From a virus: DNA of 64,000 nucleotides. This document shows, one piece after another, positions 1 to 64,000 of this stretch. The translations under genes and the position numbers were made by a program. The notes under the pieces are model-generated. The model was not told the DNA's origin and ran no database searches. It was given only the letters and a program-made list of their open reading frames with translations. Position 1 is the stretch's first letter. The number at the start of each line of letters is the position of its first letter. The DNA lies in IMG/VR virus record IMGVR_UViG_3300028025_002046, positions 1-64,000 of that record; one strand, 5' to 3'.

Positions 1-203
1 CAGCAAAGCCTTCCTCTTTCAACCATATCTTTTCCAGGTGGTCTTTTAGATCTTTCAAACCTGTCTTGAGTTATTGGTGGCTTGTAGTTATCGTAAGCGA
101 TTTTTCTTTTTTTCCAAGCTTCCCATTCTGAACTTGTTCCCATGTATGCCATACCCATGTTATACTGCATAGGCTCTGGTCCTGGTGGTGGCGGCTTTGG
201 CAT
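1..203 (-). CDS. hypothetical protein, 5' part only (runs off window)
   Basis: ATG at 203-201 just after the stop of the tail protein; open to base 1 (MPKPPPPGPEPMQYNMG...). Confidence 0.6.
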   Translation of the reverse strand, partial: MPKPPPPGPEPMQYNMGMAYMGTSSEWEAWKKRKIAYDNYKPPITQDRFERSKRPPGKDMVERGRLC

Positions 204-204
204 A

Positions 205-3200
205 TTAGATTACCTCACTTACATAGATTGTCATGTCTGGTCCATTAGATGACTTTGAATATTCTACGTGATAAACAACGTAAGAACTAGCTGTGTCAGA
301 TATGACGTTTTGACTATTAGCATCGTTTGGATCTGACTTTTCCTTATAGTCTATCTTAATCATATCACCAACTTGAATAAGAGAGTTGGCAAAGATTTTT
401 ATACCCATCATTTTCCTAGGTTTCATAATCTTTGAGATGATCCATTCCATCATATTGTTTGCAGAGTCCTGGCTTTGAATATATGGTGCTGCTAACGTAA
501 AGTCTTTCTTTCCGTAAGTAATTCTACTATCTTTAATTTGAGAGAGGGTATTCCCTGCCTCAGTAGCTGCGGACAGCCCATTGGATCCAAATGAAATACT
601 ATTAAAATCACTCTTCTTTTTCATATACTCATCTACCGTTAGGTCGTGGTCGGACTGCTGAGTAAATGTAACGCCCTGAATTCTTAAGTAATTTCCACTA
701 GTGCTATCTAGCACAATTGTCGAATCGCTAGTATTGAATATCATAAACTCTGCACCATAGGCATTAGCAGTAAAACCAGACACAGAGTATCCCTGGAAAG
801 CATTAAAGGTTGGTGATAGTTTTGCGTAAAGTGCAGGATACGCCTTATCATACTTAATGTTAAACATTGCACACTCACGCATGATTGAGCCAAACTCTTC
901 AAAGTATATATCATAGTTTGGAACTCCAGAAAAGCTTATTCCAGACAATGCTGTATCTTTAATCAAACCGCTCATAGAATATTTTCTAAGGCTTCCATTT
1001 AAAGACTCTCTGCTGTTTACACCAAATACCTCGCTAATTGCTGGTGGCGTATCGAATCCTCTTTGCTCTCCCTTATCGTCAAATCTACTCTTAATAGCAT
1101 ATACGTTTTCAAACATGCACTTTGAAGATCCTCTAACAAATAGTGCTATGTTTTGAGTTACTGGCAAAGCCTCTGTGTCTGTTACCTTGGCTACAAACTT
1201 ATCGTTAATATATAGGTAGAACTCTATCTGATTCTTCTTATCCTTTACTTCTCTATACTCTACCGCAATATCGTTAACAGCAGCATTAGGTTCACCTGTC
1301 ATCTTGTATTGACCAGTAAAGCCTCCGTCGTCAACGGTTATTTGGGTTTTTCCTTTCCAAAGAACAATTGGGATTGCATCGGCGGTGCGAGTTTTCCCCT
1401 TTTCTCTTTGAATCTTGTAAAAGAAAACATTGTAGATTTCTGTATCCTTATTATCGCTTGTGTATAAGCTGTCATAGGCGAGTAGGCTGTTGTCTGTTAG
1501 TGCCACTACCTCCATGTAGTATCCCCTGTTTGTCGCTGGATCAACCATAATTCCAAGACCGCCAGAAGATCCAGCCACAGATGTAACATTCTTTAATCCA
1601 GTATCCGCTTTAACGTCTAAGAAATTCATGGCACCTGTAGGATTTTGAGTTCCATCACTACTTCCAAGCTCTCCCACAACTCTCATTCTAGTTCCAAAGT
1701 GTCGGTAAGAGCTTTCTGTTCCCATATTCTTGTGAACATAAGAAACATATTTAAGTGGTTTTTCTGATGTTCCAAATACTGGTCCACTCATTACCAAGGC
1801 AGATGCCTGAACTGTTCCAGTAATAGATATGTCATTCTTATTTAGAACATCTTCTGAAATATTTCTTGAAGACCCGATTGATCTAATTATTCCTGTCACA
1901 TATGGCTTTTTGTCTAGAACTTGTCCAACTGGAACCAGGTCATCAACCACTGTGTCTGGAACTGTTCCGCCAGCAAACAGAAGTTTTGTGTTCATCTGGA
2001 AAGCTTTCTTTGCGGCATCAGTAGTCCATTCTTCTTTAAGACCTGCTGAATGATAGGCGATTGGTGTGGAGAACTGCATACGACCATGCCTAGCAACAGC
2101 AGCCATATTGACATAAGGATTAACCTGATTCATGCTGGCTCTTCTAACAATGGGAACATCTGTATTTGGATAATATGGCTTTGACGTATCTATAGAACCA
2201 TCTTTATTATAATATGGCTCTACAAATATTCGGACCTCTCCTGTTGGATACATTTTTCCACCAAACGGCATTTTGCTAAAATAGTTAGAGTATTCTTCGG
2301 CATCACGAATCCAGAATAGGTTGGATCTTTCTTTTGCGTTAAAGTTTATTTCGCCTGAGATTAGATGTGGCGAGCTTACGGCAAATGTGGTTGAGTTGTA
2401 TATTTCAGTAACTACAGCGTCTGAGACAAAGCATCCAAGACCAGCATCTCCATCGTCTTTAGTAAGCACTTGACCAATGGACATTTTTGATGTTGTTCCA
2501 TAACTAAGAGTTACTGTACTTTGTCCAGCAACAATGGTAGCCTCAAGATTAGTCACTGGCATTGTTGGAATGTTATATCTAACAGCATCATACTTAATAA
2601 CCTCTCCAGCAGAATAGAAATATCCATTGTATCTTGGAAGCCAATATACAGCCTCTCCAAGATCAATGGTGTTATTCTCTATTTCTCCAGTTGTTTTATT
2701 TACTCCTGGTACAGCATTTGTCAAATCTGTCTTTAGTGGGATAGCGGCTAGTGAGTATTTAGACTGAACTCCACCATTATCGTTGAGTGGTCTAACCTGT
2801 TCTTGTGGTGCTACCTCCCAAAGAAGAACAGGCTGATAGTACCAAATCTTTTCTGAGTTTAGCAAGCTTGCTTCCTGTAAGCTTCCATAGCTTCTCTGAA
2901 TATACTTTGTCGAATACTGAATCTTTCCATCGTTAAACGATTCGGAGTTTTCTGAAGATATGTCAACAATATTGGCAGGAAGAACAGGATTCTCACCATT
3001 CAAAATTCTGCTGTTCTTAATGATTCCAGACTGCTCTGAGTCAGCAGATCCTCTGATTGTGATTGTTCCTGCCTGAGATGCTCTTCTTGAGGATAGCATG
3101 TATTCTCTACTCATAACAACGAAGTTATTGTATTCGTCAAAGAACATTGCTGACTGTGTTGATATTGCAAGTGCCTCTAATACCTGGACGATATTCTGAT

Positions 3201-5511
3201 CTGGACCTACAAAGAAGTATGGAATTACTGCCTCTACCTCATCTGGCTCTCTGTAGAATATGTAGTTTGAGAATCCAATTGAGTCTAGCAATGATGCAAC
3301 AGCAAAACTTACGGATGCGTTTGGCACTAAGACTTGAGGAGAGTTTGAAGACTCAAACAAGAAGAATAAATCTCTTAGACTTAGGCTAACAGATCTTTCT
3401 GTATGGTTGGTCTGAGGAAGTCCGTCAATATACATTGTCTTAAGTGGAACGTGATAGCTAATTCCATTATCGTCGTAGATAACGTCGTATATCTTAATCT
3501 GTAGGTTGTTTGATGGTATAGAGTAATTTCTGGTATCTCCAGAATATGTGTTTAGGATGCTGTTCTTGTTGTGAATATTAAAAGCCATGTCGTAGTCAAA
3601 TAGTGATAATGACCCTGTGGATGCCAGCAGTCTTCCAATAGGAAGTCCATCTGTTCCCAGGTCTGCAGAACTCTTATTAATAGAAAAATCTTTTGTCTTA
3701 TCTGACAGGTCAACAACTAGTCTTGGTGACATTTCGATTAGGTCGAATGGTGTGTCGGATGTATTCATTGTGTCAACCACTAAGCGAATTCCGTGAATAT
3801 ACTGAAACTCTCTGTAGATGATGTTGTCGTTTTGGTCGGTATATGATGGGGCAGAGGTTAGGTCCTTTACGTATGCCGTCTTGCTTGATGGTGTTTCTGA
3901 GCCAACATACCAGCCATATTCTGGAATAAAAGAGTAGTAGCCAGCAATTGGGTGATGACCATCTGAATTTTCATTGTCTACGCCATCCCATACATAATAC
4001 TTTCCTACAGAGTTTCCTTCTTTAACTAAATAAGTATACCCAGGAATTGACTCTACAGGCAAGGAGTTAACTGAGGAATACTCTTCTGCAAAGACAATGT
4101 TCATTGCTGATATGTCGTAGTTGCTAGTAGTGTATAGAAGACCATACGAAAACTCTATGTATCCATCGTCACCGATAAGTGCTGGGTTTGTTAAGGATAC
4201 TGCCGTATTCCAGTTATTTTGCTTGTCTAAATACTGAACCCTCCAGACTTTAGGAACTGTTTTATTCTCTAGACCTACAAACGGATCTTTAATATTGCCA
4301 AAAGTTTTATACTCGTCTGTTTCTTTAGCTACGTTTGTCTGCATTTTAACCACAATTCTATTAGCTGGAACATGGTTGTTGTAAACTACGAATGGGGCAG
4401 CATCGTCGATATATTTATTTGTAGCATCAATCTTTGAGATTCCTCGCTCTGCGGTGAAGTCATACAGAGCAACTACTCTACCTATTTTTGAAGCGTAGCT
4501 AGAATCTATCTTTATATTTCTCCACATCTTATCTGCGTATAGTTTATTACTAATCTTAAAATATGTGCTTGTAGAATCTGTAACAATGATTCTGTCAGAG
4601 ATAGACTCTACTGGAATGTTGGTTTCTGTTACAGTTCCGTCTTTGATTGATATTACCTGACCAACACTAAATACGTTTGAGTATCCTGTTAGATATGTAT
4701 ATTTGATGGTTCCAGTTACGCCAGTAATCTTTCCGCCAGATGTGTAGGTTGCGGTGAATGTTGTTGGTGCTTTTACAACAACTGTGGTCTTTGTTGCAGA
4801 TACTACATCTACGTTAGTGAGGTTAAATGCTGATGGGGTAACATTTGTAATTGATACCTGCTGTCCTTCGGTAAAAGTATTGTTTACGGTATAGGTAACT
4901 GTGGTTACCCCAGATGCCGTTACTGCTACTGCACCAGTGATAGTTTCTTCTTTTAGCTCTACGTCAATGCTTGCTACTTCTGCCAGAACATCTGCACCAG
5001 CATTATTGCTTTCTTTTCTAAATGAAGTCCAATACTTAAACTTGTCATCCTTGTCTGCAATATAGTATCTTGGTCTAATGAAAGTATTCTTGTCGTTTTC
5101 TATTCCAGAAATATATCTACCCTGGAACATTGTGAGCTTGTTGATACCTGAGCGTGGTCTAAACTTTTGAAAGCAGTCTTCTAGAGAATAAAGAATGTTT
5201 GTCTTTTGATTCTTAGACAGGAAGGTAATAGGGATACCTGTTTCATTATATCCTCCGTCTGTGATTACGTCAGACTCTGTGAAACCCAAATACTGCTTGT
5301 CTGCTGTAGATATAGTTTCTTCTACAAACTTGTTAGCAATAGTAAAGCCACCCTGTGACGGTCTATTCTTGTAGTTTCCAACAAGTTTGATATTGTCAAA
5401 CATGTTAAGATTCCACTCAGCAATTATTTGAGATTGTGTGTGAATAGTATTTGCAGAGTCTACGTATTCTAATAGTGTCGTTTCACTGCCAACAATGTTG
5501 GTATTAAACAT
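205..5511 (-). CDS. large minor tail / tail-tip protein
   Basis: 1768 aa, second gene after TMP, beta-rich, hub-like C-terminal motifs (IQVGDMIKI, YVVYHVEYS). Confidence 0.7.
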   Translation of the reverse strand: MFNTNIVGSETTLLEYVDSANTIHTQSQIIAEWNLNMFDNIKLVGNYKNRPSQGGFTIANKFVEETISTADKQYLGFTESDVITDGGYNETGIPITFLSKNQKTNILYSLEDCFQKFRPRSGINKLTMFQGRYISGIENDKNTFIRPRYYIADKDDKFKYWTSFRKESNNAGADVLAEVASIDVELKEETITGAVAVTASGVTTVTYTVNNTFTEGQQVSITNVTPSAFNLTNVDVVSATKTTVVVKAPTTFTATYTSGGKITGVTGTIKYTYLTGYSNVFSVGQVISIKDGTVTETNIPVESISDRIIVTDSTSTYFKISNKLYADKMWRNIKIDSSYASKIGRVVALYDFTAERGISKIDATNKYIDDAAPFVVYNNHVPANRIVVKMQTNVAKETDEYKTFGNIKDPFVGLENKTVPKVWRVQYLDKQNNWNTAVSLTNPALIGDDGYIEFSYGLLYTTSNYDISAMNIVFAEEYSSVNSLPVESIPGYTYLVKEGNSVGKYYVWDGVDNENSDGHHPIAGYYSFIPEYGWYVGSETPSSKTAYVKDLTSAPSYTDQNDNIIYREFQYIHGIRLVVDTMNTSDTPFDLIEMSPRLVVDLSDKTKDFSINKSSADLGTDGLPIGRLLASTGSLSLFDYDMAFNIHNKNSILNTYSGDTRNYSIPSNNLQIKIYDVIYDDNGISYHVPLKTMYIDGLPQTNHTERSVSLSLRDLFFLFESSNSPQVLVPNASVSFAVASLLDSIGFSNYIFYREPDEVEAVIPYFFVGPDQNIVQVLEALAISTQSAMFFDEYNNFVVMSREYMLSSRRASQAGTITIRGSADSEQSGIIKNSRILNGENPVLPANIVDISSENSESFNDGKIQYSTKYIQRSYGSLQEASLLNSEKIWYYQPVLLWEVAPQEQVRPLNDNGGVQSKYSLAAIPLKTDLTNAVPGVNKTTGEIENNTIDLGEAVYWLPRYNGYFYSAGEVIKYDAVRYNIPTMPVTNLEATIVAGQSTVTLSYGTTSKMSIGQVLTKDDGDAGLGCFVSDAVVTEIYNSTTFAVSSPHLISGEINFNAKERSNLFWIRDAEEYSNYFSKMPFGGKMYPTGEVRIFVEPYYNKDGSIDTSKPYYPNTDVPIVRRASMNQVNPYVNMAAVARHGRMQFSTPIAYHSAGLKEEWTTDAAKKAFQMNTKLLFAGGTVPDTVVDDLVPVGQVLDKKPYVTGIIRSIGSSRNISEDVLNKNDISITGTVQASALVMSGPVFGTSEKPLKYVSYVHKNMGTESSYRHFGTRMRVVGELGSSDGTQNPTGAMNFLDVKADTGLKNVTSVAGSSGGLGIMVDPATNRGYYMEVVALTDNSLLAYDSLYTSDNKDTEIYNVFFYKIQREKGKTRTADAIPIVLWKGKTQITVDDGGFTGQYKMTGEPNAAVNDIAVEYREVKDKKNQIEFYLYINDKFVAKVTDTEALPVTQNIALFVRGSSKCMFENVYAIKSRFDDKGEQRGFDTPPAISEVFGVNSRESLNGSLRKYSMSGLIKDTALSGISFSGVPNYDIYFEEFGSIMRECAMFNIKYDKAYPALYAKLSPTFNAFQGYSVSGFTANAYGAEFMIFNTSDSTIVLDSTSGNYLRIQGVTFTQQSDHDLTVDEYMKKKSDFNSISFGSNGLSAATEAGNTLSQIKDSRITYGKKDFTLAAPYIQSQDSANNMMEWIISKIMKPRKMMGIKIFANSLIQVGDMIKIDYKEKSDPNDANSQNVISDTASSYVVYHVEYSKSSNGPDMTIYVSEVI

Positions 5512-6140
5512 TATGCCTCTTCCAGCGTAAGGCTAATGTTCCAGAAGTCATAGCTGTTCTGAGTAGTTCCTCCACGCTTTTCAATAGAGTAGTTGAAGTC
5601 AGATATATACATTTCGATTACCTGACTGTATTGCTTCATGTGGGCATAGGATGTAACGTCATCTCCGAATGCTGGATGGTTATCGTATGCCAAGTAAACC
5701 CAGAATGGTCCAATGTGATTATTATACCAATCTAAGATTTCTGCACCTGCAGCACCATTATCTGTTGTGTGTGATAGATATGGAAGCTCTTCTGTTCCTG
5801 CCCCTGGTTTTCCAGTAGAAGAATTGAACGCTGTAGGTCTATTAGATGCCCTTGATGGCAACATGTCCCAAGATACGCTGATGTTTAACTTGTCTGCAAC
5901 ATGGTATGAACGCATACGACCATTAATCATACGCTCACGCTTTTCAATACGGTTGACTTGAAATGCCATTGGAGATCTATTGTCATCTGTCAGAATAATG
6001 AAGTCTTGGTATTCTGTGCCATCTGGAACATATACCTGGGTCTCTCCAAGGGTCTGAAGAGTTCCAGAATTGTCTGCCCAGAGCATTCCTTGCGGACGCT
6101 GGTATTTAATTCTACCATTCATGTAAGCTGCTGAAGCCAT
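5511..6140 (-). CDS. minor tail protein (distal-tail-like)
   Basis: 209 aa directly after TMP, translationally coupled, ends WNISLTLEEA. Confidence 0.6.
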   Translation of the reverse strand: MASAAYMNGRIKYQRPQGMLWADNSGTLQTLGETQVYVPDGTEYQDFIILTDDNRSPMAFQVNRIEKRERMINGRMRSYHVADKLNISVSWDMLPSRASNRPTAFNSSTGKPGAGTEELPYLSHTTDNGAAGAEILDWYNNHIGPFWVYLAYDNHPAFGDDVTSYAHMKQYSQVIEMYISDFNYSIEKRGGTTQNSYDFWNISLTLEEA

Positions 6141-9100
6141 TAGTATCTATTACTCCTTGTTGTCTGGGCATCAATTCTCTGAATTTGAGCCATAACAGTT
6201 CTAGCAATATCATTAGGGTCTGATGCAGAGCTAACGTTTACGCTGATACTGTAACTATTACTATTATACACGGAATCGCCTACGGATGTTTGGCTGTTAG
6301 CTGAAGCACTCTGTAGTGCCTGACCACTGTTAATTGCCTTTAGATTATCTACCCCAAAGTTTTGAACAGCAGAGCGACTCATAACAAATTCACCAGGGGT
6401 AAGCATAGCAGGAATAGTGTCTGTTCCACTAGCATATCCACCAGCATTAAAATAGGAAGGCTTAATCTTAGAAACCATTCCACCATTAGCAAGGGTAGGT
6501 CTTCCTTCGGAATCGAATGTTTGAAATCCCTTAGATCCTAATGGGTTTCTGAAGTCCATTCCTGTCATCTCTTGCAGATAACTTGTTCCAAATAGATAAT
6601 CTGAAATTGCAGCAAACTCTGGACCACCCAATACGCTAAAAGCTCTTCCAAATCTTGAAAATAACTTTGATACTGATTTCCACATATTTGGTGATGTTGG
6701 ATCTATTCCAGGAGCGGCTTCATAGGTTCTTCTTCTTTGAATGTCTTCTAAGAATGATTGTGGAGATGATGACTTTGAGTAACCCCTAGCCTTATCTATT
6801 TCTCCATTTTTTTCTTCATTTCTAATTTTTCTATAGGTTTCAGCCCTCTCCGATCCCCAAAGAATTTCATTCAAGCCTAGGCTTGCCTTGTTCTTACTGT
6901 CAAGGTCTATGTGGTATGTCTTAGAGCCGTCTTTAGCAGTTGAAACCTTTCTAAGTTTTATGACTTGACCTCTAGCAAGTAAGCCGTCCACTACATTTGA
7001 CTCTGGAGAATCTAGCAGAGGGTTCATGTCTAGAATTCCAGGAACATCACTCTTTACATTAAATTTAATTAATGGAGATTTGTTAGATGGATCATAGTAT
7101 CTTCCACCAGTATTAATTGTTCCATCTCTCATACCCTCTACAAAATCTACAAAAGTTCCATTTCCAATATCCGCCTTTTGGTTTGGTGTGGTAATTGACA
7201 GGAACTGGTCAAGAATCGCACTCTGACCAGGCTTTAGCAATGACAGAGCCTTAGCGTCATGTGTATTTGCTACCCTAAGAATGCTAGACCCAGCAGGAAT
7301 GGATAACTTGTTTCTGGATATAAGGTTATCTATTCTTTTTCGAGCCATATCCTGAGTACTATTGTGAAGGGTAAGTGGTCTCTTGATGTACTCCGCCATA
7401 GTCCATTTTTCATCAGCATCTGCGGAACCAGGTCCAACCCTGCCACCATCTGCATACTTTCCAACCATGCCACCCATGGCATAAGCTCCGCTTGCAAATG
7501 GAGACCTGGATTGTCCAGGAAGGTTAGGCATTCCCATACTGCTTGTTCCAAGTAGAGCGTCAGCAAGGAACATTCCTTCTGGACCGCCAATTCTTCCAAG
7601 GGTTCTTAGTAATCCAGAAAGCATACCTCCACGCACTCTACCACTTGGTCCATAAACCTTTGTCTTTATTCCAGAGTTACGCAATTCATTGAAAACATCT
7701 CGTGCGGCATCGTCTGAACTGTGGACACGAATCTTTGCAATTTCGTCTAGAGTAAATCCACCAGGAGTCTGTGTTTCAAAATATCTTGGCTTGTTGTTAA
7801 TAGAATATGCGTTTTCGCCTATCTTGTTTGTGCCAAATCTCATGTTAAGTCTATCCAGAGCTGCTCTCTTAAGAATGTCTGATTTCTTTCCAGATATTGG
7901 CACTGGACCAAAGTTATCTCTTCCAAACAATCCATTTCTAGCATATGTCTCTAGGGTATCGCCAGTATAGAATGTTGATCTATTTTTTACTCTGTTTTTA
8001 GTGATAAGAGATATGTCACCATATCTGTCTAGCTGATCTGAGTTAATATCTGATACTAGGTTAAATCTCTTTCCAGTTTTTCCTCCTAGTGTTCTGTTAA
8101 GGCTTTCCAAAATCTTTGAGTCTGTAACCAATGACCCATACGTTGGTCTTGCTTGTGGTTTAGCTGATTTAGGTATTCCAAGAGCATCTGCCTCCATATT
8201 AAGTCTGGTCCACTTAGCTCTTGAGTTTTCGTTTACATCTTTAAAGTCTTCTCCAGAACCAGTTTCAAATGCGTTCTTGTATCTTCCATCTCCAGCAATC
8301 ATAGACATAAGAGCATCTTGGGTTGTTCTTGCTGCAAGCTTTGTTCTCTTTAGCATTTGTGGTAGAAGTAGGGATGCAGACTTAGATGGCTGTATGAATT
8401 TTTTACGTTCATTATTTCTGAAAGCACGTAGACGTTCTACTATACCACCATCTGCAAAGTGAAGTCTAGTAGAGGTGTTGTTAGAAAGCGTTGGATAGAT
8501 ATGACCATCCATTATTATCTTTTCAATTCTCTTCTGTTCTTTATCTAACTTAATTGGCTTATCAGATAGCAAGCTATCATCTAGTCCAAATGACTTCCAA
8601 ATACTGTCAAAAGCTGCTGGTCCGTATAGAGACTTAATTGATTTTGCAAATGTTTTAGCTTCTTTTTGATCAAGACCATTCCATGGTCCGTATGTTCTAT
8701 TTTGAATAAGTTCTTGCTGTGTAAAGTTGTGTGCTCCTTCGATAGATATAAAGTCTTTTTCTCTATAGTCATTCGCTGGACCCTTGATGAAACTTTCTAA
8801 CTTTCTTCTATTTTGCATAAGAACCTTGTAGTAGACAAAAGCATCTTGTGCCGAGTGGAAGGCATATTTACCTGGACCTATTTCTCTAAATGCATTAGTT
8901 GGCTCATATGAGTCCGTAAAACTATTATAGATAGCACCTGGCAATGCACTTACCTCTTTATAGTTTCCATCATAATTAAAGTAGTCTGGAGTCATGCCCT
9001 CATTGGTTTTAACATTTGGAACATTATAAAATAGTGAAGCTTTATGTTCGCCAAGCCTAAACTTGCTTAGTTTCTTTTTATCGCTTCTATCTACAACAGG

Positions 9101-12100
9101 TCCTGGCAAAAGACCCTGCCTGATTCTATCTGCTCTATCTGCCATCCTAGCATTTCTAGGTACTACCTTGCCACCCTTAGCAAATCTTCTAGCGAATCCA
9201 CCAATACCAAACTTTTCAGCGTGGTTCATTCTGTCAAGGGTATCTACACCAAGAGCCTTTACAGCCTTTGCTCTAATTACATATTCTCCATTAGAAAGCA
9301 TAGCTGGAATATCATCGCTAGTTCCAGTTCCTGGACCCATTACGCTACCGCCTGGACGATAGTGGTTAATCATTCCACCAGTAGCAGCGTTCTTTGGCTT
9401 CTTGTTTACAGCCCAGAAATTAATTTTTGCAATCTGCTCTTCTAGAACTGCAATCTTTCCCTCAAGGTATGAACGTGTTCTTCCTAGTGGGTCGGTAACC
9501 GCATCTAGTTCCATCCGACGTGCTGCATCAAGGTTGTCTCTCTGTCTTTGAATCTGTAAGTTCTGTTCGTTAGCTCTCATTGTTTGTGCTGCACTAGCCG
9601 CTGCACCAATATCACCACGAGATAGAGCATCTGCTAGGTCTAGTTGGTCACGCTGTTGCTGAGAGATCTGATCATTAAGTTCTTGAACTTTATCAAGTGC
9701 TTCAATACGCTTGTCATATTTTTTATTAATTTTTTCTTCTGCAATAGCTATTAGGTCTATTCCTGCCTGATACTTGTCAATCTTTTTATTAGCTGCAGTT
9801 ATTCTTGGATTTTCTCCGTCACCAGGTGGTGGAACTACCTTTTCGGCTGCAGGAATATTTCCTATTAGAGCCTGTAGATCAGCCTCAAGTTTATTTGTTG
9901 GCAAACCAAGAGTTTCTGCTGACTTGATAGCATTTATCAGTGCTAGGACTTTTTCTACGTTTGCTCCGCTTGCAAGTGCCAGAACTCCAGCAAGCTGACC
10001 CCTAACGCTTTTTATTCCAGATATTGTCTTAGCAATTTCTGGGTTAGTTACTGAAAGTTGACGAATTAAAGTTTCAACCAAAAGTGGTCCCTGGTCAGAT
10101 CTACTAACTGTATTAATTAATTCGTTTACTCTATCCTGATATTGAGTCATTGTTATATCTCCACGGTCCAGTGCAGACTCTAGTGCATCAAATGTTGAAG
10201 ATATAGACCCAGACGCAGTGCTTAGGGCATCGGTAAATGCTGGATTATTCTTTAAAAAGTTTTCAATATTGGTGTTTACTTGTTTAAGATATCCTGAATA
10301 CTTGGCAATTGCTGTATCATCTCCAGCAGCCATTGATTCTTCTAGCTTGCCCTGTATGCCGCCCTTGATCTCTAGAAATTGTTTATAGGCATCTTGCATT
10401 CTATATTGTGGCAACATGTCAAGAGCACTTACTGGTGAGATGTTGTCTATTGGTGTAACATTTACTCCAGCAAGCATGGCTTGTTCGTTTGCAACGTATA
10501 GATCTCTAATTATACTGCTTTCAGTATAGGTCTGACTAGAGAATGATTTTAGCATAGCTAGGCTATCCTCAACAGCCTTTTGTGCTGCTTGTCTTCCAAC
10601 ATCTGTAGTTACGTCAACAACGGCAAATTGAAGGTTTATGTCTGTTCTTCCTGCCTCGTCTTGAAGAGCTTTTACAATTACAGAAATCTCATCTTTAGCA
10701 AAATCTTTAGAAAGACCTAATGAAAGATTGCTAATTAGTAGATTTGCATTATCTGTGCTGGCTGTTTTTAGTTCATCAATAATTTCTTTGTAATTCTTTT
10801 TAAAGTCTTCGCTTTTTCTCATCTCTGATGCTGCCATTGACATTGGGTCTGTGATTCCTTGGTCTGCCGTGGCAGTGATAGATGATATATAAGAACTTGT
10901 TGTTGCTTTTCCAAAAAAGTCTCCAAAGAATGATTTATCTTCTTTAGACATATTTGCAGCTTTTGCCTGTGCTTTTATCGACTTGGCTCTTTGTCTTTCA
11001 GCCTCTCCCAGTTTATCAACAACAAAGGCGAGTCCTGTAAGTGCAGTAACAGCAATACCTATACCTGGCAAGAATCTCGCAATCCCCAATGCAAGTTTTG
11101 GAAACATTGAAGCTACTCCAGCAACTTGTGCTCCAATTCCAACCATATTTGCAACATTCTGATCTGGAATAACAGATGCAGCGAGACCACCAGCCATTGC
11201 AATTCCAGTTCCTACTCCAAAACCTCTCATGCCACCGACATACTTGGCAGCTCCTGCGGTACGTCTATTTTGAGAGGCTTTTCCAAATCCAAACAAAGAT
11301 GGCTTCTTGTTCATAGATGCTTTTCTCTCGGCACCCTTAGCCTTTCTAGCCTTTTCATCAATCTTCTTTTGGTCTCTTACTGCCTGAATTTGTTCTTGGG
11401 TAGGGTCAACAGTTCCATAGAGTCTGAGCATGTTGGCTTCTTGTGCCTGGGACTTAGACCTTTTATTTGCAATTGTTGCTCTACGTTTTTCGGCAGCCTG
11501 TGCTTGAATTGCATCATATTCTGCTAGGACACGCTTCTGCTTTACTGTTAGCTTTTTATTAAGCTTTCTTTCTTCTCTTGCTCTAGTTAAATATTCTTTT
11601 GCAGTTTCTTTAGAAGACTTGGCTACTGACTCATCAGCTTGTGCTGTTTCTTTCTTTGCCTTGGTTGAACGCCTTGTTGCTTCTATCTGCTTTTTACCCT
11701 CGGCAACCTCGGTCTGTCTCTGTCCCTGTTTTGATGCTGCAGTCTTTAAGAACTCATCTCGTTCTGACTTCTCAGCATTTGCTAGTTCTCTGGAAACACT
11801 TGAAACTGCCTGATCCTGGTATCTTCTGTTAGATTCTTCTGAGAAAGTATAGCCTCTCTTTGCTATTTCTTCCTGATTATAAAACTTTCCCTTTGCTCTT
11901 CTTTTCAGAATTCTTTGTGCACCAGTGTATTTAAATTTTTCAAGCGGTGTTGTAGCGTTTTCAACAGCAAGCCCCATGATCTTTTCTGCAACTGCTCTTT
12001 GCTTTTGAGTGACAACGTGACCACCCTTAAATATTTTCTTGGCAATGCTGTCAACCTCTTTGGGATCCATGTCCAAAGAGGTTGATATAGTTTGTAGTTT

Positions 12101-14656
12101 TTCTGCGAACTGTGCCTTAACCTTGCCGCCTGTTGAGGAAGCACTTCCGCCCATCTTAAGATCATTAATAGACTTATTAATAACTCCGTAGTCAGCGAAT
12201 AGATTCTTTGGTCTCCAGTTTTTAAACGATCTTGATGCTCCAAATCCAATGTCTCTTGATGTTGTGTCCTCGTTTAGGTGAGAGGCATCGACTCCAAGAT
12301 AATTTTCTCTGATTCTCTGCTTTTTGCTTTGCTCACTATTAAGATCGATTCCCATTTCGGCAGCTAGACTTTCTAGTATTGCAAGCTCTTCATCTCTGCC
12401 CTGCCATTTCATGTCTCTTGACTGTTTCCTAATTGCATCTGGTGCAAACTCTGTCTTGGTCTTTTTCTTTAGCCTTGCACCAAGTGCTCTTTTGCCAACG
12501 CTAAATCCAGGAATATTTCCATCAATAAGTGAGTTTACTAGGTCTGGGTATTTGGCAACATTCTTTGCAGGAATAATGGCTTCTCTATTAGATACTCTAG
12601 CAATAATAGAATCTGAGGTTCCAGTTCCAGGACCACGGATAATTCCACCATTGGCAAATTTCTTTGTAGGTCCTGCTTTACCCTTGCCACCTGTAGCGAC
12701 AGGCATTAATCTTTGAGATGCTAGAACAGCTCTTTCGTATGCTGAGGCAAGCTTGTTTACAGAACCTGCCTCTACATTAAATGTTTGAATAAGTTTTCCA
12801 TGAACCTGGTCAAGAGAGGCGGCAACAGCCTTAGCCTTGATCTGCTCTTCTGTCATGTATCGTGTTTCTTGTCCCAGGATTTCAGACGACGTTTGAACTC
12901 TATTAAACATGCTCTTTAAAGCAGCAAAACCTTTAATAAGGTTGGCAAAGCCGTTGGCTACAAGACCAAAGGTCATTAGCAATACTGGACCTAGACCTGC
13001 AACAATGCTAGTAAATCCAACTATAAATGTTTTTGTTCCATCACTAAGACCATTAAATGCTTTTAGTATACCGTTTACCCAGTCAATAATTGGTGTAACA
13101 AACTTCATAAATGCTTCACCAATTGGTGCTAATTGAGTCTGGAAGTCTTGAATTGCTTTTTGGAACTTGTATAGTGGTGAAGATGATAGCTGTCTAAGTT
13201 CTCGTGCTGCTAGAGCAGCCAACTCTATTGAAGACTTTTGAGCAAGCTGTGCCGTTGTTGCTGCTTGGCTAGAATCACTTGCAACGTTTTTCATCAGAGT
13301 GGAGATACGAGCAAACTGGAACTTGCCGAATAGTTGCTCAATCGCTTTTGCACGGTTTAGAGGATCTAACTTGTCAAGTGCTTTGGCAAACTCTGTTACT
13401 GTTCCACGAACATCTCCCTTGTTTGTTTTAACAATCTTTTCTAAGTTAATACCAAAACCCTGTAGCATTTGTTTTGCTTTACCTGTTGGATTAATCATTG
13501 CTGCAAGACCAGACTTTAGTGCGTTAGCACCTTCGGATGCATTAATGCCACCTTCACGCATAGCGGTTAGGAAGAATGCTAAGTCTTCTACGTCTCCACC
13601 AAGTTGTTTAATAACTGGACCAGCTTTTGGAATAGCGATTGTGAGGTCTTCGATGCTTACTGCTGTCTGGTTTTCTACAGCGTTTAGGAAGTTAATCTTT
13701 TTACCGAGATCTTCTGCTGCTGTTCCAAATGTATCTGTTAGACTAATAGTAGTTTGCAATGCTTGCTGTTGTTCTACCTGACCAAGTACGGCTAGTTTCG
13801 AAGCCTGTTGTACCTGACCAAGAAGGTCTGCACCAGTCTTACCCATTGCTGCAGCCTTAGATGCCATCTCCATGGTATCGCTAACTGCAAGCCCATACTT
13901 TGTAAACTCACCAGCTAGTCTTCTAATACTTTCAGCCATGGCATCTGTGTCTTTAGCACTTGTAGAGAGATCTCCGTATACACGCTTAAAAGAAATTATT
14001 TGCTTTTCCATGTCAGAGAAGGCTTGCATTGCTTTACCAGCAAAAATTCCCAAAGGAATTGTAAAACCAACCATAAGCTGACGACCAGCCCACTGAGTAT
14101 TCTTACCCCAATTGAGCATCTGGGTTGAACCCTGCTTTAGCAGTTGATTGAGAAGTTGCTGCTTCTGTGCAGCAATAGCAGTCTTGGTCTGAAGGTTGTT
14201 CATGTCAAGAGCAAGTGGTCTTACCTGAATAGCCTTCATTGCACCATTGGCATCACGACCTAGTTTAATGTATTGTGTTTGTAAACTCTTTACTCGCTCT
14301 ACCGCAACTTTTTCAATAGTTGCAAATTCTCTAGCAAAACTTCTACCAAATGATTTTGATGCTCCACCTGCATAACGGAAATACTCACCCATTGTGAGCT
14401 TGTTCTTTTCAAGTGCGTTTGTAAAAGACTCTGCAGTTGTTTTTACTGTGGTCATGCTGGCAGCGAATTTGCCAGTCGCATTAATGTTGTCGATTAGTGA
14501 TCTCTGTACCCCAGCAGCCTGTGCTCTTTGGGTTGGACCAAGCCTGGAGAGTTGTGTATGAAGGGCTGACAATTCACTCTGCAGGGCTTTAAGACCTGTC
14601 AGAGCTTTTGATGTGTCAATATTTAAGCCAATATTAGCCTGTACATCATCAGCCAT
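6140..14656 (-). CDS. tape measure protein with internal cargo domains
   Basis: 2838 aa; TP901-type TMP core (AGPVIKQLGGDVEDLAFFLTAMREGG..GANALKS); three copies of the (GPGTGT)SD.IPAML..GE.V motif; follows tail chaperones. Confidence 0.92.
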   Translation of the reverse strand: MADDVQANIGLNIDTSKALTGLKALQSELSALHTQLSRLGPTQRAQAAGVQRSLIDNINATGKFAASMTTVKTTAESFTNALEKNKLTMGEYFRYAGGASKSFGRSFAREFATIEKVAVERVKSLQTQYIKLGRDANGAMKAIQVRPLALDMNNLQTKTAIAAQKQQLLNQLLKQGSTQMLNWGKNTQWAGRQLMVGFTIPLGIFAGKAMQAFSDMEKQIISFKRVYGDLSTSAKDTDAMAESIRRLAGEFTKYGLAVSDTMEMASKAAAMGKTGADLLGQVQQASKLAVLGQVEQQQALQTTISLTDTFGTAAEDLGKKINFLNAVENQTAVSIEDLTIAIPKAGPVIKQLGGDVEDLAFFLTAMREGGINASEGANALKSGLAAMINPTGKAKQMLQGFGINLEKIVKTNKGDVRGTVTEFAKALDKLDPLNRAKAIEQLFGKFQFARISTLMKNVASDSSQAATTAQLAQKSSIELAALAARELRQLSSSPLYKFQKAIQDFQTQLAPIGEAFMKFVTPIIDWVNGILKAFNGLSDGTKTFIVGFTSIVAGLGPVLLMTFGLVANGFANLIKGFAALKSMFNRVQTSSEILGQETRYMTEEQIKAKAVAASLDQVHGKLIQTFNVEAGSVNKLASAYERAVLASQRLMPVATGGKGKAGPTKKFANGGIIRGPGTGTSDSIIARVSNREAIIPAKNVAKYPDLVNSLIDGNIPGFSVGKRALGARLKKKTKTEFAPDAIRKQSRDMKWQGRDEELAILESLAAEMGIDLNSEQSKKQRIRENYLGVDASHLNEDTTSRDIGFGASRSFKNWRPKNLFADYGVINKSINDLKMGGSASSTGGKVKAQFAEKLQTISTSLDMDPKEVDSIAKKIFKGGHVVTQKQRAVAEKIMGLAVENATTPLEKFKYTGAQRILKRRAKGKFYNQEEIAKRGYTFSEESNRRYQDQAVSSVSRELANAEKSERDEFLKTAASKQGQRQTEVAEGKKQIEATRRSTKAKKETAQADESVAKSSKETAKEYLTRAREERKLNKKLTVKQKRVLAEYDAIQAQAAEKRRATIANKRSKSQAQEANMLRLYGTVDPTQEQIQAVRDQKKIDEKARKAKGAERKASMNKKPSLFGFGKASQNRRTAGAAKYVGGMRGFGVGTGIAMAGGLAASVIPDQNVANMVGIGAQVAGVASMFPKLALGIARFLPGIGIAVTALTGLAFVVDKLGEAERQRAKSIKAQAKAANMSKEDKSFFGDFFGKATTSSYISSITATADQGITDPMSMAASEMRKSEDFKKNYKEIIDELKTASTDNANLLISNLSLGLSKDFAKDEISVIVKALQDEAGRTDINLQFAVVDVTTDVGRQAAQKAVEDSLAMLKSFSSQTYTESSIIRDLYVANEQAMLAGVNVTPIDNISPVSALDMLPQYRMQDAYKQFLEIKGGIQGKLEESMAAGDDTAIAKYSGYLKQVNTNIENFLKNNPAFTDALSTASGSISSTFDALESALDRGDITMTQYQDRVNELINTVSRSDQGPLLVETLIRQLSVTNPEIAKTISGIKSVRGQLAGVLALASGANVEKVLALINAIKSAETLGLPTNKLEADLQALIGNIPAAEKVVPPPGDGENPRITAANKKIDKYQAGIDLIAIAEEKINKKYDKRIEALDKVQELNDQISQQQRDQLDLADALSRGDIGAAASAAQTMRANEQNLQIQRQRDNLDAARRMELDAVTDPLGRTRSYLEGKIAVLEEQIAKINFWAVNKKPKNAATGGMINHYRPGGSVMGPGTGTSDDIPAMLSNGEYVIRAKAVKALGVDTLDRMNHAEKFGIGGFARRFAKGGKVVPRNARMADRADRIRQGLLPGPVVDRSDKKKLSKFRLGEHKASLFYNVPNVKTNEGMTPDYFNYDGNYKEVSALPGAIYNSFTDSYEPTNAFREIGPGKYAFHSAQDAFVYYKVLMQNRRKLESFIKGPANDYREKDFISIEGAHNFTQQELIQNRTYGPWNGLDQKEAKTFAKSIKSLYGPAAFDSIWKSFGLDDSLLSDKPIKLDKEQKRIEKIIMDGHIYPTLSNNTSTRLHFADGGIVERLRAFRNNERKKFIQPSKSASLLLPQMLKRTKLAARTTQDALMSMIAGDGRYKNAFETGSGEDFKDVNENSRAKWTRLNMEADALGIPKSAKPQARPTYGSLVTDSKILESLNRTLGGKTGKRFNLVSDINSDQLDRYGDISLITKNRVKNRSTFYTGDTLETYARNGLFGRDNFGPVPISGKKSDILKRAALDRLNMRFGTNKIGENAYSINNKPRYFETQTPGGFTLDEIAKIRVHSSDDAARDVFNELRNSGIKTKVYGPSGRVRGGMLSGLLRTLGRIGGPEGMFLADALLGTSSMGMPNLPGQSRSPFASGAYAMGGMVGKYADGGRVGPGSADADEKWTMAEYIKRPLTLHNSTQDMARKRIDNLISRNKLSIPAGSSILRVANTHDAKALSLLKPGQSAILDQFLSITTPNQKADIGNGTFVDFVEGMRDGTINTGGRYYDPSNKSPLIKFNVKSDVPGILDMNPLLDSPESNVVDGLLARGQVIKLRKVSTAKDGSKTYHIDLDSKNKASLGLNEILWGSERAETYRKIRNEEKNGEIDKARGYSKSSSPQSFLEDIQRRRTYEAAPGIDPTSPNMWKSVSKLFSRFGRAFSVLGGPEFAAISDYLFGTSYLQEMTGMDFRNPLGSKGFQTFDSEGRPTLANGGMVSKIKPSYFNAGGYASGTDTIPAMLTPGEFVMSRSAVQNFGVDNLKAINSGQALQSASANSQTSVGDSVYNSNSYSISVNVSSASDPNDIARTVMAQIQRIDAQTTRSNRY

Positions 14657-14682
14657 TCATAAACACCTCTTTACTTATTTTA

Positions 14683-14997
14683 TTATAGGTTAGGACCTAC
14701 TGAACCAGTCATGTCGATTCCTGAAGCGGCTTCGATAATCTGGTATACGGTTGGGAGGTCTACTAGATCTTCCAATCCCTTTGCATCGACCACTAGGTCT
14801 GGTGCATACTGCTTTAGTGCAATGCCAACACAGTCGATCAACAGGTCCATCGACTTGTCGTTATCTTCTGCTACTGTTGCTAGTCCATCAAACTTCTTCA
14901 TAAATTCACGAAGTAGTGAGATCTTTAGTGGACGAGCTGATAATTCTGTTCCGTTGAGAAGTGTAATCTTCTTCTCTTCATTTACGGTTACTGCCAT
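14683..14997 (-). CDS. tail assembly chaperone (short, G-like)
   Basis: between major tail and TMP; SD AGGAGG; paralog of N-terminus of 15041-15727. Confidence 0.7.
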   Translation of the reverse strand: MAVTVNEEKKITLLNGTELSARPLKISLLREFMKKFDGLATVAEDNDKSMDLLIDCVGIALKQYAPDLVVDAKGLEDLVDLPTVYQIIEAASGIDMTGSVGPNL

Positions 14998-15022
14998 GAT
15001 ATCCTCCTATAGGTTATAGTTT

Positions 15023-15031
15023 ATTATACCA
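15023..15031 (-). promoter_or_regulatory. extended -10 promoter TGGTATAAT
   Basis: upstream of the short chaperone gene. Confidence 0.6.
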
Positions 15032-15040
15032 TAAATGATT

Positions 15041-15727
15041 TTACCATTTTTCGTAAGATAATCCATTACCAATACCAAAGCCAGCCTTAGCAGCGTTAGC
15101 ACCCTGTAGGGAAACAATGTCATTTGGATCTCCTGTTTGTCCTTTACTGAATACTCTAGCCTTCATTGCTTCCCATGGATTGTCTTCTTCTTTGCCAGAT
15201 TGAGCATCTAGGTCTACCCCCTGGATTGCAGCAAAAAACTTCTTTTCCTGATAATCTAGCTCTCTTTTTGCTTCAAGCGTTGCTGTTAGTTCTGGTAGCG
15301 ATAGCGACATTTCTAGTTCGTCATAGTCTTTCCAGATACCAATAAGAAACGCTTCGGACTCTAGTTTTGCTAAATCAAACTTATCCCAGGTATTGTCGCT
15401 ATTAACAGCTTGTTCTTTTACTGGCTCATCTTTCTTGCTTTCGTCAATCTTGATACCTGCTGCTGCATCTACTATCTTATAGATTGCTTTAATATCAAAG
15501 TTATCTTCTACGTCATCTACAGTTTTAAATGCTGGATGATATTGCTGCATTGCAATCTGTACACACTCAGTTAGTTGTGATATTGCTTCCATGTCGTCCT
15601 CTGACGTTTTTACAGATTGAAACTTTTGCATAAATTGTCTTAGGTATTTAATCTTAAGTGGTGCTAAAACTATCGTAAGACCATCTACTGTGTCTACGTA
15701 TTCTACTTTATATATATTAGTTGCCAT
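15041..15727 (-). CDS. tail assembly chaperone (long, GT-like)
   Basis: G-like N-terminus plus T-like C-terminus (GIWKDYDELEMSLSLPEL); leaderless, TGTTATACT 6 nt upstream. Confidence 0.7.
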   Translation of the reverse strand: MATNIYKVEYVDTVDGLTIVLAPLKIKYLRQFMQKFQSVKTSEDDMEAISQLTECVQIAMQQYHPAFKTVDDVEDNFDIKAIYKIVDAAAGIKIDESKKDEPVKEQAVNSDNTWDKFDLAKLESEAFLIGIWKDYDELEMSLSLPELTATLEAKRELDYQEKKFFAAIQGVDLDAQSGKEEDNPWEAMKARVFSKGQTGDPNDIVSLQGANAAKAGFGIGNGLSYEKW

Positions 15728-15741
15728 TAGTCTAGTATAAC

Positions 15742-15771
15742 AAAAACTACCCCCACCGAAGTGAGGGTAGT
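15742..15771 (-). terminator. intrinsic terminator after major tail gene
   Basis: ACTACCCTCAC-TTCG-GTGGGGGTAGT followed by T run. Confidence 0.85.
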
Positions 15772-15794
15772 CTTATCACTGTTTAGTTATTTGG

Positions 15795-16478
15795 TTAGAC
15801 AGCTGTTGGCTTGCCTGGGGCGTTGCTAGATGCGTTGTTTGCACCGTATGTACGGTCAACGATCTTACCGTATGAGCCAGTGTCGTTTGGAAGTAGTCGG
15901 AATGATACCTCAAACATAGTTGCCTCATCACGCTTCGCAGAGATCGTTACGTTCTCAATTGAGAGTGCACGATACGCTACGTAGATACGCTCAATTTCGT
16001 TGCCTGGTTCGCAGTCTCCTGATCCAGGACCAACTGCAACTAGACCACGCTCTACTGGGCACTCGCCTAGCTGACCTGCTGAGATATCTAGAACGTCTTC
16101 TCCGTCGAAAGCTCCTGTAGTAGGAATGCTTGCGTCAGAATCTGGACGTGCGATAGCCAATAGTAGGTTTTCTAGTGTAGCTTCAGCGAAAGCAGTGTTC
16201 AGGTTAACCTGCATACCCTGCTTGTATAGCTTTGCCACGTCAAGAACCTGATCAACTCTAACCTCACCGAAGTCAGGCTGGAACTGAAGCTCTAGACCAT
16301 TCATTGTATAACCAACGTTACGGAAGTCCGCATCGTTTGTTAGTGTGTGCTTGTAACTCTCTGTTGGAGTTGTTGGCGTTGGAAGATCGTCTTCAATCAT
16401 TTCACCACCGTTGAACGTAAATAGAGCAGCTGCACCAACGATAATGTTCTTATTTGAACCACGTGTGTAATTTGCCAT
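15795..16478 (-). CDS. major tail protein
   Basis: NIIVGAA / VGYTMNGLELQF / FAEATLENL motifs of actinophage tail tube proteins; position; own terminator. Confidence 0.85.
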   Translation of the reverse strand: MANYTRGSNKNIIVGAAALFTFNGGEMIEDDLPTPTTPTESYKHTLTNDADFRNVGYTMNGLELQFQPDFGEVRVDQVLDVAKLYKQGMQVNLNTAFAEATLENLLLAIARPDSDASIPTTGAFDGEDVLDISAGQLGECPVERGLVAVGPGSGDCEPGNEIERIYVAYRALSIENVTISAKRDEATMFEVSFRLLPNDTGSYGKIVDRTYGANNASSNAPGKPTAV

Positions 16479-16546
16479 TATTTTTCACCTCTTTTCATAA
16501 AATAATGGGTGTGTTTCCTCTTTATAAGTATAACACTCATTTTGAA

Positions 16547-17071
16547 TTAATCTTGATTGACGATGTGGTAGTCAAACTCTACAATCATCTTGTTACCGCC
16601 ATAGGTTCTGGCTGTTCCAAAGTCGATAATATCTCTGACTTCCTGTAGCTGATAAAGCTTAAAATTGTGAAAATAGAAGTTAGGCTCTAGGGTTTCGCCT
16701 TCTACTATAATGGATCCTTTTTCTTTGCACCAAGCATTTAACTCTTCTGCGGTTTCATCTGCTCTGTCCATCAGACGTAGCACCTTTTCGGTAACCTTAA
16801 CCATATTAATAATTGAGTTTTCTGCAGTTGCATAGAAGTAGTAAACAAGTTGCTCGCACTTGATGTGTGGGAAAGGCTTTCTACGCATACGAATAAGTCT
16901 GTCGTATGTACACATTACACCACCTACTGGAAAGTATTCTGTTAAGTCATTAATTGTAGATGGGGTGGTTGGAAAAAATGGCACTGTGCTAAACCCCAGG
17001 TCTTGCAACTGCTCCTGCAGGTATGCGTTTACCCATAGGATTGGCGTATTTAAAATTGATGTTTGACTCAT
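16547..17071 (-). CDS. tail terminator / neck protein
   Basis: synteny upstream of major tail gene. Confidence 0.5.
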   Translation of the reverse strand: MSQTSILNTPILWVNAYLQEQLQDLGFSTVPFFPTTPSTINDLTEYFPVGGVMCTYDRLIRMRRKPFPHIKCEQLVYYFYATAENSIINMVKVTEKVLRLMDRADETAEELNAWCKEKGSIIVEGETLEPNFYFHNFKLYQLQEVRDIIDFGTARTYGGNKMIVEFDYHIVNQD

Positions 17072-17748
17072 AGGTCTATCCTTCCTGCGTTACTTATCCA
17101 GCGATACCCTGCCTTGTAGCCAATAGACTTTCCAGCCTTTGAGCCAGTTGACAGGTATCTTTTGAAAAGTGACATATCTTTAATACTATCAGATATTCCA
17201 GTAACTTGCAAGAATGACTGGTTAAAGTATCTGTCAAAGAACATGTTAAATGTTTCTTCGTATCCGTTTTGCACGGCATCTCCACCTGGGTTCTCTATGT
17301 ATACTGGATTCTTTGTAAAAACTTTTTCTCCGTTGTCGTCAAATGCTAGGACGGAAGCCCTCTTGGGTCTAATAACTACTGGGATGCCGTTTTCCATAAT
17401 CCTAGCCTTGTCGTAAAACGGTGTTGACGAACCAGCCTTTACTGAAGAAGATTGTCTGAATGATGAGTTTATGCTAAGACCAGAGCCAGTTGCTGTATAC
17501 TCAATGTCGAATAGTCTTGCATCTGGTGAGCCAGTCTGATACCATTCGTATACGTGATGTAGCTTCTGTGGATCCATTCTGGCATTTAGGTCTATAAAGT
17601 CTTTTAGCATCTCTACTGTAGTCTTACCAATATTATCAATCATTGCTTGCTTACCAGCTTTGGTTCCGTCTAGAAAGCCAATTGAATAGTTTATGACATT
17701 CTTCATTTCATTCATAAACTGCTTGTCGTCAAACTTGATTGTTATCAT
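17068..17748 (-). CDS. neck / tail completion protein
   Basis: synteny; KARIMENG motif. Confidence 0.5.
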   Translation of the reverse strand: MITIKFDDKQFMNEMKNVINYSIGFLDGTKAGKQAMIDNIGKTTVEMLKDFIDLNARMDPQKLHHVYEWYQTGSPDARLFDIEYTATGSGLSINSSFRQSSSVKAGSSTPFYDKARIMENGIPVVIRPKRASVLAFDDNGEKVFTKNPVYIENPGGDAVQNGYEETFNMFFDRYFNQSFLQVTGISDSIKDMSLFKRYLSTGSKAGKSIGYKAGYRWISNAGRIDL

Positions 17749-18188
17749 ACATCTACCGCCTGGTTTTCAGATCTACGGATAACAACGTTGTAGTATTCTG
17801 TTCCACCAAACGGACCGACAATCGGAGTGCTAGTTGCAATCTCAAAGATAGTTGACTTACCAGAACGAATTCCTGCAGACTCATTGTAAATACTGTTACC
17901 CTGAGCATCTCTAATGTTTGCCAAGACTACGTTCGTCATTGAGTATGACTCATTTTCTGATTGAGTTAGGTCGTTTCTAACTCTTCCAATAAGAACTGTA
18001 TCGATGCTTATGTTTGCGTTTGTGGTGATATCTTCTTTGTATTTTCTACCTGCTGGTCCGAAGAAACAGGAAATGGTTCTGTCTAGGACCCATTGCTTTT
18101 TAAGATTGCCATAGCCACCAACCTCAACGATTGGATAATAAACGTCTACAAGTAGTGGATAAATAAAGTCTGTTGATTCGCATAGCAT
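17745..18188 (-). CDS. head-tail stopper / closure protein
   Basis: synteny, size, beta-rich. Confidence 0.55.
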   Translation of the reverse strand: MLCESTDFIYPLLVDVYYPIVEVGGYGNLKKQWVLDRTISCFFGPAGRKYKEDITTNANISIDTVLIGRVRNDLTQSENESYSMTNVVLANIRDAQGNSIYNESAGIRSGKSTIFEIATSTPIVGPFGGTEYYNVVIRRSENQAVDV

Positions 18189-19342
18189 TATAGAATTCCT
18201 GGCTTGAATACATTACCCTTGTAGTTATCAAGGATTCTGTCTACCATCAAGTTTCCAGTGCCTCCTAAAAATGCTGGTGCGAATTTAATATCGAACTGAT
18301 CGGTATTATATTGAGTAACAAATCTCTTCCAGTATTCATTGCGTCCACACTTTAGGTCGTCAATAAGCATAATTGCTGCTTGCTCTACATCTGGTGGAAC
18401 AGCCTTATAGCCTACGTCAAGAATAAAGGTGTAGTCATACCCATTTGGGAATACGCTTCCTTTTCTGCCATAGAATCCTAGGTCTCCTGCACCAACTGGA
18501 ATTCTTGGGGCAGCACTTTCTAGTCTATTAAATGTTCCTGTTTGTCCACGATAGATTGCTGAGTTATCTAGTGTAATTGCAAATGTTGTGTCCCAGATTC
18601 TTTGTACCGTTCCAAACTCTGTGCCAGGTGTGCTGTATGTGTCAAGTTTGATTTTGAACTCTGTTGAATTTTCTACTGAGTCTACTTTGAAAGTTCCATT
18701 AAGAATTTCTGGTGTAAATCCAGAAAATGTGATGCTGTCTCCTACTGCAAAATTATGTGGGGCAGTTGTCACGATTAGCGTATAGCCACCTGGGTTAGAT
18801 GATGCTGTGTCTGTTACAGAAAGAGCTACATCTTCTCCGTTATAAACAAGAACGTTATTCTCATATGCCTTTAGGACTCTCTTGGCATTATGCCAAATTG
18901 GGAAATAGTCTGTTCCCTGACCTACCTGCATAATTACCTGCTTGTGATTATAGAACCCTTCTCCTGTTGCAGAATCATTGCTAAGATAAGCATCCATCAT
19001 TGCTCTTGCAATAATTTCTAGTCTTTTATATTCTGCAATCTCTGATGCAGTTGTTCCCAACATAGATGGGTCTACATATGGTCTATAGACTGTTAGGTTT
19101 GAATCAATTACAATTTCTCCAAACAAATCTGTGTCATATACCCTGAAAACAAAGTCTCTGTCAAACTGAACCTTTGCTCTTGGTAGAACATATTCTATCG
19201 TAGAACCTACTGAAGACGTTACCTCGGTAGTTTCAAAAGAGTGGTCCACTACATCCTCAACGTAGATTACATACGTGTGGTTAGCCTCTGGTACGTCCCA
19301 GGTGGTTGTAATTGGATATGGTGGTAACCTTAATACTTCCAT
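18188..19342 (-). CDS. head-tail adaptor with inserted beta domain
   Basis: GY..VPPDVEQAAIMLI and TG..MVDRILDNY motifs; internal TTAPHNFAVGDSITFSG insert. Confidence 0.7.
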   Translation of the reverse strand: MEVLRLPPYPITTTWDVPEANHTYVIYVEDVVDHSFETTEVTSSVGSTIEYVLPRAKVQFDRDFVFRVYDTDLFGEIVIDSNLTVYRPYVDPSMLGTTASEIAEYKRLEIIARAMMDAYLSNDSATGEGFYNHKQVIMQVGQGTDYFPIWHNAKRVLKAYENNVLVYNGEDVALSVTDTASSNPGGYTLIVTTAPHNFAVGDSITFSGFTPEILNGTFKVDSVENSTEFKIKLDTYSTPGTEFGTVQRIWDTTFAITLDNSAIYRGQTGTFNRLESAAPRIPVGAGDLGFYGRKGSVFPNGYDYTFILDVGYKAVPPDVEQAAIMLIDDLKCGRNEYWKRFVTQYNTDQFDIKFAPAFLGGTGNLMVDRILDNYKGNVFKPGIL

Positions 19343-19683
19343 TAGTTGCCGATGGCTCCTCTAATTTCTTCTGGTGTTGCTAATCTAACGTGAATACGCT
19401 TTAGCCACTGATCAGCCTGATCTTTAGGCATAATATTGTATCCTCTTGATACCTTGCCAACACCTTCCCAAGAAGCTGATCTAGTTGAATAGACAGCTAC
19501 CATTCCAAGGTCTTTGGACTCTTCTTTTTTCTTGGCTGTCTTTACAGGCTTTTCCTCTGCGACAACTTCTTCTGTAGAAGCTTCTTCTACCTTTACTTCT
19601 TCTGCGATTTCCTCTACAACGGCTTCTTCAGCGATTTCTGTAGGTACTTCTGCAATGATTTCAAAATCTTCATTAATAGACAT
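19342..19683 (-). CDS. hypothetical virion-module protein, acidic N-terminus
   Basis: SD AAGGAGG and TATAAT upstream. Confidence 0.7.
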   Translation of the reverse strand: MSINEDFEIIAEVPTEIAEEAVVEEIAEEVKVEEASTEEVVAEEKPVKTAKKKEESKDLGMVAVYSTRSASWEGVGKVSRGYNIMPKDQADQWLKRIHVRLATPEEIRGAIGN

Positions 19684-19716
19684 GATATCCTCCTTGTCCT
19701 ATTATACATCATAATT

Positions 19717-19752
19717 AAAAAGTAAGAGGGCAGGAACTAGTCCTGCCCCCTC
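19717..19752 (-). terminator. intrinsic terminator after capsid gene
   Basis: GGGGCAGGA/TCCTGCCCT stem then T run. Confidence 0.75.
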
Positions 19753-19774
19753 ACGGAGTTTCTCCTTAGAAAGA

Positions 19775-20872
19775 CTACGAAGCCGACTTGGTTGCCCAAG
19801 CGATAGCGTCTTGCTCTTCCCAGTTGATTCCAAAGCGGACGAATACAGTGTATTCAATTGTGTCCTTCTTTGGAACGTAGAAACGGTTGACGGTAATGTC
19901 ACGCTGGAAGCCCCAGATACGGTTCTGTGGGAATGTAAGATCTACATAATCCGCAGGGTAGTAAGGAACTTCTAGCACTGGAATACCTAGTACACGAGTC
20001 TGACGAGCACCACCAACGGTCTGGTCAATTCCTCCTAGGTACGAACCACGAGCAGCCTCAGTCGAACCAATCGAATCCCAAACTGTACCGTTGTTCTTTA
20101 CAATGTTTGCAAAGGTATCGGTTCCAGCGTAGAACTTTAGTCCTGTCTGTAGTGCACGGTAACGACGTGGCAAAGCTAGGATTAGCTTCTGCATGTCGTC
20201 TACGGTCCAATCGGCACCTGCGTCAACAACAGCTTCGTGAGCGAAGTCGTCGTTCTGCACCTTGTCGATGAATCCAGGCATAATACCTAGGAATGCGTCC
20301 TGCGAACCCGATGCACCGTTGATCGCTAGATCTTCAATGTCGTTACCAAAAGCAGTAGTCATAAGACGTACCAAGTGGTCCTCAAGAGCACCTCCTTCAA
20401 TATTGTCCTCTAGTGCTTCTGCTGAGACTTCCCAGTCAAGGCGTAGCTTCTTTGTAGTAAGCTCAACCTTTGAGAATGTCGCACCAGCGTTGGTGAATGA
20501 AGCATCACCTTGGTTTGCTGCACGTACGACACGCTCACCTACGTTAACTTTTTCAAGTTCCATAGTGTTTGCTCGCATAGTCACACGGCGACCGTCATTG
20601 GCGAGAGTAGTTGCATCCCAAACATAGTCGATAAATCGACGAGCTTGCTCAGGACGTAGGATACCAGCACCTTCGTAACGTGGGTTTTCGGTATAAGATG
20701 GGTTAACTGCGTTTGCACCAGTTGTTAGACCTAGGTTTGCATCTCCTGTAGTTTCTCCAAGATACGCAAAGGCTGGGTCAGACACACCACCAATACCACC
20801 TGCGAAAGCTGAACCATCCGCATTTGGATAGGTAGCATTCGAAGGATTGTTTTTCTGAATTTCTTCTGACAT
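19775..20872 (-). CDS. major capsid protein (HK97 fold)
   Basis: GILRPEQARRFID, KKLRLDWEVS.EALEDNIEG, FGNDIEDLAING; start placed at ATG 20872 after SD GGAGGTG. Confidence 0.92.
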   Translation of the reverse strand: MSEEIQKNNPSNATYPNADGSAFAGGIGGVSDPAFAYLGETTGDANLGLTTGANAVNPSYTENPRYEGAGILRPEQARRFIDYVWDATTLANDGRRVTMRANTMELEKVNVGERVVRAANQGDASFTNAGATFSKVELTTKKLRLDWEVSAEALEDNIEGGALEDHLVRLMTTAFGNDIEDLAINGASGSQDAFLGIMPGFIDKVQNDDFAHEAVVDAGADWTVDDMQKLILALPRRYRALQTGLKFYAGTDTFANIVKNNGTVWDSIGSTEAARGSYLGGIDQTVGGARQTRVLGIPVLEVPYYPADYVDLTFPQNRIWGFQRDITVNRFYVPKKDTIEYTVFVRFGINWEEQDAIAWATKSAS

Positions 20873-20909
20873 ATTGTTCACCTCCATGAATTTTTTTATT
20901 TTGTCTTGC

Positions 20910-22175
20910 CTATTTTAGTAGGTCGGATGTTGTGAGGAAACGTCCACCCCATACTGATTTTTCAACCATTGCTGGTTCCTGAACGATCTCACCGAGATCG
21001 CCAGACTTACGGAAAGCGGTGTCAGCGATTACTGCGTCTACTGACTTTCCAAGATTTGAGAAATCCTTCTCTGCATCTGCAATTTTTGCATCTGTCAGTT
21101 CCTGTGATTTCTTCAGTGCATTGATTTCGTCAACTAGTGACTTAACCATTGCGGTGATTTCGCTAAAGGCTGATGTAACGGCATCCTTCAAGTCAGTAAC
21201 ATCCGTAGATGGAACCTCATCTGACTTCTTTGCCTTCTTCTCTTCCTCTTCGTCTGCTGACGATTCGGTAGCGTCCATTGAACCTTCCTCAACCTGATCT
21301 TCGTCTTCAGGCTTTGCAGCCTTCTCTACGCCATCAAGGGCTGGAGCTTCGATTTCGGCATCTGCCTCTGGAGCGATTTCAACAGCTTCTGCTACTACTT
21401 CATCGGTAGTGGCTTCGATATTATTTTCTGTCATATTATCCTCCTGTGTCATCTTAGCTACGTTAATGCCTTTAGCACTATCCACTAAGAACTTAATCAT
21501 GTCGATCTTGTCATCATCTGACTTCTCAACAAAGCCAATGTTACGCATAACGTTTCCATTGGTTGGTGCAATTTCTGTTTCATTCTTCGAAAGAAGAACT
21601 AGTCCAGAATCCTTGTCGTAAAATACGTTTTCGATTTCTACGTCTACAATGTTGCTGCCATTCTTCTCTACAGATAGAATGCTTGCAAACTGGTTAGCTG
21701 GTGTGTCTACTAGAGATAGTTCTAGTAGGTCATAATCTTTGATAATACGAATGGCTTTTGACATACCCTCGTCGTAGGCATCTTCCCACTTGTTCATTCT
21801 ACCGCCAATTGAAAAGCCTGAGTAAGTTCCATCTAGAACCTTTTCCCATGCATCCTGAGCACCCTTTGAAATGTATGTTGAAACATAAACACCTGAGTAG
21901 AATTTCTTAGTGTCTGGGTCGAAGTATTTATCTTGCTTGAATGCAACCATCTTACCAACAGCAATTGGCTGGTGCATTTCACGAATGTTGCCACGGAATT
22001 TCTCAAAAGCTTTTAGAGATGCTTCTGGTGTAACGATATCGTTTTGCTTGTCAATGTTATCAAGCGTAGCAAAACCAGATACGATTCTGCGTTCCTTATC
22101 GACCTTAGCGAAAGGCATACCTAGACGGACGTTATCGCCGTCGGTTTCAAAATGAGCTTTTGCAATGTTTACCAT
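20910..22175 (-). CDS. prohead protease fused to scaffold-like domain
   Basis: IVSGFAT..D...D, REMH, GFSIGG, ELSLVD.PAN (HK97-type protease); acidic coiled-coil C-terminus. Confidence 0.88.
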   Translation of the reverse strand: MVNIAKAHFETDGDNVRLGMPFAKVDKERRIVSGFATLDNIDKQNDIVTPEASLKAFEKFRGNIREMHQPIAVGKMVAFKQDKYFDPDTKKFYSGVYVSTYISKGAQDAWEKVLDGTYSGFSIGGRMNKWEDAYDEGMSKAIRIIKDYDLLELSLVDTPANQFASILSVEKNGSNIVDVEIENVFYDKDSGLVLLSKNETEIAPTNGNVMRNIGFVEKSDDDKIDMIKFLVDSAKGINVAKMTQEDNMTENNIEATTDEVVAEAVEIAPEADAEIEAPALDGVEKAAKPEDEDQVEEGSMDATESSADEEEEKKAKKSDEVPSTDVTDLKDAVTSAFSEITAMVKSLVDEINALKKSQELTDAKIADAEKDFSNLGKSVDAVIADTAFRKSGDLGEIVQEPAMVEKSVWGGRFLTTSDLLK

Positions 22176-22232
22176 GGTAATTTAATTATAGACCCTTTTT
22201 ATATAAAACTTGTTATTACATTATAACATAAT

Positions 22233-23834
22233 TTATTGAGAAGATCTACCTTCACCTTTCGGATTTCTTCCAGATGTTGTGGATGTACTGTCAGAGTTGT
22301 TGGCAGTTCTCTCTGCATCTCTGGTTCTACCCTGACGAGTATTGGCAGAAGCATCTGCCGCACCTCGTGCTGTAAGCTCTACAGGCTGGTCTCCACCCTC
22401 AATTTGAGGTAGGTTAATAACTTCACGAGCTTCATTTGGAACCATAATCTTGTTACGAACATAGCGTTCAAGAATCTGTGACTGTGCAACTTCATCTGTA
22501 AGTGTAAGTTCATTGAACTTGAACTCTAGAATATCTGTCTTCTCACGGATGATCTTGTTTAGAATCTTTTCTAGGTTACGCTGTGCTGGACGTGCTACCT
22601 GCTCCTTGAACGTGCGGTCCTGAGCCAGCGATGCTGCGATAGCAGACGACTCAGAGCCGCCTAGCTTTGATAGAGGAACCTGGTGAGCAACTAGAATATC
22701 GTCACGGTTTTGCTTGCGGTATGCTGAGAACGAACCTTCCTGCACACCACTCTCAATCGCTTCCATCTTAAAGTCAACCTTGTTAGTCTCTGAGTCTCCA
22801 GGAAGTGGAATGTAAAGTGTTCTGTGATTCTGTCCCTTAAGACCAGTCTGAAGGAATCTGAATAGTCTATCCTCTGACTCGGTAGATAGTTGAGCACCCT
22901 TTAGGGTAACAACGTAGCGAGGCACAGCCTTGTTCTGGAAGTAGTCAATGTTGTATTGCGATGCAAGCTGGTCACCAAGTAGCGATGGCATTGCGGCAAT
23001 TACGTCAGGCACTCCGTAGAAAGTATTTAGTGGAGAGTATTCCTTGATGTGAATAATCTCATTAGGACGATTATCTACCGTGATTGGGTTCTGGTTGGTA
23101 GCACCAAAGTTGCGGAAGTATGTAACCTTGTTTCCAACAATCTGAACAAAGCCATCGTGTAGGCGACGGACACGCATTGTGGTAGCAGGAATGTGACCAA
23201 CATATCCGATCTCTCCGCTTACAGTTCTACCAACTTCAATGTAGGCGTTTCCTGTTGCGTAGAAGTCTGTGTCAACCTTCTCCATGATGCTAGTAAAGCT
23301 TTCATCCTGGTTTAGGTTTTCTAGCCAGTCACGAAGCTGAATCTTTAGTCTTTCAATACGCTTGCGAGCACGACCTACCGCCTCTGGGTTGTCCGAAGCC
23401 TCTAGCTTTAGCATGGTCTTGTCAGATACAACGAAGTCATATCCTAGACCAACAATGTTCTCAACCTTAGCGTCAATAGCTGCGTGGTTTGCAAAAGATG
23501 TGTCATAGTAGCTTGAAAGTTCGTATAGGTCGTATGGAGGTGTGATAACGTCAAATAGACCATAAGCGTTTCTGTATACTACACCTGGGTTAATTGCTTT
23601 TGACTTTGCATCTCCAGTACCGCTCTGGATTGCGTTAGCAGAGTCCATGTAAGCGTCTGAGTATTCTGCCTTTACTAGGCGAGAAGCACGTCTCTTAAAG
23701 TTTGTGTCAAGACCGTCTAGGTTTCTTAGTTCGTCCCAAGACTTCTTGAATGGATCTGAATTTGCAAAAAGGTTTTCTGACTCTGTTGCATTGTCCCACT
23801 TTACTGGAATTTCCAGTCTAGTAATTTCGCTCAT
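22233..23834 (-). CDS. portal protein
   Basis: GNAYIEV, EIIHIKEYSP..FYGVP, ILVAHQVP..LG, PNEAR motifs. Confidence 0.92.
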   Translation of the reverse strand: MSEITRLEIPVKWDNATESENLFANSDPFKKSWDELRNLDGLDTNFKRRASRLVKAEYSDAYMDSANAIQSGTGDAKSKAINPGVVYRNAYGLFDVITPPYDLYELSSYYDTSFANHAAIDAKVENIVGLGYDFVVSDKTMLKLEASDNPEAVGRARKRIERLKIQLRDWLENLNQDESFTSIMEKVDTDFYATGNAYIEVGRTVSGEIGYVGHIPATTMRVRRLHDGFVQIVGNKVTYFRNFGATNQNPITVDNRPNEIIHIKEYSPLNTFYGVPDVIAAMPSLLGDQLASQYNIDYFQNKAVPRYVVTLKGAQLSTESEDRLFRFLQTGLKGQNHRTLYIPLPGDSETNKVDFKMEAIESGVQEGSFSAYRKQNRDDILVAHQVPLSKLGGSESSAIAASLAQDRTFKEQVARPAQRNLEKILNKIIREKTDILEFKFNELTLTDEVAQSQILERYVRNKIMVPNEAREVINLPQIEGGDQPVELTARGAADASANTRQGRTRDAERTANNSDSTSTTSGRNPKGEGRSSQ

Positions 23835-24217
23835 TACTCATCACTTCCATACATGTTGAACGTATTCTTTGCGGCAATCAAAGCACCTAGGTCGTTCTGA
23901 GAAGGGATTAATCCCTGCTTCATTCTATCTAGTTGCTCGCTGTGCTCTTCGTCTGAAATCTTTCTAACATTTGGAAAGAACTCTGCAGTTCCCTCTGGCT
24001 GACCGTAGTATGCTGCAGCCTCTGTTAGCTCTTTAATCTTGGCAGGGTCATTACGCATTGACTCAATATTTAGTGCGTTACCCTCACCATCTGTAAAATA
24101 CTTGCCTGATGGCAATTTCCACACATAAATACCTGCATTTGAGAATGGCTCTTCGACCACTTGGATCTTGGTTTTACCAATTTGACCCTTCATTACTTGT
24201 CCAATGTTTTTATTCAT
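23834..24217 (-). CDS. hypothetical protein upstream of portal
   Basis: likely leaderless ATG 24217, 7 nt after TGGTATACT. Confidence 0.7.
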   Translation of the reverse strand: MNKNIGQVMKGQIGKTKIQVVEEPFSNAGIYVWKLPSGKYFTDGEGNALNIESMRNDPAKIKELTEAAAYYGQPEGTAEFFPNVRKISDEEHSEQLDRMKQGLIPSQNDLGALIAAKNTFNMYGSDE

Positions 24218-24235
24218 AACCACAAGTATACCACA

Positions 24236-27200
24236 TTATCTTGGATCTGCGGTAATTCTATCCCACTTTGTACCAAGATACGTAACATACTGATATTTCT
24301 GGAACCTAAGCACATTAGCGTTCTCATTTGCATCTGAGATTATCTTGTTTGTACCAATATAGATCTTATAGATTTCTGATGGATTGATAGGTGGGATAAC
24401 CTCAGCCTTAAAGTATAGTAGGCTCTTCCAGGTTATTGGATTTGTTTCTGCGTATTCTCTCCAGTCGTATGTGGTAGAGCCTTGCCAAGCCTGATTCCAC
24501 GTTCTCTTAACAATTTGCTGTGTCTGTGCTAGTTCGCTTAACTGATAGTAGGAAAGGTTATTCAATACAAAGTTGTTTCTTATCCTAAAGCTTCCTAGGG
24601 ATCCAGAGAAGTCAAGGAATGGGAAGAATACGAGACCTAGCATTGCCCATTCATCTATGTTTAGTACTGGATACTTAACTGTATTTCCATTTAGGAAGTA
24701 TTCTAGTGATGTGTAATCTACCTCGTCATAAACATCGTCGATCTGGTTGTATACCAGCCTCTTTGCGAATACCTTTGCTCTTGTTTGTGCAGAGTTTACA
24801 GATTCAATGTAGAAAAGTATGTGAGCCGTTCCAGATATGATTTCGAACATTTTCTCTGGTGATCCAGCGGCTGGGAATAATCCAAAATTCCAAAGAGCCG
24901 AAAACTGCAAGGAACTAATGTTGAAGAATGGGTCAATATCTTTATTGATTGGAATCATAATTCCTTTTTCAAATTCGGGGTTATATGGTGAAACCATAGA
25001 TATTCCAGAGTTGCCAGTAAGGTATAGGTATGGAGTGCTTCCTTTATATATTCTAACTGGGTTGTAATTTTTGTAGCCAACCTCATCTCCATACTGAACA
25101 TATGGATGAGCGTACTCTCCAAACCTGCTTCCAATTCCGTTGATCGGAATAGATGCTGAAACAGAGTTATCTTCAAGTGCTCTTGATGCATACTGCAATG
25201 ATCTAATATTTATTGGCTTTACTAATGAATTTGAAATAATTTCAAACAAAAGAGATATTGATAGGTTGTCAAGCGATTCTGTTTCACTAAGGCTGGGCAT
25301 TGTAATGACTGAACCATCGACTACCTCGTAAAGATCTGTCTCCCATTCATTAGTTACATCTACGTTGCCGTTTTTAGAAGCTGCCCTTCTGGTGAAGCCA
25401 GAAAGGTCTCTATGCATTCCCTCGTTCATTCTTTGCAATGAAACATAAGCCCTGACGCTTTCCTTTGAGGTATCTAAAAAGTTTCCGTCTATAATTCTAG
25501 ATTGTGGATAGTTAAAATTAACCTGGATAGTATCTATAGTATTTTTTGCTTCTCCAGAAAAGAACTTTTTGGTAGATAGATATGCCAAAGACATATAATC
25601 TTCCCAATATGAATATGATTTAACATCAAGCAGGGAAACGTCTACAATTCTATTGTGAACTAGCGTGTAGCTTGCGACTTTTTCTCTCAGGGTATCAAAT
25701 ACTGTGTAGTTACCAACTATAATTCCATTTGTCTCGTATTCTGAGTAATCTTTTGCATTTTTTTCTGTTGAAAAGCAGAAAGAGTGTATTCTTCCAGTAT
25801 ATGTATTTGACGCTAGGCTTTCTGTACCAGAATAATCCCCACCCAATAATACCTTGAGGGAATCTGGATTTCCAAAGAATCTTGCGTATTCGCTAGACAA
25901 TGATGCAAGAGTGTTGGCATTAATTCCAACCACAAATTTCTCTGTTTGATATTCCATATTTGTTATATCGAATGGCGTTATCATGTCGGATTCTTCTTCG
26001 CCGTTTTGCTTGAAGACAAGGCTAACAAAATTATTGGATAGTGATGCTTTTATATATTCGTTATTCTCGTTTTGAATCTTGAAAAGTATTTGCTCTTCTT
26101 CTACCTGAGAGCCTCCCTCAAATACTCCAAAGATTAAATCATTTCTTGGAGATACATTTTTAAATGAATCAAATATGAGGTATGAGTTGACATTATCCCA
26201 AGCTGCTGATGGCTTTAGGCAGATAAACTGTTGATCATATAGGTTTGCGTCATAGCATTCATTTAGGACTTCCTGTATGGTATTTGTTGTGCTAGAGACG
26301 TATCTAGGTAGGGTATGATTTGGAGATGATAGCAGATCATTGATTGTTATTACATTGTCAGATATTCCTTGGTCCCATTTTCCGTGATCTGGATATAAAA
26401 AGTTTCTTGCATACTCTGCTGCAGCATAGTCTACGAAGAAAGACTTTCCGTCAAATGCTACGTTTATATCTTGTGGATAGGCTACGGCTTGTCCATAGGT
26501 AAATGTTCTTTTTGCCAAATCCTCTGGCATCATGTATGGGTATAGGGCTACTGCATCTACCTCTAAAGTAGGTAAATCTGCGTAGGCATAGAAACCTAGA
26601 AAGTCCTGAGTCTTAAAGTTTTCATCTGTGGCTTGCGACTCATTGAAGAGTGACGAAGATCTGTCTAGACTTTTACCACCTACGAAAGTTCCATTAATAA
26701 ATAACCTTATGTCTGAATCTGAAATCAGTAGGTGAAGTAGCATTGGCTTAAACCATTCTCCAACGTAGTGAGAAAGAATTACGTTTCCATACCTTACGAT
26801 TAGGTGTGGTCCGTTAACATATATTCCATTATCTGAATTAAGGGGACCGATGATTTTTCTATAGTCATTTGGCGATACCCTGGAGTTGACCCTTAGCCAT
26901 GCCTCAAGTGTCATTGTAGAAGATCTAGAGTTTTCATTCATAAAGCCGTGTGCTGGCACAATTAGAGACGGCTCGTTATTGGCATTAGCAACAAGGATGG
27001 TTGAGTTTGAAGCACCGAATACCATTGGGACTGTTGAGTTTTTTGCTAAGAGTTTTTTATTTTTTATAAGATATAACCCAGAGTCTGCATTATAAGATCT
27101 TCCGTATGCTTGTGCAATAATCGCATCGTCTGCAACTGTAGATATGCCTGAGAGGTCGTAGCTAAGACCATTGACACCAACAGACACCTTGTTAAATTCC

Positions 27201-27754
27201 TCTGATAATCTTCCTACAGATAGTCCGTTCAGGTAGATTACGACATGATCTCCAGATGCCGAGCTTTCGTCGTAAGATATCTCTACCACAATCTTTGCGG
27301 TAATCGCTGATGAGTTAGTAAAAGTTTGAGACACAAAGCCCCACTTAGCAAGAGCCACGGTTGCTGAATCTGAGAATACTGGTGCACTAGAACCAATTTT
27401 ATATCCAACACGAACTCCAGTTATAGAATCAACGCCTGTTCCGTAGATGTGTAGACCGATTGTAAAGTCATCTGCTGCGGTTGTAAATGTAGAGTTGCTT
27501 GTCAGGGTTATTGCTGAGTTGCCGTCTGGGACCGACACCATGTATTTTGATGTGTCTAGAATCATTGATCTTGGAACGTTGTCTGGATCTTGAAGTGAAA
27601 AGGTAGTTCCTATAACTGATGGGGTCCATAAAGAAAAGTTTCTGTCTACCTCTGTAATGTATGACAAATAGTCAATCTTGTCGTCAAGTGTCCATAGTGC
27701 TATCGGCTGGTTAGCATATACCTTTTCTGCATATAGATTGGATGGAGTAGTCAT
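24236..27754 (-). CDS. large virion protein with LamG/concanavalin-like domain
   Basis: YA..V....PIALW.LD N-terminus, TLEAWLR, LFING, DAVALY. Confidence 0.6.
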   Translation of the reverse strand: MTTPSNLYAEKVYANQPIALWTLDDKIDYLSYITEVDRNFSLWTPSVIGTTFSLQDPDNVPRSMILDTSKYMVSVPDGNSAITLTSNSTFTTAADDFTIGLHIYGTGVDSITGVRVGYKIGSSAPVFSDSATVALAKWGFVSQTFTNSSAITAKIVVEISYDESSASGDHVVIYLNGLSVGRLSEEFNKVSVGVNGLSYDLSGISTVADDAIIAQAYGRSYNADSGLYLIKNKKLLAKNSTVPMVFGASNSTILVANANNEPSLIVPAHGFMNENSRSSTMTLEAWLRVNSRVSPNDYRKIIGPLNSDNGIYVNGPHLIVRYGNVILSHYVGEWFKPMLLHLLISDSDIRLFINGTFVGGKSLDRSSSLFNESQATDENFKTQDFLGFYAYADLPTLEVDAVALYPYMMPEDLAKRTFTYGQAVAYPQDINVAFDGKSFFVDYAAAEYARNFLYPDHGKWDQGISDNVITINDLLSSPNHTLPRYVSSTTNTIQEVLNECYDANLYDQQFICLKPSAAWDNVNSYLIFDSFKNVSPRNDLIFGVFEGGSQVEEEQILFKIQNENNEYIKASLSNNFVSLVFKQNGEEESDMITPFDITNMEYQTEKFVVGINANTLASLSSEYARFFGNPDSLKVLLGGDYSGTESLASNTYTGRIHSFCFSTEKNAKDYSEYETNGIIVGNYTVFDTLREKVASYTLVHNRIVDVSLLDVKSYSYWEDYMSLAYLSTKKFFSGEAKNTIDTIQVNFNYPQSRIIDGNFLDTSKESVRAYVSLQRMNEGMHRDLSGFTRRAASKNGNVDVTNEWETDLYEVVDGSVITMPSLSETESLDNLSISLLFEIISNSLVKPINIRSLQYASRALEDNSVSASIPINGIGSRFGEYAHPYVQYGDEVGYKNYNPVRIYKGSTPYLYLTGNSGISMVSPYNPEFEKGIMIPINKDIDPFFNISSLQFSALWNFGLFPAAGSPEKMFEIISGTAHILFYIESVNSAQTRAKVFAKRLVYNQIDDVYDEVDYTSLEYFLNGNTVKYPVLNIDEWAMLGLVFFPFLDFSGSLGSFRIRNNFVLNNLSYYQLSELAQTQQIVKRTWNQAWQGSTTYDWREYAETNPITWKSLLYFKAEVIPPINPSEIYKIYIGTNKIISDANENANVLRFQKYQYVTYLGTKWDRITADPR

Positions 27755-27784
27755 TATAACTTATTTTACCATAGATAGACAAAT

Positions 27785-27816
27785 AAAAATGCCCTGCCAG
27801 GTTAACGACAGGGCAC
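27785..27816 (-). terminator. intrinsic terminator
   Basis: TGCCCTG/CAGGGCA stem followed by T run. Confidence 0.7.
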
Positions 27817-27827
27817 TTAGATTATAA

Positions 27828-28043
27828 TTAAGCGATAGTTGCTAGTTCGTCTTTGTAGATTCCAATAGCTACCTCTAGCATAGCCAGGGCATTCTGAGAT
27901 TGCTGGATTCCGTCTACGTCGTTGACAGTCTCTGCTACCTTCTTGTTTAGACTTACTTGATAAGCCTCTACGCTAAACCCAAGAATCCTGTTTTCCAGGA
28001 CCTCTTTGCGTTGATCTGCTGTAAGCAGTTCTTCAAAATTCAT
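27828..28043 (-). CDS. small helical hypothetical protein
   Basis: SD GGAG, own TTGACA-17-TATACT promoter, terminator. Confidence 0.75.
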   Translation of the reverse strand: MNFEELLTADQRKEVLENRILGFSVEAYQVSLNKKVAETVNDVDGIQQSQNALAMLEVAIGIYKDELATIA

Positions 28044-28064
28044 AATTTCTCCAATGTTTATATT

Positions 28065-28115
28065 AGTATAACATATGCCAAAAGACTTGTCAAATGGTAT
28101 AAATGATGCTATAAT
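28065..28115. promoter_or_regulatory. divergent sigmaA-type promoters sharing one -35 site
   Basis: + TTGTCA(28087)-17-TATAAT(28110); - TTGACA(28093)-17-TATACT(28070). Confidence 0.75.
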
Positions 28116-28243
28116 TGTAGAACAACTTCTCCCAAAGAGAAGTTTTTGCTTTACAAGACTCTACTTCATAAAGAATACTGTCTGCCAGAATACCGCCAAG
28201 TTGGTGGTAGAGTAACAACATAAAAAATAAGGAGGTAGCAAAA

Positions 28244-28795
28244 ATGAATAAAAAATTTGCTGCTGTAGGTCTAGGCTTAGTTCTAGTTCTTACAAACTGT
28301 ACTGGCGTTGGTGCCAGTGCTTCACAACTAAAGACAAATCCTGAAGTTGAAAAATATCAGGTAACACTCACATCTATCTTAATCCCAAGCATTGAAAAAA
28401 CTGTGCTAAACAACAATACCGAAAAGATGACTAGTGTTGTAAAAAAATTAAAGAAGCGTGTCAATAAAACATGGTATGCATTTGGAGGTGAGACTCCAAG
28501 AGGTTGGGACTGCTCAGGTTTAGTGATATGGGTATACAAGCATTTTGGGATTAAACTTTATCACAAAGCATCTTCACAAAAGTATGCAGCCAAGCCTCGT
28601 AAATACGTTGAGTCAAAGGTGAAGGCTGGCGACATTATTGCTTGCTATGGTCCTGTTGGAGTTCATGTTGGAATTGCTTCTGACAGAAAAGGATACATGA
28701 TTCATTCTCCTAGACGTGGAGTAACGACTAAAGAAGATAAGGTTTTAGATTTGTTTTCTAGTTGTACGTATACTAGGTTAATACAAACCGCCTAA
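28244..28795 (+). CDS. secreted NlpC/P60 (C40) peptidoglycan endopeptidase
   Basis: signal peptide; Y.FGG..PRGWDCSGLV, GDII, HVGI, MIHS catalytic Cys/His motifs. Confidence 0.9.
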   Translation: MNKKFAAVGLGLVLVLTNCTGVGASASQLKTNPEVEKYQVTLTSILIPSIEKTVLNNNTEKMTSVVKKLKKRVNKTWYAFGGETPRGWDCSGLVIWVYKHFGIKLYHKASSQKYAAKPRKYVESKVKAGDIIACYGPVGVHVGIASDRKGYMIHSPRRGVTTKEDKVLDLFSSCTYTRLIQTA

Positions 28796-28797
28796 AG

Positions 28798-28830
28798 AAA
28801 TGCCCCTGGGGAAACCTGGGGGTATTTTTT
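28798..28830. terminator. terminator between convergent genes
   Basis: AAATGCCCC..GAAA..GGGGTATTT hairpin. Confidence 0.7.
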
Positions 28831-30136
28831 ATCTTGCTTCTAATGCAGCAAGTCTAGCTTCTAGTAATTCGATCTGAGATTGCTGAGACTTAAGAACTGG
28901 AATAACTGCTGCCACCAAACGATCGTAGGAGATACCCTCAACTTCTCCATCTACGTATGTGACGAATTCTTCTAGTCCAGCCTCTACCAAGTCTTCAGCG
29001 ATAAACCCTGGGTGTCTTATTAGCCCAGTTGCACTGTTTCCATTTTCCACATACTGTGCCTTATCAATCCAAGTTTTTGGAACAAGATTAAGTATTTGAT
29101 TTCCAAGAATCATTGGCTGAGGGTCAATCTTGTACTTACTTGCCGATGTACTTCTATAGATAAGGTTTAGTGTAGCACTTTGATATAGGTTTGCACTTGA
29201 TGAAACAGTAGTGGTTGCTGGAGCAACCCCACCAGAGCTGTATATGATATATGATCCAGCATCATTTAGATATCCTTCTGCTCTTATGTTTCCATCTGTA
29301 GAAATTCCTCCAGATGAGGATAATGATGTTCCATTCGATCCATATCCTCCAGCAATGGTAAGAGACGTAAAGTCTGGGGTTGAGTCAAAGGTCCACTTGC
29401 CGTCTGCAAGGTTGTATGCTGTTCTAACTGCACTTGCAGTGGCAGCCAGAGTTGTGCTTGTGCTGCTAACGCTTGTACTTAACTGAACAATACCTGCAGA
29501 TGTTGTGGTTGCTGCATCGGTTGTTGCTAATGTTTTTCCAGCAGTTGAAGGTATGAGTGTTCCATTAATACTTGTAGCAGTTGCTACGCCAAGAACTGGA
29601 GTAACCAGAGTCGGAGAAGTATCTAGGACAAAGTTACCTGTTCCAGTTTTATCCGATACTGTTGTTCCATTAATCTTAAGCACGTTTCCATCTGCTGTTG
29701 CGGTGTCAAATGTCTTGTTAGTGAATGTTTCTGTTCCTGCACGAGTTGCTAGAAGACCAGTAGTTGGCAGGGTAACGGATGTATTTGCTGTAGAAATAAA
29801 AGTAGTTGTGTATGCTCCAGAGGTAGTTAAGTTTCCACCTAGAGTAATAGTCTTTCCTGTATTTGCAACACCAGTTCCACCATCATCTCCAGAGATAGGA
29901 TTTGTTAGGGATAGTGTTGGAATTGTTACTGTTCCTGTAAAAGTTGGGTTGTTGATTGGTGCCTTTAGGGTGTTTAGGCTGTTAAGATGACCAAGGATTC
30001 CAGTAGTATGTGGATCTGATTCAGTACCTGAGTTAGTTCCATAGTGATATAGCTTGAGGGCTACCTGAATATTAGCTGCATCATCTAGTGATGGGATTAG
30101 TGTTGTGTACGTCGTACTTTCGATATCTACTGGCAT
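28829..30136 (-). CDS. tail fibre with C-terminal intramolecular chaperone (peptidase S74-like)
   Basis: KAPINNPTFTGTV, ATT..AGIVQLS fibre repeats; S.SKYK..GFIAEDL..ISYDRL plus coiled coil. Confidence 0.8.
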   Translation of the reverse strand: MPVDIESTTYTTLIPSLDDAANIQVALKLYHYGTNSGTESDPHTTGILGHLNSLNTLKAPINNPTFTGTVTIPTLSLTNPISGDDGGTGVANTGKTITLGGNLTTSGAYTTTFISTANTSVTLPTTGLLATRAGTETFTNKTFDTATADGNVLKINGTTVSDKTGTGNFVLDTSPTLVTPVLGVATATSINGTLIPSTAGKTLATTDAATTTSAGIVQLSTSVSSTSTTLAATASAVRTAYNLADGKWTFDSTPDFTSLTIAGGYGSNGTSLSSSGGISTDGNIRAEGYLNDAGSYIIYSSGGVAPATTTVSSSANLYQSATLNLIYRSTSASKYKIDPQPMILGNQILNLVPKTWIDKAQYVENGNSATGLIRHPGFIAEDLVEAGLEEFVTYVDGEVEGISYDRLVAAVIPVLKSQQSQIELLEARLAALEAR

Positions 30137-30157
30137 ATCTAAATTATAGCATACTAA

Positions 30158-31207
30158 CTATTTCAATAGTGATGTATAGTGTGCTAGGTTTGCTACTAGC
30201 CTTGGATCATTATTTATCAGAATTGCCTGTTCTGTTTGAGCGATAGCCTCTTCGATATTCCCCAAATTATATTCTGCAATAGCTAGTAAATCGTGTGGCA
30301 AAGCACCCCAGGCGTAATCTTCGCAAAGATAGTCTAGAGGTTTTTCTTTAATGTTTAGAGCAGCCAAGGCATAGTCCTTGCACCATTCCCACTGTTCATT
30401 TTCGTAGTACCATTGGGCAAGCGAAACATAGGACTCTCTTCTGTTTGGATCTTCTGCAATAGCCTGGACAAGATATTGGTCTCCAAGTAAGGGTTGACAC
30501 TTTGCAAGATATCTGTATGCCGCTGCTCTTTCAGCACTCCATCTTGCTGTCGGTAGTTTGAGATAGCGTCTGAACTCTTCCATTGCTTTTTCATTCTGAC
30601 CATAAAAGAAAAGTTCACGAGCGTAGTAATATGCGTTTCTATCATCGTTTGGATCTTCTCTTACAGATAGTTCAAGAAGTGGTAGATATTGTGAGCGTGG
30701 CTTTGAATTGTCTGGGTGATGGTGGATTTCTAGGTCAATCCATTCCTGAACTTCTTGGAGTCTGTCAGTAGTGAGTACTTCGTGAACTGGATGTTTCCAG
30801 CGGTATCCATGACGAGCATGAATCTTGTCTCCACCATACTCTAGACCAGGTGTGCCATCTTTATTCCATGACCAAGTATATTTATAACGAGGACGAGTTG
30901 TCTCTGACTTGATGCCCTCAAGTTTTTCACGCCATCCTGGAACCAGAACTTCGTCCATGTCAAGAGAGATGCAGATATCGATATCCTTTGGTAGGGCTGC
31001 TAGTGATGCGTTACGAGCATCATCAAATCTCCAAGGGCTAATTGAAATTGTAAATACGTCAATGCCTAAGTCCTGAGCAATCTGAACGGTATTATCAGTA
31101 GAACCAGTATCAGCAATAAGTAAATAATCTGCATCCATGGCAGACTTATACCATGATTCTACAAACTGTTCTTCATTAAGTGCGATTGTATAGACCGCAA
31201 TTTTCAT
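30158..31207 (-). CDS. GT2 glycosyltransferase with TPR C-terminus
   Basis: IAVYTIALNEE, DTGSTD, FDDARN, LDMDE, W..PVHE, YYYARE. Confidence 0.9.
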   Translation of the reverse strand: MKIAVYTIALNEEQFVESWYKSAMDADYLLIADTGSTDNTVQIAQDLGIDVFTISISPWRFDDARNASLAALPKDIDICISLDMDEVLVPGWREKLEGIKSETTRPRYKYTWSWNKDGTPGLEYGGDKIHARHGYRWKHPVHEVLTTDRLQEVQEWIDLEIHHHPDNSKPRSQYLPLLELSVREDPNDDRNAYYYARELFFYGQNEKAMEEFRRYLKLPTARWSAERAAAYRYLAKCQPLLGDQYLVQAIAEDPNRRESYVSLAQWYYENEQWEWCKDYALAALNIKEKPLDYLCEDYAWGALPHDLLAIAEYNLGNIEEAIAQTEQAILINNDPRLVANLAHYTSLLK

Positions 31208-31214
31208 GTCTCTC

Positions 31215-34200
31215 CTACTTGTTTTCTAGAGCTTCTAGTCTAGCATAAAGTTCTGAGATTTGTCCAGCCTGGTGTCTGACTACCTGCTGAAGTGCTGATA
31301 CATAAAATTCGTAGTTAATTGTTTCTGGAGTTACGCCATCTTCTCCATATGAAATGTAAGCGTGTAGTCCAGCATCTTCAAGGTCTTCTACAATAAATCC
31401 AGCATGTTTAGGATTTGTGTCTGGCTCTGGATTGTATAGATACTCTACAGGCTCAATAGAAAGAATTTGTTCTGCTGTGTAGGATAGTGGCTCAATTGCT
31501 TTCTTCATTGAGCGGCTAGACGCAACATAGCCAAGTGTATCTGGAGCGGTTGCAGATGTTACATATACTGCACGGTATGAAGATGAAAGTGTATTTCCAT
31601 AAACACCAGAAGCACCGACAGTTCCAGATGGAGTAATTCCAAGACGAGAAGAGCCCTGATATCTAAAGTATGATCCAGCTGTATTGGCTCCGATCAGAAG
31701 GTCTGTGGTATTTCCAGTGGTTCCAATAACTGTTGCTTTATTATCAACGTTATTAATTCTAAGAGTTGTTCCGTCGTAGGACATGGCAGTTAGACCGTTT
31801 ACATATAGTGTGCCTGAAGTATAAATGTTTGACGATACCCTCAGAACTTCTCCAACGCTCACACCGCCAGTTACAACCAGGGCTCCAGTTCCGATAGCAG
31901 ATGCCCCAGTTGCATTTGTGACCGATGTTACACCTGTGACACCCAAAGTTCCTGCAATTGAGGTATTTCCAGATGCAGCGGTAACTACAAACTTATTTGT
32001 ATTAACCTTTAAGTCAGAAGTTACGCCAAGAGTTCCAGCAATACTTGTATTTCCAGTTGTATCAGCTACTGAGAATGCTGTTGAGTCAACAGAGAATCCT
32101 CCGTTCAAAGATACTGCACCTGTGAATGTTTTTGCACCAGCAAAAGTTTGAGTTCCAGTTGTTACTGCACCAGACAAGGTATCACTAGCATCTGTAATTC
32201 CAATTGTTTGAGCACCTGTAGGTCCTGTTACAGTAATTGGTGCTGTTGCACTTGCAATACCTGCAGGTCCCTGTGGACCTGTATCTCCAGTTGCTCCGTC
32301 TAAGCCATTGTCTCCTGGGTCACCCTTTGGACCTGTAATGCCTTGAGGTCCTGTAATGCCTTGAGGTCCTGTGGGTCCCTCTGGTCCTGTAATACCTTGC
32401 GGTCCTGTAGGACCCTGTGCTCCAGTTGGTCCTTGAGGACCTGTAGCACCATCTGCACCGTTAGTTCCATTGGTTCCGTTTGTTCCGTTAGCCCCTGTAG
32501 GTCCTTGTGGACCAGTTGGACCCTGGCTACCTGCAGGTCCTGTCGGTCCAGTAGCTCCATCGGAACCATTAGTTCCATTCGTACCATTAGTTCCAGCAGG
32601 TCCAGTTGGACCAGTAGCACCATTTGAGCCAGAGGCTCCTGTCGGTCCTGTTGGACCTTGAGAACCATTACTTCCTGCAGGACCAGTTGGTCCAGTAGCA
32701 CCTGTAGTTCCAGTTGGACCTGTTGGTCCACTTTGAGGTGACACAAATTCATAGAGACCAGACGTTGCGTTCCAAGATAGAACATATCCATCTTGCTTTC
32801 CAGTCATTGTAACATCGTGGATTTCATAGAGCTCAAATCCGTTTTGAATGTTAACAAAGATCTCACCATTGTTGCTCTGCACACGAGTAACAACACCAAT
32901 AAACACTAAGTGTGCTGGAGCTACTGGCTTATTTGTCAAACCATAAATAAGATTTCCGCTTGTACCTAGCCATACTGGGTCTCCAGCGGCAGCGGTAGAT
33001 GTGTTCAGACCAGCAAGCAAACCTTCTGTAACAACCTTAACAATATCGTTGGTTGCTCCACCAGTTTCAAGAAGACCTAGGGTCTTTGAAGATGTTCCTT
33101 CTGTAGCATTAGATGCTTTAGAAACAATCATGTTGGTTCCGTTTGCAGATGAAACATATACCGCTTGTCCCTTTGCAATTGCTTCACCGAGCTTTACCTC
33201 ATGCTTTACTTGTGTTGCATAGTTATCAATCCAGGTGGTGTTGTAGTCTGTTCCATCTACCTTGGATAAAATCTGTCCTGCTGTACCGCCAGATGCTACA
33301 CCAGCACCAGTAGCTCCTGTTGGACCTGTAGCACCAGGTAGACCAGTTCCAGTTGTCATTAATGCTGCTGAGAAGAATGTTCCCTGACCGCTAGAGCTTC
33401 CGCCCCATCGAAGAGTCTGAGATGTAGTATTTCCTGTGTAGGCAGTGAAATCTACATAGTCTGTGGATCCGTTTAGATATACCAGCTTAGTAGAGTTTTG
33501 GAAAAGTCCTTCATTAGTATTGGTTGGACTTTGGCTGATGGATACGGTGTTGCCATTTTTACGGATTTGGATATTGGTCTGGTTATTAGAAACTGCAGCG
33601 GTAGACCACCAAACTTGAAAAGTAATATTATAGTATCCAGCAATAGTTGGCAAGAACTTTTTGTCGGTAGGGTTCCACCAGCTGTTTGGATCAAAGTCAT
33701 CCACGAAAGGAATTACCGTGTCAGTGTTTGCAGTTACAGTAAGGTCTCCTGTTAAACGACCTTGCGAAACAGCATCAGTAGCAGAAATATTTGCAGACGG
33801 TCCTGTTGGACCTGTAGCACCTGTAGGTCCAGTAGCTCCTGTAGGTCCTGCAACTGTAGATGCCGCACCTGTGGCTCCTGTAGGTCCTGTTGGACCAGTA
33901 TCCCCTATAGAGCCTTGAGCACCTGTAGGTCCAGTTACTCCATCATTTCCAGCAACTCCTTGAGGACCAGTAGGACCCTCGTTTCCTTGGTCGCCTTGAG
34001 GACCTGTTGGTCCCTGTGGTCCAGTATCGCCTTGCGGTCCTGTAGGACCTAAATCTCCTTGTGGACCTGTCGGTCCTGTGTCTCCTTGTGAACCTGTAGG
34101 ACCAGTCTCACCCTGGGGACCTGTTGGTCCTTCGTTTCCTTGTGGTCCTGTAGCTCCATCGTTACCCTGGACTCCCTGATCGCCTTGCGGTCCTGTAGGA

Positions 34201-35084
34201 CCAGTATCCCCAGTAGCACCTGTTGGTCCTATTGGACCAGTATCTCCTGTTAAACCTGTACTTCCTTGAATACCTTCTGGACCTTGTGCTCCAGTTGGTC
34301 CAGTTGCACCAGCATTTCCTTGTGGACCTGTAGGTCCAGTATCACCAGTAGGTCCAGCATCTCCTTGTGGTCCTGTCGGACCTGGCACGGTAGAGTCAGC
34401 ACCAGTTGGACCAGTAGGACCTTGAGGACCTACAATCTGACCTACATCAGTCCAAGATGAGCCATCCCAGACATATAGATTTCCATCGGCATCAACAATG
34501 TATGCGTCTCCGCTTTCGTTTCCAGATGATGGAAGATTTCCTACTGTGGCTACTGAGCCTTTAAAGTTAATTGATGTACCCTGCGGTCCTGTAGGACCCT
34601 GAGAACCTGTTGGTCCAATATCTCCCTGCGGACCTGTAGCCCCTGTAGCACCTACGTTTCCTTGAGGTCCAGTCGGACCCTGAGAACCTTGAGGACCTGT
34701 TGGTCCTGTTTCTCCAGCATTACCCTGGATACCTTGATTACCCTGAGCACCTGTAGCCCCTGTTGGACCAACACTTCCTTGTGATCCTGTAGGACCCTGA
34801 GATCCAGTAGGACCTTGAGCACCAGTAGCACCGTTAGCACCAGTAGCACCTGTTGCTCCAGTAGGACCAGTAACGGTACTTGCAGCTCCTGTTGGTCCTG
34901 TAGGACCAGTGGGTCCTGCTTCTCCAGGAAGACTAGCGTATGGAAGATCTGGATAAAGATTAACGCTGTCACCAAACTTAAACAGATTTGTATCTGTCTC
35001 ATATCCAATTTCACCTTCAGCGAGAATGTATGTAGACTCAGCCCATTCAGCTGCTAATCCTCTGCGGTGTTGAATAATTGCCAT
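31215..35084 (-). CDS. collagen-like tail fibre (Mtd-N-like head, C1q-like domain, S74-like chaperone)
   Basis: [26 protein letters not shown]; long G-P-T/G-x-x tracts; C-terminal SSR.MK..GFIVEDL..INY. Confidence 0.85.
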
Positions 35085-36223
35085 TAAGGTGTTCCTCCAT
35101 CGATTATCCCATCAATCCTGATGTAGATAAGGTCAAGAATGTCTTCCAGAGCGGCTTCGTCTAAAGATACATCCTTGCTAGTATCATTATACACTATCGG
35201 ACTTGTTGCTGTTAGTATTCCAGAAGATCCAGTAGGACCTGTAGCCCCTGCACTACCTGTAGGACCAGTTGCTCCTCTTGCTCCTGCTGGTCCTGTATCT
35301 CCACGTGGTCCTGTTACACCAGTAGCACCAACTTCACCACGAAGACCCTGGATACCCTGCTCACCTTGGTCTCCTTGTGGTCCTGTAGGACCTGTTGGTC
35401 CTGGGACTGTGCTTGCAGCACCAGTTACACCTCTTGGACCTGTTGGTCCTTGTGGACCTGTCGGACCAGTTGCCCCAAGCTCTCCATTTAATCCTTGTGG
35501 TCCTTGAGGTCCATCATCGCCTTGCGGTCCTTGTGGTCCTGTATCTCCTTGCGGTCCAGGAACTGTGCTATCCAAACCTCTGGGTCCTGTCGAACCAGTA
35601 GGACCAGTTGCTCCGTTAGCCCCTGTGTCGCCCTTAAATCCTTGAGCACCTTGTTCGCCTTGAATACCTCTTGGACCAGTTGGTCCAGTAGTTCCTTGTG
35701 GTCCTTGAGGACCAGTAGCACCTGCTAAACCCCTAGGACCTAAATCTCCTTGAGGACCTTTTAGTCCTTGTGGTCCTGTATCTCCCTTTGGTCCTTGAAC
35801 ACCTTGCTGACCTGCTGGACCTGTAGGTCCGATAGAACCAACATTTCCTTCGGGACCCTGGAGTCCCTGTGGACCAGCATCTCCCTTGTCACCCTTGGGT
35901 CCTGTAGGACCAGTATCTCCGTCAGAGCCTGTTTCTCCTTGAGGTCCTGCGTCACCCTTATCTCCCTTTAATCCTTTTTCTCCAGTTAAGCCTCTAGGTC
36001 CTGTGCTTCCTGTTGGTCCCTGAATACCCTGAATACCCTGCTGACCTTGCGGTCCTGTGGGTCCAGTATTGCCAGGTATTCCTTGAGGACCTTGAGGACC
36101 AGTAGATCCAATAGTAGATATATCACCAGTAAACGGAGCAATTCTAATTACACTTTGTGTAGGCTCAACGCTAACTATTTTTACAATTATGTCTGGCTGT
36201 TCGGGATCGATGTAATTTGTCAT
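35084..36223 (-). CDS. collagen triple-helix repeat protein
   Basis: continuous G-x-x repeats; ends IDGGTP. Confidence 0.85.
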
Positions 36224-36234
36224 CTAACCCACCA

Positions 36235-37614
36235 CTAATCAGTGAGCCTTAGCCCAGAAAGAATCCACTTATCGGTATCGACCTTGAGAAGAGTTGCTGT
36301 TGAGTTAATTGGCACAATGAATGGAGACTGGTTTAAAGCTGAGTATCCTCCAGACCCCTCGCCAAAAACGTTAGTTGTTTGACCGTCTGCAACAAAAATA
36401 TGCCAAGAACTCTCATCGCTAGTAGCAAATTTGATTTCAGAGCCGATTGGGAAAGCAACGGATGCATTAGTTGGAACAGTAAACTCTGATGCAGTTTCAG
36501 TCAGGTTTGCATAAAGAAGTTTTCCAATGTGGGAAAGTGCTCCAGTTAGGGGGCTTCCATCACTTGCAAGCACTCTTGCGTGGGAACCCTTGCTGGTATT
36601 AACGTAGCCAATAGTTGCAATTTGGTTTTCTGGGTTACTTGAATCTCCTAGATATTCTCCACCGTTGTAAGAACTAATAATTACATCGTGATCACTTGAC
36701 TGAAGGTACAGATCACTTTGATTGTTAAGAATTCCTGTAACAAATAGACCACCCATTGCAGGACCAAGTAAGTATCCGTTTGAGTTAAAGTTCCAATAAT
36801 TGTTCCAGAATGGCTCATAAGTAAAAACATATGAGGCTCCTGCTGTAAAGACTGCTCCTGATGCTGTAACACTTGTCAATCCCTCTGATGGGGAATTACT
36901 GTTTACAGAATCAACAGTGTAATCAGTTCCGTCAACATTCACAACGTAGTCTGTGCTAATGTCTGATGCAGTGGTTGTGAGAAAGGTTGTAGAGCTTGTC
37001 AAATTGTCGTTTACATACGTATTTTCAATTCTTGTTGGTCTTGTAAAAATGCTAACGCTTCTTGCGTCATCTTCAATGTAGACATTGTTTCTTTCGCCAC
37101 CAAGAATAAGGTCAGCGTTTGAATCATCTTGTGTTCCACCAGCACGAATGTGAATGTGGTTTGGATTGGTTGGGTCAATGATTAGGTACTGGTCGTTAGC
37201 ATACAAGTCTGCATCTGGCACTATCTCTATAGTGCTATTTGATTGACCGTCACCAGATGCTGTTCCAGCACCGATAATCTGAACACCGTCAAAAGTAATG
37301 TCTCCAGTAGTGCCTGACTCAATATCGCCAATAGTTGCTACCCTATTGCTGGAGTTAGGTGTCATTTCTGCATCTCCCCAGTTGATGAAAACATTTCCAG
37401 GTCCATCATCGCCAGGGTATAGGATAATGTCTCTAGCAGAACGAAGAGCAAGGTCGTCTTGAGGAGCAGTGATACGAGTAGTACCAGTTCCACTCTTAGT
37501 AATGCTTAGAAGAAGATTGTCGCTAGTATCATTTAGCTCAAAAGGAACTGTAGAACTTACACCTCCGCCAGTACCAGATGGACCAGGCATTGGAACAATT
37601 TTAATAATTGGCAT
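36235..37614 (-). CDS. virion structural / fibre-associated protein
   Basis: VP.NASVAFPIG..ATLLKV.TD.WILSG C-terminal domain; repeated IATIG motif. Confidence 0.6.
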   Translation of the reverse strand: MPIIKIVPMPGPSGTGGGVSSTVPFELNDTSDNLLLSITKSGTGTTRITAPQDDLALRSARDIILYPGDDGPGNVFINWGDAEMTPNSSNRVATIGDIESGTTGDITFDGVQIIGAGTASGDGQSNSTIEIVPDADLYANDQYLIIDPTNPNHIHIRAGGTQDDSNADLILGGERNNVYIEDDARSVSIFTRPTRIENTYVNDNLTSSTTFLTTTASDISTDYVVNVDGTDYTVDSVNSNSPSEGLTSVTASGAVFTAGASYVFTYEPFWNNYWNFNSNGYLLGPAMGGLFVTGILNNQSDLYLQSSDHDVIISSYNGGEYLGDSSNPENQIATIGYVNTSKGSHARVLASDGSPLTGALSHIGKLLYANLTETASEFTVPTNASVAFPIGSEIKFATSDESSWHIFVADGQTTNVFGEGSGGYSALNQSPFIVPINSTATLLKVDTDKWILSGLRLTD

Positions 37615-38003
37615 TATGGACCACCTACTGGAGTAACGTCAGATAGAACTACGATAGTTCCAATAATTGGTGTCCAAATGGTATTCTCGTCGATAGTTAC
37701 TTGAAGGTCGAAAGATAGTTCGGCGGCGACAGCATTGTAGCCAGTTCCCCAAGTAGAAGTAATTTCTGGAGTAGCTACGATATCTACATAGCCAACTCCT
37801 GGTGTAACTACGAGTTCATCAAGAACTTCGCCTTTTGCATTATAGGCACTTGACAAATACGTCCAAGCAGATGTATCATACTTAGTAGTTTCATCGTTTT
37901 GCCAAAACTCAACACGGAGTCCAGCGGTATCACCACGGACAATCTTCCATTTAACTGGAACTGGTTCTGCACCAAAGGATTCGGGGATAGTAGGAATGGT
38001 CAT
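37614..38003 (-). CDS. BppU-like / Ig-like structural protein
   Basis: IVRGDT..FDLQV..TPIIGTI motifs; start at 38003 downstream of TATAAT. Confidence 0.55.
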   Translation of the reverse strand: MTIPTIPESFGAEPVPVKWKIVRGDTAGLRVEFWQNDETTKYDTSAWTYLSSAYNAKGEVLDELVVTPGVGYVDIVATPEITSTWGTGYNAVAAELSFDLQVTIDENTIWTPIIGTIVVLSDVTPVGGP

Positions 38004-38035
38004 AGTAGTATAATTATACACTAATTGTTTAAATT

Positions 38036-38090
38036 AAAAAGCCAGTATCCAAGGTGGTGGGTATGAGAGAGACGACCCTGGATACTGACA
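38036..38090 (-). ncRNA. putative small hairpin RNA
   Basis: TGTTATACT promoter at 38104-38096, long stem with pyrimidine-rich loop, T5 tail, no ORF. Confidence 0.4.
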
Positions 38091-38109
38091 AATATAGTAT
38101 AACATAACC

Positions 38110-38130
38110 TGTGGATAAGTCTGTGGATAA
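38110..38130 (-). promoter_or_regulatory. two DnaA boxes
   Basis: TGTGGATAA at 38110 and 38122. Confidence 0.7.
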
Positions 38131-38283
38131 CTTTATTTTTATTTTTTATTTGACAAAACACCAAAAGTGTGATACCCTCTAAATATTAGGATTTAGGGCT
38201 ATTATTTATATACTATATAGTATTATAATAATAAATAACTAATAAGGGCTTGCATTTTATTTAATATATGGTATTATGTATAT

Positions 38284-38733
38284 ATGAAACTATGTAAAGA
38301 TTGTGGTGTGAATGAGAGATACTCTTCACAAAAAACTGGTAAAGTATATTCCTATTGCAAAGCATGTCAGGCTGTTCGTGTAACACAGCATCAGCGTACT
38401 GAAAAAGGTAAAGCCACTTTAAAAAGAAGTTTAAAGAGATATGCTAAAACTGAAAAGGGCAAGGCTGCAATAAGAAGAAGTAACAGAAATCAGAATCGTA
38501 AGAAAAATGGGTTCACTCAAGAAATGTTTAATGATATGCTATTTAACCAGGATTTCAAGTGTGCACTTTGCTATGCTGAAATAAATATTTCTTCTCATGC
38601 TGACCATGATCATAAAACTGGTAAGGCTAGGGCAATCCTATGTCATTCATGTAATACCCTTTTAGGAAGAATAGAGAACAAGGGTTTTGATTGGGTAGAC
38701 AAAGCAAAACTGTACGTTGATAGTTTTAGATAG
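38284..38733 (+). CDS. endonuclease VII-family (HNH) nuclease, probable homing endonuclease
   Basis: Q..KCALC..HADHDHKTGKARAILCHSCN.LLG; opposite strand to neighbours. Confidence 0.88.
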   Translation: MKLCKDCGVNERYSSQKTGKVYSYCKACQAVRVTQHQRTEKGKATLKRSLKRYAKTEKGKAAIRRSNRNQNRKKNGFTQEMFNDMLFNQDFKCALCYAEINISSHADHDHKTGKARAILCHSCNTLLGRIENKGFDWVDKAKLYVDSFR

Positions 38734-38738
38734 ATAAT

Positions 38739-39029
38739 TTACTTTCCAGAACGAGTAATATACTCTACAAAAAGTTTAGTTAAGTTCTCGATTTTTAAAT
38801 CCAGCTTTTCGTGATATTCTTCACCTTTATGATTCTGAGATTTTAAATCTAAGATATCCTGTTCCATTCTGTTTACTTGATCTTTCATTGATTGACCACC
38901 ATTAGGTTTCATTTCATGCTTGATCTCTTCAAAATAGTGTTTGGTTAACCATCTGACTCCTAGAGCCACTGATGTAATAATTGTAATAAGGCTAATAGTG
39001 ATAGCTAAGATAGATTCTACTAATGTCAT
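38739..39029 (-). CDS. membrane protein, holin-like
   Basis: N-terminal TM helix, KPNGG.S.KD motif, coiled coil. Confidence 0.5.
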   Translation of the reverse strand: MTLVESILAITISLITIITSVALGVRWLTKHYFEEIKHEMKPNGGQSMKDQVNRMEQDILDLKSQNHKGEEYHEKLDLKIENLTKLFVEYITRSGK

Positions 39030-39282
39030 AACATTTATAATTATATATGATATTTTAAAATCGGCGGTAAAAAGTTCGACGAAAAAGTTCGCTTTTTAGC
39101 ACGGCGGCGATAATAGAGAACCCCACATCCAATATGCATTTCCAATGCCGCTGGATGAAATAAAAAACATAGCCCAGGAAGCCCCAGAATGCCCCTAGAA
39201 TCGATTGAGATGGTATCCGACGAACTCTACTATGGTCTAAAATGAACAACCCTTATTTTATAAGGATATGGTAGAATAAAAT

Positions 39283-39489
39283 ATGAAAGAAAACGGAGAT
39301 GTTGAGTTCCTGGATCTATTCGATCCGTCTCAACCTAGATCAGATAAAGAGCTTATCGAAGAAAGACTCGCTATCTGCAATCAATGTCCATGGCTTCAGA
39401 AGAATTTGATGAAATGTAGACAATGTGGTTGTTATATGAAGCTAAAATCTACTTTGCGTCAAGCTAAGTGTCCTCTAGGACATTGGTAA
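39283..39489 (+). CDS. small Cys-rich protein (DUF6171-like)
   Basis: ERLAIC..CP..C..CGC.M..K..L....CPLG.W; leaderless after TGGTAGAAT. Confidence 0.7.
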   Translation: MKENGDVEFLDLFDPSQPRSDKELIEERLAICNQCPWLQKNLMKCRQCGCYMKLKSTLRQAKCPLGHW

Positions 39490-39582
39490 GATACTTTTGC
39501 TTCAATCAAGACAGGCTTTGCCTGTTGTATACCGTTCGATTTTATGTTATACTATAGTTCTACATATTTAGGAGAGAAATAT

Positions 39583-39759
39583 ATGTCATTTTACGACGAA
39601 AGAGCATATCAGAACAAAGATATCCTCGAAAAGATGTTCCTACAGGGACTTTCATCCAAACAAATTGCAAAACAGTTGCATATTTCGTATAAATTAGTCA
39701 ATCTCTGGCTTGTTAAGCATAATTTAGTCACTCGTAACTCAGAAATGAGTTTTCCATAA
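39583..39759 (+). CDS. small HTH DNA-binding protein
   Basis: LS.KQIAKQLHISYKLV..WL; SD AGGAG. Confidence 0.7.
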   Translation: MSFYDERAYQNKDILEKMFLQGLSSKQIAKQLHISYKLVNLWLVKHNLVTRNSEMSFP

Positions 39760-39854
39760 TGCTTAAAAAGATTGGTTGGCTTATTTTGTTATCTTTATGC
39801 TTATTTAGCTTTCAAGCACTGTTCTTTGCTGTCATTTCTACGTTATTTCTGTAA
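39759..39854 (+). CDS. 31-aa membrane peptide
   Basis: TAATG coupling; MLKKIGWLILLSLCLFSFQALFFAVISTLFL. Confidence 0.5.
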   Translation: MLKKIGWLILLSLCLFSFQALFFAVISTLFL

Positions 39855-40109
39855 TACCTGGCAAAATAGCAAATCTGAAAAAATTTTTATTTTCCATATT
39901 GGAGAAAATCTGAATATTTTGAATAAGTGTATGATACATACCCTAGGGTAGTGCTACCAGGGTTTCGTAGTGAGCACACATCCCCCTACTACCAGCTAAA
40001 TACAGAGCTTCGATCTGTTATCAATTCGTTACACAAATAAGCGTGTTTGTGCTTGCTAAATGTCTGCCTACTACCCTATAATTAATACATAAAGAGAAAA
40101 GGAAAACAA

Positions 40110-40283
40110 ATGACTAAGGTTCTATCGGTTCTATCACTAATCGCTCACGCAGTAGCATTTCTAGTTGCTGTCTATGTAATGGTTCTAGACAAAGAAGGTA
40201 ACTATGGTTATCTACTTGTTTTGGCAACCTTCGTTACCCTGCCAGTAACCATAATTCTAGTAGCAAACAAACTAAGCAAGTAA
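40110..40283 (+). CDS. 57-aa two-TM membrane protein
   Basis: SD AAAGGAAA; hydrophobic. Confidence 0.7.
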   Translation: MTKVLSVLSLIAHAVAFLVAVYVMVLDKEGNYGYLLVLATFVTLPVTIILVANKLSK

Positions 40284-40293
40284 AGGAAAACAA

Positions 40294-40419
40294 ATGAGCA
40301 ATTTCAAACTATACCTATACACCGTTGATGGCGATGCCGTTACCTCAATGATTCACGTTGATGATGTTGAAGAATTCTTGCTTGAACATCCTGATGCCGT
40401 GCTAACTAACCGTAGATAG
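40294..40419 (+). CDS. 41-aa protein, paralog of 41494-41631
   Basis: YTVDGDAV..EFL.EHP.AV.TN. Confidence 0.75.
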   Translation: MSNFKLYLYTVDGDAVTSMIHVDDVEEFLLEHPDAVLTNRR

Positions 40420-40449
40420 TTATCCACAGGATAGCAATAGTTATCCACA
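40420..40449 (+). promoter_or_regulatory. DnaA box pair
   Basis: TTATCCACA at 40420 and 40441. Confidence 0.75.
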
Positions 40450-40531
40450 GGCGGTACCCAAAAATAACGGTTTGGTAACGAAACGTGTTATGTGTCGTTA
40501 TAATGTCTGCCTATGTGCTTATAATTGACCT

Positions 40532-40681
40532 ATGAACGAAATCAAATGTGTAGTATGTGAAGACAAAGCAACCGAACTAGCCCTTGATGTTTGGGGAGCA
40601 GACTTAGAGATTTGCGACAAGCAAGAGTGCTATGACGAAATTGCTGATGGTGATTGGATACACACAAAGCCACTGGCATAA
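40532..40681 (+). CDS. 49-aa Cys-containing acidic protein
   Basis: leaderless 6 nt after TATAAT; CVVC..CDKQEC. Confidence 0.7.
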   Translation: MNEIKCVVCEDKATELALDVWGADLEICDKQECYDEIADGDWIHTKPLA

Positions 40682-40728
40682 TGTCTGCCCTATCAACTAA
40701 ACTAATAACATCTAACAAAGGAAACTAA

Positions 40729-40851
40729 ATGGCTAACTACTCAGTATCAAGATTCAACGAACTAATGCGTATCGCTAAGAGTGATGAGTATATGAGTGAG
40801 AGTGAGTTCAATGAACTAATGGCTATCTTCAAGATTCGTGGGTATCACTAA
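40729..40851 (+). CDS. 40-aa protein, paralog of 42806-42928
   Basis: MANYSVSRFNELMRIAKSDEYMSESEFNEL..KIRGYH. Confidence 0.8.
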   Translation: MANYSVSRFNELMRIAKSDEYMSESEFNELMAIFKIRGYH

Positions 40852-40913
40852 TGGTTGAATGGATCATCTACCTATTTGGCTTATGGCTAATAGCGGTTAT
40901 TCTTACTCAGTAA
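40851..40913 (+). CDS. 20-aa hydrophobic micropeptide
   Basis: TAATG coupling; MVEWIIYLFGLWLIAVILTQ. Confidence 0.55.
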   Translation: MVEWIIYLFGLWLIAVILTQ

Positions 40914-41050
40914 ACTAATCGGCGTGTCGTCTTGACAAATGCCCCCGAAAGGGGGTACCAAAAATAACGGTTTGATAACGACACTACGATATGACTTGCA
41001 TAATGTCTGACCCTGTGCTTATAATTGAGGTATAAAGAAAGAGGTTCCAA

Positions 41051-41332
41051 ATGACTTACTACAACTACCGCCAAAACAACTCGGGTGGCTCGTTCTCTGA
41101 CCCTGCCCTAAATGTTGTCGTCAAGGCAAATAGCCCTGCTGAGGCAGATGCGATTGCCATCACTAAGGGTATCTACTTTGACCCTGAGTTTGAGATTGAT
41201 TGCGATTGCTGTGGTAACCGCTGGTATCCTGCTACTGAATACACTGCCTCAGATACCATTCCTGCTGTATCAGATTGGGATTGCCAATGGGCTATCTCTG
41301 ATGGTGTGTTTGCTCAGATAGTTGTTGAGTAG
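41051..41332 (+). CDS. hypothetical phage protein (QNNSGG / DC.CCG.RW motifs)
   Basis: motifs recurrent in phage early genes; SD GAGG. Confidence 0.8.
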   Translation: MTYYNYRQNNSGGSFSDPALNVVVKANSPAEADAIAITKGIYFDPEFEIDCDCCGNRWYPATEYTASDTIPAVSDWDCQWAISDGVFAQIVVE

Positions 41333-41493
41333 GGGAAACCCTACTTGATACACACCTAAAAATGTGGGTACCCAAAAATAACGGTTTGATAACGAAGCTT
41401 AATAAATGTGTAAAATACGGCGTGTCGCTACCTAAAATGTCATACCCCCTTGCTATGCTTACAGGGTAAGCAAAAAAGAAAAGGAAATTGAAA

Positions 41494-41631
41494 ATGAAAA
41501 ACGAACTAAAGAAGTGGCAACTATTCGAATACACCATTGACGGAGATGCTGTCGTTTCGTCAATCTACTACCTAGACATTGCGGAATTCCTAAAGGAACA
41601 CCCTGAAGCAGTGCCAACTAACCACCGCTAA
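41494..41631 (+). CDS. 45-aa protein, paralog of 40294-40419
   Basis: YTIDGDAV..EFLKEHPEAVPTN. Confidence 0.75.
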   Translation: MKNELKKWQLFEYTIDGDAVVSSIYYLDIAEFLKEHPEAVPTNHR

Positions 41632-41649
41632 AAGAAAAGGAAATTGAAA

Positions 41650-41748
41650 TTGATAACACTAACTTTTGAAACTTGGGAAGAATTTGATAACGCTCTAAGC
41701 GGTATCACTAGCCTAGTAATCGCTACTAATCCAGACCCTACTAAATAG
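41650..41748 (+). CDS. 32-aa peptide
   Basis: TTG start after AAAAGGAAA; ITLTFETWEEFDNAL. Confidence 0.5.
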   Translation: MITLTFETWEEFDNALSGITSLVIATNPDPTK

Positions 41749-41780
41749 TTATCCACAACTACTTATCCACCTGTGGATAA
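41749..41780. promoter_or_regulatory. DnaA box cluster
   Basis: TTATCCACA 41749, TTATCCACC 41763, TGTGGATAA 41772. Confidence 0.7.
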
Positions 41781-41909
41781 CTTTGGTACCCAAAAATAAC
41801 GTTTTGGTAACAAACTTAAAAAGACCTACGATTTACGGCGTGTCGTTCCCTAAAATGTCCTACCCCTATGCTATGCTGAAAGCATAAAGAAAAAGAAATG
41901 AGAAATCAA

Positions 41910-42044
41910 ATGGCAGTAACAATCAAACTAACCCCTAGCGAATCAAACCTATTCAACTGCGAAATCTGTGGCAACCCTGCCAACAAGATGAAACTAATGA
42001 ACAGCGGTTACTGCCAATACACTTGTGCCAGATGTGCCAAGTAA
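41910..42044 (+). CDS. 44-aa zinc-ribbon protein, paralog of 43427-43555
   Basis: CEIC..CARC. Confidence 0.7.
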   Translation: MAVTIKLTPSESNLFNCEICGNPANKMKLMNSGYCQYTCARCAK

Positions 42045-42089
42045 AATGTCATAGCCTACTGATAAACTAAATATATAAACAAAAGGAAA

Positions 42090-42135
42090 TGAGCCTTAGC
42101 AAATAAACGAGTAATCGGTGAGCCTAAGCAAATAA
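42090..42135 (+). repeat. tandem TGAGCCTNAGCAAATAA element, copy 1
   Basis: near-identical 46-bp element at 43809-43854. Confidence 0.8.
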
Positions 42136-42167
42136 GTTCCACTAACAAAAAAAGAAATGAGAAATAA

Positions 42168-42431
42168 ATGAACATCAACGAAATTCGCGAACAAGGTATC
42201 GGTTCAAACTTCAAGGTTATCAACCAAGCAGACGGATACCAAAAGAATAACCGCCTATGGTTTGGTGAGTGTGTTGAGTGTGGTGAGAGAGTAACCAATT
42301 CAAACCTAAAAGGTGTTTGGGTTCACACAATAATCTTAGAGCGTGACGGCTTGTCTACTAGGTCTAGAGATGTTGATTACTGCCCTACCGCTCAAATTCA
42401 GGGTAACCTAGTTCAAGAGATTTCAATCTAG
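42168..42431 (+). CDS. hypothetical protein with CxxC
   Basis: ORF track; promoter at 42045. Confidence 0.7.
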   Translation: MNINEIREQGIGSNFKVINQADGYQKNNRLWFGECVECGERVTNSNLKGVWVHTIILERDGLSTRSRDVDYCPTAQIQGNLVQEISI

Positions 42432-42493
42432 GCAAAAACTTTTTGCGACACGCCAGGGATAACTTGACAAATCGCAAAAATTTTGGTACCCGA

Positions 42494-42509
42494 TCGAACA
42501 CTTGTTCGA
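42494..42509. promoter_or_regulatory. LexA (SOS) box, actinobacterial type
   Basis: TCGAAC-ACTT-GTTCGA, perfect match. Confidence 0.75.
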
Positions 42510-42608
42510 ATGTAACGATTAGGTTACGGAAGCTCAGAAACACCCCTAAATCTAACTAAAATGTCAGACCCCCCTGTTACAATGAATACATAAACGAAAG
42601 GCAAACTA

Positions 42609-42758
42609 ATGAAAAGAATTCACACAGTAATGGCGTTCCTACCAAACAAGAAGAAGGTTATTGACCTAACCTATGACGCAGACAATTTTACAGTAGAGCA
42701 AGCAATCAAGTCTGTGGAAGACAAGGGCTTGACAGTAATTTCGGTTTACACAAACTAA
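42609..42758 (+). CDS. 49-aa hypothetical protein
   Basis: SD GAAAGG; promoter at 42560. Confidence 0.7.
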   Translation: MKRIHTVMAFLPNKKKVIDLTYDADNFTVEQAIKSVEDKGLTVISVYTN

Positions 42759-42805
42759 AATGTCTGACCCTACTGCTAAAATGAAATCAAACGAAAGGAA
42801 GTCAA

Positions 42806-42928
42806 ATGGCTAACTACAATGTTGCGAGATACAACGAACTAATGAGAATTGCTAAGAGCAACGAATTTATGTCTGAAAGCGAATTCAACGAATTGGTTGG
42901 AATAATGAAAATTAGGGGATACCACTAA
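42806..42928 (+). CDS. 40-aa protein, paralog of 40729-40851
   Basis: MANYNVARYNELMRIAKSNEFMSESEFNEL..KIRGYH. Confidence 0.8.
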   Translation: MANYNVARYNELMRIAKSNEFMSESEFNELVGIMKIRGYH

Positions 42929-42929
42929 A

Positions 42930-42989
42930 ATGGAATTCCTATCCCTAGCCCTAATCGCTTTCGCAATCTATCTATTTATCAATCAGTAA
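42930..42989 (+). CDS. 19-aa hydrophobic micropeptide
   Basis: MEFLSLALIAFAIYLFINQ, same position as 40851 peptide. Confidence 0.55.
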   Translation: MEFLSLALIAFAIYLFINQ

Positions 42990-42999
42990 AGGAAATCAA

Positions 43000-43200
43000 A
43001 TGTCTGTAACTATCAAGCGTAATGTAATTCTATCGGTTCTAGCAACCATCTTCTTCTTCGTGGCTAAGTCTGGTCTTGATGAAATGGCTAAGTCTGGTCT
43101 TGACGGCTTGGGAATGTTCCCTTTCCTAATCGGTGGCTTTGGCTTTCTAGGCTTCTCTATCGGTCTGGTTATTCGTCTATGGGGGAATGAGAAAGAGTAG
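43000..43200 (+). CDS. two-TM membrane protein with in-frame 24-bp duplication
   Basis: TGGCTAAGTCTGGTCTTGA at 43061 and 43085. Confidence 0.7.
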   Translation: MSVTIKRNVILSVLATIFFFVAKSGLDEMAKSGLDGLGMFPFLIGGFGFLGFSIGLVIRLWGNEKE

Positions 43201-43203
43201 GAG

Positions 43204-43312
43204 TTATCCACACCCTACCCCAAGTTATCCACAGGGGGTACCCCCCGAACACTTGTTCGAATTTACGTAGCTTACGTAGCTCCCCCCCAGCTTTTTTCGA
43301 ACAAAAGATCGA
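43204..43312. promoter_or_regulatory. DnaA box pair plus two LexA-like boxes
   Basis: TTATCCACA 43204, 43225; CCGAAC-ACTT-GTTCGA 43245; TCGAAC-AAAA-GATCGA 43297. Confidence 0.7.
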
Positions 43313-43426
43313 ATGTAACGAATTGGTAACAAAATGCGACACACCCCCTAAAAGCCTATAAAAACTAACTAAAATGTCAGACCCCCCTGCTATGCTTACT
43401 ATGTAAGCAAAAGAAATGAGAAATAA

Positions 43427-43555
43427 ATGAAATACCTACTAAGCCCAGCCGAATCAGCAAAGTTTCCTTGCGACCTTTGTGGCAAGCCAGCAACTAACGC
43501 CTATGTAATGCGTTCAGGATTCGTTCGTTACAATTGTAATCGCTGTGTGTCGTAA
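43427..43555 (+). CDS. 42-aa zinc-ribbon protein, paralog of 41910-42044
   Basis: CDLC..CNRC. Confidence 0.7.
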   Translation: MKYLLSPAESAKFPCDLCGKPATNAYVMRSGFVRYNCNRCVS

Positions 43556-43616
43556 CGCTAAAATGTCTTACCCTAATGCTAAAATAAATTATCAAACAAA
43601 AAGAAAGAGCAACTAA

Positions 43617-43796
43617 ATGCCAAAGCCAAGAATGACCAAAGCCGAAAAAGCAATCGTGAAAGCGGTGAACGCAATTGTGTTCGCAAATCCAGAAATCCGT
43701 AATGGCGGAAAATTCCTAGACAGAGCCGCTTTCCAAAAGTTGCCAGACCAGACCCAGAAAATCTATCTGGATTTGGTAATCAACAAAACATTCTAA
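43617..43796 (+). CDS. 59-aa basic protein
   Basis: promoter at 43562. Confidence 0.65.
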   Translation: MPKPRMTKAEKAIVKAVNAIVFANPEIRNGGKFLDRAAFQKLPDQTQKIYLDLVINKTF

Positions 43797-43808
43797 AACC
43801 AAATGGCG

Positions 43809-43854
43809 TGAGCCTGAGCAAATAAACGAGTAATCGGTGAGCCTCAGCAAATAA
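43809..43854 (+). repeat. tandem TGAGCCTNAGCAAATAA element, copy 2
   Basis: matches 42090-42135. Confidence 0.8.
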
Positions 43855-43875
43855 AGCCCTAACGAAAGGAAAACT

Positions 43876-44037
43876 ATGACAGCCAAAGAAAAAATCGAAT
43901 TGCTTACTCGCAAGCACGAAAGAGGTTTGGTTATCTCTAACCTCTACTCTGCCATTCTCGCCTGTGATGAGGATGCCGATGAATGTGATGTTTGTCTAGG
44001 CTTGAAATACGCAATTCAGCGGATAGAGAAAATGTAG
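43876..44037 (+). CDS. 53-aa hypothetical protein
   Basis: SD GAAAGGAAA. Confidence 0.65.
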   Translation: MTAKEKIELLTRKHERGLVISNLYSAILACDEDADECDVCLGLKYAIQRIEKM

Positions 44038-44067
44038 TTATCCACAGGTAACCAAAAGTTATCCACA
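44038..44067 (+). promoter_or_regulatory. DnaA box pair
   Basis: TTATCCACA at 44038 and 44059. Confidence 0.75.
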
Positions 44068-44161
44068 GGGCGTACCCACCCCCCTAGATCATTTACGTAA
44101 CCAATTAAATACCCCCCAGATTATTTCCCATAATGTCCGACCCCCTTGTTATACTTATCGT

Positions 44162-44305
44162 ATGAACGATAAGACGACTTGCTACCACTGCCAGAAGAAC
44201 AACACCTACGCTTTGGCTACCCTAAAAAATGGCAATGTTATGCGTGTGTGTAACCTATGCTCATTTTACCTTGACGACCTAATCACCAACCTAGTAATTC
44301 TCTAA
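44162..44305 (+). CDS. 47-aa zinc-ribbon protein
   Basis: leaderless; CYHC..CNLC. Confidence 0.65.
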   Translation: MNDKTTCYHCQKNNTYALATLKNGNVMRVCNLCSFYLDDLITNLVIL

Positions 44306-44320
44306 GAAAGGAAAATCCCT

Positions 44321-44383
44321 ATGGATGACGACTATGTAGAATATGATGAGTGCTATGAAGAGCCAGGTGACTTCTTTTCATAG
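44321..44383 (+). CDS. 20-aa acidic peptide
   Basis: SD GAAAGGAAA; MDDDYVEYDECYEEPGDFFS. Confidence 0.5.
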   Translation: MDDDYVEYDECYEEPGDFFS

Positions 44384-44469
44384 CACCACCCTTCGGGGGG
44401 TACCCCCAGCTCCGCTGGGTCGTTTACGTTAAGAAGTATAATGTCTGACCCCCCTGCTATACTTGAGGT

Positions 44470-44661
44470 ATGAATTCACGAAAGGCTAACTCTATGACCA
44501 CTCCTAACCCTAACCCTAATGTCGTTGGCTATGTCTGCGTTTACTGCCAGAAACTCTACCTGCCAGAAGAAACCATCTGCCTAGATTGTAACGAGTATGA
44601 CGGAATGGTGGCTCTAACCAAGAACATCTTGGCTATGTTTGCTGACCCTGTTGTTTCATAA
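44470..44661 (+). CDS. zinc-ribbon protein
   Basis: CVYC..C..CNEYDGM. Confidence 0.7.
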   Translation: MNSRKANSMTTPNPNPNVVGYVCVYCQKLYLPEETICLDCNEYDGMVALTKNILAMFADPVVS

Positions 44662-44716
44662 TGTCTGTGGCTACTGCTAAACTTACCCTATAAACCCTAT
44701 CGAAAGGCTATCCCCT

Positions 44717-44812
44717 ATGTGCGATTGCGAAGACCGTCCTTGCTGTGGCTGCTACTCTATGGCTGACCTATACTCCAACTCTGGAGACCCCTATGACCCT
44801 AACAACTGGTAG
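44717..44812 (+). CDS. 31-aa CEDxPCCGC peptide
   Basis: SD GAAAGG; MCDCEDRPCCGC. Confidence 0.65.
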   Translation: MCDCEDRPCCGCYSMADLYSNSGDPYDPNNW

Positions 44813-44917
44813 GTAACTACCCCCCCTGGGGGGTACCCCCAGATCTAGCTCTTTTACGTTAAGAACTATAATGTCCTACCCCCAATGTATAATTGTATTA
44901 TCAACGAAAGGTAAACT

Positions 44918-45184
44918 ATGTTAGAAATCGCATTTGGAATGAAGCAGGTTCAGAAGAACTCAACCGAGAACCCTATGGTCGCTATGATGGCTCTGGAACT
45001 GGAAGACACTCGCAACAACCTAAGCGAAGATGAGTTTTTAGAGTTTCTTGCTAAGTTTGCTCTCTCTATCTCTGCTATGGCTATCTCTCAAACTGTTCAG
45101 TTGTGTCTTGATGAAACCACGCAAGATGAGTTGGAGAAAACCATTTTGGAACTAATGGAAATGGAAGATTTAGGTAAGGAGTAA
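44918..45184 (+). CDS. acidic helical hypothetical protein
   Basis: ORF track, SD, promoter 44870. Confidence 0.75.
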   Translation: MLEIAFGMKQVQKNSTENPMVAMMALELEDTRNNLSEDEFLEFLAKFALSISAMAISQTVQLCLDETTQDELEKTILELMEMEDLGKE

Positions 45185-45323
45185 TCTCCTACCCCCGAAA
45201 GGGGGTACGCCCAGCTCCGCAGGGCTGGTTTACGTAGCTAATTAAAAAGCTCCCAAACCTTTTTGCTAAAATGTCAGACCCCCTTGCTATAATTGTATTA
45301 TCAACCAAAAGAAATGAGAAATA

Positions 45324-45524
45324 ATGAACGACACTCCGCTAGTAATCCGCTCTAATGAAGTTGTAAACAACCTACGAGATGAGAAACTAAACTACGACAC
45401 CTCCTACGCAAAAGCGTTTGGTGCTTGCTGGGGAGTAATGACCGACGAGCAACGACTAATCGTTTTGGAATACTCGCAACGCCAAGCAATAATTATCAAC
45501 ACACTAGGAGAAGAAATAAACTAA
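45324..45524 (+). CDS. hypothetical protein
   Basis: ORF track, promoter 45270. Confidence 0.7.
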   Translation: MNDTPLVIRSNEVVNNLRDEKLNYDTSYAKAFGACWGVMTDEQRLIVLEYSQRQAIIINTLGEEIN

Positions 45525-45703
45525 TGATGACACGCAAAGACTATGTAGCAACCGCAGAAATTCTAAATTCTTATGTTCACAATTTAGACGCTCCAATTTT
45601 TGATTGCCTAGTTCAAGATTTTGTGGCTATGTTCGCAGAAGATAACGACCGCTTTCTAATTGATAAGTTTGAAGACGCTTGTTGGGGAACGGCTAGGGAG
45701 TAA
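45524..45703 (+). CDS. hypothetical protein (MTRKDY..F..DN.RF..KF..AC family)
   Basis: motif common in phage early genes; SD AGGAG. Confidence 0.75.
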   Translation: MMTRKDYVATAEILNSYVHNLDAPIFDCLVQDFVAMFAEDNDRFLIDKFEDACWGTARE

Positions 45704-45812
45704 TCCCTGCTCCCCTGGGGGTACGCCCCCACCCCTAGCTCGTTTACGTAACGCATTAAATTTACCCTAGATTTATTCCTAAAATGTCTTACCCCTGATG
45801 TATAATAAAACT

Positions 45813-45983
45813 ATGAAGAAAAAGAAACCACCACTAGGCAAGGTCGCCAACGCTACTCGCAAGGCTCACGCCAAGGAATTGTTCCAGAGCCTTTTACTCA
45901 ACAAGCACTTAGTCGTTACCCCTGCCAACCGCAAGGGTTCACGACAGAGCAACAACCAAAAAGCAATTAGGGAGAGTTACTAA
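45813..45983 (+). CDS. basic 56-aa protein
   Basis: leaderless; RKGSR..KAI.E motif. Confidence 0.7.
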   Translation: MKKKKPPLGKVANATRKAHAKELFQSLLLNKHLVVTPANRKGSRQSNNQKAIRESY

Positions 45984-46239
45984 TGGATGAACTATTTATT
46001 GTAATCAACGACAAGGGATACGCTGTTGAGATGTGTCTTACCGAGCAAGAAGCGTTAGAGTGGATTGCTAAATTTGGTAACAAAAACTATTCTATCGATT
46101 TGGATGTGGTGTGCTAATGAAAGTTTATGTAGTTATTGAGACTTGTTGTATGCACTTTTGTGGAGTATACAAGGACAAGGCTGAGGCTGATGCCTATGCC
46201 GAAGAGAATGACTATTCCGTCTATGAGTATGACCTTTAG
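45983..46239 (+). CDS. two small coupled ORFs (about 44 and 40 aa)
   Basis: MDELFIVINDKG.. then MKVYVVIETCC..GVY; TAATG overlaps. Confidence 0.55.
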
Positions 46240-46288
46240 TGTCATACCCTCACGCTATAATTGAAACACCCTAACGAAAGAGAAACTA

Positions 46289-46756
46289 ATGAAAGCAATT
46301 ATCGAATCTAACTGTGTTTGTGAACCAGACGAAGAAAACCCTGAAAGCCTAAATTGCTACGGTGACTGCTGGGAATGGCAGAAAGAAGACGTTCAGTGGA
46401 TTATCGGTGAATGGGCAACTAAGAATGAAGTAGCCGAAGGACAGCCAATTCTAATTACTGGCACAAACATGAACTGGAACCATGTTTCAGGCTGGGCAAC
46501 CGCAACACCAGAAACCATTCTCGATAAACTAACCTTGAACGGTGATTTTAGTTTAGAGTTTGACTTTGACCCTGATGAAAATACTTTCAATGTTGTTCGT
46601 CGTTCTCACGATGAAATGGGAGCGTTGTTTACTTTTGTAATCATGGAGCCATGCAACCAGTGTGGAGTAGGAATTCCACGAGAGATTTATAACGAAGAAC
46701 TAGGCATGTGTCTTGAATGTTCAAATGCTTACTTCAACCATGAGGATGAAGAATGA
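46289..46756 (+). CDS. acidic Cys-containing hypothetical protein
   Basis: ORF track; promoter 46238. Confidence 0.75.
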   Translation: MKAIIESNCVCEPDEENPESLNCYGDCWEWQKEDVQWIIGEWATKNEVAEGQPILITGTNMNWNHVSGWATATPETILDKLTLNGDFSLEFDFDPDENTFNVVRRSHDEMGALFTFVIMEPCNQCGVGIPREIYNEELGMCLECSNAYFNHEDEE

Positions 46757-46812
46757 TAGAGTTTGGAGTTATCCTAATAGCGATAGGTTTGGTTATCCTA
46801 CTGAATCAGTAG
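46753..46812 (+). CDS. 19-aa hydrophobic micropeptide
   Basis: ATGA overlap; MIEFGVILIAIGLVILLNQ. Confidence 0.5.
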   Translation: MIEFGVILIAIGLVILLNQ

Positions 46813-46912
46813 ATACCCCCCGAAAGGGGGTACGCCCTATCGATCAGCTGCTTTACGTAGCCATAATGTCAGACCCTAAATGTATAATGGTATTATCAAA
46901 GAAAAGGAAACT

Positions 46913-47632
46913 ATGTCACTCATTCGCTCTAAAGACCGTAAAGTTGCTAACCAAGTAAACAAGGCTGGCAGTCAGGCTTCAATGGCTAACACTTTTGGAT
47001 TACCTAGTGGCAAGGCTTTTTCCTGCCCTGGGGCTACCTCGGTTTGTGAGACTATTTGTTACGCTGGCAAACTTGAAAAGGTATTCAAGGGTGTTCGCAA
47101 TGTTTTGGTATCTAACTATGAGCAACTACTGGCAACCGATACTCTAGGCATGATTGCTTTGATTGACGAAATGATTCAAGACTTCAAGCAGGAATGTGAA
47201 AAGCGTAATGCCGATAAGTTATTCCGTATTCACTGGGACGGAGACTTCTTTAGCGAGGACTACACTAGAGCATGGAATTTTGTTATCCGCCTAAACCCTG
47301 ATGTTCAATTCTGGGCTTACACTCGTTCAGACTTTGCTGTTCCAATTCTAATTGACATTCCTAACCTAGCCCTATACTTCTCTGCTGATTCTGCTAACAA
47401 GACTTTGGCATGGGAACTAAAGCGTAAGTATGGTGTGAAACTTGCTTACCTCGCCAAAGACTTTGCTACAGGCAAGAGTGACTTCAATGAGCAACAGGAA
47501 AAGTCTGCTGTTCCCTGCCCTGAAAACAACAAGAAGATTCCAATGATTAGCGAAAAGGGCAGTGCTTGCGTGATGTGTTCGCAGTGTGTGTTTGCTCGCA
47601 ATGACATTCTGTTTAGTGCTACTAAAAAGTAG
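46913..47632 (+). CDS. GP88-family protein (radical-SAM-like, phage gene 88)
   Basis: FGLP..SCPGAT..C..ICYA, FRIHWDGDFF, FWAYTR, C-terminal CP..C..C..C. Confidence 0.8.
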   Translation: MSLIRSKDRKVANQVNKAGSQASMANTFGLPSGKAFSCPGATSVCETICYAGKLEKVFKGVRNVLVSNYEQLLATDTLGMIALIDEMIQDFKQECEKRNADKLFRIHWDGDFFSEDYTRAWNFVIRLNPDVQFWAYTRSDFAVPILIDIPNLALYFSADSANKTLAWELKRKYGVKLAYLAKDFATGKSDFNEQQEKSAVPCPENNKKIPMISEKGSACVMCSQCVFARNDILFSATKK

Positions 47633-47774
47633 TGCTAGGCAGGGTACCCCCCACCCCATAGCTGCTTTACGTTACGATGCTAAAATGTCCTACCCCCCCT
47701 GTATAATATATACATAAGCAGGAAACGCAGCCCCCAAACAGAAAAAAATAATTGAACAAGTTTGAAAAATGTGC

Positions 47775-47803
47775 TTGACAATCTCCTGCTTATGCCTTAT
47801 AAT
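47775..47803 (+). promoter_or_regulatory. consensus sigmaA promoter
   Basis: TTGACA-17-TATAAT. Confidence 0.8.
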
Positions 47804-47852
47804 AGATACATAAGCAAAAATGTTTATGTAAACCGAATAGAAAGAAGCAAAA

Positions 47853-47999
47853 ATGACCGAAGTTACTGTTGGCTCACAGTTCGCAACCCAGAAGTCTGGC
47901 GTTGTTGGTATTGTTCAGGAAGTTGTAATCAACAAGAACGGCTCTCAGCGTGTTCGCCTTGATGTAAACGGAACTGACCGCTGGACTACTGTAAAGTAA
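47853..47999 (+). CDS. 48-aa beta (SH3-like) protein
   Basis: MTEVTVGSQFATQKSGVVGIVQEV..RWTTVK. Confidence 0.75.
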   Translation: MTEVTVGSQFATQKSGVVGIVQEVVINKNGSQRVRLDVNGTDRWTTVK

Positions 48000-48005
48000 T
48001 TCACC

Positions 48006-48033
48006 AATCCTGAGTATGATTTCAAACTGCTCA
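48006..48033 (+). ncRNA. H-type pseudoknot element
   Basis: AATC-CTGAGTAT-GATT..AAAC-TGCTC; homologs at 48606, 48687, 50855. Confidence 0.6.
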
Positions 48034-48162
48034 CAACATTGTAAATAGGTTCGTTATCCATAATTGTGGCTCGTAGAGATAACCAATAAGCACCCACTCC
48101 CTATCTATAATGTCTTACCCCCACGCTATAATAGAGTTACAACCCAAACAAAGGAAGATAAA

Positions 48163-48600
48163 ATGGCAAGAGCCGTATCAGTAAAAATCCCAACTATCAA
48201 AGTCATTGAGATGATTGAGAACAAGTTGGCAGAGATGAACAAGGTAGTCAAGGAATACCCTGCCCTACTAGCAACCTACAACAAGGCTAACAAGGAATAC
48301 ACCAAAGCCCTTGCTGAGTTGGTTGGCAAGAACTCTAACAAGATTGTTGCTTATCGTGATTTCGATTGGACTAGCGACCAGATTGCTCTGTCTAGCGACT
48401 ATCGTGGCTCTGCCCAGATTTATGTTGGCAAGGGTCTAACAAGCAAGATTGGCGACAAGCCAGAAAAGCCAGAAGACCCAGACAACTACACTTTCAAGCA
48501 GAACTTAGAGCAGTTGGAAAAGACCTTGAAGTTGCTTCGTATGACCGAACAGGAAAGCGTTTCTGCCTCAACCTACAACTCTGTCTTAGACCTAATCTAA
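48163..48600 (+). CDS. coiled-coil hypothetical protein
   Basis: SD AAGGAAG; promoter 48109. Confidence 0.8.
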   Translation: MARAVSVKIPTIKVIEMIENKLAEMNKVVKEYPALLATYNKANKEYTKALAELVGKNSNKIVAYRDFDWTSDQIALSSDYRGSAQIYVGKGLTSKIGDKPEKPEDPDNYTFKQNLEQLEKTLKLLRMTEQESVSASTYNSVLDLI

Positions 48601-48605
48601 GATAA

Positions 48606-48762
48606 GCACCTAAGCAAGTGTCTAAAAGGCTTAGTAAACACCTTACTCTCTGTTGCTCGCAAGGGTATTCATAATAAGGTTTTTATACACCTAAGCAAGT
48701 GTCTAAACTGCTTACAATCCCCCTGTGAAGTATCTGGATAGATACTGGTTAGCAGGGGGATT
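48606..48762 (+). ncRNA. structured intergenic RNA: two pseudoknots plus terminal hairpin
   Basis: CACCTAAGCAAGTGTCTAAA..GCTTA twice; AATCCCCCTG/CAGGGGGATT stem. Confidence 0.5.
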
Positions 48763-48869
48763 CTTGCTACCCCAGGAGCTGGGGGTACCCCCCCTACCCA
48801 CTAAGCCCTTTACGTTATAATGTCTTACCCCCCTGTTATAATTGACCTATCACAAAGAAAAGGAAAACT

Positions 48870-49508
48870 ATGAAACACGAAACAACCCTTTACACCTACA
48901 CCAACAAAGCCTATGTTACTGAGTATGGCGATTTCGCAGCCGAAGGCTCTTGCCTTACTTTTGATTCTTCACTACTCTCTAACTCACAATGGCAGTTAGT
49001 AGATGAGTTGCCAGATTCACAAAAGTTTGAGTATGTCTTGGCTATCCTTGACGGAGAAGAAGATGTTATTCGTGAGATTGAAAGCGAGAATAAATAATGT
49101 TTGATGATGTAATCGCTATGGACATAGTGGAACAACTAACCGAAGAACAACTAGACCAACTAATCGCAATACTAGAAGGAGCAGGTTACTAATGTTTATT
49201 CCAAACTTAGCAATACTACTAGACGAAATCAAACAGGCAGAGAAATCTTCCAAACTTGAAGGTGTTGTGTCTTACGCTAGTGGCTATGAAGATGGCTTGC
49301 GTATGGCATTAGACATTTTGGAAGGAAGGGTAGAGTAATGGAAAAGATTACTGTTAGTCTTAGGTTTGAATACTACCCTGAAGAAGACCACGCAGAATTG
49401 TTTGAAGACATGACTGAAGATGAAATGATTCGCTATGCTAAAGAAATGGCTTGTGAAGATATAGTCAGTGGAGATGTTTGGGAATGGCTAGAAGTTTCGG
49501 TAGAGTAA
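48870..49508 (+). CDS. operon of four small acidic ORFs
   Basis: 48870-49097 in ORF track, then MFDDVIAM.., MFIPNLAI.., MEKITVSL.., closely coupled. Confidence 0.65.
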
Positions 49509-49558
49509 AATGTCAGACCCTACCAGTATAATTAGACTATCAACGAAAGGAAACACTA

Positions 49559-50050
49559 ATGGGAACTCGTAATCTAACTAAGGTAATTGACAAAGACGGA
49601 GTAACTAAGGTTGCTCAATACGGACAATGGGACGGCTACCCTAGCGGACAGGGTATCAACGCTCTTCTACACGCCTACAATCACAGGCAGATTGAAAGCA
49701 AGTTGCCTAGACTACACTTTCTAACCGACAGCGAGATTGAGAACATCAACTCACTACTATCGGCAAGCGGACAGCCAATTAGCGAAGTCTATCCTACCCT
49801 ATCTCGTGATACCTGTGCGGACATTCTAGGCTATGTCGCTTGGTCTAATGATGTATTCCTAGTGGATAGTAGCGACTTTGAGAATGACGAATTGTTTTGT
49901 GAAGCAGTTTACACGCTAGACTTTCAAAAGAAAAAGTTTATCTCTACTTATGGTGGACACACCTTAGAGTTTGAGTTGGACGACCTACCAGAACCGAAAG
50001 AGTTTTTGGCAGATTGGGCGTATGAACTAAATCCTGGTGTGGTGGGCTAA
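49559..50050 (+). CDS. hypothetical phage protein (MGTR..QWDGYP family)
   Basis: N-terminal MGTR and Y.QWDGYP.G.G motif. Confidence 0.8.
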   Translation: MGTRNLTKVIDKDGVTKVAQYGQWDGYPSGQGINALLHAYNHRQIESKLPRLHFLTDSEIENINSLLSASGQPISEVYPTLSRDTCADILGYVAWSNDVFLVDSSDFENDELFCEAVYTLDFQKKKFISTYGGHTLEFELDDLPEPKEFLADWAYELNPGVVG

Positions 50051-50147
50051 CGCTCACCCCTAGGGGGTACCGCCCAAGATCCAAGCTGTTTACGACTATA
50101 ATGTCAGACCCCCAATGTATAATGGAACTATCAACGAAAGGGAAACA

Positions 50148-50309
50148 ATGAGCGAGTATGTAGCAGTAGACATTTATGACCGTATGGAGGCTAACGCCAA
50201 CGACCTTGGTGGTAGCGTTGAGGAAGACCTAGCAGAGATTCTTGCGTCTGGTGACCTAAGTGCTTTTGAAGACTACTTTGGCGACACAGACCCATTTGAA
50301 TTCCTATAA
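50148..50309 (+). CDS. small acidic protein
   Basis: SD GAAAGGG; promoter 50100. Confidence 0.7.
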   Translation: MSEYVAVDIYDRMEANANDLGGSVEEDLAEILASGDLSAFEDYFGDTDPFEFL

Positions 50310-50355
50310 TGTCCTACCCCACCTGTATAATAGAAACATCAACGAAAGGTAAAGA

Positions 50356-50835
50356 ATGAACGAGAATGAAAACACAGATAACATTGGCAATTTTGGTGAG
50401 TATAATGCTGTTCCTGTTGAACCAATAGTCCACCCTTCCCTAGCAAAATTGTATGACGAGATTGCTGACCTAAAAGAAAAGTTGGTTCACTCAACTACCA
50501 TTGCGAGCGAAGCACAAACTCGTTTGCGTGAACAGCAGAGCGAGTATCGTGAGAACGAGGGCAAACTTCAAGACATTCTAATTGAAGCACTTGGAGATGA
50601 AGAAATTGACAAAGATGTAGCAGACAAGATTGCCGAACTCTATGGTCTTGACCTACGCAAGGTATTCTCTATCAACATTCAGGTTGTTGTAAATGTTGAA
50701 GTGTCTGCTCCTGTTGGAACTGACCCTAGCGACATTGTAGATAATGTTGGCTTTGGCTATGGCGGTATCACCTACTCTGGTATTGGTGATTTGGAAAGCG
50801 ACCATTGGGAAATTGACGACTGGGAAGAAGTGTAG
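50356..50835 (+). CDS. acidic coiled-coil hypothetical protein
   Basis: ORF track; promoter 50308. Confidence 0.8.
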   Translation: MNENENTDNIGNFGEYNAVPVEPIVHPSLAKLYDEIADLKEKLVHSTTIASEAQTRLREQQSEYRENEGKLQDILIEALGDEEIDKDVADKIAELYGLDLRKVFSINIQVVVNVEVSAPVGTDPSDIVDNVGFGYGGITYSGIGDLESDHWEIDDWEEV

Positions 50836-50974
50836 GGTAAACCTTTCCCCTACCAGTGCTGGGTATCACTATAAACTACCCCCACATGGGCGTACCCCTC
50901 CCTGCCCCAAGATCCATTTACGATAGCTTTAAGAAATCTCCAGAAAATTCCCCAAAACTTTTTGCTAAATAGTA

Positions 50975-51003
50975 TTGACAAACAGAGTGTTTGCCTGTAT
51001 AAT
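50975..51003 (+). promoter_or_regulatory. consensus sigmaA promoter
   Basis: TTGACA-17-TATAAT. Confidence 0.8.
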
Positions 51004-51045
51004 TAGACTATACACAAATCAACCACTAACAGAAAGAGAACCCCT

Positions 51046-52062
51046 ATGGCTCACGAACTAGAACAAGGCGAGAATGGCGAAGTTGCTTTTGCTTCGCTAC
51101 GCCAACCTGCTTGGCACAATCTAGGCACTGTCTTTGAAGAGCAGGTCAATACAGCAGAGATGCTGAAACTTGCTCACCTTGATAATTGGAATGTTCGTCT
51201 TGAAGATGTAACCATTCCAGAAAACTTTGAGAGCGACAAAAACTATTCGTTCGTTACTCGCACTAACCCTTTTGATAACACCAAGAATGATGTTCTCGGC
51301 GTTGTCGGTGAGCGTTATGTTCCCCTACAAAACGAAGACCTATTTTCGTTTGGCGACAACCTGCTAGACGGCGGTGGTCGTTGGGAAACCGCTGGCTCAA
51401 TCAAGGGTGGTCGTCAGGTGTTCGGCTCTATCGCTTTGGCTGATAGCATTACCCTAGACCCTAATGGTCGTGCTGATAAGATTGATAACTATCTTCTAAT
51501 CAACACTTCTCACGACGGAAGCATTGCTATTCAGGCAAGTATCACGCCTGTTCGTGTTGTATGTGCTAACACTCTCAACCTTGCTCTATCTTCATTCAAG
51601 GGCAAGAAAGCAGCGAAGCAGACTTTCAAAATCCGCCACACTTCAACTGCCGAAGGTAAAATCGCAGTTGCTCGTGAAGCACTAGGTCTTGCCAAGACTT
51701 ACCTAGACGAGTTTTCTCTTATGGCTAACGCTATGATTGAAAAGGAAATCACTAAGGCTGACTTTGATAAGATTGTCGCTCTTGCTTACCCTGCTCCTGA
51801 AAAAGACGCTAAGGGTTCATTCAAGAAATACGACAGCAAGATTGACCTGCTAAACGACATTTATGTTGGGCAATTCAATGACACCATTTCTGGAACTGCT
51901 TGGGGAGCATACAACGCTCTAACCGAACGCCTAGACTGGTATCGCTCTGCTCGTGGTGGAAGCAACGAGAGTATCTACGCTTCTGCTTCTGGCTTTGACC
52001 CTGTAATCAACGCAGAGAAGAACCGCTTGATGAAGATTGTTCAACAGGTTGTAATGGCGTAA
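51046..52062 (+). CDS. DUF932 / TIGR03299-family phage-plasmid protein
   Basis: PAWH.LG, Y.PLQN, ETAGS..GGR, SHDGS, TPVRVVCANTL, IRHT, GTAWGAYNA.TE. Confidence 0.9.
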   Translation: MAHELEQGENGEVAFASLRQPAWHNLGTVFEEQVNTAEMLKLAHLDNWNVRLEDVTIPENFESDKNYSFVTRTNPFDNTKNDVLGVVGERYVPLQNEDLFSFGDNLLDGGGRWETAGSIKGGRQVFGSIALADSITLDPNGRADKIDNYLLINTSHDGSIAIQASITPVRVVCANTLNLALSSFKGKKAAKQTFKIRHTSTAEGKIAVAREALGLAKTYLDEFSLMANAMIEKEITKADFDKIVALAYPAPEKDAKGSFKKYDSKIDLLNDIYVGQFNDTISGTAWGAYNALTERLDWYRSARGGSNESIYASASGFDPVINAEKNRLMKIVQQVVMA

Positions 52063-52209
52063 GCCATTCTCCCTTGCTCCTGGCAGTAAAATGTCAGGGG
52101 TATAGGGGGTACCCAGCTATCGATCTTATTTACGACACACCTTACGATATCCCTATAATGTCATACCCTACCCTTATAATAGATACATAACCCGAAGAAA
52201 GGAAAAGCA

Positions 52210-52395
52210 ATGCCTAAATACCAAATAGAAATGATGATTGAATTCTCTGGTGAGATTGAAGCAGACAACGAAGAACACGCAGAACAACTTGCTTGGACGA
52301 GTTGGGGAGATACAATGGATAGCCCTATCGTTTATGACGGTGTTTATTCAATTGAAGTAGAAGCAGTAGACGAAGAAGAAGACGAGGAAGACTAA
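52210..52395 (+). CDS. small acidic protein (EA.N.E.A family)
   Basis: ORF track; promoter 52157. Confidence 0.75.
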   Translation: MPKYQIEMMIEFSGEIEADNEEHAEQLAWTSWGDTMDSPIVYDGVYSIEVEAVDEEEDEED

Positions 52396-52640
52396 TGGGA
52401 GCAAGAATAAATCCAGACGACATTCAGTTTCGTAAAGACGCTGACTACTATATGGACCCTATCGGTCTAGCAGTCATCCTTATTGAAGAGATGATTGACT
52501 GGGGTATTGAACGAGACCGAATGATTGTTGAGAAACTACCAGAAGAACACATTTGGTATTTTGATGGTCTACTCCGTCGAACAGAAACTATCCTAGACAG
52601 ACTAGGTGTAGAGAACATTCCAGTAGTAGGTGATTGCTAA
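52395..52640 (+). CDS. hypothetical protein
   Basis: TAATG coupling. Confidence 0.7.
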   Translation: MGARINPDDIQFRKDADYYMDPIGLAVILIEEMIDWGIERDRMIVEKLPEEHIWYFDGLLRRTETILDRLGVENIPVVGDC

Positions 52641-52739
52641 TGAGTGATTGTATTGAGAATGATAACGGACGTTGTATGTTCTGTGGTGCTATAATGTCTG
52701 ACCCTACCGCTATAATTGAAGCCTAACCAAAGGAGAACA

Positions 52740-52913
52740 ATGTCTAAAACCTATCAAGTAGAATACAATGCTGTCTATTGGGTAACTGCCAATAGCGAAG
52801 AAGAAGCAATTGAGTTGGCTATTGAAGAACACGAACAAATGCCTAATGGCGATTGGGAAGCAATGATAGACCCTTATGACAGCGACAACTTCAACACACT
52901 AGGAGAGAAATGA
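52740..52913 (+). CDS. small acidic protein (EA.N.E.A family)
   Basis: SD AAGGAG; promoter 52693. Confidence 0.75.
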   Translation: MSKTYQVEYNAVYWVTANSEEEAIELAIEEHEQMPNGDWEAMIDPYDSDNFNTLGEK

Positions 52914-53833
52914 CACAACTAGAAAGCCTACTAGAAGAAAAGGCAGAACTGCTTCAAGACTTTGAAGATGTAAAGAATATGCTAAGTGATTCAGGACACG
53001 ACCTATTCCTAAACAGGATAGATATGCTTGACAGTATGATTGAGATTGAGTTGAACAATGCCTAATTACATTATTGTTGCTACTAGAAAACAAGAGTTTG
53101 AGATTGATGCTGTTGATTTTCCAGATGAACAGGCTGCCCTTGCTTCTTTGGATAATTGGATTGCTGATGACTTTGAAGCATTTGCTATTCAGGCAACTTG
53201 GGATTTTGAGGTGTTAGCAAATGACTAGACCTGCTTGTGCTTGGTGTGGTATGGATGAAATGGATGAGTATGCCTCATTCAACGGTAAAGATATTTGTAT
53301 AGATTGTGCAGGAGAATAATGAGTTATAGCACTTGTAGAGAATGTCTTGAAGACTACCTAGATGAAGACCTAAATGATTTTATGGTTTGTTATGTATGTG
53401 ACCACGAATGTGACGAAACCTGTAATAATCCCTGTAATGTAAAGGAAGCAAATGAGTAAAAAGATAAACATCAAATTTGAATTGAACTATGATTTGGAAG
53501 ACCTACGCTTTATGGTGGGGGAAGACTTTCCAGAAGAACAATTTCGTGAACGAGTAATTGAATATGCTTTCCACGACCTACACGAAATGTTGCGTAGCGA
53601 TAGCGTAGATGCTTGGGCAGATGTGGAAGAAATCAATGAGTAACGCTATGGGAGAAATCACAGTAGGCGAAGCGTATGAAGAAGGTTTCTATGATGCTAG
53701 GGCAAGTGTATTAGAACTAATAGATGAGTGGTATACGGAGTATAAATCAAGTTTAGACTTGCTACCCTTGCCAGTTGCGATTGGCTTTTTGAAACAGGCT
53801 ATCTTAGATGCCGATGTTTTAGATATGGAGTAA
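52910..53833 (+). CDS. run of about six very small acidic or Cys-rich ORFs
   Basis: overlapping stop/start codons with SD sites; includes 53452-53643 and the ORF ending at 53833. Confidence 0.55.
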
Positions 53834-54007
53834 CATCCACCCGAAAGGGTGGGTACCCCCAGTTAACATAATATAGTTAAACTAAATAATTAATTACGAA
53901 AGCGGATTAAGATCCCCGAAATCTTTTCCCAGAAATTTAGCTTTTGCTATTGACAAATGAGGCGTTATGCCTTATACTTGTAATACAACCCAAAAGAAAG
54001 AGAACAA

Positions 54008-54519
54008 TGCATACCCTACAATACATTGCAATTCAATCAGAAGATAAAGAGAGTGCAGCCAACACAGTAAAGAACCTACTAGAAGAAGAACTAAATCCTG
54101 GTTCGTCTTGGTATGACTGGTTCGTTGTAGGTGGAGGTCGCTTTGCTCCTAATCCAGAAGACCAGTATGATGACACCCATGAGACTGTTATCTCCTATGC
54201 AGATACCCCTGACATTTTTGATGAGAAAGTTGGAGACTGTATGAAATCCAAAGGTCGTGAGTATCAGGAACTCTATACAGATTACAAACTAAATAAAGAA
54301 GAAATAGAGAAGACCTTTGAGGCTTGGAATGGCAACATGGAATTCTCTATGGCTCTCTATCCACTACGGAAGATGTTGGACATTGTTCAAGGACATTGGG
54401 ATTACACATCTCGTGTATACGACATTACCAATTGGTCTACCAATACCCACCACATGAACAGAAGTCTAGCAGACGGAAACAAAAATTGGTTCCTTGTGCC
54501 TGTTGACTTTCACTTCTAA
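54008..54519 (+). CDS. hypothetical phage protein (WYDW..VGGR..VDFH family)
   Basis: motifs; TTGACA-17-TATACT at 53950; start approximate (MHTLQY). Confidence 0.75.
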
Positions 54520-54558
54520 ACCTGCTATACTTATACTCCCACAAACAAAGGAAACGAA

Positions 54559-54759
54559 ATGGCTACATTTGAAGTCACTGTGACTTATCACTTCGACACA
54601 ACTTACGAAGTCGAAGCAGACAACTATGAACACGCAGAATACAAAGCCCTAGAAGAAGCAACCGAATGGAAGCCTTACTCATCTGAAAAGGGATACACCG
54701 AAGACTGGTATCAGGTAGAAGTTGAGCCAGCCCTGATTAGCGGAGAGATTGAAGACTAA
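54559..54759 (+). CDS. small acidic protein (EA.N.E.A family)
   Basis: TTGACT-17-TATACT at 54503; SD. Confidence 0.75.
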   Translation: MATFEVTVTYHFDTTYEVEADNYEHAEYKALEEATEWKPYSSEKGYTEDWYQVEVEPALISGEIED

Positions 54760-55184
54760 TGATATTAGTAGACAATTGGGTAGACACCTACAAGCCAATC
54801 AAGAATGAGAATAACGACTGGGGTGGAACCTACTCTGCCTTTGAAACCTATGGAACAGAACTAGACTTCGTATGGTCTAAGCCTAACAATCTTGTTTGGA
54901 CTGAGATTGACGGTGACGAGGGTAGTTACATTATCGCTGGCAAGCACATTGTAAATCGCCTACAATACTTTGTATGCGAAGTGCCTTGGGAAGATGAGAA
55001 CCTTATGGTCGCTATCTCTGTTGAGCAAGAGTGTGAACTCTGTGGCGGAACAGGCGAGCAACCACTTGGAGAAGATGAAGTAGAAGACTGCGACACCTGT
55101 GGTGGTCGTGGCTACTGGCAGGTCTATCCAGACACTATGGAAGAACTAGAAGCACTAATCGGGAAAGAGAGAGCAAATGGCTAA
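54759..55184 (+). CDS. acidic protein with DnaJ-type CxxCxGxG zinc finger
   Basis: CELCGGTG..CDTCGGRG. Confidence 0.75.
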   Translation: MILVDNWVDTYKPIKNENNDWGGTYSAFETYGTELDFVWSKPNNLVWTEIDGDEGSYIIAGKHIVNRLQYFVCEVPWEDENLMVAISVEQECELCGGTGEQPLGEDEVEDCDTCGGRGYWQVYPDTMEELEALIGKERANG

Positions 55185-55868
55185 ATACGTCAAGCACCTA
55201 AGCAACGAAGAACTAATGGCAAGAATAGCAGATGACCTAGTTAGTATGCATAATGATACTGGTATTCATCTTGGATACTGGGAGACGGCTATGGAACTTG
55301 TAGAACGTTTTTACCACGTAAATGTTGAAGTAATCGTAGGAGAGAAGAAGAACTATGAAAGCGTTTGAGAACCTTGCCTTTGACAGGGAGAACTTTGAGA
55401 GTTGGGTAGATGAAAGTCTACAGACCAGGCTTACTGATGAGCAGTGGGAGCGTGTCAAGGATGAACTTGACGGACGTGTAGAGAACTACTTGGACCAGAT
55501 GATTTACGACGTTGTGCTAGAGTTTAGGGAGGGAGCCTTCGATGAATAAGGACTGGGACCTAAACATCTTCTTCAAAGAAGTATGGGATGAGAACGTAGA
55601 AGAGTATGTGCTTGAAGATGTGTTGACTATCAATCCTGTAGTCTACATGTATGACAGTAATGGTTCTAATAATCATTATTCAGATATCATCTGGACCACT
55701 ACCTTTGCAGAAGCACGTTACCTACGGAGCCAGTATCCAGAGAAAGAATACGGCTACGACTGGACTGACACCATTAGCAACTTCATAGAGATTGCACCAC
55801 CTAGGCTGAAGTCTCTAGCCATGGCATTACCCAGTGCCTACGATTACAAGATAGACTTGGTGGGTTGA
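55177..55868 (+). CDS. three coupled small hypothetical proteins
   Basis: 55177-55368, 55355-55549, 55542-55868. Confidence 0.7.
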
Positions 55869-55883
55869 GACTACTCCTCATCA

Positions 55884-55956
55884 GGATACGCTAAGGGGTT
55901 GGCGTATTCGGTGGTAGGTTGAGAGACGTTATTTCCTTTCACTCTTGACCTACCAC
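55884..55956 (+). ncRNA. double-hairpin RNA with anti-SD loop
   Basis: 11-bp and 15-bp stems with G-U pairs favouring + strand; loop ACGTTATTTCCTTTCA. Confidence 0.5.
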
Positions 55957-56001
55957 CACAATTTTGGTATAATAGAAGTTACAACTAAATACGGAGAACA
56001 A

Positions 56002-56196
56002 ATGACAAACGACGAAAACAAAGTAGCAGACAAGATTGGAAAACTTGTATCAGACCTAACATTAGACATTGAGCAGGTAGGACTTTACATTGGACGACAA
56101 CCGAATGTAATTCTAAATAGATTAGAAATCATTACCGAGACAGCACGAGAAGAAAAGGAAGACCTACATTTGACCATTGACAATGATTGGCGGTAG
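56002..56196 (+). CDS. hypothetical protein
   Basis: SD GGAG; TTGACC-17-TATAAT at 55945. Confidence 0.7.
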   Translation: MTNDENKVADKIGKLVSDLTLDIEQVGLYIGRQPNVILNRLEIITETAREEKEDLHLTIDNDWR

Positions 56197-56211
56197 GTGT
56201 ATAATAGAACT

Positions 56212-56502
56212 ATGAACGAAACCACTATAGATAACAAATGTAACATCCTAGCAGAACTATGGATGGACTACCGAGATGATGTAAACTTTGATGACTTCAT
56301 CAACTACGCTGACTTAGGTTTGCCATTGGCATACGCTATCAGTAATGAGATAGTCAAACTTACTCCACAGGCAGAGAAGTTTATCACGGAGGCTTTTGAT
56401 TTGCTAGTAGCAAGTATGGGTCTAGAAGATACAGGCTTTGAAACTCTGGATGACATTTTCATGGAAGGCGATTTAGAAGCTTTCGAAGATCCAGAAGAGT
56501 AA
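56212..56502 (+). CDS. acidic hypothetical protein
   Basis: leaderless after TTGACA-17-TATAAT at 56177; DLGLPLAY motif. Confidence 0.75.
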   Translation: MNETTIDNKCNILAELWMDYRDDVNFDDFINYADLGLPLAYAISNEIVKLTPQAEKFITEAFDLLVASMGLEDTGFETLDDIFMEGDLEAFEDPEE

Positions 56503-56579
56503 CCAGTGGATCCCCTGCAAAGGGGAGACCTGGGGTACCACATCTTATTCAATTTGTCAATAGCCAATTTATCCAATAT

Positions 56580-57340
56580 AAAAAAGTATTACGATAGCTT
56601 CAAATTTTCCCCATATTCTTTATATATATCACTATCAAAATAGATTACGATAGATCATATATTTTCCCATATTCATGTATCAGCCTATATAGTGTATATA
56701 CCTATAGGGATATTACGATAACCTTTAGCTACCCCCGAAGGGCTGGCAGAGCCAGGGTATTACGAATGATAAGCAAAATCCCCTATATAAGATACAACAC
56801 CATATCGTTTGATATTGATTGATTATCTTTATTTATTTAAAAAAACATTACGATATTCGTTTATTTTTCCCCAAAATTGATATATTATTGAGAATAATTA
56901 TCATTAAGAATATACTTGACAAATGTGGATATATGTGCTAGGGGATAGGGGGCTATGGGAAAATGATTACGAGGCTTAAGATACATGAGCTCTATTACAC
57001 ATATATATTTCCCAAATCCATCTTATTGAGAATGAGTATCAACAACAGTAAGATCTTTGTGGATAACTCTGTGGATAAAACCTATCCAAAATAGCCTTTA
57101 AAGGGGGTATAGAGAGACTTTAATCTGTCTCTGAATGTTCTGGGGTATCGAATATTTGCTGTATCAGATAGGCTTGCAAAAGATCTTTTCCTAATACATC
57201 CCTATACTCTCCAGCTACATTTATTAGATATGTGGCATCAGGGAATATGATGTATTTGCTTTTATTAGCCATGTGTTTCTCCTTATAGGTTTATTATGTT
57301 ATATAGGTATTACGAAGCTTCTTCGTTGTTCCCCGAAATT
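56580..57340. repeat. AT-rich non-coding region with ATTACGA-N-CCC repeats and DnaA boxes (candidate origin/terminus)
   Basis: TTACG at 56589,56645,56713,56760,56848,56967,57310; TGTGGATAA at 57058,57070. Confidence 0.6.
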
Positions 57341-57395
57341 TCTAGATCCAAGATCTCTTCCATAGCAGTCTCTAAAGACTTAGGAATAATCTCAC

Positions 57396-58412
57396 TCATA
57401 GCACGTTCACATCATTGACTAGGAAGATAATCTCTTCGGCTGTATCTTTGTCTAGCATAGTGTTAGCTATACGAGCAAAACGTTCTCTCTCCTGTTTACG
57501 AACGTTGTCTGCAAACTCTTTAACTGCATCAACATCTTCTTTAGTGGTGCTATTGTCTAGCACTAACATTCCGTGTTCAAAAACAATCATTAGAAAGGAT
57601 TGTCCCCATGCTCAAAGGTGTGGTCCTTGAGAGTCTTGGCTTCGTCAATAGCAGCCTGTAGGATTACGATGGCACTCTGTGCTTCTTCTAGAGTTAGCTC
57701 TACAGTTGTCCAAGTGCTAGTCTGGTGGTTTGATACGACTAGGTTTACCATAGGAACATTATCACTCCAGCTCTTGAAGCCGTCTGCCATAAATGCTGTG
57801 TATTCTTTTGTTATTCTATTAGTCATTGTTGCTCCTTATTTTCTGTATTTGTTGTTTTCAATAGCGTGAATTGTGTATAGCAATATGCCTACCGCCACTA
57901 TAAACGGTGACAGGATAATACCTATGCATAATGCCATGAATACTATACCCTCAAACATCGTTACGATCCTCTGTCCTTTTTGCCAGATCGATTAGCCATG
58001 CCAGCAGGAATGTTACTCCAAGACATACTACGCAGAGTAGTCCCAATGCAAGTTCTACCATTTAACTTTAATCTTTCCCTCGTTTACGAATGTGCTGTGT
58101 GCTTGCTCCATAAAAGCTTTCTTGGCTAATGCCTTTAGCTGTGCCTTAGTCCAGTGGCTAAGTTTATCTTCGTCGGAATCAATCTCTAATTCAACAACGT
58201 TCTTAAGAACGATCTTAACTGTTCTTGTCATCGAATACCGTTGGGTCAACGAACTCAAGGATGGCTACCACTGCCTGTAGCTGGTGTCTAGCCTGTTTAC
58301 GATATCGCCATTTACCATACTTCTCGTAGGTCTCTAGCTGGTTTCCTACACTTAGTAGAAAGTCTGCAATGCGTTCTCTTTCGGCTTTTACGCCATCTTC
58401 ATATGTTTTCAT
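57396..58412 (-). CDS. operon of small hypothetical proteins
   Basis: 57396-57590, 57590-57826, small TM ORF ending about 57836, 58055-58231, 58215-58412 (leaderless after TTGACA-17-TATAAT). Confidence 0.65.
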
Positions 58413-58426
58413 AATACAATTATATC

Positions 58427-58924
58427 CTATGCTGCTTGTTTTGTCAATAGTGGTTTGTGTGTTACCCAGAAATACTGGCAGGTATCGCAACATGGTTCGT
58501 TGTGCTTACTGCCTACTGCTTCGATAAAGTGTGAGTAGTAGATTGGATCTTTACGATGCAGGTTAGCCTTGTGGGTGGTGGTAACTCGCTTCATTACGAT
58601 GCTGTTCTCATACCACTCTGGTAGCTCGGTTCCCCAATACTTTCCCTCGGTAGCAACAAGAGCATTAATATTAGCAAGGTTCTTGTCAGTCTTAATGCCA
58701 CGGACATTTGCTTGCTTAACCATAGCCATGGTGTAGTTAAGTAAAGTAAACTCGGAGCCACGCCACATCTTAACAGCTGGGTGGTTACGCCATCCTGCAC
58801 GTGGGTCTGGATTGGATAAGACTTTAAGAATCTGGTAACATTCCAGGATCTGCTTGTTAAGTCGTTTGTTGTCTAGGGCTAGAGCAGAGTTCTCAAAATC
58901 TGCATATGGGAGAAAGGTTTGCAT
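58427..58924 (-). CDS. MSMEG_6728-family / pyrimidine dimer DNA glycosylase-like protein
   Basis: MQTFLPY..LD.KRL.KQ.LEC.QIL, GW.NHPAVKMW, H..NL..KDP.YY. Confidence 0.85.
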   Translation of the reverse strand: MQTFLPYADFENSALALDNKRLNKQILECYQILKVLSNPDPRAGWRNHPAVKMWRGSEFTLLNYTMAMVKQANVRGIKTDKNLANINALVATEGKYWGTELPEWYENSIVMKRVTTTHKANLHRKDPIYYSHFIEAVGSKHNEPCCDTCQYFWVTHKPLLTKQAA

Positions 58925-59028
58925 ACGTTCCTATCGTTTAATGGACCTTATATATCTATTATACAGGATGCTCGCTTGCTTGTCAAGCGTTTGTTCCTCT
59001 ATTTACCGCCGAGTTTTTACGCCGAGCT

Positions 59029-59923
59029 TTATTCAGCGTTTGCAATATCTCTAAATCGCTTTGGTGGATGTGCGTAGATATCTACCTGCTCAAATGGTGT
59101 CAGATAGGTAGTTGCATATTCTCCAGCAACTTCGTTGTAGAAGACTTTCTTCTGTGCTCTAGCCATGGCTACAACCTCTAGGTCTATTTCCAGGGCTTGC
59201 TTCTCAGCCAACTTTAGAACATATTCTACTGCTAGATCTTCATCTAACTCAGTAGTCACATCCCAGATAGCCCCAATTGTCTTTCGGTCTTTGTCTTGAA
59301 ACATAACGGAATATTCGACTGCGTATCTAATGTTCATAGGTTCTTCCTTATTCTTCTCTTGGCTAATCTAAGCTTCTTTAGGGTAGCCTTATCTTTGGTT
59401 TTCTTTTCAACATCCTCTATGATGGTCATCACACGGATATACTCTTCCAGGATACCTCGCTGATGTTGGTATTCGTCATCACTTAGCCAAGTATCTCTAA
59501 GTGTTTTAAGCAAGGTTTGATCCACGATTATAACCTGCTAAATATCCTGCCTTGTATGCTAGGATCTCGTCTTTGGTTGTGTCATGGTCTAGAGTTAGAA
59601 TCCACTCCAGCATATCTTTAACAGCCTTCTTTTTAAGTCTGTCAAGACTGCGTTTGACTTCTTTATTATTCTTCATTAGTTGCTTCTCTCATCCATGTAT
59701 CCATAAACTTAGCAATCTGCTTAGTTCCTAGGGTTAAAGCTTCTTGTTTCTTTTCTGCTGATAGTTCAGACAGGAATAGATCTAGAGCAAGATGTGCTTG
59801 CTGTGCCATATCTTCTCGTGCCATCATAATAGGCATTACTTTGCTTGCTGGTAGTTCATTGAACCTGGTCAATACCGCCGAGAATTCCTCAGTCTTAATC
59901 TCTACTAGAGTTGGAATATGCAT
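59029..59923 (-). CDS. operon of four small hypothetical proteins
   Basis: 59029-59337, 59334-59525, 59506-59676, 59666-59923; TTGACA-17-TATAAT upstream. Confidence 0.65.
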
Positions 59924-59997
59924 TGCTGCTCCTTATCGTTATATGTCTATTATACAGGATTAGCCTGTGTTTGTCAATGGTGTGCTACAATATTCCT

Positions 59998-60108
59998 ATG
60001 GCTAAGAAAACTGCATCTACTCGCAACTCTGAGCGTCAGAATGGTAAGGCTTTTAAGAAACACCCTAAAAAGTTTGATCCAATTAGGAGACGCTTAGTAG
60101 CTGCCTAA
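59998..60108 (+). CDS. 36-aa basic peptide
   Basis: leaderless after TGCTACAAT; MAKKTASTRNSERQNGKAFKKHPKKFDPIRRRLVAA. Confidence 0.65.
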   Translation: MAKKTASTRNSERQNGKAFKKHPKKFDPIRRRLVAA

Positions 60109-60239
60109 TCCTCATCGGAACCTATTGCTGCCACTACTATTAGTCCAGCAATTATAAATAATGCCGTAAATATTGTCTCAATCATTATCTAATTATACCA
60201 ATCTATCGGTCTTTTGTCAATAGGCATTATAATATTTAT

Positions 60240-60452
60240 ATGGAGAACATTGAAGAAATTGAGTCTAAGGTTGACGAACTCTTTCAGAAGTCTGAAGATC
60301 TTAACTCTGAAATCTATACCCTCGGAGCCATGGCTGAACGCATTGCTTTCTTTGAACACCTAAGAGAACTCATCCACGAGAAGGAATCTGAGAATGATGA
60401 AACTGCAGCGATGGTTCTAGGCTGGGCTTACGAACGTCTAGCAGAAGACTAG
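60240..60452 (+). CDS. acidic helical protein
   Basis: leaderless 6 nt after TATAAT. Confidence 0.7.
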   Translation: MENIEEIESKVDELFQKSEDLNSEIYTLGAMAERIAFFEHLRELIHEKESENDETAAMVLGWAYERLAED

Positions 60453-61882
60453 AAGGGTAGCTTAGTGCTTTGCACTAGGTTCATTATTCTGGTTGGCTCA
60501 GAGGTTCTGTTGTAGTATGTGGCAAGTTTCCTGTTATTTTCATAATTGATATCTCCCCTTTTAGCCTGATGTTCGTGATAGAACGCAAAGACTAAGCCTT
60601 CGTGCCTAACATAACTAGTTTTGTTAATGACTTCGTGGACTCTACGCATTGCGGTATCTTCAAATCCCCACCCCTTAAATTTCTCATCATTGCCACCGAT
60701 CTTCCACCATGCGGTAGGCGTAAAGACATTCACACCAGAACACGCTCCTGGAATTAGTTCGTAGCTAACGTTCTTAAAGCTAACGCCCTTCTCAACCTGC
60801 TCAATGCTTTGCTCTGTAAAGGCACGATATTCAGTGTATGGATTGTGCATCAGGTCATCAAGGAAGGCAGCAGAGATAGACTCTTGTAGTGGCTCTATCT
60901 GTGGGATAGTGTCTGCATCATTAATGATTACAACGTCACATCCGTCAGCCTCTGCCATCCTTACCCCATCATTACGAGAGCCAGACATGCTCCAGACCTC
61001 TCCAGCCCTGTCTGCTGTGTAAATCTTTGCATCTGGCAGGTTTTCTTTATACCATGATACAACCTTGTTAAAGCCAGCTACACGGCTTGGCTGTTCTCTC
61101 CAAGGTATTACGACACCAACCTTTATGTCACCGCATGGGTTGGGTAGGTGCTGTGGAAGACTATTTAGAAGAGCATTGTCCCTAATGCCAATGTGAGTAA
61201 TGTATCCGTCATAGATATTCTTTGACCACCACCCAGCAACATTCTTATTAGACTTATTATAGATATACTTTCCAAACTCATTTTCGTGATCGTTTGGATT
61301 AAAGTTTAAATAGTTTTCGTTAGTGTATTCTTTCTTAAATACTGCTGGGTTATGTGACCAGAAGTAGAATTCACCACGCCATTCATACCAGGAATCGTTA
61401 CCAAGACTATTGATCTTATAGGTTGTATTTGGTAGTCCAATGTGATACCCCAGCAAGCTACCAGCCTTTAGGTCTAGGTCGTGGCTATCCCACTGCCAAA
61501 TGGTTCTTGGAATACGCATCTGAACAATGTTCGGGCTCTTGTCTAGAACATCCATAATTGGATCAATGTTTAGTGGTCTAAATAACATCCAGTCTTCTTC
61601 AATAGACAGAACGTGGTCCACGTCAAGTGTCTGGATGTGGTCGAATATCTTTTGAACTGCGGCTGGCTGACCCATTGGCTTATCGCCAACTGCAACTATC
61701 TCAAACCTATTTCCAAAAGCATACTTAAGCCATCTGCGATATTTATCATTACCAGAATCATCAAAGATAATCTGATACTTTGGCTTGCTTTCTAGGTTAG
61801 CCTCCCAAGATGCAATGGTTCGTTCTAAGTATCCTTTACGACCATTACCTAAAATTACGAAACAAAATTCTTTGTCTGACAT
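60449..61882 (-). CDS. two-domain glycosyltransferase (GT2-like plus GT7-like)
   Basis: IFDDSG, IEEDW, HIG; VVIPWR, SRN.G, DADT, GG.DE.F.GWGFED. Confidence 0.85.
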   Translation of the reverse strand: MSDKEFCFVILGNGRKGYLERTIASWEANLESKPKYQIIFDDSGNDKYRRWLKYAFGNRFEIVAVGDKPMGQPAAVQKIFDHIQTLDVDHVLSIEEDWMLFRPLNIDPIMDVLDKSPNIVQMRIPRTIWQWDSHDLDLKAGSLLGYHIGLPNTTYKINSLGNDSWYEWRGEFYFWSHNPAVFKKEYTNENYLNFNPNDHENEFGKYIYNKSNKNVAGWWSKNIYDGYITHIGIRDNALLNSLPQHLPNPCGDIKVGVVIPWREQPSRVAGFNKVVSWYKENLPDAKIYTADRAGEVWSMSGSRNDGVRMAEADGCDVVIINDADTIPQIEPLQESISAAFLDDLMHNPYTEYRAFTEQSIEQVEKGVSFKNVSYELIPGACSGVNVFTPTAWWKIGGNDEKFKGWGFEDTAMRRVHEVINKTSYVRHEGLVFAFYHEHQAKRGDINYENNRKLATYYNRTSEPTRIMNLVQSTKLPF

Positions 61883-61913
61883 TTATATCCTATCTATCTA
61901 TAATATTATAACA

Positions 61914-61989
61914 TGGTCCCCCCAGCAGGAATCGAACCTGCGACCAAGAGATTAGAAGGCTCTTGCTCTATCCACTGAGCTATGGAGGG
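61914..61989 (-). tRNA. tRNA-Arg (UCU)
   Basis: 76-nt cloverleaf, anticodon loop CTTCTAA, GGTTCGATTCC T-arm, encoded CCA. Confidence 0.95.
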
Positions 61990-61996
61990 TATTTGA

Positions 61997-62539
61997 CTAA
62001 TGACTAGCTAAATAATTAACAGTAGCCTGTAGGTCATCTAGGCTTCCCTTGTTAAGAATGATCTGGTCGAAGAAGAATCCGTCTAGGGCTGTCTCAGAAG
62101 AGTGCCTATTGATTGGTGTTCCTCCTGGCTTCTCTACTCTCCACATGTCACCGCCAGTATCCTTGATTGCCTGATACTCATTAGGGTATCTAACATCTGT
62201 TATTACTACCTTGTCATGCTTTGCAGCAGTTGCCATAGCCTTGTCTACCCAGAAGTTTTCTCCCCATAGGTTACGACCAACCTCAGTTCCAAAACGCTGT
62301 AGTAGTCCACGAGTCTCTGGAGAGTCAACCTTTACGAACTCCCACCCCATCTTGTCCACAAGCCACTGAAGCCTAACGCCCTGTAGCTCTGGAATATCGT
62401 TAATTTTTGGGTTGAGAGCATACAGTGCTTCACGAATTGGGTCAGCAAATGCCACCCTAGTAAAGCCATGATGCTCAACAAGATAATTAGCGATAGTATC
62501 TTTGCCACTCTGGGCATACCCACTTAGTCCAATAATCAT
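61997..62539 (-). CDS. deoxynucleoside monophosphate kinase
   Basis: IIGLSGYAQSGKDT, FADPI, R.LLQ..GTE, ITDVRYPNE, HSSE. Confidence 0.92.
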   Translation of the reverse strand: MIIGLSGYAQSGKDTIANYLVEHHGFTRVAFADPIREALYALNPKINDIPELQGVRLQWLVDKMGWEFVKVDSPETRGLLQRFGTEVGRNLWGENFWVDKAMATAAKHDKVVITDVRYPNEYQAIKDTGGDMWRVEKPGGTPINRHSSETALDGFFFDQIILNKGSLDDLQATVNYLASH

Positions 62540-63060
62540 TCTTCTTCTTTCTTAAATGTAGCCCAGAATACCCCAACCACATCATAGGAGTAATACTTTT
62601 CAATATGGCTAAAGGTTTTAATAACCTCTAGTGTGCTCCAGTCATCTTTAACATGCTCTTCGTATGGATTACCGTGCTCATGTCCTTGTGGGTAGTGAAT
62701 GATTGGAATAGATATCAATGCATGTTTGGCTTGCTTAGATACCTTCTCCCACAGAGCTAGGGCATCCTCCTTTGACATATGTTCTAGAACATCTCCAAAG
62801 ATAACCAAGTCATAGTCCCAGTCTTCCCATTCCCTAGCATCAATCTTAAATAGATTGTCATACTTGTTTGTAAGATCGAACTCCTCAACGTATGGTTCCC
62901 ATGCTTCAATGCCGTCGAACTTATCCATCTGGATATTCTTTTCTTTCAGGATTACCGAGTAGGTTCCTGCTCCGACACCAACATCTAGAATAGTCTTAAT
63001 GTTGTGGTCTACAATCCATTTTGCAGATAGGTCTTTACCCTCGTATGAACTTCCTGGCAT
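62536..63060 (-). CDS. class I SAM-dependent methyltransferase
   Basis: ILDVGVGAG, YDLVIFGDVLEH. Confidence 0.85.
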   Translation of the reverse strand: MPGSSYEGKDLSAKWIVDHNIKTILDVGVGAGTYSVILKEKNIQMDKFDGIEAWEPYVEEFDLTNKYDNLFKIDAREWEDWDYDLVIFGDVLEHMSKEDALALWEKVSKQAKHALISIPIIHYPQGHEHGNPYEEHVKDDWSTLEVIKTFSHIEKYYSYDVVGVFWATFKKEEE

Positions 63061-63749
63061 TAGTTATGCAAAGCCTTAAAGGTCTCTGGAAAAGCCCCAT
63101 GTGATAAGTCTTTTACAGCCATAGCGTAGTCCTGTATCTCTTTCTGGGCATCGTGCTCTAGTCTCTGGTCAAGGAATGTCATAACGCCCTGTAGCGATAC
63201 CGTCCAACGCCAACGAACATACATACCATATGCAGGTAGGAATAGGCGAGCAATCTCTGGTGCTACGTTATCGTCCATAGCCTCATGGTATAGGTCAGTA
63301 GTTAACTTAACAATCTCTTTTAGCTTGTTTGTGTAATGACTACCAAGACTAAAATGGATAGGCTCTCCACTACCCTGCTTGCTGTTCTCTGGCTTACTAC
63401 GCCAGTTAGAAGCACTAGGAATATAGAACTCTTCGTCCTCGGTAATGTAACGGCGTGAACTTTCGTTCCAGCCATTCTGGTCGTCTACGTGTGTAGAGCC
63501 TACCGCATACTTCCACCACTGCCTTGCGACAAATAGTGGGGCATATACCTCAAAGGTGAGTGCTGCATGGCGGAAAGGACTAGTATGTCCTTCACGGATA
63601 AGGAAGTTAAGAAGTTTTCCATCTTTAGGTCCAAACTCTTCTACTTCTTTATCGTAAGATACACGAGCAGCGTTAACAATTGATAGATCGCTACCAAGCG
63701 TATCCACAAGTCTGACATAGCCTTTATCAAGAACATCGACCTTATTCAT
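63060..63749 (-). CDS. thyX: flavin-dependent thymidylate synthase
   Basis: IVNAARVSY, GHTSPF, PLFVARQW, NESSRRY, E.AR..LP, AQ.EI; start at ATG 63749. Confidence 0.93.
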   Translation of the reverse strand: MNKVDVLDKGYVRLVDTLGSDLSIVNAARVSYDKEVEEFGPKDGKLLNFLIREGHTSPFRHAALTFEVYAPLFVARQWWKYAVGSTHVDDQNGWNESSRRYITEDEEFYIPSASNWRSKPENSKQGSGEPIHFSLGSHYTNKLKEIVKLTTDLYHEAMDDNVAPEIARLFLPAYGMYVRWRWTVSLQGVMTFLDQRLEHDAQKEIQDYAMAVKDLSHGAFPETFKALHN

Positions 63750-64000
63750 CGGTATCTTCAATGACTGCAATTAGATCCTTGGTAAAGATAATGTCGTAGT
63801 CCTTACCCTCGTGCTCTACCTTTTGAGTAGCGTATGGATTAAAAGCAACCTTGTCGCCTACCTTAACATCCATCTCTGCACGTTCACCGCTTGGAAGGAC
63901 ACGTCCTAGACCTACGGCTACGACGACACCAATGTTGTTAGCGGATTCTTGAATAGCAGACAGGACTAATCCCGATGCTGATTTCTTTTCTTCTTCTTTT
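63742..64000 (-). CDS. groES: co-chaperonin GroES, 3' part (5' end outside window)
   Basis: KKSASGLVL..GVVVAVGLG..MDVKVGDKVAF..VEHEGKDYDII..DLIAVIE. Confidence 0.9.
   Translation of the reverse strand, partial: KEEEKKSASGLVLSAIQESANNIGVVVAVGLGRVLPSGERAEMDVKVGDKVAFNPYATQKVEHEGKDYDIIFTKDLIAVIEDTDE

Follow-up and report, generated by a model that had tools for sequence, protein, structure and literature searches.

A giant phage tape measure protein with exchangeable cassettes between A-x-G-G joints, two of them with predicted ADP-ribosyltransferase folds

To our knowledge, tape measure proteins (TMPs) are usually seen as rulers or channel formers that carry a cell-wall hydrolase at most. The window analysed here, a stretch of 64,000 nt of viral DNA (positions 1 to 64,000 of IMG/VR record IMGVR_UViG_3300028025_002046), raises the question of whether a TMP can also carry a changeable set of enzymes. 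A first-pass annotation, made from the nucleotide sequence without database searches, had read one of its genes as a polyprotein in which interchangeable cargo domains lie between A-x-G-G motifs, these being either cleavage or recombination points.

The TMP gene, its joints and its blocks

The gene is a single ORF without internal stops and encodes a protein of 2,838 aa, P0001 (Table 1). In Pfam it matches PhageMin_Tail (PF10145) with E = 2.3e-25 (90 bits, cut-off 33.2), and in PHROG it matches TMP families with E values as low as 9e-103. The gene is flanked by two chaperone-like genes and by minor tail protein genes, in a neighbourhood whose synteny is shared with Streptomyces phage Coruscant. 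By its core domain and gene position, P0001 is a tail length tape measure protein. Its C-terminal tail may be the plug of the tail-tip hub, if the analogy to T5, lambda and Douge holds. Since the source is a metagenomic contig, the ORF could conceivably be an assembly chimera or an error-made fusion of separate genes, but this is very improbable, as dozens of independent proteins of 2,500–3,700 aa from other assemblies have their blocks and cassettes arranged in this order too, and other IMG/VR contigs carry ORFs of 3,458 and 3,670 aa. In addition, no internal start signals (SD+ATG/GTG) were found within the cargo region, which indicates that the cassettes are produced within the TMP polypeptide.

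Table 1. Features of the TMP gene and of its product P0001, in order from the N-terminus.
Feature	Residues (aa)	Position (nt)	Strand	Remark
TMP gene (protein P0001)	2838 codons + stop	6140..14656	-	single ORF
PhageMin_Tail core domain	253-444	13325..13900	-	Pfam
Hydrophobic segment, probably membrane	542-574	12935..13033	-	Kyte-Doolittle 19-mer up to 1.96
Block 1: ATGG / FANGG + GPGTGTSDSIIARVSNREAIIP	653-715	12512..12700	-	
Gly-rich hydrophobic hairpin	1145-1217	11006..11224	-	
Block 2: AATGG ... GPGTGTSDDIPAMLSNGEYVIRAKAVKALGVDTL ... FAKGG	1757-1829	9170..9388	-	
Cassette C	1830-2066	8459..9169	-	237 aa, aromatic-rich
Joint FADGG	2067-2071	8444..8458	-	
Cassette D: predicted SopF/DUF3626-like ART fold, then disordered tail with GGPEGMFLADALLGTS motif	2072-2391	7484..8443	-	
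Double joint YAMGG/YADGG, YAMGGMVGKYADGG	2392-2405	7442..7483	-	
Cassette E: predicted C3/iota/Certhrax/Alt-like ART fold in first ~235 aa	2406-2721	6494..7441	-	
Block 3: LANGGMVSKIKPSYFNAGGYASGTDTIPAMLTPGEFVMSRSAVQNFGVDNLKAINSG	2722-2790	6287..6493	-	
C-terminal tail	2791-2838	6143..6286	-	conserved in relatives

A conserved block, xAxGG ... GPGTGTSDxIPAxLSxGEfV, is present three times in P0001, along with isolated xAxGG joints. The joint motif is strongly enriched: [FYL]A.GG occurs six times against a mean of 0.31, a count reached in none of 5000 shuffles, and the looser A.GG occurs eight times where 2.1 are expected (P = 0.002, shuffles). All motifs listed in the first-pass annotation were located. 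Its coordinates were exact for FAKGG (aa 1825-1829, nt 9184-9170), YAMGG/YADGG and LANGG/FNAGG/...TDTIPAMLTPGEFV (starting at aa 2722, nt 6493 downwards), and FADGG was found at nt 8458-8444, one base from the figure given. AATGG occupies aa 1757-1761 (nt 9388-9374) and GPGTGTSDDIPAMLSNGEYV lies within Block 2 at aa 1774-1793. Block 1 (nt 12700-12512), which falls outside the coordinates of that annotation, is a copy that had been overlooked. In other phages the GEFV block is present once (TMP of Coruscant) or twice (TMP of Douge). The stretches directly before the joints in the AF2 models of cassettes D and E have pLDDT values below 50, which fits flexible linkers.

Contents of the cassettes

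Cassette D had been labelled DUF3626-like. Its own score against the Pfam family (PF12294) is 20.6 bits, under the gathering cut-off of 27 bits; homologues found with the cassette lie above this cut-off (P0091, 45.1; P0079, 39.1; P0062, 34.6 bits). The label is borne out by comparison with structures: Profile A1, representing this cassette, matches SopF (7dn8_C) in PDB with E = 6.9e-8, and the AF2 model (pLDDT 84.6) retrieves SopF as the top Foldseek match (7dn9/7dn8, E = 2e-6), followed by DarT. VIA gave Z = 12.8 to SopF (rmsd 3.4, 195 residues) and Z = 10-11 to DarT. The three share the fold and a Y-[IV]-E-[AT]-[QH]-x-x-G motif with a conserved Glu; their identity to cassette D is 13-15%. 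This Glu, E2294 of P0001 (in YFETQTPGG), is conserved in 50 of 50 sequences and aligns with the Glu of NYIEAHIHG in SopF, which we take to be the catalytic residue of the latter (I-Y-E triad; presumably as in Xu et al. 2019/2022). On the strength of these models we are confident that cassette D carries a SopF/DUF3626-like ADP-ribosyltransferase (ART) fold; its NAD+-dependent activity is putative. SopF itself, the protein of PDB entries 7DN8/7DN9, requires host ARF GTPases and targets the eukaryotic V-ATPase (PMC10333799), and in this it differs from cassette D, for whose phage host neither is relevant.

Cassette E, previously described as ART-like, matched no Pfam family at E <= 10, and its label likewise held up in structural comparison. 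The AF2 model has an overall pLDDT of 71, with a core above 80 and, after the ART fold, a helical tail of low confidence containing GGPEFAAISDYLFGTS. Foldseek returned 127 PDB matches at E <= 1e-3; those listed are all ARTs of the R-S-E type, the best among them being Certhrax (E = 7.7e-8). The viral folds closest to it, from BFVD, belong to Alt, VIP2 and ARTs fused to MuF or portal proteins, and for this reason the analogy to MuF toxins and T4 Alt drawn in the first-pass annotation fits. The modelled fold is confidently that of the R-S-E clade (C3, iota Ia, Certhrax, VIP2, T4 Alt). Two conserved sites on predicted strands, R2461 (in LRVAN; 16 of 16) and S2487-I-T (17 of 17), are candidates for the Arg and the Ser-x-Ser/Thr motif of the clade. 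The catalytic Glu motif, [QE]-x-E, was not found before the hydrophobic strand, where the sequence reads S-N-V-V-D-G-L-L-A-R-G. The expected catalytic position, placed from the sequence pattern only, is occupied by Asp (Asp2557) in 17 of 18 sequences and by Glu in one, and the Q/E at -2 is absent, so that cassette E may not be a canonical ART.

Cassette C corresponds to a segment of about 235 aa that had been set down as of no recognised type, and it gave no match in Pfam or PHROG. Among the HMMER relatives, homologues occur only in P0002, P0017, P0056 and P0008, whereas P0004 and P0003 lack the cassette, the difference being a clean indel. A high-scoring Atlas lead had named it NADAR, an assignment for which the HMM gave no support.

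Exchange of cassettes among related TMPs

An exhaustive HMMER search recovered 106 relatives of P0001, and comparison among them shows that giant TMPs delete, replace and relocate cassettes, with breakpoints that fall at the joints to the residue and flanks that are 71-91% identical. In P0004 the sequence '...FARRYADGG' runs straight into 'IVERLRKFRN', that is, Block 2 of P0001 is followed directly by the start of cassette D, which identifies cassette C as the indel mentioned above. In P0003 and P0051, identity to P0001 ends right after 'KYA(D/K)GG' at the double joint; from '(L/F)A(N/S)GGMVSKIKPSYFN' onwards the sequence is again shared with P0004, P0051 and P0003, at 71-91% identity. Block 3 is 91% identical to that of P0004, though the cassettes upstream of it are unrelated. 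Some 25 giant TMPs have cassette D directly after Block 1 (at about aa 724-990); in P0003, P0004 and P0005 it is placed elsewhere. Cassette E sits right before the last block in many relatives. Of 225 HSP ends, 78 were located no more than 15 aa from a joint, where 13% would be expected. The comparison of related phages proposed in the first-pass annotation therefore yielded the cargo swaps at A-x-G-G that it had predicted, the segments being exchanged, deleted and moved exactly at the joints, and the structural check it had called for showed cassettes D and E to be modelled as ART folds, unlike an ordinary helical TMP.

Probable delivery and possible processing of the cargo

We consider it probable that P0001 is a genuine giant siphophage TMP that serves as a modular and polyvalent carrier of cargo. 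Three GEFV-type blocks are interspersed in what is otherwise a normal TMP ruler (PhageMin_Tail, helical body, hydrophobic segments), and three cassettes sit after Block 2, bounded by [FYL]-A-x-G-G joints. Delivery of the cargo by the tail is likely. A TMP in the tail lumen would exit ahead of the DNA and the cassettes would enter the infected cell, where they may serve as NAD+-using enzymes for early host takeover or against defences, in the manner of the head-borne T4 Alt. A point against this reading is that folded domains of 25-35 kDa, in three copies, would be too large for a tail lumen about 4 nm wide, so that the cargo would need to be unfolded or extended in transit. The joints would provide flexible, selectable junctions at which cassettes can be exchanged without harm to tail assembly.

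Such an arrangement resembles that of polyvalent proteins, in which several effector domains, including ARTs, are joined in one virion-associated polypeptide delivered with the DNA, and for which highly variable domain content and processing have been described or proposed, respectively (Iyer et al. 2017, PMC5512222). Like these, P0001 has at least two effector-type domains (two predicted ART folds and a third domain) in architectures that are shuffled among relatives. Polyvalent proteins, MuF-toxin fusions and T4 Alt are head-packaged (MuF, portal and N4 vRNAP contexts), often with their own metallopeptidase, whereas in P0001 no MuF, portal or relaxase carrier and no embedded peptidase domain was seen: the carrier is a tail-lumen TMP, and the junctions are defined pentapeptides. 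TMPs are not mentioned in Iyer et al. 2017 (PMC5512222), and no publication describing a cargo-cassette architecture in TMPs was found in the literature. TMPs with embedded cell-wall hydrolase or signalling motifs are described for mycobacteriophage TM4, T5 and others (literature cited in PMC12617516 and PMC13277306). In these proteins non-ruler inserts are tolerated and delivered at infection, but the known inserts act on the envelope, while ART cargo would need cytoplasmic NAD+ and targets.

[quoted passage not shown] T5 pb2 is matured to pb2* and pb2C by a cut after R1127, between FVPR and AEGGMMYPG (Linares et al. 2023, PMC10038345). As in P0001, a catalytic C-terminal module is split from the ruler by a cut right before A-E-G-G, and beyond this AEGG is a degenerate ...GE..EVV stretch. 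Unlike P0001, with its three cassettes, two predicted ARTs and exchange among relatives, pb2 has a single module, whose motif is that of a muralytic metallopeptidase, and a single site. An HMM of the block, made from 110 instances, did not detect pb2, so the link to T5 rests on a four-residue pattern. In lambda, gpH is converted to gpH* and gpHC by a cut in a Gly-rich region, the site and the protease not having been mapped (PMC12617516). The block HMM scored 9.8 bits at gpH 754-781, against 4.8 bits or less in 1000 shuffles, and gpH resembles P0001 in its FATGG ... GEFVFTKEATSRIGVGNLYRLMRGYATGG and in GEFVF...YATGG beside the Gly-rich cut region; it differs in having a single block, without enzymatic cargo.

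By analogy with T5 pb2, the joints of P0001 may also be processing sites at which cassettes are freed as separate proteins, a prospect we rate as possible, though below even. Comparably tentative is the reading as a true polyprotein, in which a host or phage protease recognising [FYL]-A-x-G-G would release a changeable enzyme set (here two predicted ARTs) that travels unfolded through the tail ahead of the DNA and reprograms or disarms the host within seconds of adsorption. In this reading the protease would be the activity that cuts T5 pb2 before AEGG and gpH near FATGG. The same architecture could instead be uncleaved, the xAxGG and GEFV elements serving as hinges, registers or docking sites for tube, hub or chaperones, and the cassettes staying tethered to the TMP, as tolerated passengers or acting in cis at the entry site. 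[quoted passage not shown] It fits less well with the T5 cut falling exactly before AEGG, or with the isolated joints (FADGG, YAMGG/YADGG), which bound cassettes without GEFV, so that the pentapeptide appears to matter on its own; moreover, if two different NAD+-using enzymes stayed attached to a channel through the membrane, their access to cytoplasmic targets would be limited.

It is improbable that the cassettes are trimmed off during tail assembly and left in the producing cell, as late enzymes or discarded assembly scaffolds. The C-terminal fragments of pb2 and gpH were long assumed to be lost from the tail, but pb2C is now known to be retained in the virion and freed at infection (PMC10038345), and gpHC to remain with the tail tip (PMC12617516). 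The cassettes of P0001 are enclosed by conserved blocks and precede the tip-docking C-terminal tail, and trimming them would need two cuts and re-association; their fast turnover is also typical of host-facing effectors.

As a modular cargo carrier, the giant TMP family would represent a polymorphic effector carrier, in which docking blocks and a five-residue joint let phages exchange enzyme cassettes, among them two classes of predicted NAD+-dependent transferase. Provided that the cargo is delivered, enzymes for host takeover or against defences would have a second injection route in siphophage tails, in addition to the head. The T5 pb2 site has been mapped already; for lambda gpH, the joint is a concrete candidate for the maturation cut. 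Should the polyprotein reading be true, effector delivery through the tail lumen would parallel that of head-packaged Alt and MuF toxins, and the long-sought maturation site of TMPs would be identified. The family may also offer a natural scaffold for putting foreign proteins into phage tails.

The tape measure gene and its modular layout

The window covers 64 kb from the start of an IMG/VR virus record that is 94.6 kb long and ~88% complete, and it shows similarity to actinophages and a G+C content of ~40%. Its gene order (portal, protease, capsid, ..., tape measure) is syntenic with that of Streptomyces phage Coruscant, and the capsid proteins of the two are 43% identical. A single ORF of 2,838 codons runs without interruption along the minus strand. 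The tape measure protein (TMP) that it encodes, P0001, matches Pfam PhageMin_Tail (90 bits) and, over residues 1-655, PHROG tape measure families (best E = 9e-103). The TMP gene comes after an Ig-domain tube protein and a pair of chaperone-like genes, and minor tail protein genes follow it. Since both chaperone-like genes start with phrog_10504, the longer carrying phrog_10474 in addition, the G / G-T pair seems to consist of two paralogous genes instead of a frameshift product. In the N-terminal domain of the TMP, a stretch of ~65-75 nt (...NWGKNTQWAGRQLMVGFT...) shows 86-94% DNA identity to 57 Streptomyces phage TMP genes; the window has ~40% G+C, and outside this match its proteins are just 30-45% identical to their Streptomyces phage counterparts. 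Elsewhere in the window, two genes for collagen-like tail fibres (1289 and 379 aa) lie where G+C rises locally (up to 51% vs ~40% elsewhere), next to a predicted beta-1,4-glycosyltransferase, and a 1172-aa ORF upstream of the portal gene has zero PHROG or Pfam matches.

The first-pass annotation had read A-x-G-G sites in the TMP as cleavage or recombination points that release effectors, and every motif it listed was found at its assigned position, at most one base off. The pattern [FYL]-A-x-G-G occurs six times in P0001 against 0.31 expected, a number reached by 0 of 5000 shuffles. A longer element, xAxGG ... G(P)GTGTSDxIPAxLSxGEfV ... G(V)DxL ..., is present in three copies (blocks 1-3), and isolated xAxGG pentapeptides (joints) split the interval between blocks 2 and 3 into cassettes C, D and E of 237, 320 and 316 aa, respectively. 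A second repeated element, GGPE(G/F)..(A/S)D.L.GTS, terminates both D and E. Its fuller form, R.GR..(S).LGGPE(G/F)..(A/S)D.L.GTS, stands shortly before the joints, closing both ADP-ribosyltransferase (ART) cassettes, and is near-identical in the related TMPs P0003 and P0051. AlphaFold2 models predict disorder in the residues preceding each joint, which fits a role as linkers. In the relatives P0010, P0051, P0012, P0016 and P0059, many cassettes open with a linker approximating DP..W..L.L..(I/L)P.GK, so xAxGG seems to be accompanied in this family by several other stereotyped linkers. A predicted complex of three copies of block 2 scored 0.01. The Douge TMP has two block copies by sequence; its structure (PDB 8ZDO), modelled for residues 1658-1699 only, contains no block.

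Positions of features in the TMP of the window (P0001), in related TMPs and in neighbouring genes
Feature	Protein	Residues (aa)	Window (nt)	Remark
TMP ORF	P0001		6140-14656, minus strand	
N-terminal stretch matching Streptomyces phage DNA	P0001	~178-202	14051-14126	
Block 1	P0001	653-715		not listed in the first-pass annotation
Charged segment after block 1	P0001	716-930	~12511-11867	
Block 2	P0001	1757-1829		
Cassette C	P0001	1830-2066		
Isolated joint FADGG	P0001	2067		
Cassette D	P0001	2072-2391		
GGPE element, first copy	P0001	2340-2380	~7640-7517	
Isolated joint YAMGG/YADGG	P0001	2392-2405		
Cassette E	P0001	2406-2721		
GGPE element, second copy	P0001	2660-2700	~6680-6557	
Block 3	P0001	2722-2790		
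YGPGTY[FL] module	P0051	385-600		
YGPGTY[FL] module	P0004	2605-2742		
YGPGTY[FL] module	P0003	1970-2146		
YGPGTY[FL] module	P0017	732-909		
Chaperone-like genes			14683-14997 and 15041-15727, minus strand	upstream of TMP gene
1172-aa ORF			24236-27754, minus strand	
Beta-1,4-glycosyltransferase			30158-31207	predicted
Collagen-like tail fibre genes			31215-36223, minus strand	

ADP-ribosyltransferase folds in the cargo region

Segment D alone scores 20.6 bits against Pfam DUF3626, under the cut-off of 27, and has ~90 relatives by exhaustive HMMER search, several small ones of which exceed that cut-off. Single-sequence phmmer searches of the PDB with either segment, D or E, returned nothing above noise, so that a profile search was needed; a 51-sequence profile of segment D matched SopF at E = 6.9e-8. 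This Salmonella effector contains a DUF3626 domain (PMC6682159) and is an ADP-ribosyltransferase (PMC10333799). The AlphaFold2 model of segment D is confident (pLDDT 84.6, pTM 0.78), and SopF is also its top structural match (Foldseek E = 2e-6; VIA Z = 12.8, rmsd 3.4 Å over 195 residues), followed by the DNA ADP-ribosyltransferase DarT (Z = 10-11) and then by OspC3/CopC, CteC and the cholera and pertussis toxins, all of which are ART folds. Residue E2294, within a Y-[IV]-E-[AT]-Q-x-x-G-G motif, pairs with the Glu of YIEAHIHG in SopF and is kept in 50 of 50 sequences; Y2173, Y2212, R2151 and E2155 are conserved too. The earlier label 'DUF3626-like' is upheld by the profile and fold matches alike.

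Segment E has no match in Pfam. Its first ~235 residues model well, and a Foldseek search of the PDB returned 127 matches at E <= 1e-3; among the matches listed, all are R-S-E-type ARTs (Certhrax, 7.7e-8; C3, CDTa, iota Ia, Plx2a and Vis). Matches among viral models were T4-type Alt, actinophage VIP2, and MuF- or portal-fused ARTs, in agreement with the label 'ART-like' given in the first reading. R2461 and S2487 are invariant. Because the expected catalytic Glu is replaced by Asp in 17 of 18 sequences, the segment as modelled combines an ART fold with an active site whose signature is atypical. AlphaFold and Foldseek analysis, which had been proposed as a check on the cargo reading, places both of the inter-motif segments modelled, D and E, in ART folds.

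Segment C has no Pfam or PHROG match. NADAR was considered for it from an Atlas lead (0.85) and rejected, the lead being below trust level and a NADAR HMM giving no support on the genome. The cargo region (aa 1831-2722) has no tblastn match among GenBank phages, no relatives among viral contigs were retrieved by segment D or E used singly, an alignment of segment D sequences offered no conserved stretch on which such a search could run, and a word-index homologue search with segments E and C, its sensitivity limited by the index, returned nothing.

Exchange of cassettes among related tape measure proteins

The same domains were found by HMMER at different positions in other giant TMPs (2,300-3,400 aa), nearly all of which carry two or three GEFV blocks. 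D-type domains directly follow block 1 (~aa 724-990) in ~25 proteins, follow block 2 in P0003 and P0004, and lie farther along in P0005, and E-type domains stand immediately before the last block. Two IMG/VR contigs encode TMPs of 3,458 and 3,670 aa with D and E arranged in yet other ways. The 'small' homologues with cargo and a block are mostly ORF fragments truncated at contig ends, not free-standing genes.

P0004 is colinear with P0001 through block 2 (61% identity), and the end of this block (...FARRYADGG) is fused straight to the start of segment D (IVERLRKFRNSER). Because of this direct junction, segment C together with one joint is, at the level of the alignment, a clean insertion or deletion. 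P0003 is 85% identical to P0001 within segment D, and both P0003 and P0051 match P0001 as far as ...GGMVGKYA(D/K)GG after it, being unrelated from the next residue. Ahead of block 3, P0004, P0051 and P0003 are unrelated to P0001 until (L/F)A(N/S)GGMVSKIKPSYFN, from which point P0004 is 91% identical, P0051 near-identical and P0003 71% identical. The cargo swaps at A-x-G-G that had been predicted for relatives are thereby observed, with breakpoints residue-exact at joints in these three proteins. Of 225 domain-size HSP ends, 78 lie no more than 15 residues from a joint (13% expected). As sequence evidence, the pairwise maps and junction alignments are decisive for exchange at the joints.

The slot of segment E is filled in P0004, P0051 and P0003, and in P0017 as well, by another module, with a YGPGTY[FL] motif. 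The ESM Atlas lead for this module is ART-PolyVal (0.91), an unconfirmed lead that found no support in Pfam or PDB sequence searches with the modules of P0004, P0051 and P0003. In P0001, block 1 is followed by a charged segment without family assignment, at a position where many relatives have a SopF-like ART. This stretch is probably another cassette slot, since P0002 has a 184-aa insertion there.

Possible processing and probable delivery of the cassettes

The modular anatomy of the protein, the folds of its cassettes and their exchange at joints are established by these comparisons; the joints may also be processing sites. In T5 pb2 the cut has been placed after R1127 (Linares et al., PMC10038345), the sequence reading FVPR up to the cut and AEGGMMYPG...MGEHGTEVV beyond it, with A-x-G-G starting right after the cut. 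Since a block HMM (110 block instances) did not detect pb2, this likeness to the joints is a motif-level resemblance only. The same HMM matches lambda gpH at GEFVFTKEATSRIGVGNLYRLMRGYATG (9.8 bits vs <=4.8 in 1000 shuffles), with FATGG just upstream, and gpH is cleaved in the Gly-rich region adjoining this match (PMC12617516). No internal translation starts (SD plus ATG/GTG) were found in the cargo region, and no peptidases in the tail genes neighbouring the TMP gene.

No description of ART-carrying, cassette-swapping TMPs was found in the literature searched, which yielded TMP-related CIS effectors, MuF-ART fusions, a Gly-zipper link of TMPs to a T6SS effector, and the polyvalent-protein concept (PMC5512222), in which TMPs are not mentioned. 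From established TMP biology, the cassettes would be carried into the host with the TMP, because TMPs occupy the tail lumen and leave it ahead of the DNA. Once there, NAD+-dependent transferases could have host proteins or nucleic acids as substrates for modification, on the model of T4 Alt, which acts from the head.

Follow-up and report, generated by a model that had tools for sequence, protein, structure and literature searches.

In coliphage 186 (Tum), CTX-phi and GIL01, phage genes or switches are controlled by LexA, which acts by repression and mostly in temperate phages. The stoperators of cluster A mycobacteriophages bind a phage repressor and block transcription, and they have no fixed spacing to a -10 element. 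Arbiol et al. (2010) reportedly described the promoter-early stem-loop (PeSL) units of T4-type phages, mobile regulatory cassettes located in hyperplastic regions; their promoters are ordinary sigma70 early promoters. The middle promoters of T4 are served by "sigma appropriation" through MotA and AsiA (PMC2988021). PafBC-dependent (RecA-NDp) promoters are known from Mycobacterium and other Actinobacteria (Mueller et al. 2021, PMC8635444; Schilling et al. 2025, PMC11804915). Their motif is tGTCgg(N10)tA(N3)T, with the GTC triplet as the sole base-specific readout, made by PafB (PMC8635444), and PafBC joins RNA polymerase only at the promoter-bound holoenzyme, with ssDNA being required (PMC11804915).

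The phage under study (G000) is uncultured and comes from a lake; its genome has ~95 kb (record of 94,588 bp, contig ~88% complete), and the window analysed here comprises its first 64,000 nt. It is apparently a lytic phage and carries its own RecA and replication proteins. Its host is very probably an actinobacterium, because the phage encodes a WhiB protein and has freshwater relatives. A single RNA run was located, which contained contigs of relatives only. Over 13 kb of the genome, 27 promoters serve a block of small accessory genes that evolve fast and have unrecognised functions; the region is hyperplastic, and most of its genes are not conserved. The promoters, together with two further features of the region, are as follows.

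39583..39759, +: stand-alone LuxR/GerE HTH gene, 58 aa, sigma region-4-like, head of the array
40055..40082, +: promoter 1, gCTAAATGTCTGCCTA..TATAAT; gene 40110-40283
40498..40525, +: promoter 2; leaderless gene 40532-40681, ATG on the predicted start
40676..40703, +: promoter 3; gene 40729-40851
40998..41025, +: promoter 4; gene 41051-41332 (DUF7296)
41432..41459, +: promoter 5; gene 41494-41631
41850..41877, +: promoter 6; gene 41898-42044
42041..42068, +: promoter 7, AGCC variant; gene 42168-42431, 93 nt downstream
42494..42509, no strand given: perfect actinobacterial LexA box TCGAACACTTGTTCGA, inside the array
42556..42583, +: promoter 8, TGTCAGACCCCCC; gene 42609-42758
42755..42782, +: promoter 9; gene 42806-42928
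43369..43396, +: promoter 10; gene 43427-43555
43558..43585, +: promoter 11; gene 43617-43796
44128..44155, +: promoter 12; leaderless gene 44162-44305
44436..44463, +: promoter 13; gene 44494-44661
44656..44683, +: promoter 14, TGGC variant; gene 44717-44812
44866..44893, +: promoter 15; gene 44918-45184
45266..45293, +: promoter 16; gene 45324-45524
45779..45806, +: promoter 17; leaderless start 45813, in frame with an ORF ending at 45983
46234..46261, +: promoter 18, TAGTGTC, sole inexact copy; gene 46289-46756
46861..46888, +: promoter 19; gene 46913-47632, Pfam GP88, family-conserved
47680..47707, +: promoter 20; followed by canonical promoter 47775 and gene 47792-47962
48105..48132, +: promoter 21; gene 48163-48600, family-conserved, uncharacterised
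48815..48842, +: promoter 22; gene 48870-49097
49505..49532, +: promoter 23; gene 49559-50050
50096..50123, +: promoter 24; gene 50148-50309
50304..50331, +: promoter 25; gene 50356-50835
52153..52180, +: promoter 26; gene 52210-52395
52689..52716, +: promoter 27; gene 52740-52913

Within the window, the motif WAATGTC-N12-TANNNT has 26 exact matches versus 0.41 expected, and none of 100 shuffled windows reached 26; the matches span 40058 to 52716 and all lie on the + strand. The 27th site, at 46240, is inexact (TAGTGTC). For the whole record the numbers are 26 forward, 0 reverse and 0 control matches, and the remainder of the viral contig contains no site of this class. The spacing is rigid, i.e. 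AATGTC-N12-TANNNT is found 26 times in the array versus 0-2 times at other spacers from N8 to N16, and TGTC is invariant in 27/27 sites at N12 from TANNNT. The 27 equally oriented and equally spaced copies claimed in the original prediction are thus real, as are the scarcity of -35 elements (best match of at most 3/6 in 25 of the 27 sites, scored at spacings of 16-18 nt) and the small genes directly downstream. For 24 of the 27 sites, a SD motif and an ATG follow 14-28 nt past the predicted start, or an ATG lies exactly there (leaderless ATGs at 40532, 44162 and 45813); in the other three cases the gene starts at a distance of 78-93 nt or after a second promoter.

The TGTC element begins 16 nt 5′ of the -10 hexamer, at about -28 to -25. 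The hexamer is of the sigmaA type, with a perfect TATAAT in 16/27 sites, and an extended -10 TG is present in 12/27. The conserved block (16-17 bp) exceeds the earlier description and reads cTAwAATGTC-nk-ACCCy, followed by the -10; downstream of the latter, a conserved A at 7 nt precedes an AT(A/C)AAC.AAAGGA leader. Only six of the 27 sites read TGTCRG/TGTCAG, and position 6 is a G in 15. The sites represent a relaxed form, TGTC-nk-ACCC, in which additional phage-specific positions are conserved. The promoters sit within stereotyped junction modules, in which a hairpin/GGTACC and TTTACG come before the promoter.

The phage has two promoter classes. Besides the TGTC class, there are about 20-21 canonical promoters (TTGAC[ACT]-N16-18-TA[TC]A[AC]T), compared with a calculated expectation of ~0.4. 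The near-perfect TTGACA-N17-TATAAT promoters mostly serve replication genes, and the class shares its -10 and the initial transcribed sequence with the TGTC class. Consensus TTGACA promoters in the same genome show that the host sigmaA does use the -35 element. The canonical promoters are as follows.

47775..47803, +: canonical TTGACA-17-TATAAT, 12/12
50975..51003, +: canonical sigmaA promoter, 12/12, precedes the DUF932 gene 51046-52062
53950..53978, +: canonical sigmaA promoter, 11/12
54503..54531, +: canonical-type, TTGACT-17-TATACT with TG
55945..55973, +: canonical sigmaA promoter, 11/12, with TG
56177..56205, +: canonical sigmaA promoter, 12/12, ATG 7 nt past the -10
58419..58447, -: canonical sigmaA promoter of the right (- strand) arm
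58986, 59977 and 60220 in the window, nine past 64000, and 28093, -: other canonical promoters

The six + strand promoters had been named before and are genuine (three of them 12/12), but the view that ordinary sigmaA promoters appear only toward the right has to be given up: 14 more are encoded on the - strand (28093; 58447 to 90665), and therefore the class is found in other regions as well as at the right end of the array.

The TGTC class is common to more than 80 related IMG/VR contigs, with a rigid consensus of aaaTGTCAG-N10-TAnAAT. In 706 distinct non-seed sites from 81 related loci, aaaTGTC is followed by A (75%) and G (89%). On the dominant strand, TGTCAG-N10-TAnAnT has 482 occurrences, versus two on the opposite one, and any other spacing gives 0-11. 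This consensus reads the same as the published PafBC motif and the recA promoters of streamlined freshwater actinobacteria. TGTC-N12-TANNNT was found upstream of recA in 16 of 17 small actinobacterial genomes, and it precedes 25 of 41 recA loci of one order (genomes of 1.2-2.2 Mb), mostly as TGTCAGTGGC..cTGcTACCTT beside a LexA box. A site of the relative G262 (TGTCAGTGGCGCCTGT-TATACT) and a host recA promoter are identical in 15 of the first 16 nt. The motif is present at genes other than recA in pafBC-bearing streamlined actinobacteria, too: in G098 and G252 it lies upstream of carD, of a LysM-protein gene and of a DUF6504 gene that has a LexA half-site. The streamlined actinobacteria all carry pafBC with the arginines that read GTC. 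Tandem WYL genes are present in 5/5 such genomes; the first WYL protein aligns over its full length to PafB of PDB 7P5X/9FND (E 3e-32) and retains the RMFERDK recognition helix. In line with the original prediction, candidate host lineages bear pafBC and have TGTCAG-N10-TAnnnT at recA. In candidate host genomes from the streamlined order, the ACCC flavour showed no enrichment, and the cTAwAA and ACCC flanks, which lie outside the published PafBC motif, are not regulon-wide in candidate hosts.

We consider it somewhat probable (about 0.55) that the TGTC sites are read by the host PafBC through "sigma adaptation". The geometry is identical to tGTCgg(N10)tA(N3)T, as had been predicted, with TGTC in every site and the -35 missing. 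The sites would be hybrid promoters with a housekeeping sigmaA -10, no -35 and a TGTC element. The ssDNA-bound PafB-PafC heterodimer of the host would insert between sigmaA domain 4 and the TGTC element and switch on the block of small accessory genes, and the replication genes, with their ordinary TTGACA/TATAAT promoters, would need no activator. Firing of the block would therefore depend on ssDNA in the infected cell, whether it arises from replicating or recombining phage DNA, from nucleases that attack the phage DNA or from earlier UV damage. As the promoters of the replication genes are independent of an activator, the array may represent a delayed class that is gated by ssDNA. We infer all three elements, i.e. 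PafBC as the reader, the gating by ssDNA and the timing. The LexA box inside the array was counted in favour of PafBC; one-mismatch boxes lie at 43245 and 43297. The few TGTCAG sites, the extra flanks and the LuxR-type HTH beside the array were counted against it. Homogenisation of a repeated junction module is the best explanation of the flanks, possibly together with an added phage-specific modulator. The original interpretation is thus partly supported, and its claim of novelty agrees with the literature searched, in which no description of phage promoters of this kind was found.

A phage-encoded non-WYL adaptor might instead read the TGTC block and redirect the host RNA polymerase, as MotA/AsiA do at T4 middle promoters; it would come from canonical promoters, making the TGTC class a phage-timed middle class. 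We regard this as rather unlikely. The T4 precedent of a -30 box with a sigma70 -10 and a conserved block larger than the PafBC element speak for it, and candidates exist: WhiB (gene downstream of the canonical promoter at 69001, conserved in G255 and G262) with a partner, a conserved small uncharacterised protein, or, in the G000 lineage, the LuxR-type HTH heading the array. The phage family has many conserved uncharacterised proteins in addition to WhiB, which binds sigmaA domain 4, and any of them is possibly involved. However, the invariant core and spacing match host recA promoters and are common to highly divergent phages, and WhiB-type proteins make solely non-specific DNA contacts, upstream of the -35 (PMC10243135). 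The HTH also resembles that of HNH endonucleases; only 3 of 30 relatives have it, and same-flavour genomes that are at least 92% complete lack it. It does not track the promoter class; its gene is accessory, and it is a possible modulator of the array. MotA and AsiA were not found in G000, and neither Sigma70_r2/sigma factor nor WYL domains were found in G000 or 20 relatives (six at least 90% complete), so that the phage WYL activator considered earlier is not supported.

Actinobacterial promoters frequently lack a -35, and the extended -10 TG and TATAAT frequencies imply that sigmaA alone might fire the sites. The upstream block would then be an operator for a phage or host repressor or shut-off factor, or part of a readerless, homogenised mobile cassette resembling the PeSL cassettes, in line with the junction modules and the hyperplastic region. 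This is improbable. The phage has perfect TTGACA boxes elsewhere, which indicates that a -35 is important in its host. More than 80 divergent contigs retain TGTCAG at N10 although their flanks drift, and homogenisation within a single genome cannot explain this. The rigid spacing relative to the -10 is expected of an element read jointly with RNA polymerase. That dozens of high-affinity sites per genome copy, multiplied by replication, titrate PafBC off host repair genes and blunt the DNA-damage response, with transcription of the small genes being secondary, is very improbable: 27 sites with better -10 hexamers than those of the host and the phage's own RecA and replication proteins would fit, but the precise placement before genes with a SD motif or leaderless ATG indicates real promoters, and sequestration without transcription is hard to picture when PafBC needs promoter-bound holoenzyme and ssDNA (PMC11804915).

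Like stoperators, the sites are asymmetric, number dozens and have a single orientation in an actinophage genome, but they have a fixed spacing to the -10. As with PeSL cassettes, small, poorly conserved ORFs are bounded by a hairpin and promoter module that could mediate shuffling; in contrast, this module bears an activator-type element. With the LexA switches the phage shares one perfect and two near-perfect LexA boxes and the proposed tie of its transcription to the DNA-damage state of the host, whereas its promoters are of the activator type, in many copies, and the phage is apparently lytic. Like T4 middle promoters, they retain the -10 of the host sigma, replace the -35 by a box ~12 nt upstream of the -10, and form a separate class beside consensus promoters (temporal and early in T4). 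However, both T4 factors are encoded by T4, while no MotA, AsiA, WYL or sigma homologue was found in G000, and the box would be the activator site of the host itself. In contrast to RecA-NDp promoters, the sites are phage-borne, 27 in tandem orientation, and precede small uncharacterised genes instead of repair genes; the -10 is close to the TATAAT consensus, TGTC is followed by two relaxed bases, and the cTAwAA and ACCC flanks are conserved. Common to both are TGTC at -28 to -25, 12 nt (N10 after the hexamer) before TAnnnT, the missing -35, an invariant GTC and frequent leaderless or short-leader starts, and recA promoters of streamlined actinobacteria with pafBC have the same TGTCAG consensus as the phage family.

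The 64 kb of the window are the first part of a 94,588-bp viral contig from IMG/VR (G000), which is linear, lacks terminal repeats, is ~88% complete (CheckV) and has a GC content of ~41%. Its gene arrangement is as follows:

0.2-38 kb, - strand: structural genes
38-57 kb, + strand: block of ~75 small ORFs
57 kb to the contig end, - strand: arm with RNR, ThyX, RecA, Pol III alpha, DnaB, primase, an M23/PG-binding lysin, a PASTA protein and a WhiB-family protein

That the contig derives from a freshwater actinophage is indicated by whiB itself, by the Pfam families GP88 and DUF7296, by capsid genes with weak DNA similarity to those of Streptomyces and Rhodococcus phages, and by WhiB relatives that were found solely in metagenomes and MAG bins from lakes. 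The structural genes are only ~67% identical to those of Streptomyces BE-cluster and Rhodococcus phages, and the small-gene array had no near match in the phages database. The BE-cluster phage Beuffert has TGTC-N12-TANNNT 17 times versus 12 in the control, which is no excess, so that the promoter class is not shared by cultured relatives. In a freshwater metatranscriptome run (contigs, X1), the matches were mainly at 90-95% identity, i.e. they represent relatives of the phage, and the run was left out of the evidence. Freshwater actinophages encoding whiB are a known group, the promoters of which are not described in the two respective studies (PMC10914622, PMC10202952); phage isolation on cultures of 'Ca. 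Nanopelagicales' has become possible (PMC10202952). A genome scan with the single WhiB sequence as seed yielded no match; an alignment-seeded scan retrieved mostly phage contigs that were mis-binned in unrelated lake MAGs. Contigs with the phage-type WhiB of this family (L133-L147) are binned in MAGs labelled Beijerinckiaceae, Methylococcus, Polynucleobacter, Flavobacterium, Nitrososphaera and others, and contamination of public lake MAGs by such contigs is evident. The structural block and the array are separated by an AT-rich (34% GC) divergent region with genes for an endonuclease VII-domain protein (window 38284-38733, + strand) and a Cys-rich DUF6171 protein (39283-39489, + strand).

The 27 promoters that the original prediction had placed in the array, all on the + strand, were recovered. 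Exact copies of WAATGTC-N12-TANNNT number 26 between 40058 and 52716 (0.41 expected), and the 27th copy, at 46240, has TAG instead of WAA; the remainder of the contig contains no instance of WAATGTC-N12-TANNNT. The proposed invariance of the spacing is borne out by N12 between TGTC and TANNNT at 27/27 sites. TGTC, which includes the GTC triplet of the motif of the actinobacterial DNA-damage activator PafBC, is equally present at all 27. AG directly follows TGTC at only six sites and G is found at position 6 in 15 (TGTCTG 8, TGTCAG 6, TGTCAT 4, TGTCCT 4, TGTCTT 4, TGTCCG 1), and alignment of the 27 sites revealed the conserved block cTAwAATGTC-nk-ACCCy. The -10 element is TATAAT at 16 sites, with an extended -10 TG at 12. 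As had been noticed for most sites, a -35 element is absent, the best match being 3/6 or lower at 25 of the 27 sites. An A is located 7 nt past the -10 element at 23 sites, followed by the leader AT(A/C)AAC.AAAGGA, and at 24 sites either an SD motif and an ATG lie 14-28 nt past this conserved A or an ATG coincides with it. The latter arrangement, predicted as leaderless, occurs at 40532, 44162 and 45813 (45813 in frame). The on-start ATGs have the appearance of leaderless actinobacterial mRNAs, and the arrangement supports the predicted transcription start. The feature itself is real and striking.

The same genome has a second, canonical promoter class, i.e. TTGAC[ACT]-N16-18-TA[TC]A[AC]T, with ~21 instances versus a calculated ~0.4 expected by chance. 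The + strand has six, at 47775-56177, including three perfect ones (12/12), and the - strand has 14 (window 28065-28093 and 58419-60220; contig 64897-90665). The earlier view that ordinary promoters occur only toward the right is thus incomplete. The 14 promoters of the - strand are near-consensus (TTGACAaa, often with TG ahead of the -10) and precede replication and nucleotide-metabolism genes as well as the WhiB operon, with 28093 serving one gene of the structural region; some are leaderless, with the ATG 7 nt past the -10 (e.g. 58447). Both classes share the same -10 and the start region nnnnnnAT(A/G) and differ only upstream. Therefore, host sigmaA clearly uses a -35 element, in place of which the TGTC class has another element.

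IMG/VR was scanned for exact matches to AATGTCNNACCCNNNNNNTATAAT, which yielded at least 120 loci. Nearly all of those listed have 35-44% GC and carry 10-17 TGTC-N12-TANNNT sites on one strand versus 0-4 on the other. All sites conforming to the search pattern were removed before a family consensus was built. Among the matches listed, at least 706 distinct sites from 81 loci gave aaaTGTC-A(75%)-G(89%)-(T/A)-S-S-c...T-G-n-TAnaaT. TGTCAG-N10-TAnAnT was found 482 times on the dominant strand and twice on the other among these matches, in loci that overlap and are not all independent, and spacings other than N10 between TGTCAG and TAnAnT accounted for 0-11 sites versus the 482. Two complete genomes of related phages with terminal repeats, G255 (100 kb) and G262 (115 kb), encode structural and replication proteins that are 45-80% identical to those of G000. 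Their sites are clustered in a single small-gene block and read aaaTGTCAG followed by TGGC, ACCC, TCCC or CCCn. The related phage G260 has TGTCAGACCC at every site, and the nearest relatives of G000 keep ACCC with the two preceding bases relaxed. Given these graded flavours across relatives, the family is continuous, and G000 marks its relaxed end. G255 also has composite promoters at 19728 and 20284 (L196-L197), TTGACAaaTGTCAG-N10-TATA(A/C)T, in which the TGTCAG element is combined with a consensus -35 (TTGACA, 18-nt spacer); several further G255 and G262 sites have a partial TTGAnA at the -35 place of these composites.

The in vivo motif of PafBC is tGTCgg(N10)tA(N3)T, and PafBC promoters have no -35 (PMC8635444). 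The PafB HTH contacts positions -23 to -28 with the GTC triplet as the sole base-specific readout (via R46 and R50), and the PafC HTH contacts domain 4 of sigmaA (PMC8635444). PafBC joins promoter-bound RNAP-sigmaA only with ssDNA on its WYL domains (PMC11804915). At the level of sequence, the phage sites have this geometry (GTC, N10 to TAnnnT, no -35), in agreement with the original prediction. As a host sample, we used 251 genomes of the class of a freshwater MAG labelled Aquiluna (G001); seven are unpublished (G010, G018, G027, G033, G035, G039 and G046), and no specific claim is made on them. In most of the 251 genomes, TGTCRG-N10-TANNNT is more frequent than the reversed-pattern control, and motif counts alone make no regulon visible in genomes of 1.2-1.5 Mb (10 vs 8 in G098, 8 vs 11 in G252). 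The host argument therefore rests on conserved intergenic sites and their downstream genes.

TGTC-N12-TANNNT is located ahead of recA in 16/17 genomes of 1.0-1.9 Mb. In one order, in which nearly all genomes have 1.2-2.2 Mb and which fits the acI/'Ca. Nanopelagicales' lineage, the motif is present at 25 of 41 recA loci, mostly in the form cTTGTCAGTGGCnCCTGCTACCTT with the LexA box TCGAACAG immediately behind it. TGTCAG and the TG ahead of the -10 are common to these recA promoters and the phages, and one G262 site shares 15 of its first 16 nt with the promoter of a host recA. Two complete actinobacterial genomes (G098 and G252) have sites at orthologous positions ahead of recA, carD, a gene for a small LysM protein and a DUF6504 gene, the last of which also has a LexA half-site. 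Damage induces both carD and the LysM protein ChiZ in mycobacteria. Tandem WYL genes are present in all five streamlined candidate host genomes that were examined and in two freshwater MAGs. The first of the two proteins can be aligned over its full length to PafB from the PafBC-RNAP complexes 7P5X and 9FND (E 3e-32) and keeps the RMFERDK helix, and an offset-based mapping of the chain numbering places the two arginines inside it.

Taken together, we assign a probability of roughly 55% to the reading that, with the TGTC class, the phages use the PafBC promoter class of their host, of which G000 has a relaxed variant specific to its lineage. A novel phage adaptor, e.g. one without sequence similarity to MotA or AsiA, may read the element instead. 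Two family-conserved array proteins would be candidates, as they have no recognisable family in the ESM Atlas, and PHROGs returned only 'unknown function' for the conserved array proteins. However, the core and the spacing are those of the host recA promoters and are kept in very divergent phages while the flanks drift, which makes a host factor the best explanation. Another candidate is encoded next to the array:

39583-39759, + strand: 58-aa stand-alone LuxR/GerE, sigma region-4-like HTH gene, just before the first TGTC promoter

It has its own promoter (TTGTAT-17-TATACT) and a strong SD motif, and its product is also similar to the HTH of phage HNH endonucleases. Its distribution rules it out as general reader of the TGTC element: only 3/30 related records contain it, and it was found neither in the complete TGTCAG-type genomes nor in two genomes of the G000 flavour that are at least 92% complete. 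At most, it is a modulator of the G000 lineage. The phage WhiB is conserved across the family and probably expressed from a canonical promoter, but proteins of the WhiB type bind domain 4 of sigmaA, and their DNA contacts, which lie upstream of the -35, are non-specific (PMC10243135). A phage-encoded WYL activator, offered originally as an alternative, is disfavoured, since neither G000 nor 20 relatives, six of which are at least 90% complete, have a PF13280 match; Sigma70_r2 is equally absent from G000 and 20 relatives. WhiA can be dismissed, because its GACAC (complement GTGTC) is incompatible with the invariant AATGTC.

The host PafBC reading leaves the additional conservation in G000 to be explained. 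The ACCC/AGCC flavour does not mirror a host regulon: it occurred six times versus six in the control in five of the lowest-GC genomes, and it is near zero in the streamlined order. In a higher-GC group, ACCC-type sites (TGTCAGACCC) precede rmuC and genes for an MBL-fold protein and a small Cys-rich protein. Many TGTC promoters of G000 are part of a larger repeated junction, i.e. a GC-rich GGTACC-centred hairpin, 15-25 nt, TTTACG(T/A) and the promoter:

44380-44442, 44810-44872, 46800-46867, 47630-47686, 48760-48821, 50040-50102 and 52090-52159 (window): junction examples

These junctions look like mobile regulatory cassettes that may shuffle the small genes, and most array genes are not conserved even in close relatives. 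For the PeSL cassettes of T4-type phages, copying and homogenisation by recombination in hyperplastic regions have been proposed. The array resembles such a hyperplastic region, in which recombination would copy and homogenise the cassettes in the same way, and this would account for the extra conservation without a second reader.

Sites of the TGTCAGACCC type in several freshwater actinobacterial MAGs precede a gene for a conserved Cys-rich protein of 88-111 aa (HGCTARPxACGDC) without Pfam family (L181, L184, L180 and L194, in the small actinobacterial genomes G013, G134, G111 and G058), possibly an unrecognised member of their damage regulon. DnaA-box-like sequences of the TTATCCACA type occur as pairs in the divergent region (window 38100-38135) and in several array junctions (upstream of 40504, 41856 and 44134).

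The array contains a perfect actinobacterial LexA/SOS box, TCGAACACTTGTTCGA, at window 42494-42509 (calculated expectation for a perfect 12-base match: ~0.008 in 64 kb) and copies with one mismatch at 43245-43260 and 43297-43312. The three boxes lie within 1 kb, at distances of 50-130 nt ahead of TGTC promoters; they do not cover the -10 and represent a small further link to damage regulators. With regard to timing, the original prediction called the array genes early. The replication arm has activator-independent consensus promoters and is the more obvious immediate-early class. With PafBC as reader, the array would fire upon the appearance of ssDNA, so that a delayed or conditional class would be at least as likely as an early one.

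A wider scenario appears doubtful to us as a whole: a large, abundant family of freshwater actinophages would use the ssDNA alarm of PafBC as on-switch of an accessory block, with the phage sites competing with host repair promoters for PafBC. The hyperplastic genes, plausibly with anti-defence or takeover functions, would then fire only upon ssDNA, i.e. when the phage is replicating or its DNA is being cut. The G000 lineage may have extended the element to cTAwAATGTCnkACCC, which may be read together with a phage factor. If phages do use PafBC sites as a promoter class, genes of one temporal or conditional class could be found by a simple sequence rule in hundreds of uncultured phages from lakes, and pafBC-bearing low-GC actinobacteria, which are among the most abundant freshwater bacteria, would be indicated as hosts. 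In vitro work would also gain strong natural promoters for PafBC, with TATAAT as -10.

In agreement with the original prediction, we found no description of this promoter class in phages in the retrieved papers mentioning RecA-NDp or in the listed titles and abstracts of papers on PafBC and phages. Sigma appropriation in T4 differs in that the MotA activator and the anti-sigma co-activator AsiA are phage-encoded; neither MotCF (MotA) nor AsiA had a match in G000 at E<=1. The 'sigma adaptation' by PafBC is so far known solely as a cellular DNA-damage response of actinobacteria. Its use by phages as a promoter class would be the first case in which a virus couples many of its genes to a host switch that senses ssDNA and acts by activation, in contrast to LexA repression or to a virus-encoded factor such as MotA.

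Follow-up and report, generated by a model that had tools for sequence, protein, structure and literature searches.

Palindrome-depleted transcription units and palindrome-bearing gaps in a small-gene array of an uncultured actinobacterial siphophage

Layout of the array and its junctions

The window analysed here is a 64,000-nt stretch (positions 1 to 64,000 of IMG/VR record IMGVR_UViG_3300028025_002046) from an uncultured freshwater actinobacterial siphophage with a genome of ~94 kb (94.6 kb assembled) and 42% GC. It was assembled as a circular-type contig whose ends overlap by 126 nt, and CheckV puts its completeness at 88%; matching sequence is present only in freshwater and subsurface metagenome contigs. 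In the window small genes on the same strand form an array whose coding strand is A-rich and whose codon usage is its own. The block and its genes are:

40013..56459, no strand assigned: palindrome-purged block with sharp edges (0–11 words of the purged set per 500-bp bin inside, 13–32 outside)
39991..54006, + strand: small-gene array with ~45 small ORFs, 28 candidate promoters of the form tGTC-N12-TAnnnT (PafBC/RecA-NDp geometry) and 26 terminator-to-promoter gaps
41051..41332, + strand: DUF7296 gene, an array member (Pfam)
46913..47632, + strand: GP88-family gene, homologous (47%) to Jay2Jay gene 10
51046..52062, + strand: DUF932 gene devoid of 13 palindromic words, 54% identical to Jay2Jay gene 5
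54007..56196, + strand: distal sub-block; 7 ORFs with promoters of the canonical TTGACA-N17-TATAAT type upstream

An earlier note on this DNA had described a purge of 4-bp palindromes from the ORFs between 39990 and 54000. The purge is real, but it runs from 40013 to 56459, well past 54000: the last cluster of normal words lies at 39994–40012 and the next normal words start at 56460. In the distal sub-block (54007–56196) it is narrower, with AGCT, GATC, GTAC and TTAA still at 0 and ACGT, CATG and TGCA at expectation. Our recount agrees that the DUF932 gene is free of GATC, AGCT, GTAC, ACGT, TTAA, CATG, TGCA and TCGA; the only palindromes it retains are AATT (two copies) and CTAG (seven). The words named there as rare exceptions also exist (ACGT at 40355, GATC at 40862), as was a dense cluster of words at 44833–44862, with GTAC at 44833, GATC at 44842, AGCT at 44847, ACGT at 44856 and TTAA at 44859. 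This cluster belongs to one of the junctions between transcription units, several of which are listed here:

44813..44917, + strand: model junction; GC hairpin, 12-bp GTAC-centred palindrome at its 3′ foot, GATC/AGCT box, TTTACGT and TTAA, then promoter and ribosome-binding site
45185..45323, + strand: junction; hairpin, GTAC foot, three AGCT, one ACGT, one TTAA, then promoter
46757..46912, + strand: junction; hairpin, GTAC foot, compound TCGA/GATC/AGCT run, TTTACGT, then promoter
52063..52209, + strand: junction 3′ of the DUF932 gene; GGTACC, AGCT, TCGA/GATC, TTTACGA, then promoter
53834..54006, + strand: last long array gap; hairpin, GGTACC, AT-rich sequence with four TTAA, GATC, AGCT and a canonical promoter at 53950
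40420..44067, + strand: perfect DnaA boxes TTATCCACA at four junctions (40420/40441, 41749 with an inverted copy at 41772, 43204/43225 and 44038/44059)

The foot of the terminator hairpin carries a palindrome of 10–12 bp, GGGGGTACCCCC, which has a GCGC-centred counterpart in relatives, and an AGCT/GATC box stands immediately upstream of a conserved TTTACG(A/T). The segments between GTAC and TTTACG are variable in sequence; 10 of 13 nevertheless contain AGCT or GATC, compared to 1.1 after shuffling. Each set of DnaA boxes is located directly upstream of a GTAC foot. Altogether the gaps retain 18 GTAC, 20 AGCT and 11 GATC sites and hold 13 of the 15 GGTACC copies of the genome. We favor the view that these words are parts of lineage-specific palindromic cis-elements.

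Promoters of the PafBC (RecA-NDp) type have been described as tGTCgg-N10-tAnnnT, without a −35 element, and the activator of PafBC is ssDNA, for example from end resection (PMC8635444; PMC11804915). The 28 tGTC-N12-TAnnnT motifs in 39991–54006, which bear AG, TG, CT, TT or AT at the ‘gg’ position, are candidate promoters of this type, and the relatives L012, L013 and L019 carry the exact motif TGTCGGTG-N8-TATAAT.

Word-specific depletion of the transcription units

What we observe in the block is a depletion that is specific to certain words, is conserved among relatives and leaves the surviving sites at defined locations. Of the 16 palindromic tetramers, 13 are about tenfold rarer in the transcription units of 40,013–56,459; AATT, CTAG and TATA are exempt, so that the purge claimed for 4-bp palindromes at large applies to 13 words. 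The density of these 13 words is 3.1/kb in coding sequence, 4.3/kb in promoters and leaders and 33.8/kb in the gaps, versus 29/kb in the remaining genome. Four words make the partition extreme: AGCT, GATC, GTAC and TTAA are at 0 in ~10 kb of array ORFs, and 61 of 62 copies fall within 2.6 kb of gaps, which constitute 19% of the array length (P ~1e-43). The boundaries therefore concentrate palindromes relative to the ORFs, as had been proposed, but not relative to the genome (33.8 versus 29/kb): in the gaps the Markov O/E is ~1 for GTAC, AGCT, GATC, ACGT and TCGA, without enrichment over background, and GTAC alone is ~6-fold denser there than in the rest of the genome.

The depletion of the ORFs versus the rest of the genome survives both Markov order-2 correction and codon shuffling. 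Per 2 kb, the block holds 33–61 palindromes where ~105 are expected, compared to 80–105 with ~115 expected elsewhere in the genome, and the 10 lowest-scoring of all 256 tetramers in 40000–54000 are all palindromes (Markov-2 z −5 to −10). Shuffling synonymous codons in the array ORFs predicts 557 ± 17 palindromes where 172 are observed (AGCT 0 versus 54, TTAA 0 versus 48, GATC 0 versus 39, ACGT 2 versus 38 and GTAC 0 versus 24 expected), while control ORFs outside the array give a palindrome O/E of 0.73. Nine of the ten CATG copies in array ORFs fall within two genes, 46289–46756 and the GP88-family gene at 46913–47632. CTAG is retained in the array, yet only 3 of its 68 copies are extended to a hexamer palindrome, compared to 20% elsewhere. 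The purge also reaches interrupted palindromes: in the array ORFs the O/E is 0.20 for CCNGG, 0.12 for GGNCC, 0.34 for GCNGC and 0.27 for TCNGA (controls ~1); AGNCT, CANTG and TTNAA are not depleted in these ORFs.

The structural region had been described as full of these words. This is true of the density outside the block (29/kb), but the region shows a mild palindrome depletion of its own and lacks the four GC-only words CCGG, GGCC, GCGC and CGCG. In the whole 94.6-kb genome CCGG, GGCC and GCGC are at 0 and CGCG occurs once, versus 70–200 copies of non-palindromic GC-only tetramers; the hexamers CTCGAG, GACGTC, GCATGC, GCTAGC, GTCGAC and TCATGA are likewise at 0 genome-wide. Outside the block, no z scores are lower than those of GTAC and AGCT.

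The same pattern was found in ~15 IMG/VR relatives, with individual words forbidden or allowed according to lineage. None of the 24 DUF932 orthologues (76–95% identical) contains AGCT, GATC, TTAA or any of the GC-only words; TGCA is either at 0 or at 16–18 (in three lineages), ACGT at 0 or 5–6 and AATT at 0 or 3–7. Comparing these orthologues together with the arrays, we found the toggling to be array-wide, the on/off words being TGCA, ACGT, AATT, GTAC and CATG. In relatives GCGC reaches 4.5–5/kb in the gaps versus 0–0.1/kb in ORFs and flanks.

Possible early entry and the proposed origin of the purge

The earlier note had read the array as first-entering or terminal-repeat DNA. In BE1 phages of Streptomyces the terminal repeats measure ~11 kb (PMC5764925). 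The terminal repeat of Jay2Jay (11,438 bp) holds homologues of two array genes, the DUF932 and GP88-family genes, which are thus present twice in that genome (1.6–5.3 kb and 123.7–127.4 kb), and the block sits between the counterparts of both ends of the Jay2Jay unique region, the position expected of a collapsed repeat. These homologues and the synteny are indirect evidence that makes a terminal-repeat, early-entering status plausible. The contig depths yielded neither termini nor a clean twofold coverage: depths of Logan contigs step near 40.3 and 56.75 kb, but unevenly, by ~1.2x to 5x between runs (28 to 110–149 to 91 in one run, 14 to 18–19 in another). Early entry would matter for restriction. 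In T5-like phages restriction is effective only on sites in the first-step-transfer (FST) DNA, and new EcoRI sites there, even a single one, sensitize the phage (PMC10644984); in Autographiviridae likewise only sites in the leading region count (PMC12455610).

Our best explanation, to which we assign a probability of roughly 0.58 as a whole, is that the phage is a distant relation of the Streptomyces BE-cluster phages and that the block is a pre-early (host-takeover) gene array, most likely inside a collapsed long direct terminal repeat, with units purged by host restriction and gap words that act as cis-elements. Host RNA polymerase would transcribe the block before any phage counter-defence exists, and the units would therefore have been purged of Type II palindromes, mostly via synonymous codon choice; the targets would comprise 13 of 16 tetramers, CTAG-core hexamers, CCNGG, GGNCC, GCNGC and TCNGA. 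Differences in forbidden words among sister lineages would be what an arms race against differing host enzyme repertoires is expected to leave behind, with the remaining genome only mildly depleted apart from several hexamers and the four GC-only tetramers, which are missing or nearly so throughout. The gaps would have been spared because they carry sequence-constrained, lineage-specific palindromic elements. The case for restriction avoidance behind the purge is strong, since the depletion is palindrome-specific, reaches classic interrupted sites and concerns words that toggle between lineages; restriction enzymes are the presumed agent. In line with this explanation, the phage encodes no DNA methyltransferase of three main families. 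Some observations speak against this explanation: the GTAC, AGCT and GATC sites of the gaps would still expose the molecule if restriction enzymes are the agent, and the gap-exclusive words are those most avoided genome-wide (GTAC and AGCT here, GCGC in relatives), which the cis-element reading tolerates though it does not predict it.

The earlier note had suggested, for the clustered sites, shielding by a bound protein, a role as decoys or methylation sensors, or a confinement of cuts that could supply a PafBC-activating signal, all of which are conjectural. The same gap sites could instead be working break or nick points, for a host Type II or a phage enzyme, in an expendable first-entering repeat copy. 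Host restriction would cut this copy between units and leave these intact, ssDNA from the ends would switch on the PafBC-type promoters, and the second copy would later restore the genome by recombination, so that a restriction attack would itself trigger the phage early programme. The layout is compatible with such a confinement of cuts, since each surviving gap-type site stands between a terminator hairpin and the promoter that follows it, although cis-elements would account for these data equally; the promoter geometry (28 motifs here, exact tGTCgg-N10-TAnnnT in relatives; PMC8635444), the activation of PafBC by resected ends (PMC11804915) and the retention in gaps of the words most avoided elsewhere also fit. 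T5 genetics count against it, because new sites in FST DNA sensitize that phage (PMC10644984); moreover, gap density does not exceed background, cut-dependent expression would fail in hosts without the enzyme, and the repeat and the entry order are themselves inferred. We consider this reading quite unlikely. A phage-encoded site-specific nickase or endonuclease that recognizes the gap palindromes, producing T5-like interruptions that could seed ssDNA for PafBC, with the words shunned elsewhere to confine the enzyme, appears improbable too. Each gap does hold one lineage-specific word that is otherwise absent (GGTACC, 13 of 15 copies, here; GCGC in relatives), and T5 has both long repeats and R/GCGCRGG nicks (PMC3517423), a major one being annotated at 9748 within the injection-stop region of its repeat. 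But the nick sites known from phages lack symmetry and are limited to one strand, unlike the symmetric gap motifs; Pfam matched only DUF7296, GP88 and DUF932 in the array and no nickase; and the purge of ten other words would be left unexplained.

Just as doubtful is a purge that would protect the DNA entering first from pre-early nucleases with which the phage itself degrades host DNA, in place of host restriction enzymes. T5 degrades host DNA while only its FST DNA is inside the cell and by some means spares its own (PMC10644984), and the genome-wide (near-)absence of the four GC-only tetramers would suit such self-avoidance; yet many nuclease specificities would be needed for 13 words, interrupted sites and toggling among close lineages, the gaps would stay open to cleavage, and no nuclease domain was detected among the array proteins tested. 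Finally, the pattern might have arisen without selection on the DNA, from composition, codon usage, strand skew, mRNA constraints or ORF calling, given the A-rich coding strand and particular codon usage of the array and the coincidence of purged with transcribed parts. This reading, the least credible, is contradicted by the Markov scores, which single out palindromes alone, by the shuffle, which preserves amino acids and codon usage, and by orthologues of one protein that switch single words between 0 and 16–18 per kb; furthermore, AGCT, GATC and GTAC are limited to 26 short segments whatever start codons are chosen.

Comparison with known systems

Bacillus phage SPO1 keeps its host-takeover module, two dozen small genes of which each or nearly each has a strong early promoter and a terminator, in a 13-kb terminal redundancy; its promoter type and host phylum differ from those of the present phage, and a purge of palindromes from this module is not known to us. 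The T5-like phages (Tequintavirus; T5 and BF23) resemble the array in carrying small pre-early genes in a ~10-kb repeat, transcribed toward the genome end, and restriction–modification acts on them only via sites in FST DNA (PMC10644984), so that selection for site loss would be regional. The earlier note had cited T5 for site depletion in first-injected DNA. This is correct for particular sites, as EcoRI sites number 0 in the repeat and six elsewhere, but not for a general purge: 4-mer palindromes have an O/E of 0.84 in FST DNA versus 0.95 and 6-mer palindromes a density of 14.2 versus 13.7 per kb. A contrast between ORFs and gaps has never been reported there, and T5 uses sigma-70 promoters, unlike the PafBC-type geometry seen here.

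Streptomyces phages of cluster BE (Stanwilliamsviridae, Jay2Jay) share homologous DUF932 and GP88-family genes, overall genome synteny and a same-strand array of small genes with 90–140-bp spacers (PMC5764925). Jay2Jay also displays word-specific genome-wide avoidance (GATC 0 in 133.5 kb). Its repeat, however, is GC-richer than its other DNA and shows no palindrome depletion; the absence of a general purge from this homologous repeat, as from T5 FST DNA, is a further point against our explanation. The present phage differs in its 42% GC, its origin in freshwater and subsurface metagenomes and a repeat that is inferred.

Avoidance of palindromic Type II sites below Markov expectation is common to prokaryotic viruses genome-wide (Rusinov et al. 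2018, PMC6286503), whereas the present signal is regional, involves nearly all tetramer palindromes together, spares the gaps and toggles word by word. In Autographiviridae and conjugative plasmids it is the leading region, the first DNA in, that sets restriction sensitivity, and its anti-defence genes are variable (PMC12455610; PMC11541004). For Autographiviridae this involves just one Type I motif, and 4–8-bp palindromes are not consistently depleted in plasmid leading regions (PMC13478746), compared to the ~tenfold depletion here. Site avoidance of the kind described for first-injected phage DNA takes an extreme form in this array, and one that varies among lineages.

A palindrome-purged block and its conservation

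The virus record is a single contig of 94,588 bp with a GC content of 42% and a completeness of 88% (CheckV); the window is its initial 64 kb. The terminal 126 nt of the record duplicate positions 6-131, a hallmark of circular-type assemblies. The structural and replication genes show synteny with Streptomyces phage Jay2Jay (Stanwilliamsviridae, cluster BE), with protein identities of 25-55%, and near-identical DNA was found solely in metagenomes from freshwater, aquatic and subsurface sites. Between 40.0 and 56.4 kb every gene lies on the + strand and is very small; the array of about 45 such ORFs (39991-54006) gave no megablast match against 50,697 phage records. Pfam searches with 20 array proteins returned only DUF7296, GP88 and DUF932, together with a DnaJ zinc-finger hit below threshold; domains for anti-restriction, nuclease or methyltransferase functions were not recognised. 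The whole record also lacks methyltransferases of the C5, N6/N4 and D12 families.

An earlier note, made from the sequence alone, had described the ORFs at 39990-54000 as purged of 4-bp palindromes. Recounting confirmed all of its word positions, and the depletion is present in sliding windows: taking all 16 tetramer palindromes together, 2-kb windows at 40-56 kb contain 33-61 copies against ~105 expected (Markov order-2), and those outside contain 80-105 against ~115. The end of the block had to be revised, as its real extent is both sharper and longer (40013-56459); the final 2.2 kb (54007-56196) has a shorter ban list in the synonymous-codon shuffle. When all 256 tetramers were ranked for 40000-54000, the 10 lowest z values (-5.4 to -9.9) all belonged to palindromes, and the 26 lowest included 13 of the 16; AATT, CTAG and TATA show no depletion. 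AGCT, GATC, GTAC and TTAA have no copy in 12.0 kb of coding DNA (curated set, 52 ORFs); the 4.2 kb of non-coding DNA carries 19-20, 11, 18 and 13 copies, respectively. Permuting synonymous codons, which preserves proteins and codon usage, predicts 557 ± 17 palindromes for the array ORFs; they hold 172, of which 126 are AATT or CTAG. For 12 words no shuffle reached the observed value, and 42 long control ORFs elsewhere gave an O/E of 0.73. These tests exclude composition, codon usage and ORF calling as the cause.

A DUF932-based scan of IMG/VR yielded 25 related loci (76-95% protein identity). Every relative covering the array has a low-palindrome block, some being more extreme with 0-5 words/kb over 10 kb. 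The depletion that was noted is genuine, very strong and conserved. Across 24 orthologues of the DUF932 gene (1 kb), AGCT, GATC, TTAA and the GC-only words always number zero, and other words are either absent or present depending on the lineage: TGCA (0, or 16-18 copies), ACGT (0, or 5-6), AATT (0, or 3-7) and GTAC (0, or 3). These on/off states extend over the whole arrays of the relatives. In three loci where TGCA is allowed (L023, L025 and L031) it reaches 16-18 copies/kb, far above random expectation, a sign that codon choice may be forced towards the small number of permitted words.

Words retained between transcription units

The array was split into 10.0 kb of coding DNA, 1.39 kb of promoter plus leader (each stretch starting 12 nt before a tGTC element and ending at the start codon) and 26 terminator-to-promoter gap segments (2.6 kb). 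The 13 purged words (all tetramer palindromes except AATT, CTAG and TATA) have densities of 3.1, 4.3 and 33.8 per kb in these three parts, compared with 29.0 per kb in the remaining genome. Since promoters and leaders are also low and the gaps are close to background, whole transcription units and not ORFs alone have been purged, leaving the gaps unpurged. The proposal that boundaries concentrate these words therefore holds relative to the ORFs but not in absolute terms: Markov O/E in the gaps is ~1 for GTAC, AGCT, GATC, ACGT and TCGA, and an overall palindrome enrichment of the gaps was rejected. TTAA, ATAT and TGCA are still low inside them. The elements of the gaps and their surroundings are as follows.

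Gaps between transcription units: GC hairpins, foot palindrome, AGCT/GATC box, TTTACG(A/T), GTAAC-N6-GTTAC-type inverted repeats and perfect DnaA boxes; then promoters
40061-52716: 28 promoters, tGTC-N12-TAnnnT (PafBC/RecA-NDp geometry)
47775, 50975, 53950, 54503, 55945, 56177: six canonical promoters, TTGAC-N17-TAnnnT
38110-38130, 40420-44067, 57058-57078: perfect DnaA boxes

GGTACC has 13 of its 15 genome copies in gaps, at the 3' foot of the GC hairpin and usually inside a palindrome (12 bp at most) made of a G-run, GTAC and a C-run. Between this foot and the conserved TTTACG(A/T) lie 13 variable segments of 15-36 nt. AGCT or GATC is found in 10 of them, in contexts that differ (shuffling expectation 1.1; maximum 6 in 5000 shuffles). 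In total 18 GTAC, 19-20 AGCT and 11 GATC are left in gap DNA, and these are the words most avoided across the rest of the genome. The sites are paradoxical, as the surrounding DNA otherwise behaves as if the corresponding enzymes were lethal.

RNA folding of 12 junctions displayed the GC hairpins, most of which lie near shuffled controls (z +1.3 to -2.6) and lack U-tracts. TTTACG was rejected as a -35 element, its spacing to any -10-like hexamer ranging from 8 to 32 nt. The PafBC-type promoters take the forms TGTCAGAC-N8-TATAAT and TGTCGGTG-N8-TATAAT; they share the geometry of PafBC-dependent promoters (PMC8635444), and the 'gg' of the mycobacterial consensus is replaced in the window promoters. 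Three relatives (L012, L013 and L019) carry exact TGTCGGTG-N8-TATAAT, the exact mycobacterial consensus. The genome has 12 perfect DnaA boxes (TTATCCACA), all between 38.1 and 57.1 kb; three junctions carry pairs spaced 21 nt, and a convergent set lies at 41749-41780. Identical inverted pairs with a 12-nt spacing flank the purged block, ~1.9 kb ahead of its start and 0.6 kb past its end, this 21-bp pair being the only repeat common to both flanks. Both flanks (38000-40000 and 56460-58000) are AT-rich (34-37% GC) and show the genome maximum of ATAT (28-30 per 2 kb) and TATA (24-28 per 2 kb); they could be origin-like or repeat-boundary regions.

The contrast between ORFs and gaps is conserved in the relatives with different words. 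GCGC counts (ORF/gap) are 0/16, 1/12 and 0/14 in L012, L013 and L019, and GATC counts in other relatives are 0/17, 1/19, 0/13 and 1/15. L013 and L019 lack GCGC in ORFs and in 4-5 kb of late-gene flank, and their gaps carry it at 4.5-5 per kb directly after the terminator hairpin. Foot motifs exist in GGGGGTACCCCC and GCGC forms, and every long gap holds a palindromic foot motif of the lineage's own, the core of which is a word that this lineage bans elsewhere.

The most economical reading, to which we give slightly less than even odds within the overall explanation, is that the surviving gap palindromes are cores of binding sites for dimeric proteins; these putative proteins would co-evolve with each lineage, and their sites would be retained by function despite the cost. 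The earlier suggestion that cuts confined to the gaps would leave expression cassettes intact and supply a ssDNA signal to PafBC is an unlikely alternative: it is consistent with the layout and with what is known of PafBC activation (PMC11804915), but contrary to T5 genetics. A nickase acting on the palindromes is possible by analogy with the T5 nicks at R/GCGCRGG (PMC3517423). The repeated boundaries also serve as recombination substrates, since in natural populations the array differs by whole cassettes (metagenome contigs, 40507-53451) with joints often inside repeated promoters (40507 to 41435, 50111 to 50288). The joint 53317 to 53451 deletes one ORF (53319-53459) in three runs, and in one run the ORF 49338-49508 is swapped for 145 other letters.

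Probable restriction avoidance and a proposed order of DNA entry

Depletion in the array ORFs extends to CCNGG, GGNCC, GCNGC, TCNGA and GANTC (O/E 0.12-0.51; controls ~1), and AGNCT, CANTG, CTNAG, TGNCA and TTNAA are unaffected. The purge is selective in the manner of Type II specificities. The retained CTAG extends to ACTAGT, TCTAGA, CCTAGG or GCTAGC in 3 of 68 copies, compared to 20% elsewhere. The whole 94.6 kb contains no CCGG, GGCC or GCGC and a single CGCG (42186), while GC-only tetramers that are not palindromes have 70-200 copies. CTCGAG, GACGTC, GCATGC, GCTAGC, GTCGAC and TCATGA are absent genome-wide. This is a signature for which restriction avoidance is the sole known process (PMC6286503). 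In T5-like phages Type I and II systems act only with a site in first-step-transfer (FST) DNA (PMC10644984), and in Autographiviridae sensitivity is set by the first-injected region (PMC12455610); the concentration of the purge in one block fits these experiments. Restriction avoidance in early-exposed DNA, as first proposed, is well supported.

We also observed that GAGCTC, CGTACG and CGATCG are nearly absent from the whole record. The non-palindromes CCCG (18 vs 71 expected) and CGGG (10 vs 56) are 4-5-fold under-represented genome-wide, and CCTC/GAGG and GCAC are low in the array; such words may be recognised by enzymes of non-palindromic specificity (Type IIS or III).

On indirect evidence, the block is plausibly terminal-repeat, first-entering DNA, and we put the odds of terminal-repeat status somewhat above even. 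Homologues of the DUF932 and GP88-family genes lie in the 11,438-bp direct terminal repeat at both ends of the Jay2Jay record (repeats of BE1 phages are ~11 kb; PMC5764925), and in the circular-type contig the block falls precisely between the regions that correspond to the two ends of the Jay2Jay unique region. Gene direction toward the would-be genome end is common to the block, T5 and Jay2Jay. Five long relatives (70-107 kb) carry one DUF932 copy each, so none holds an assembled double repeat, and the ends of 17 related IMG/VR contigs mapped on the window scatter over 55.9-57.5 kb and within the array, defining no terminus. Logan contig depths, inspected for a 2x step, increase unevenly across the block in two runs (19 to 28-37 to 14; 28 to 110-149 to 91) and show no such increase in a third; strain mixtures confound them. 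Within the last 120 nt of the related L012 contig lie tandem ATTTGGGG-type repeats, close to the counterpart of window position ~56.9 kb; these may represent a physical end or another cis-element.

Comparison with known systems

Neither BE-type terminal repeats as a family nor T5 FST DNA in general share the purge. The Jay2Jay repeat is not generally depleted, although GATC is missing from all 133.5 kb of that genome; the T5 repeat is without EcoRI sites, yet shows no general palindrome depletion. The Jay2Jay terminal repeat (KM652554) has ~55% GC versus ~48% in the remainder.

The purge would offer a sequence-only marker for DNA of uncultured phages that is pre-early or first exposed, the restriction specificities deployed by hosts might be read from the forbidden words, and the arrays are a natural experiment on the recoding limits of coding sequence under many simultaneous word bans. 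In each lineage every gap retains one or two words that are banned elsewhere, beside PafBC-type promoters and DnaA boxes; this leads to a testable hypothesis on the interplay of restriction, DNA-damage sensing and early phage expression. Regional avoidance described earlier in T5-like and T7-like phages concerned single motifs. Here codon choice has eliminated nearly the whole vocabulary of short palindromes from transcription units totalling ~11 kb, with a forbidden set that differs among sister lineages in nature. It is a new, extreme variant of a known strategy and not a new kind of system.

Follow-up and report, generated by a model that had tools for sequence, protein, structure and literature searches.

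The question raised by this locus is why a single tetranucleotide, GTAC, recurs at one boundary after another between the early genes of a phage, and whether it is itself a signal. The window is the whole 64,000-nucleotide stretch analysed (positions 1-64,000 of IMG/VR record IMGVR_UViG_3300028025_002046; full genome 94.6 kb). The phage appears to be an uncultured, lytic siphovirus of freshwater Actinobacteria: the presence of a WhiB gene marks it as an actinophage, and the lack of an integrase in the searched genomes suggests a lytic lifestyle. It encodes a RecA homologue. In the early region, about 50 small ORFs of unknown function are interspersed with 19 full junctions and 26 promoters, and only 2 of 10 larger ORFs could be assigned to a Pfam family. 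The relatives compared are related IMG/VR phages, and strain variants were taken from other metagenomes.

According to our own gene calls, the region 40000-56600 consists of 12.4 kb of coding and 4.2 kb of intergenic DNA. GTAC occurs 19 times between 40454 and 56538, always in intergenic DNA, and is absent from the coding part, where about 41 copies would be expected; with 25% of the DNA intergenic, all 19 would fall there by chance with a probability of about 5e-12. The flanks are mostly G-runs and C-runs (GGTAC at 17 of the 19 junctions, GGTACC at 14), and 14 of the 15 GGTACC sites in the 94.6 kb genome are junction sites. An earlier note, made from the sequence alone, had claimed one GTAC at each of 19 intergenic junctions, flanks of this type and a spacing that widens rightward; all three claims hold, the spacing growing from 0.33-0.83 kb to 1.7-2.7 kb. 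The junctions are as follows.

Junction 1, 40420..40525, + strand: DnaA boxes 40420 and 40441; core GGTACCC 40453-40459; ATAAC/GTAAC pair 40464/40475; TGTC-box promoter 40503-40525
Junction 2, 40942..41025, + strand: CCCCC-GAAA-GGGGG hairpin; core GGGGGTACC 40951-40959; RTAAC pair 40964/40975; promoter 41003-41025; GGCGTGTCG and TTGACA boxes just upstream
Junction 3, 41366..41459, + strand: core GGGTACCC 41366-41373; RTAAC pair 41378/41389; GGCGTGTCG box; promoter 41437-41459
Junction 4, 41749..41877, + strand: three DnaA boxes 41749, 41763 and 41773 (inverted); core GGTACCC 41785-41791; RTAAC pair 41796/41807; TTACG 41833; promoter 41855-41877; natural joints at 41785 and 41789
Junction 5, 42485..42583, + strand: core GGTACCC 42485-42491; CGAACA-N2-TGTTCG dyad; GTAAC 42512; TTACG 42524; promoter 42561-42583
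Junction 6, 43204..43396, + strand: DnaA boxes 43204 and 43225; core GGGGGTACCCCCC 43234-43246; CGAACA dyad; TTACG 43263 and 43272; promoter 43374-43396
Junction 7, 44038..44155, + strand: DnaA boxes 44038 and 44059; core GTACCC 44072-44077; TTACG 44093; promoter 44133-44155; natural joint at 44069
Junction 8, 44385..44463, + strand: CCC-TTCG-GGG hairpin; core GGGGGGTACCCCC 44395-44407; small hairpin with AGCT; TTACG 44424; promoter 44441-44463
Junction 9, 44820..44893, + strand: C-run/G-run; core GGGGGGTACCCCC 44828-44840; AGATCT/AGCT; TTACG 44854; promoter 44871-44893
Junction 10, 45191..45293, + strand: CCCCC-GAAA-GGGGG hairpin; core GGGGGTAC(GCCC) 45201-45208; TTACG 45230; promoter 45271-45293
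Junction 11, 45700..45806, + strand: hairpin; core GGGGGTAC(GCCCCC) 45717-45724; TTACGTAA 45744; promoter 45784-45806
Junction 12, 46815..46888, + strand: CCCCC-GAAA-GGGG hairpin; core GGGGGTAC(GCCC) 46826-46833; ATCGAT/CAGCTG; TTACG 46853; promoter 46866-46888
Junction 13, 3' of the GP88-family gene, 47617..47707, + strand: conserved GCTAC-TAAAA-GTAG hairpin; core GGGTACCCCCC 47642-47652; TTACG 47667 and 47672; promoter 47685-47707
Junction 14, 48765..48842, + strand: CCCCAG-GAG-CTGGGG hairpin; core GGGGGTACCCCCCC 48781-48794; TTACG 48810; promoter 48820-48842
Junction 15, 50045..50123, + strand: hairpin; core GGGGGTACC 50063-50071; AGCT; TTACG 50090; promoter 50101-50123
Junction 16, 50892..51003, + strand: core GTACCCC 50892-50898; TTACG 50918; perfect TTGACA-17-TATAAT site 50975-51003 in place of the TGTC-box promoter
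Junction 17, 3' of the DUF932 gene, 52080..52180, + strand: long hairpin; core GGGGGTACCC 52105-52114; AGCT/ATCGAT; TTACG 52130 and 52142; promoter 52158-52180
Junction 18, 53836..53978, + strand: CCACCC-GAAA-GGGTGG hairpin; core GGGTACCCCC 53851-53860; ATTACGAA 53892; sigma-70-like site 53950-53978
Junction 19, 56510..56593, + strand: CCCCTGC-AAA-GGGGAG hairpin; core GGGGTACC 56532-56539; ATTACGA 56587; end of a natural diverged segment at 56537

ATTACGA...TTTTCCCC repeats form a non-coding array that starts at junction 19.

Upstream of the core, GAAA/UUCG-capped G:C hairpins adjoin GTAC at 40955, 44400, 45205, 46830 and 53853, while at 40454, 41786, 43238 and 44072 a pair or triplet of DnaA boxes stops 4-5 nt short of it; most other junctions carry different hairpins whose 3' G-run adjoins GTAC. 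Downstream, TTACG follows GTAC after 21-26 nt in 12 cases (43238-52109). The four junctions farthest left contain ATAAC-N6-RTAAC at +10/+21, and the junction at 42486 has TAACG at +27; TTACG lies farther off at the remaining two (+41 at 53853 and +54 at 56535). A TGTC-box promoter with the exact geometry ATGTC-N4-N8-TAnnnT begins 34-136 nt after 16 of the 19 junctions, and sigma-70-consensus-like sites lie downstream of the other three. The region 40-52.7 kb holds 26 TGTC-box promoters of this kind; across the genome, the + strand has 28. The order proposed in the earlier note, a G:C hairpin or DnaA boxes, then GTAC, then TTACG or TAAC(G) in 17 of 19 cases, then a promoter, is thus reproduced at each step.

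The note had further described each unit as a self-contained promoter-gene-terminator cassette. The array of promoter-led units is evident; the terminator is not. A hairpin followed by a T-run was found at no junction, the hairpins being followed by GTACCCC, and canonical terminators are not enriched in the region (13, vs 12.6 in shuffles), with none at junctions. The terminator of each unit is consequently only putative in this genome, and the junction hairpins differ from an intrinsic terminator, in which a T-run directly follows a G+C-rich hairpin. In three relatives (L014, L015 and L027), inspection by eye places the core 0-2 nt after a canonical hairpin and T-run.

Comparison with relatives separates the frame from its centre. 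At orthologous junctions, GTAC is replaced by GCGC, by GCCGAC in either orientation or by GGCCGG/CCGGCC, whereas the relatives retain the place of the core, its G/C-rich flanks and both the RTAAC/GTTAC boxes and the TTACG box. Orthologues of junction 13 have GCGC, GGCCGG..CCGGCC or CCGG at the centre; those of junction 17 have GCCGAC (L011) or GCGC (L016 and L019). The complete relative G001 has 17 GCCGAC/GTCGGC sites, 9 forward and 8 reverse, and 15 of them lie at early junctions, in both orientations. GCGC sites are restricted to junctions in G003 (15 of 18), and in G002 most of them (20 of 28) lie there. Even in the near-identical strain X6, two junctions carry GGGGTGCCCC, with a GTGC centre, and a third carries GTAC. 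This genome, L013 and L015 instead share the downstream operator ATAACGTTTTGGTAAC letter for letter despite their differing cores, and TTACG lies within 70 nt of 90 of the 168 cores of relatives (background 6%), most commonly at 20-34 nt. Of the two elements whose conservation the earlier note had made decisive, TTACG is therefore retained and GTAC is not. Because orthologous junctions and a near-identical strain carry other centres, GTAC is not a conserved recognition site; judged from these alignments, it is a lineage-specific filler. Being two transitions away from GCGC, it is probably derived from an ancestral GCGC, in a genome fully purged of that tetranucleotide (GCGC, GGCC and CCGG are all zero).

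The same gene units occur in relatives in other orders and combinations, and the ends of homology blocks are not randomly placed, as the earlier note had proposed to check: among GCGC-type relatives, 32 fall at -20..+19 of the core and 0 at +20..+69. Explicit blocks are L022 4731-5129 / L023 5952-6348, L014 2521-2885 / L015 7265-7609 and L021 5147-5707 / L022 4579-5140. Four strain-variant joints lie within 8 nt of GTAC (44069>41785, 40937>41789, 40935>41379 and 56471>56537), as does the end of an X2 contig piece at 40952. Overall, about 5 metagenome strain-variant joints fall at the core and about 11 in the promoter box; they were assembled from short reads, and chimeras arising at repeats may be among them. 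The suggestion that the boundary is a site of cassette shuffling is thus borne out in part: blocks and some joints do end at the core, but most joints lie in the promoter box and no recombinase was found. Neither a tyrosine recombinase (PF00589) nor a serine recombinase was detected in five genomes, including the complete G001.

This combination recalls the PeSL (promoter-early/stem-loop) motifs of T4-type phages, in which a 3' stem-loop and an early promoter lie between small genes, and in which indel, replacement and reordering breakpoints fall without a dedicated recombinase (PMC2839356, PMC4122927). The best reading, with a probability of about one half, is that the boundary is a composite intergenic regulatory module of a lytic freshwater actinophage, functionally analogous to PeSL, whose centre is not a conserved signal and at which units are exchanged by recombination. 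In both systems, the module is repeated many times among small ORFs of unknown function in a plastic region; most junctions here consist of a hairpin ending at the core and then a promoter (four have DnaA boxes instead), and the breakpoints between relatives, namely block ends and joints (the variants coming from short-read assemblies), lie in the module. The differences concern the virus, here a siphovirus of freshwater Actinobacteria, and the promoter, a TGTC-box rather than the sigma-70 -35/-10 type. The module has additional DnaA boxes, an RTAAC pair, TTACG and a GC-rich seam with a lineage-specific centre, and its stem-loops lack a U-tract, in which they differ from Rho-independent terminators.

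In this PeSL-like reading, each GTAC is the centre of a short G-rich/C-rich seam. On one side lies the putative 3' end of an early transcription unit, marked by a G:C hairpin or by paired DnaA boxes; on the other, the control region of the following unit is made up of RTAAC/GTTAC boxes, a TTACG box and a TGTC-box promoter of PafBC-like geometry. Since a GC-rich seam of about 10 nt and a promoter box of about 23 nt recur at every boundary, homologous exchange of whole units would be possible with the RecA homologue of the phage. General or short-homology recombination at seams and promoter boxes would delete, duplicate and exchange units, and the same process would hold the seam uniform within one genome. 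Recombination at the module is likely to be homology-driven; the seam may serve to space or insulate transcription or to help termination, and GTAC may have been chosen by restriction avoidance. Several points stand against this. All 19 centres are identical, whereas mere loss of GCGC would be expected to leave a mixture of GTGC, GCAC and GTAC, and the homogenisation, visible in neighbouring junctions that resemble each other slightly more than randomly paired ones do (p=0.03), is weak and may be insufficient for such uniformity. The retention of GTAC at junctions, despite its 3-fold depletion genome-wide and its absence from early coding DNA, argues for direct selection. For recombination of the RecA type, a seam of 10 nt offers little length, and without a canonical terminator the junction is only a putative unit end.

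In another reading, the centre would be the recognition site of a trans-acting protein of lineage-dependent specificity, sites and protein co-evolving; candidates would be a roadblock or repressor resembling that of stoperators, or an enzyme of the restriction-modification kind from phage or host. This is an unlikely alternative. One 4-6-mer at all junctions of a genome, differing between lineages and purged from the surrounding coding DNA, fits it, as does its constant distance of 4-5 nt from DnaA boxes, and a palindrome, or a 6-mer used in both orientations as in G001, is typical of double-stranded DNA recognition. However, GTGC is tolerated at some junctions of a near-identical strain, the flanks vary across relatives from G/C runs to T/A runs, the adjacent RTAAC operator, unlike the core, stays conserved from lineage to lineage, and no candidate binding protein was identified. 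C5 and N6/N4 DNA methyltransferases (PF00145, PF01555) gave no match in five genomes, which speaks against a restriction-modification site with a phage-borne enzyme of these families. Stoperators are asymmetric sites of 13-14 bp, oriented with transcription, distributed genome-wide and bound by an identified immunity repressor. The resemblance lies in many short copies in intergenic gaps of an actinophage, with a sequence differing by lineage; the present core is instead 4-10 bp long and palindromic or in either orientation (9 forward and 8 reverse in G001), unlike a site of the asymmetric, single-orientation type, and it is restricted to the early region and carried by an apparently lytic phage. 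Stoperators are sites of Cluster A mycobacteriophages (PMC9283540, PMC6550527).

It is less likely still that the core works in the RNA, where G-run, four-base loop and C-run would form a hairpin after, or competing with, the 3' hairpin of the gene, as part of a terminator, a pause or a 3'-end stabiliser. The junction G-run mostly doubles as the 3' arm of the upstream hairpin, 8 of the 19 cores form perfect palindromes at least 8 bp long, the loop would be free to vary, and the cores following a hairpin and T-run in L014, L015 and L027 are consistent with such a role. Half of the G001 cores, though, are reversed and without a C-run, those of L019 are palindromic only in GCGC, the L014 group has T/A flanks, this genome lacks the U-tract, and freely varying loops would not be all identical within one genome.

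That the core marks a place where virion DNA is specifically nicked or cut, or where injection pauses, is very improbable. Short consensus sites at defined genome positions are known from T5, phiKMV-like and tf-like phages, and the T5 consensus R/GCGCRGG contains GCGC, the centre of many relatives; those sites are asymmetric and nicked on one strand only (PMC3517423). The early region is purged of palindromes more strongly than the late genes, which would fit first-entering DNA. The present core is palindromic (GTAC, GCGC), and so would be nicked on both strands, or occurs in both orientations; its centre differs even between near-identical strains, and contigs assemble through every junction, although this is compatible with nicks. 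Integron attC sites have an R/L box structure and form cassette arrays with the tyrosine recombinase IntI. An integron-like crossover site, suggested by the arrays of small cassettes with a uniform short core per boundary and some breakpoints exactly there, is scarcely credible given the lack of tyrosine and serine recombinases (integrase included) in five genomes and of attC R/L boxes, the cassettes' own promoters, the location of most natural joints in the promoter box and flanking arms that are not long or constant enough for a recombinase to bind.

Beyond the PeSL-like module, it is conceivable, if distinctly unlikely, that the centre is the site of a lineage-specific nickase, methyltransferase or restriction-like enzyme that marks or cuts every early-gene boundary. 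In that case, the phage would purge its early coding DNA of the site and keep it only at the boundaries, and a change of enzyme from one lineage to another would go along with a change of site among GCGC, GTAC, GCCGAC and GGCCGG.

All 19 GTAC tetranucleotides between positions 40454 and 56538 are intergenic, as the earlier note had stated: the coding DNA of the early block (12.4 kb) contains 0 against about 41 expected, and its intergenic DNA (4.2 kb) contains 19. The core, i.e. the short G/C-rich stretch centred on GTAC, reads GGTAC at 17 sites and GGTACC at 14, with only 15 GGTACC in the entire genome. On the upstream side, both elements reported from first inspection are present: a GAAA- or UUCG-capped G:C hairpin abuts GTAC at five junctions, and a pair or triplet of DnaA boxes stops 4-5 nt short of it at four. 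Most of the remaining junctions carry a predicted hairpin whose 3' G-run abuts GTAC. Downstream, the expected TTACG lies 21-26 nt past GTAC at 12 junctions, and ATAAC-N6-RTAAC takes its place at the four leftmost. The promoter likewise anticipated follows in exact geometry (ATGTC-N4-N8-TAnnnT, the TGTC-box promoter) after 16 junctions, and sites resembling the sigma-70 consensus come after the other three; the early block contains 26 TGTC-box promoters, and the plus strand of the entire genome 28. The description of each unit as a promoter-gene-terminator cassette holds for the promoter, but the terminator is not shown for this genome: the junction hairpins have no T-run, and a scan of the early region for canonical terminators revealed no enrichment.

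Two further readings of these elements were discarded. The segment from the core to TTACG is not broadly rich in 6-bp palindromes: the excess (17 vs 6.3) consists almost entirely of GGTACC and TACGTA themselves. Incompatible spacings led to the rejection of TTTACG or the core as −35/−10 hexamers of a conventional promoter.

Regarding additional elements, three perfect TTGACA-17-TATAAT sites (47775-47803, 50975-51003 and 56177-56205) occur among the TGTC-box promoters, which suggests that the early block has two promoter classes. An extra box, GGCGTGTCG or its complement CGACACGCC, is repeated at the left (40920-41460, 41830-41860, 42440-42470), often adjoined by TTGACA; in the related loci L016 and L019, the core lies between two inverted copies, which together form a dyad of about 40 bp with GCGC at its centre. 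The 8-mers TTATCCAC/GTGGATAA, paired at a spacing of 21 or 12 nt, have 13 of the genome's 15 copies within 38-58 kb (38111-38131, 40420-44067, 57059-57079), and in relatives they stand on either side of the core in mirrored orientation. The non-coding stretch 56540-57330, where the plus-strand early block meets minus-strand genes, contains seven copies of ATTACGA, each followed 12-20 nt on by a TTTTCCCC-like run, as well as an inverted DnaA-box pair (57059/57071), and may represent an origin or another class of promoter. Its TTACGA...TCCCC pairing is also found in the long junctions at 43263, 45230, 50918 and 53894.

The window covers the initial 64 kb of an IMG/VR virus contig of 94.6 kb (estimated completeness 88%) from a siphovirus, with portal, protease, capsid, tape measure and collagen-like fibre genes on the minus strand; beyond the window, the contig encodes DNA polymerase III alpha, ribonucleotide reductase, RecA, DnaB and primase. 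The tape measure protein (2838 aa, 6140-14656) implies a very long tail. The early block comprises about 50 small plus-strand ORFs from about 39 to 57.3 kb, and only two of its ten larger ORFs belong to a Pfam family (GP88 and DUF932). A WhiB gene is present in four of five clade genomes (this genome and three of the four relatives tested):

68118-68294 of this genome's contig, outside the window: WhiB-family gene

In a control search of 14 genomes, Corynebacterium was the sole match for WhiB, which identifies the phage as an actinophage; the gene supports an actinobacterial host although the GC content is 42%. The metagenome runs containing the phage sequence are freshwater, aquatic and subsurface. 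The closest relatives at the protein level are Streptomyces phages (43% capsid identity), there are no cultured close relatives, and megablast of the early region against 50,697 phage records gave zero matches.

A search of IMG/VR for GP88-family proteins yielded 31 loci, 18 of which group into one clade of GC near 0.4. Relatives in this clade display the same junction architecture with another centre: GCGC in L014-17, L019, L021-24 and L027, where every GCGC of the locus lies at a junction; GCCGAC or its complement GTCGGC in L011-13; and GGCCGG/CCGGCC in L020, L025 and L026. At the whole-genome level, junctions hold 15 of 18 GCGC in G003, 20 of 28 in G002, and 15 of 17 GCCGAC/GTCGGC, used in both orientations, in the complete genome G001. 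The substitution is directly apparent at two orthologous junctions, those that follow the GP88 and DUF932 genes. Furthermore, a strain more than 90% identical, from another sample, carries GGGGTGCCCC at two of its junctions and retains GTAC at another. Judged by these sequences, the centre is not conserved and need not be palindromic, and GTAC has to be abandoned as a conserved site. Conservation of the neighbouring TTACG was borne out, since it follows 90 of 168 cores in relatives (background 6%); an RTAAC/GTTAC pair follows 47 of the 168 (background 2%), and the operator ATAACGTTTTGGTAAC is identical across this genome, L013 and L015. A pattern scan of IMG/VR for GTAC-type junctions, using a loose pattern, returned only single chance matches and no second genome of this type. 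TGTC-box promoters are missing from distant phages that carry GP88 and have GC above 0.5, which restricts the architecture to the clade of GC near 0.4.

The choice of centre may be related to the tetranucleotides purged from each genome. Here, GCGC is absent (0 vs 89 expected), as are GGCC and CCGG (0 each), and GTAC equals GCGC plus two transitions with GTGC as the intermediate; GCGC would be the ancestral centre, replaced by GTAC in this genome. In the coding DNA of 40000-56600, AGCT (1 observed, 59 expected), GATC (1 and 36), GTAC (0 and 41) and TTAA (0 and 40) are nearly eliminated, and early coding DNA contains 225 palindromic 4-mers vs 534 in shuffles and 42 palindromic 6-mers vs 132. 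The interleaved intergenic DNA of the same interval is nearly unpurged (6-mers, 55 vs 56), and CCGG, GGCC, GCGC and CGCG are missing from coding and intergenic early DNA alike. The palindrome purge of the early block ends at gene ends; in late genes, depletion is only mild.

Homologous units are ordered differently in this genome and in L011, L013, L018 and L019, and unit order differs among GCGC-type relatives too. When nine GCGC-type loci were compared in all pairs, the ends of homology blocks fell into two groups, one at gene ends and one sharply concentrated at the core (32 at −20 to +19, 0 at +20 to +69), and block starts showed a matching secondary peak (34 at −40 to +19). In explicit cases, shared sequence upstream of the core reaches GCGCCCC and diverges beyond it, e.g. 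into DnaA boxes in L022 vs GTTAC boxes in L023. Strain variants were examined in Logan contigs from four runs of four studies compared with 39500-57500, giving about 25 distinct joints; these derive from short-read assemblies, and some could be chimeras at repeats. Joints outside the following two classes are replacements within genes.

Joints between strain variants (a>b links two window positions)
About 5 joints with one side at most 8 nt from GTAC: 44069>41785, 40937>41789, 40935>41379, 56471>56537, and a piece in contig set X2 ending at 40952
About 11 joints in a TGTC-box promoter or 5' leader: 40507>41435, 42071>45307, 45308>45270 (duplication), 50111>50288, 43579>41891, 45263>48816, 46118>52701, 44683>43860, 42050>41891, 48034>48141, 49343>49508

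This tally indicates that gene units move, with the promoter box, the longest repeat, as the main joint and the seam (the core stretch) as the second. The proposal of a recombination site at the boundary is partly supported, by unit shuffling and by block ends at the core, but not with GTAC as the chief joint. A 133-nt deletion (53317-53451) that removes most of a 54-aa ORF recurs in three runs from three studies (contig sets X2, X6 and X9) and is consequently a common natural variant.

With a probability of about 0.5, the boundary module is a composite resembling the promoter-early/stem-loop (PeSL) motif (PMC2839356, PMC4122927), with seam and promoter box acting as exchange homologies. The GC-rich seam would keep the 3' structure of one unit apart from the operator-promoter region of the unit that follows, and units would be exchanged, deleted or duplicated through the short homologies that seam and promoter box provide. 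Homogenisation driven by such recombination would make the centre uniform within a genome, and the tetranucleotides that a lineage had to purge would dictate which centre it uses. The only support for homogenisation is a slightly greater similarity between neighbouring junctions than between random pairs (p=0.03).

The poorest fit to this PeSL-like reading is that 19 of 19 centres are GTAC, though this tetranucleotide is under-represented across the genome and missing altogether from early coding DNA, and this uniformity keeps some weight on other explanations. Binding of the centre by a lineage-specific DNA-binding protein is unlikely, although it deserves consideration, and action of the core as an RNA hairpin is a little less probable still. 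Nicking or pausing, and site-specific recombination, are improbable even when taken jointly. Known localized nick sites are asymmetric and on one strand (PMC3517423), whereas the cores of this phage are palindromic. Searches of five genomes, including a complete one, turned up no tyrosine or serine recombinase and no C5 or N6/N4 methyltransferase.

As in T4-type phages, promoter/stem-loop motifs would act here as seams for modular gene shuffling, which widens the idea of mobile regulatory cassettes from that group to freshwater actinophages, represented by a large uncultured clade, and adds direct population evidence, with strain variants differing by whole units. The junctions also provide a natural experiment on seam constraint: position, G/C-rich flanks and neighbouring operator boxes are retained, while the central palindrome is exchanged wholesale between lineages, matching the tetranucleotides that each has purged. 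AGCT, GATC, GTAC and TTAA are stripped from early coding DNA yet retained at junctions, which is relevant to how the avoidance of restriction interacts with constraint on regulation. In genome annotation of these phages, the module offers a practical marker for the limits of early transcription units.
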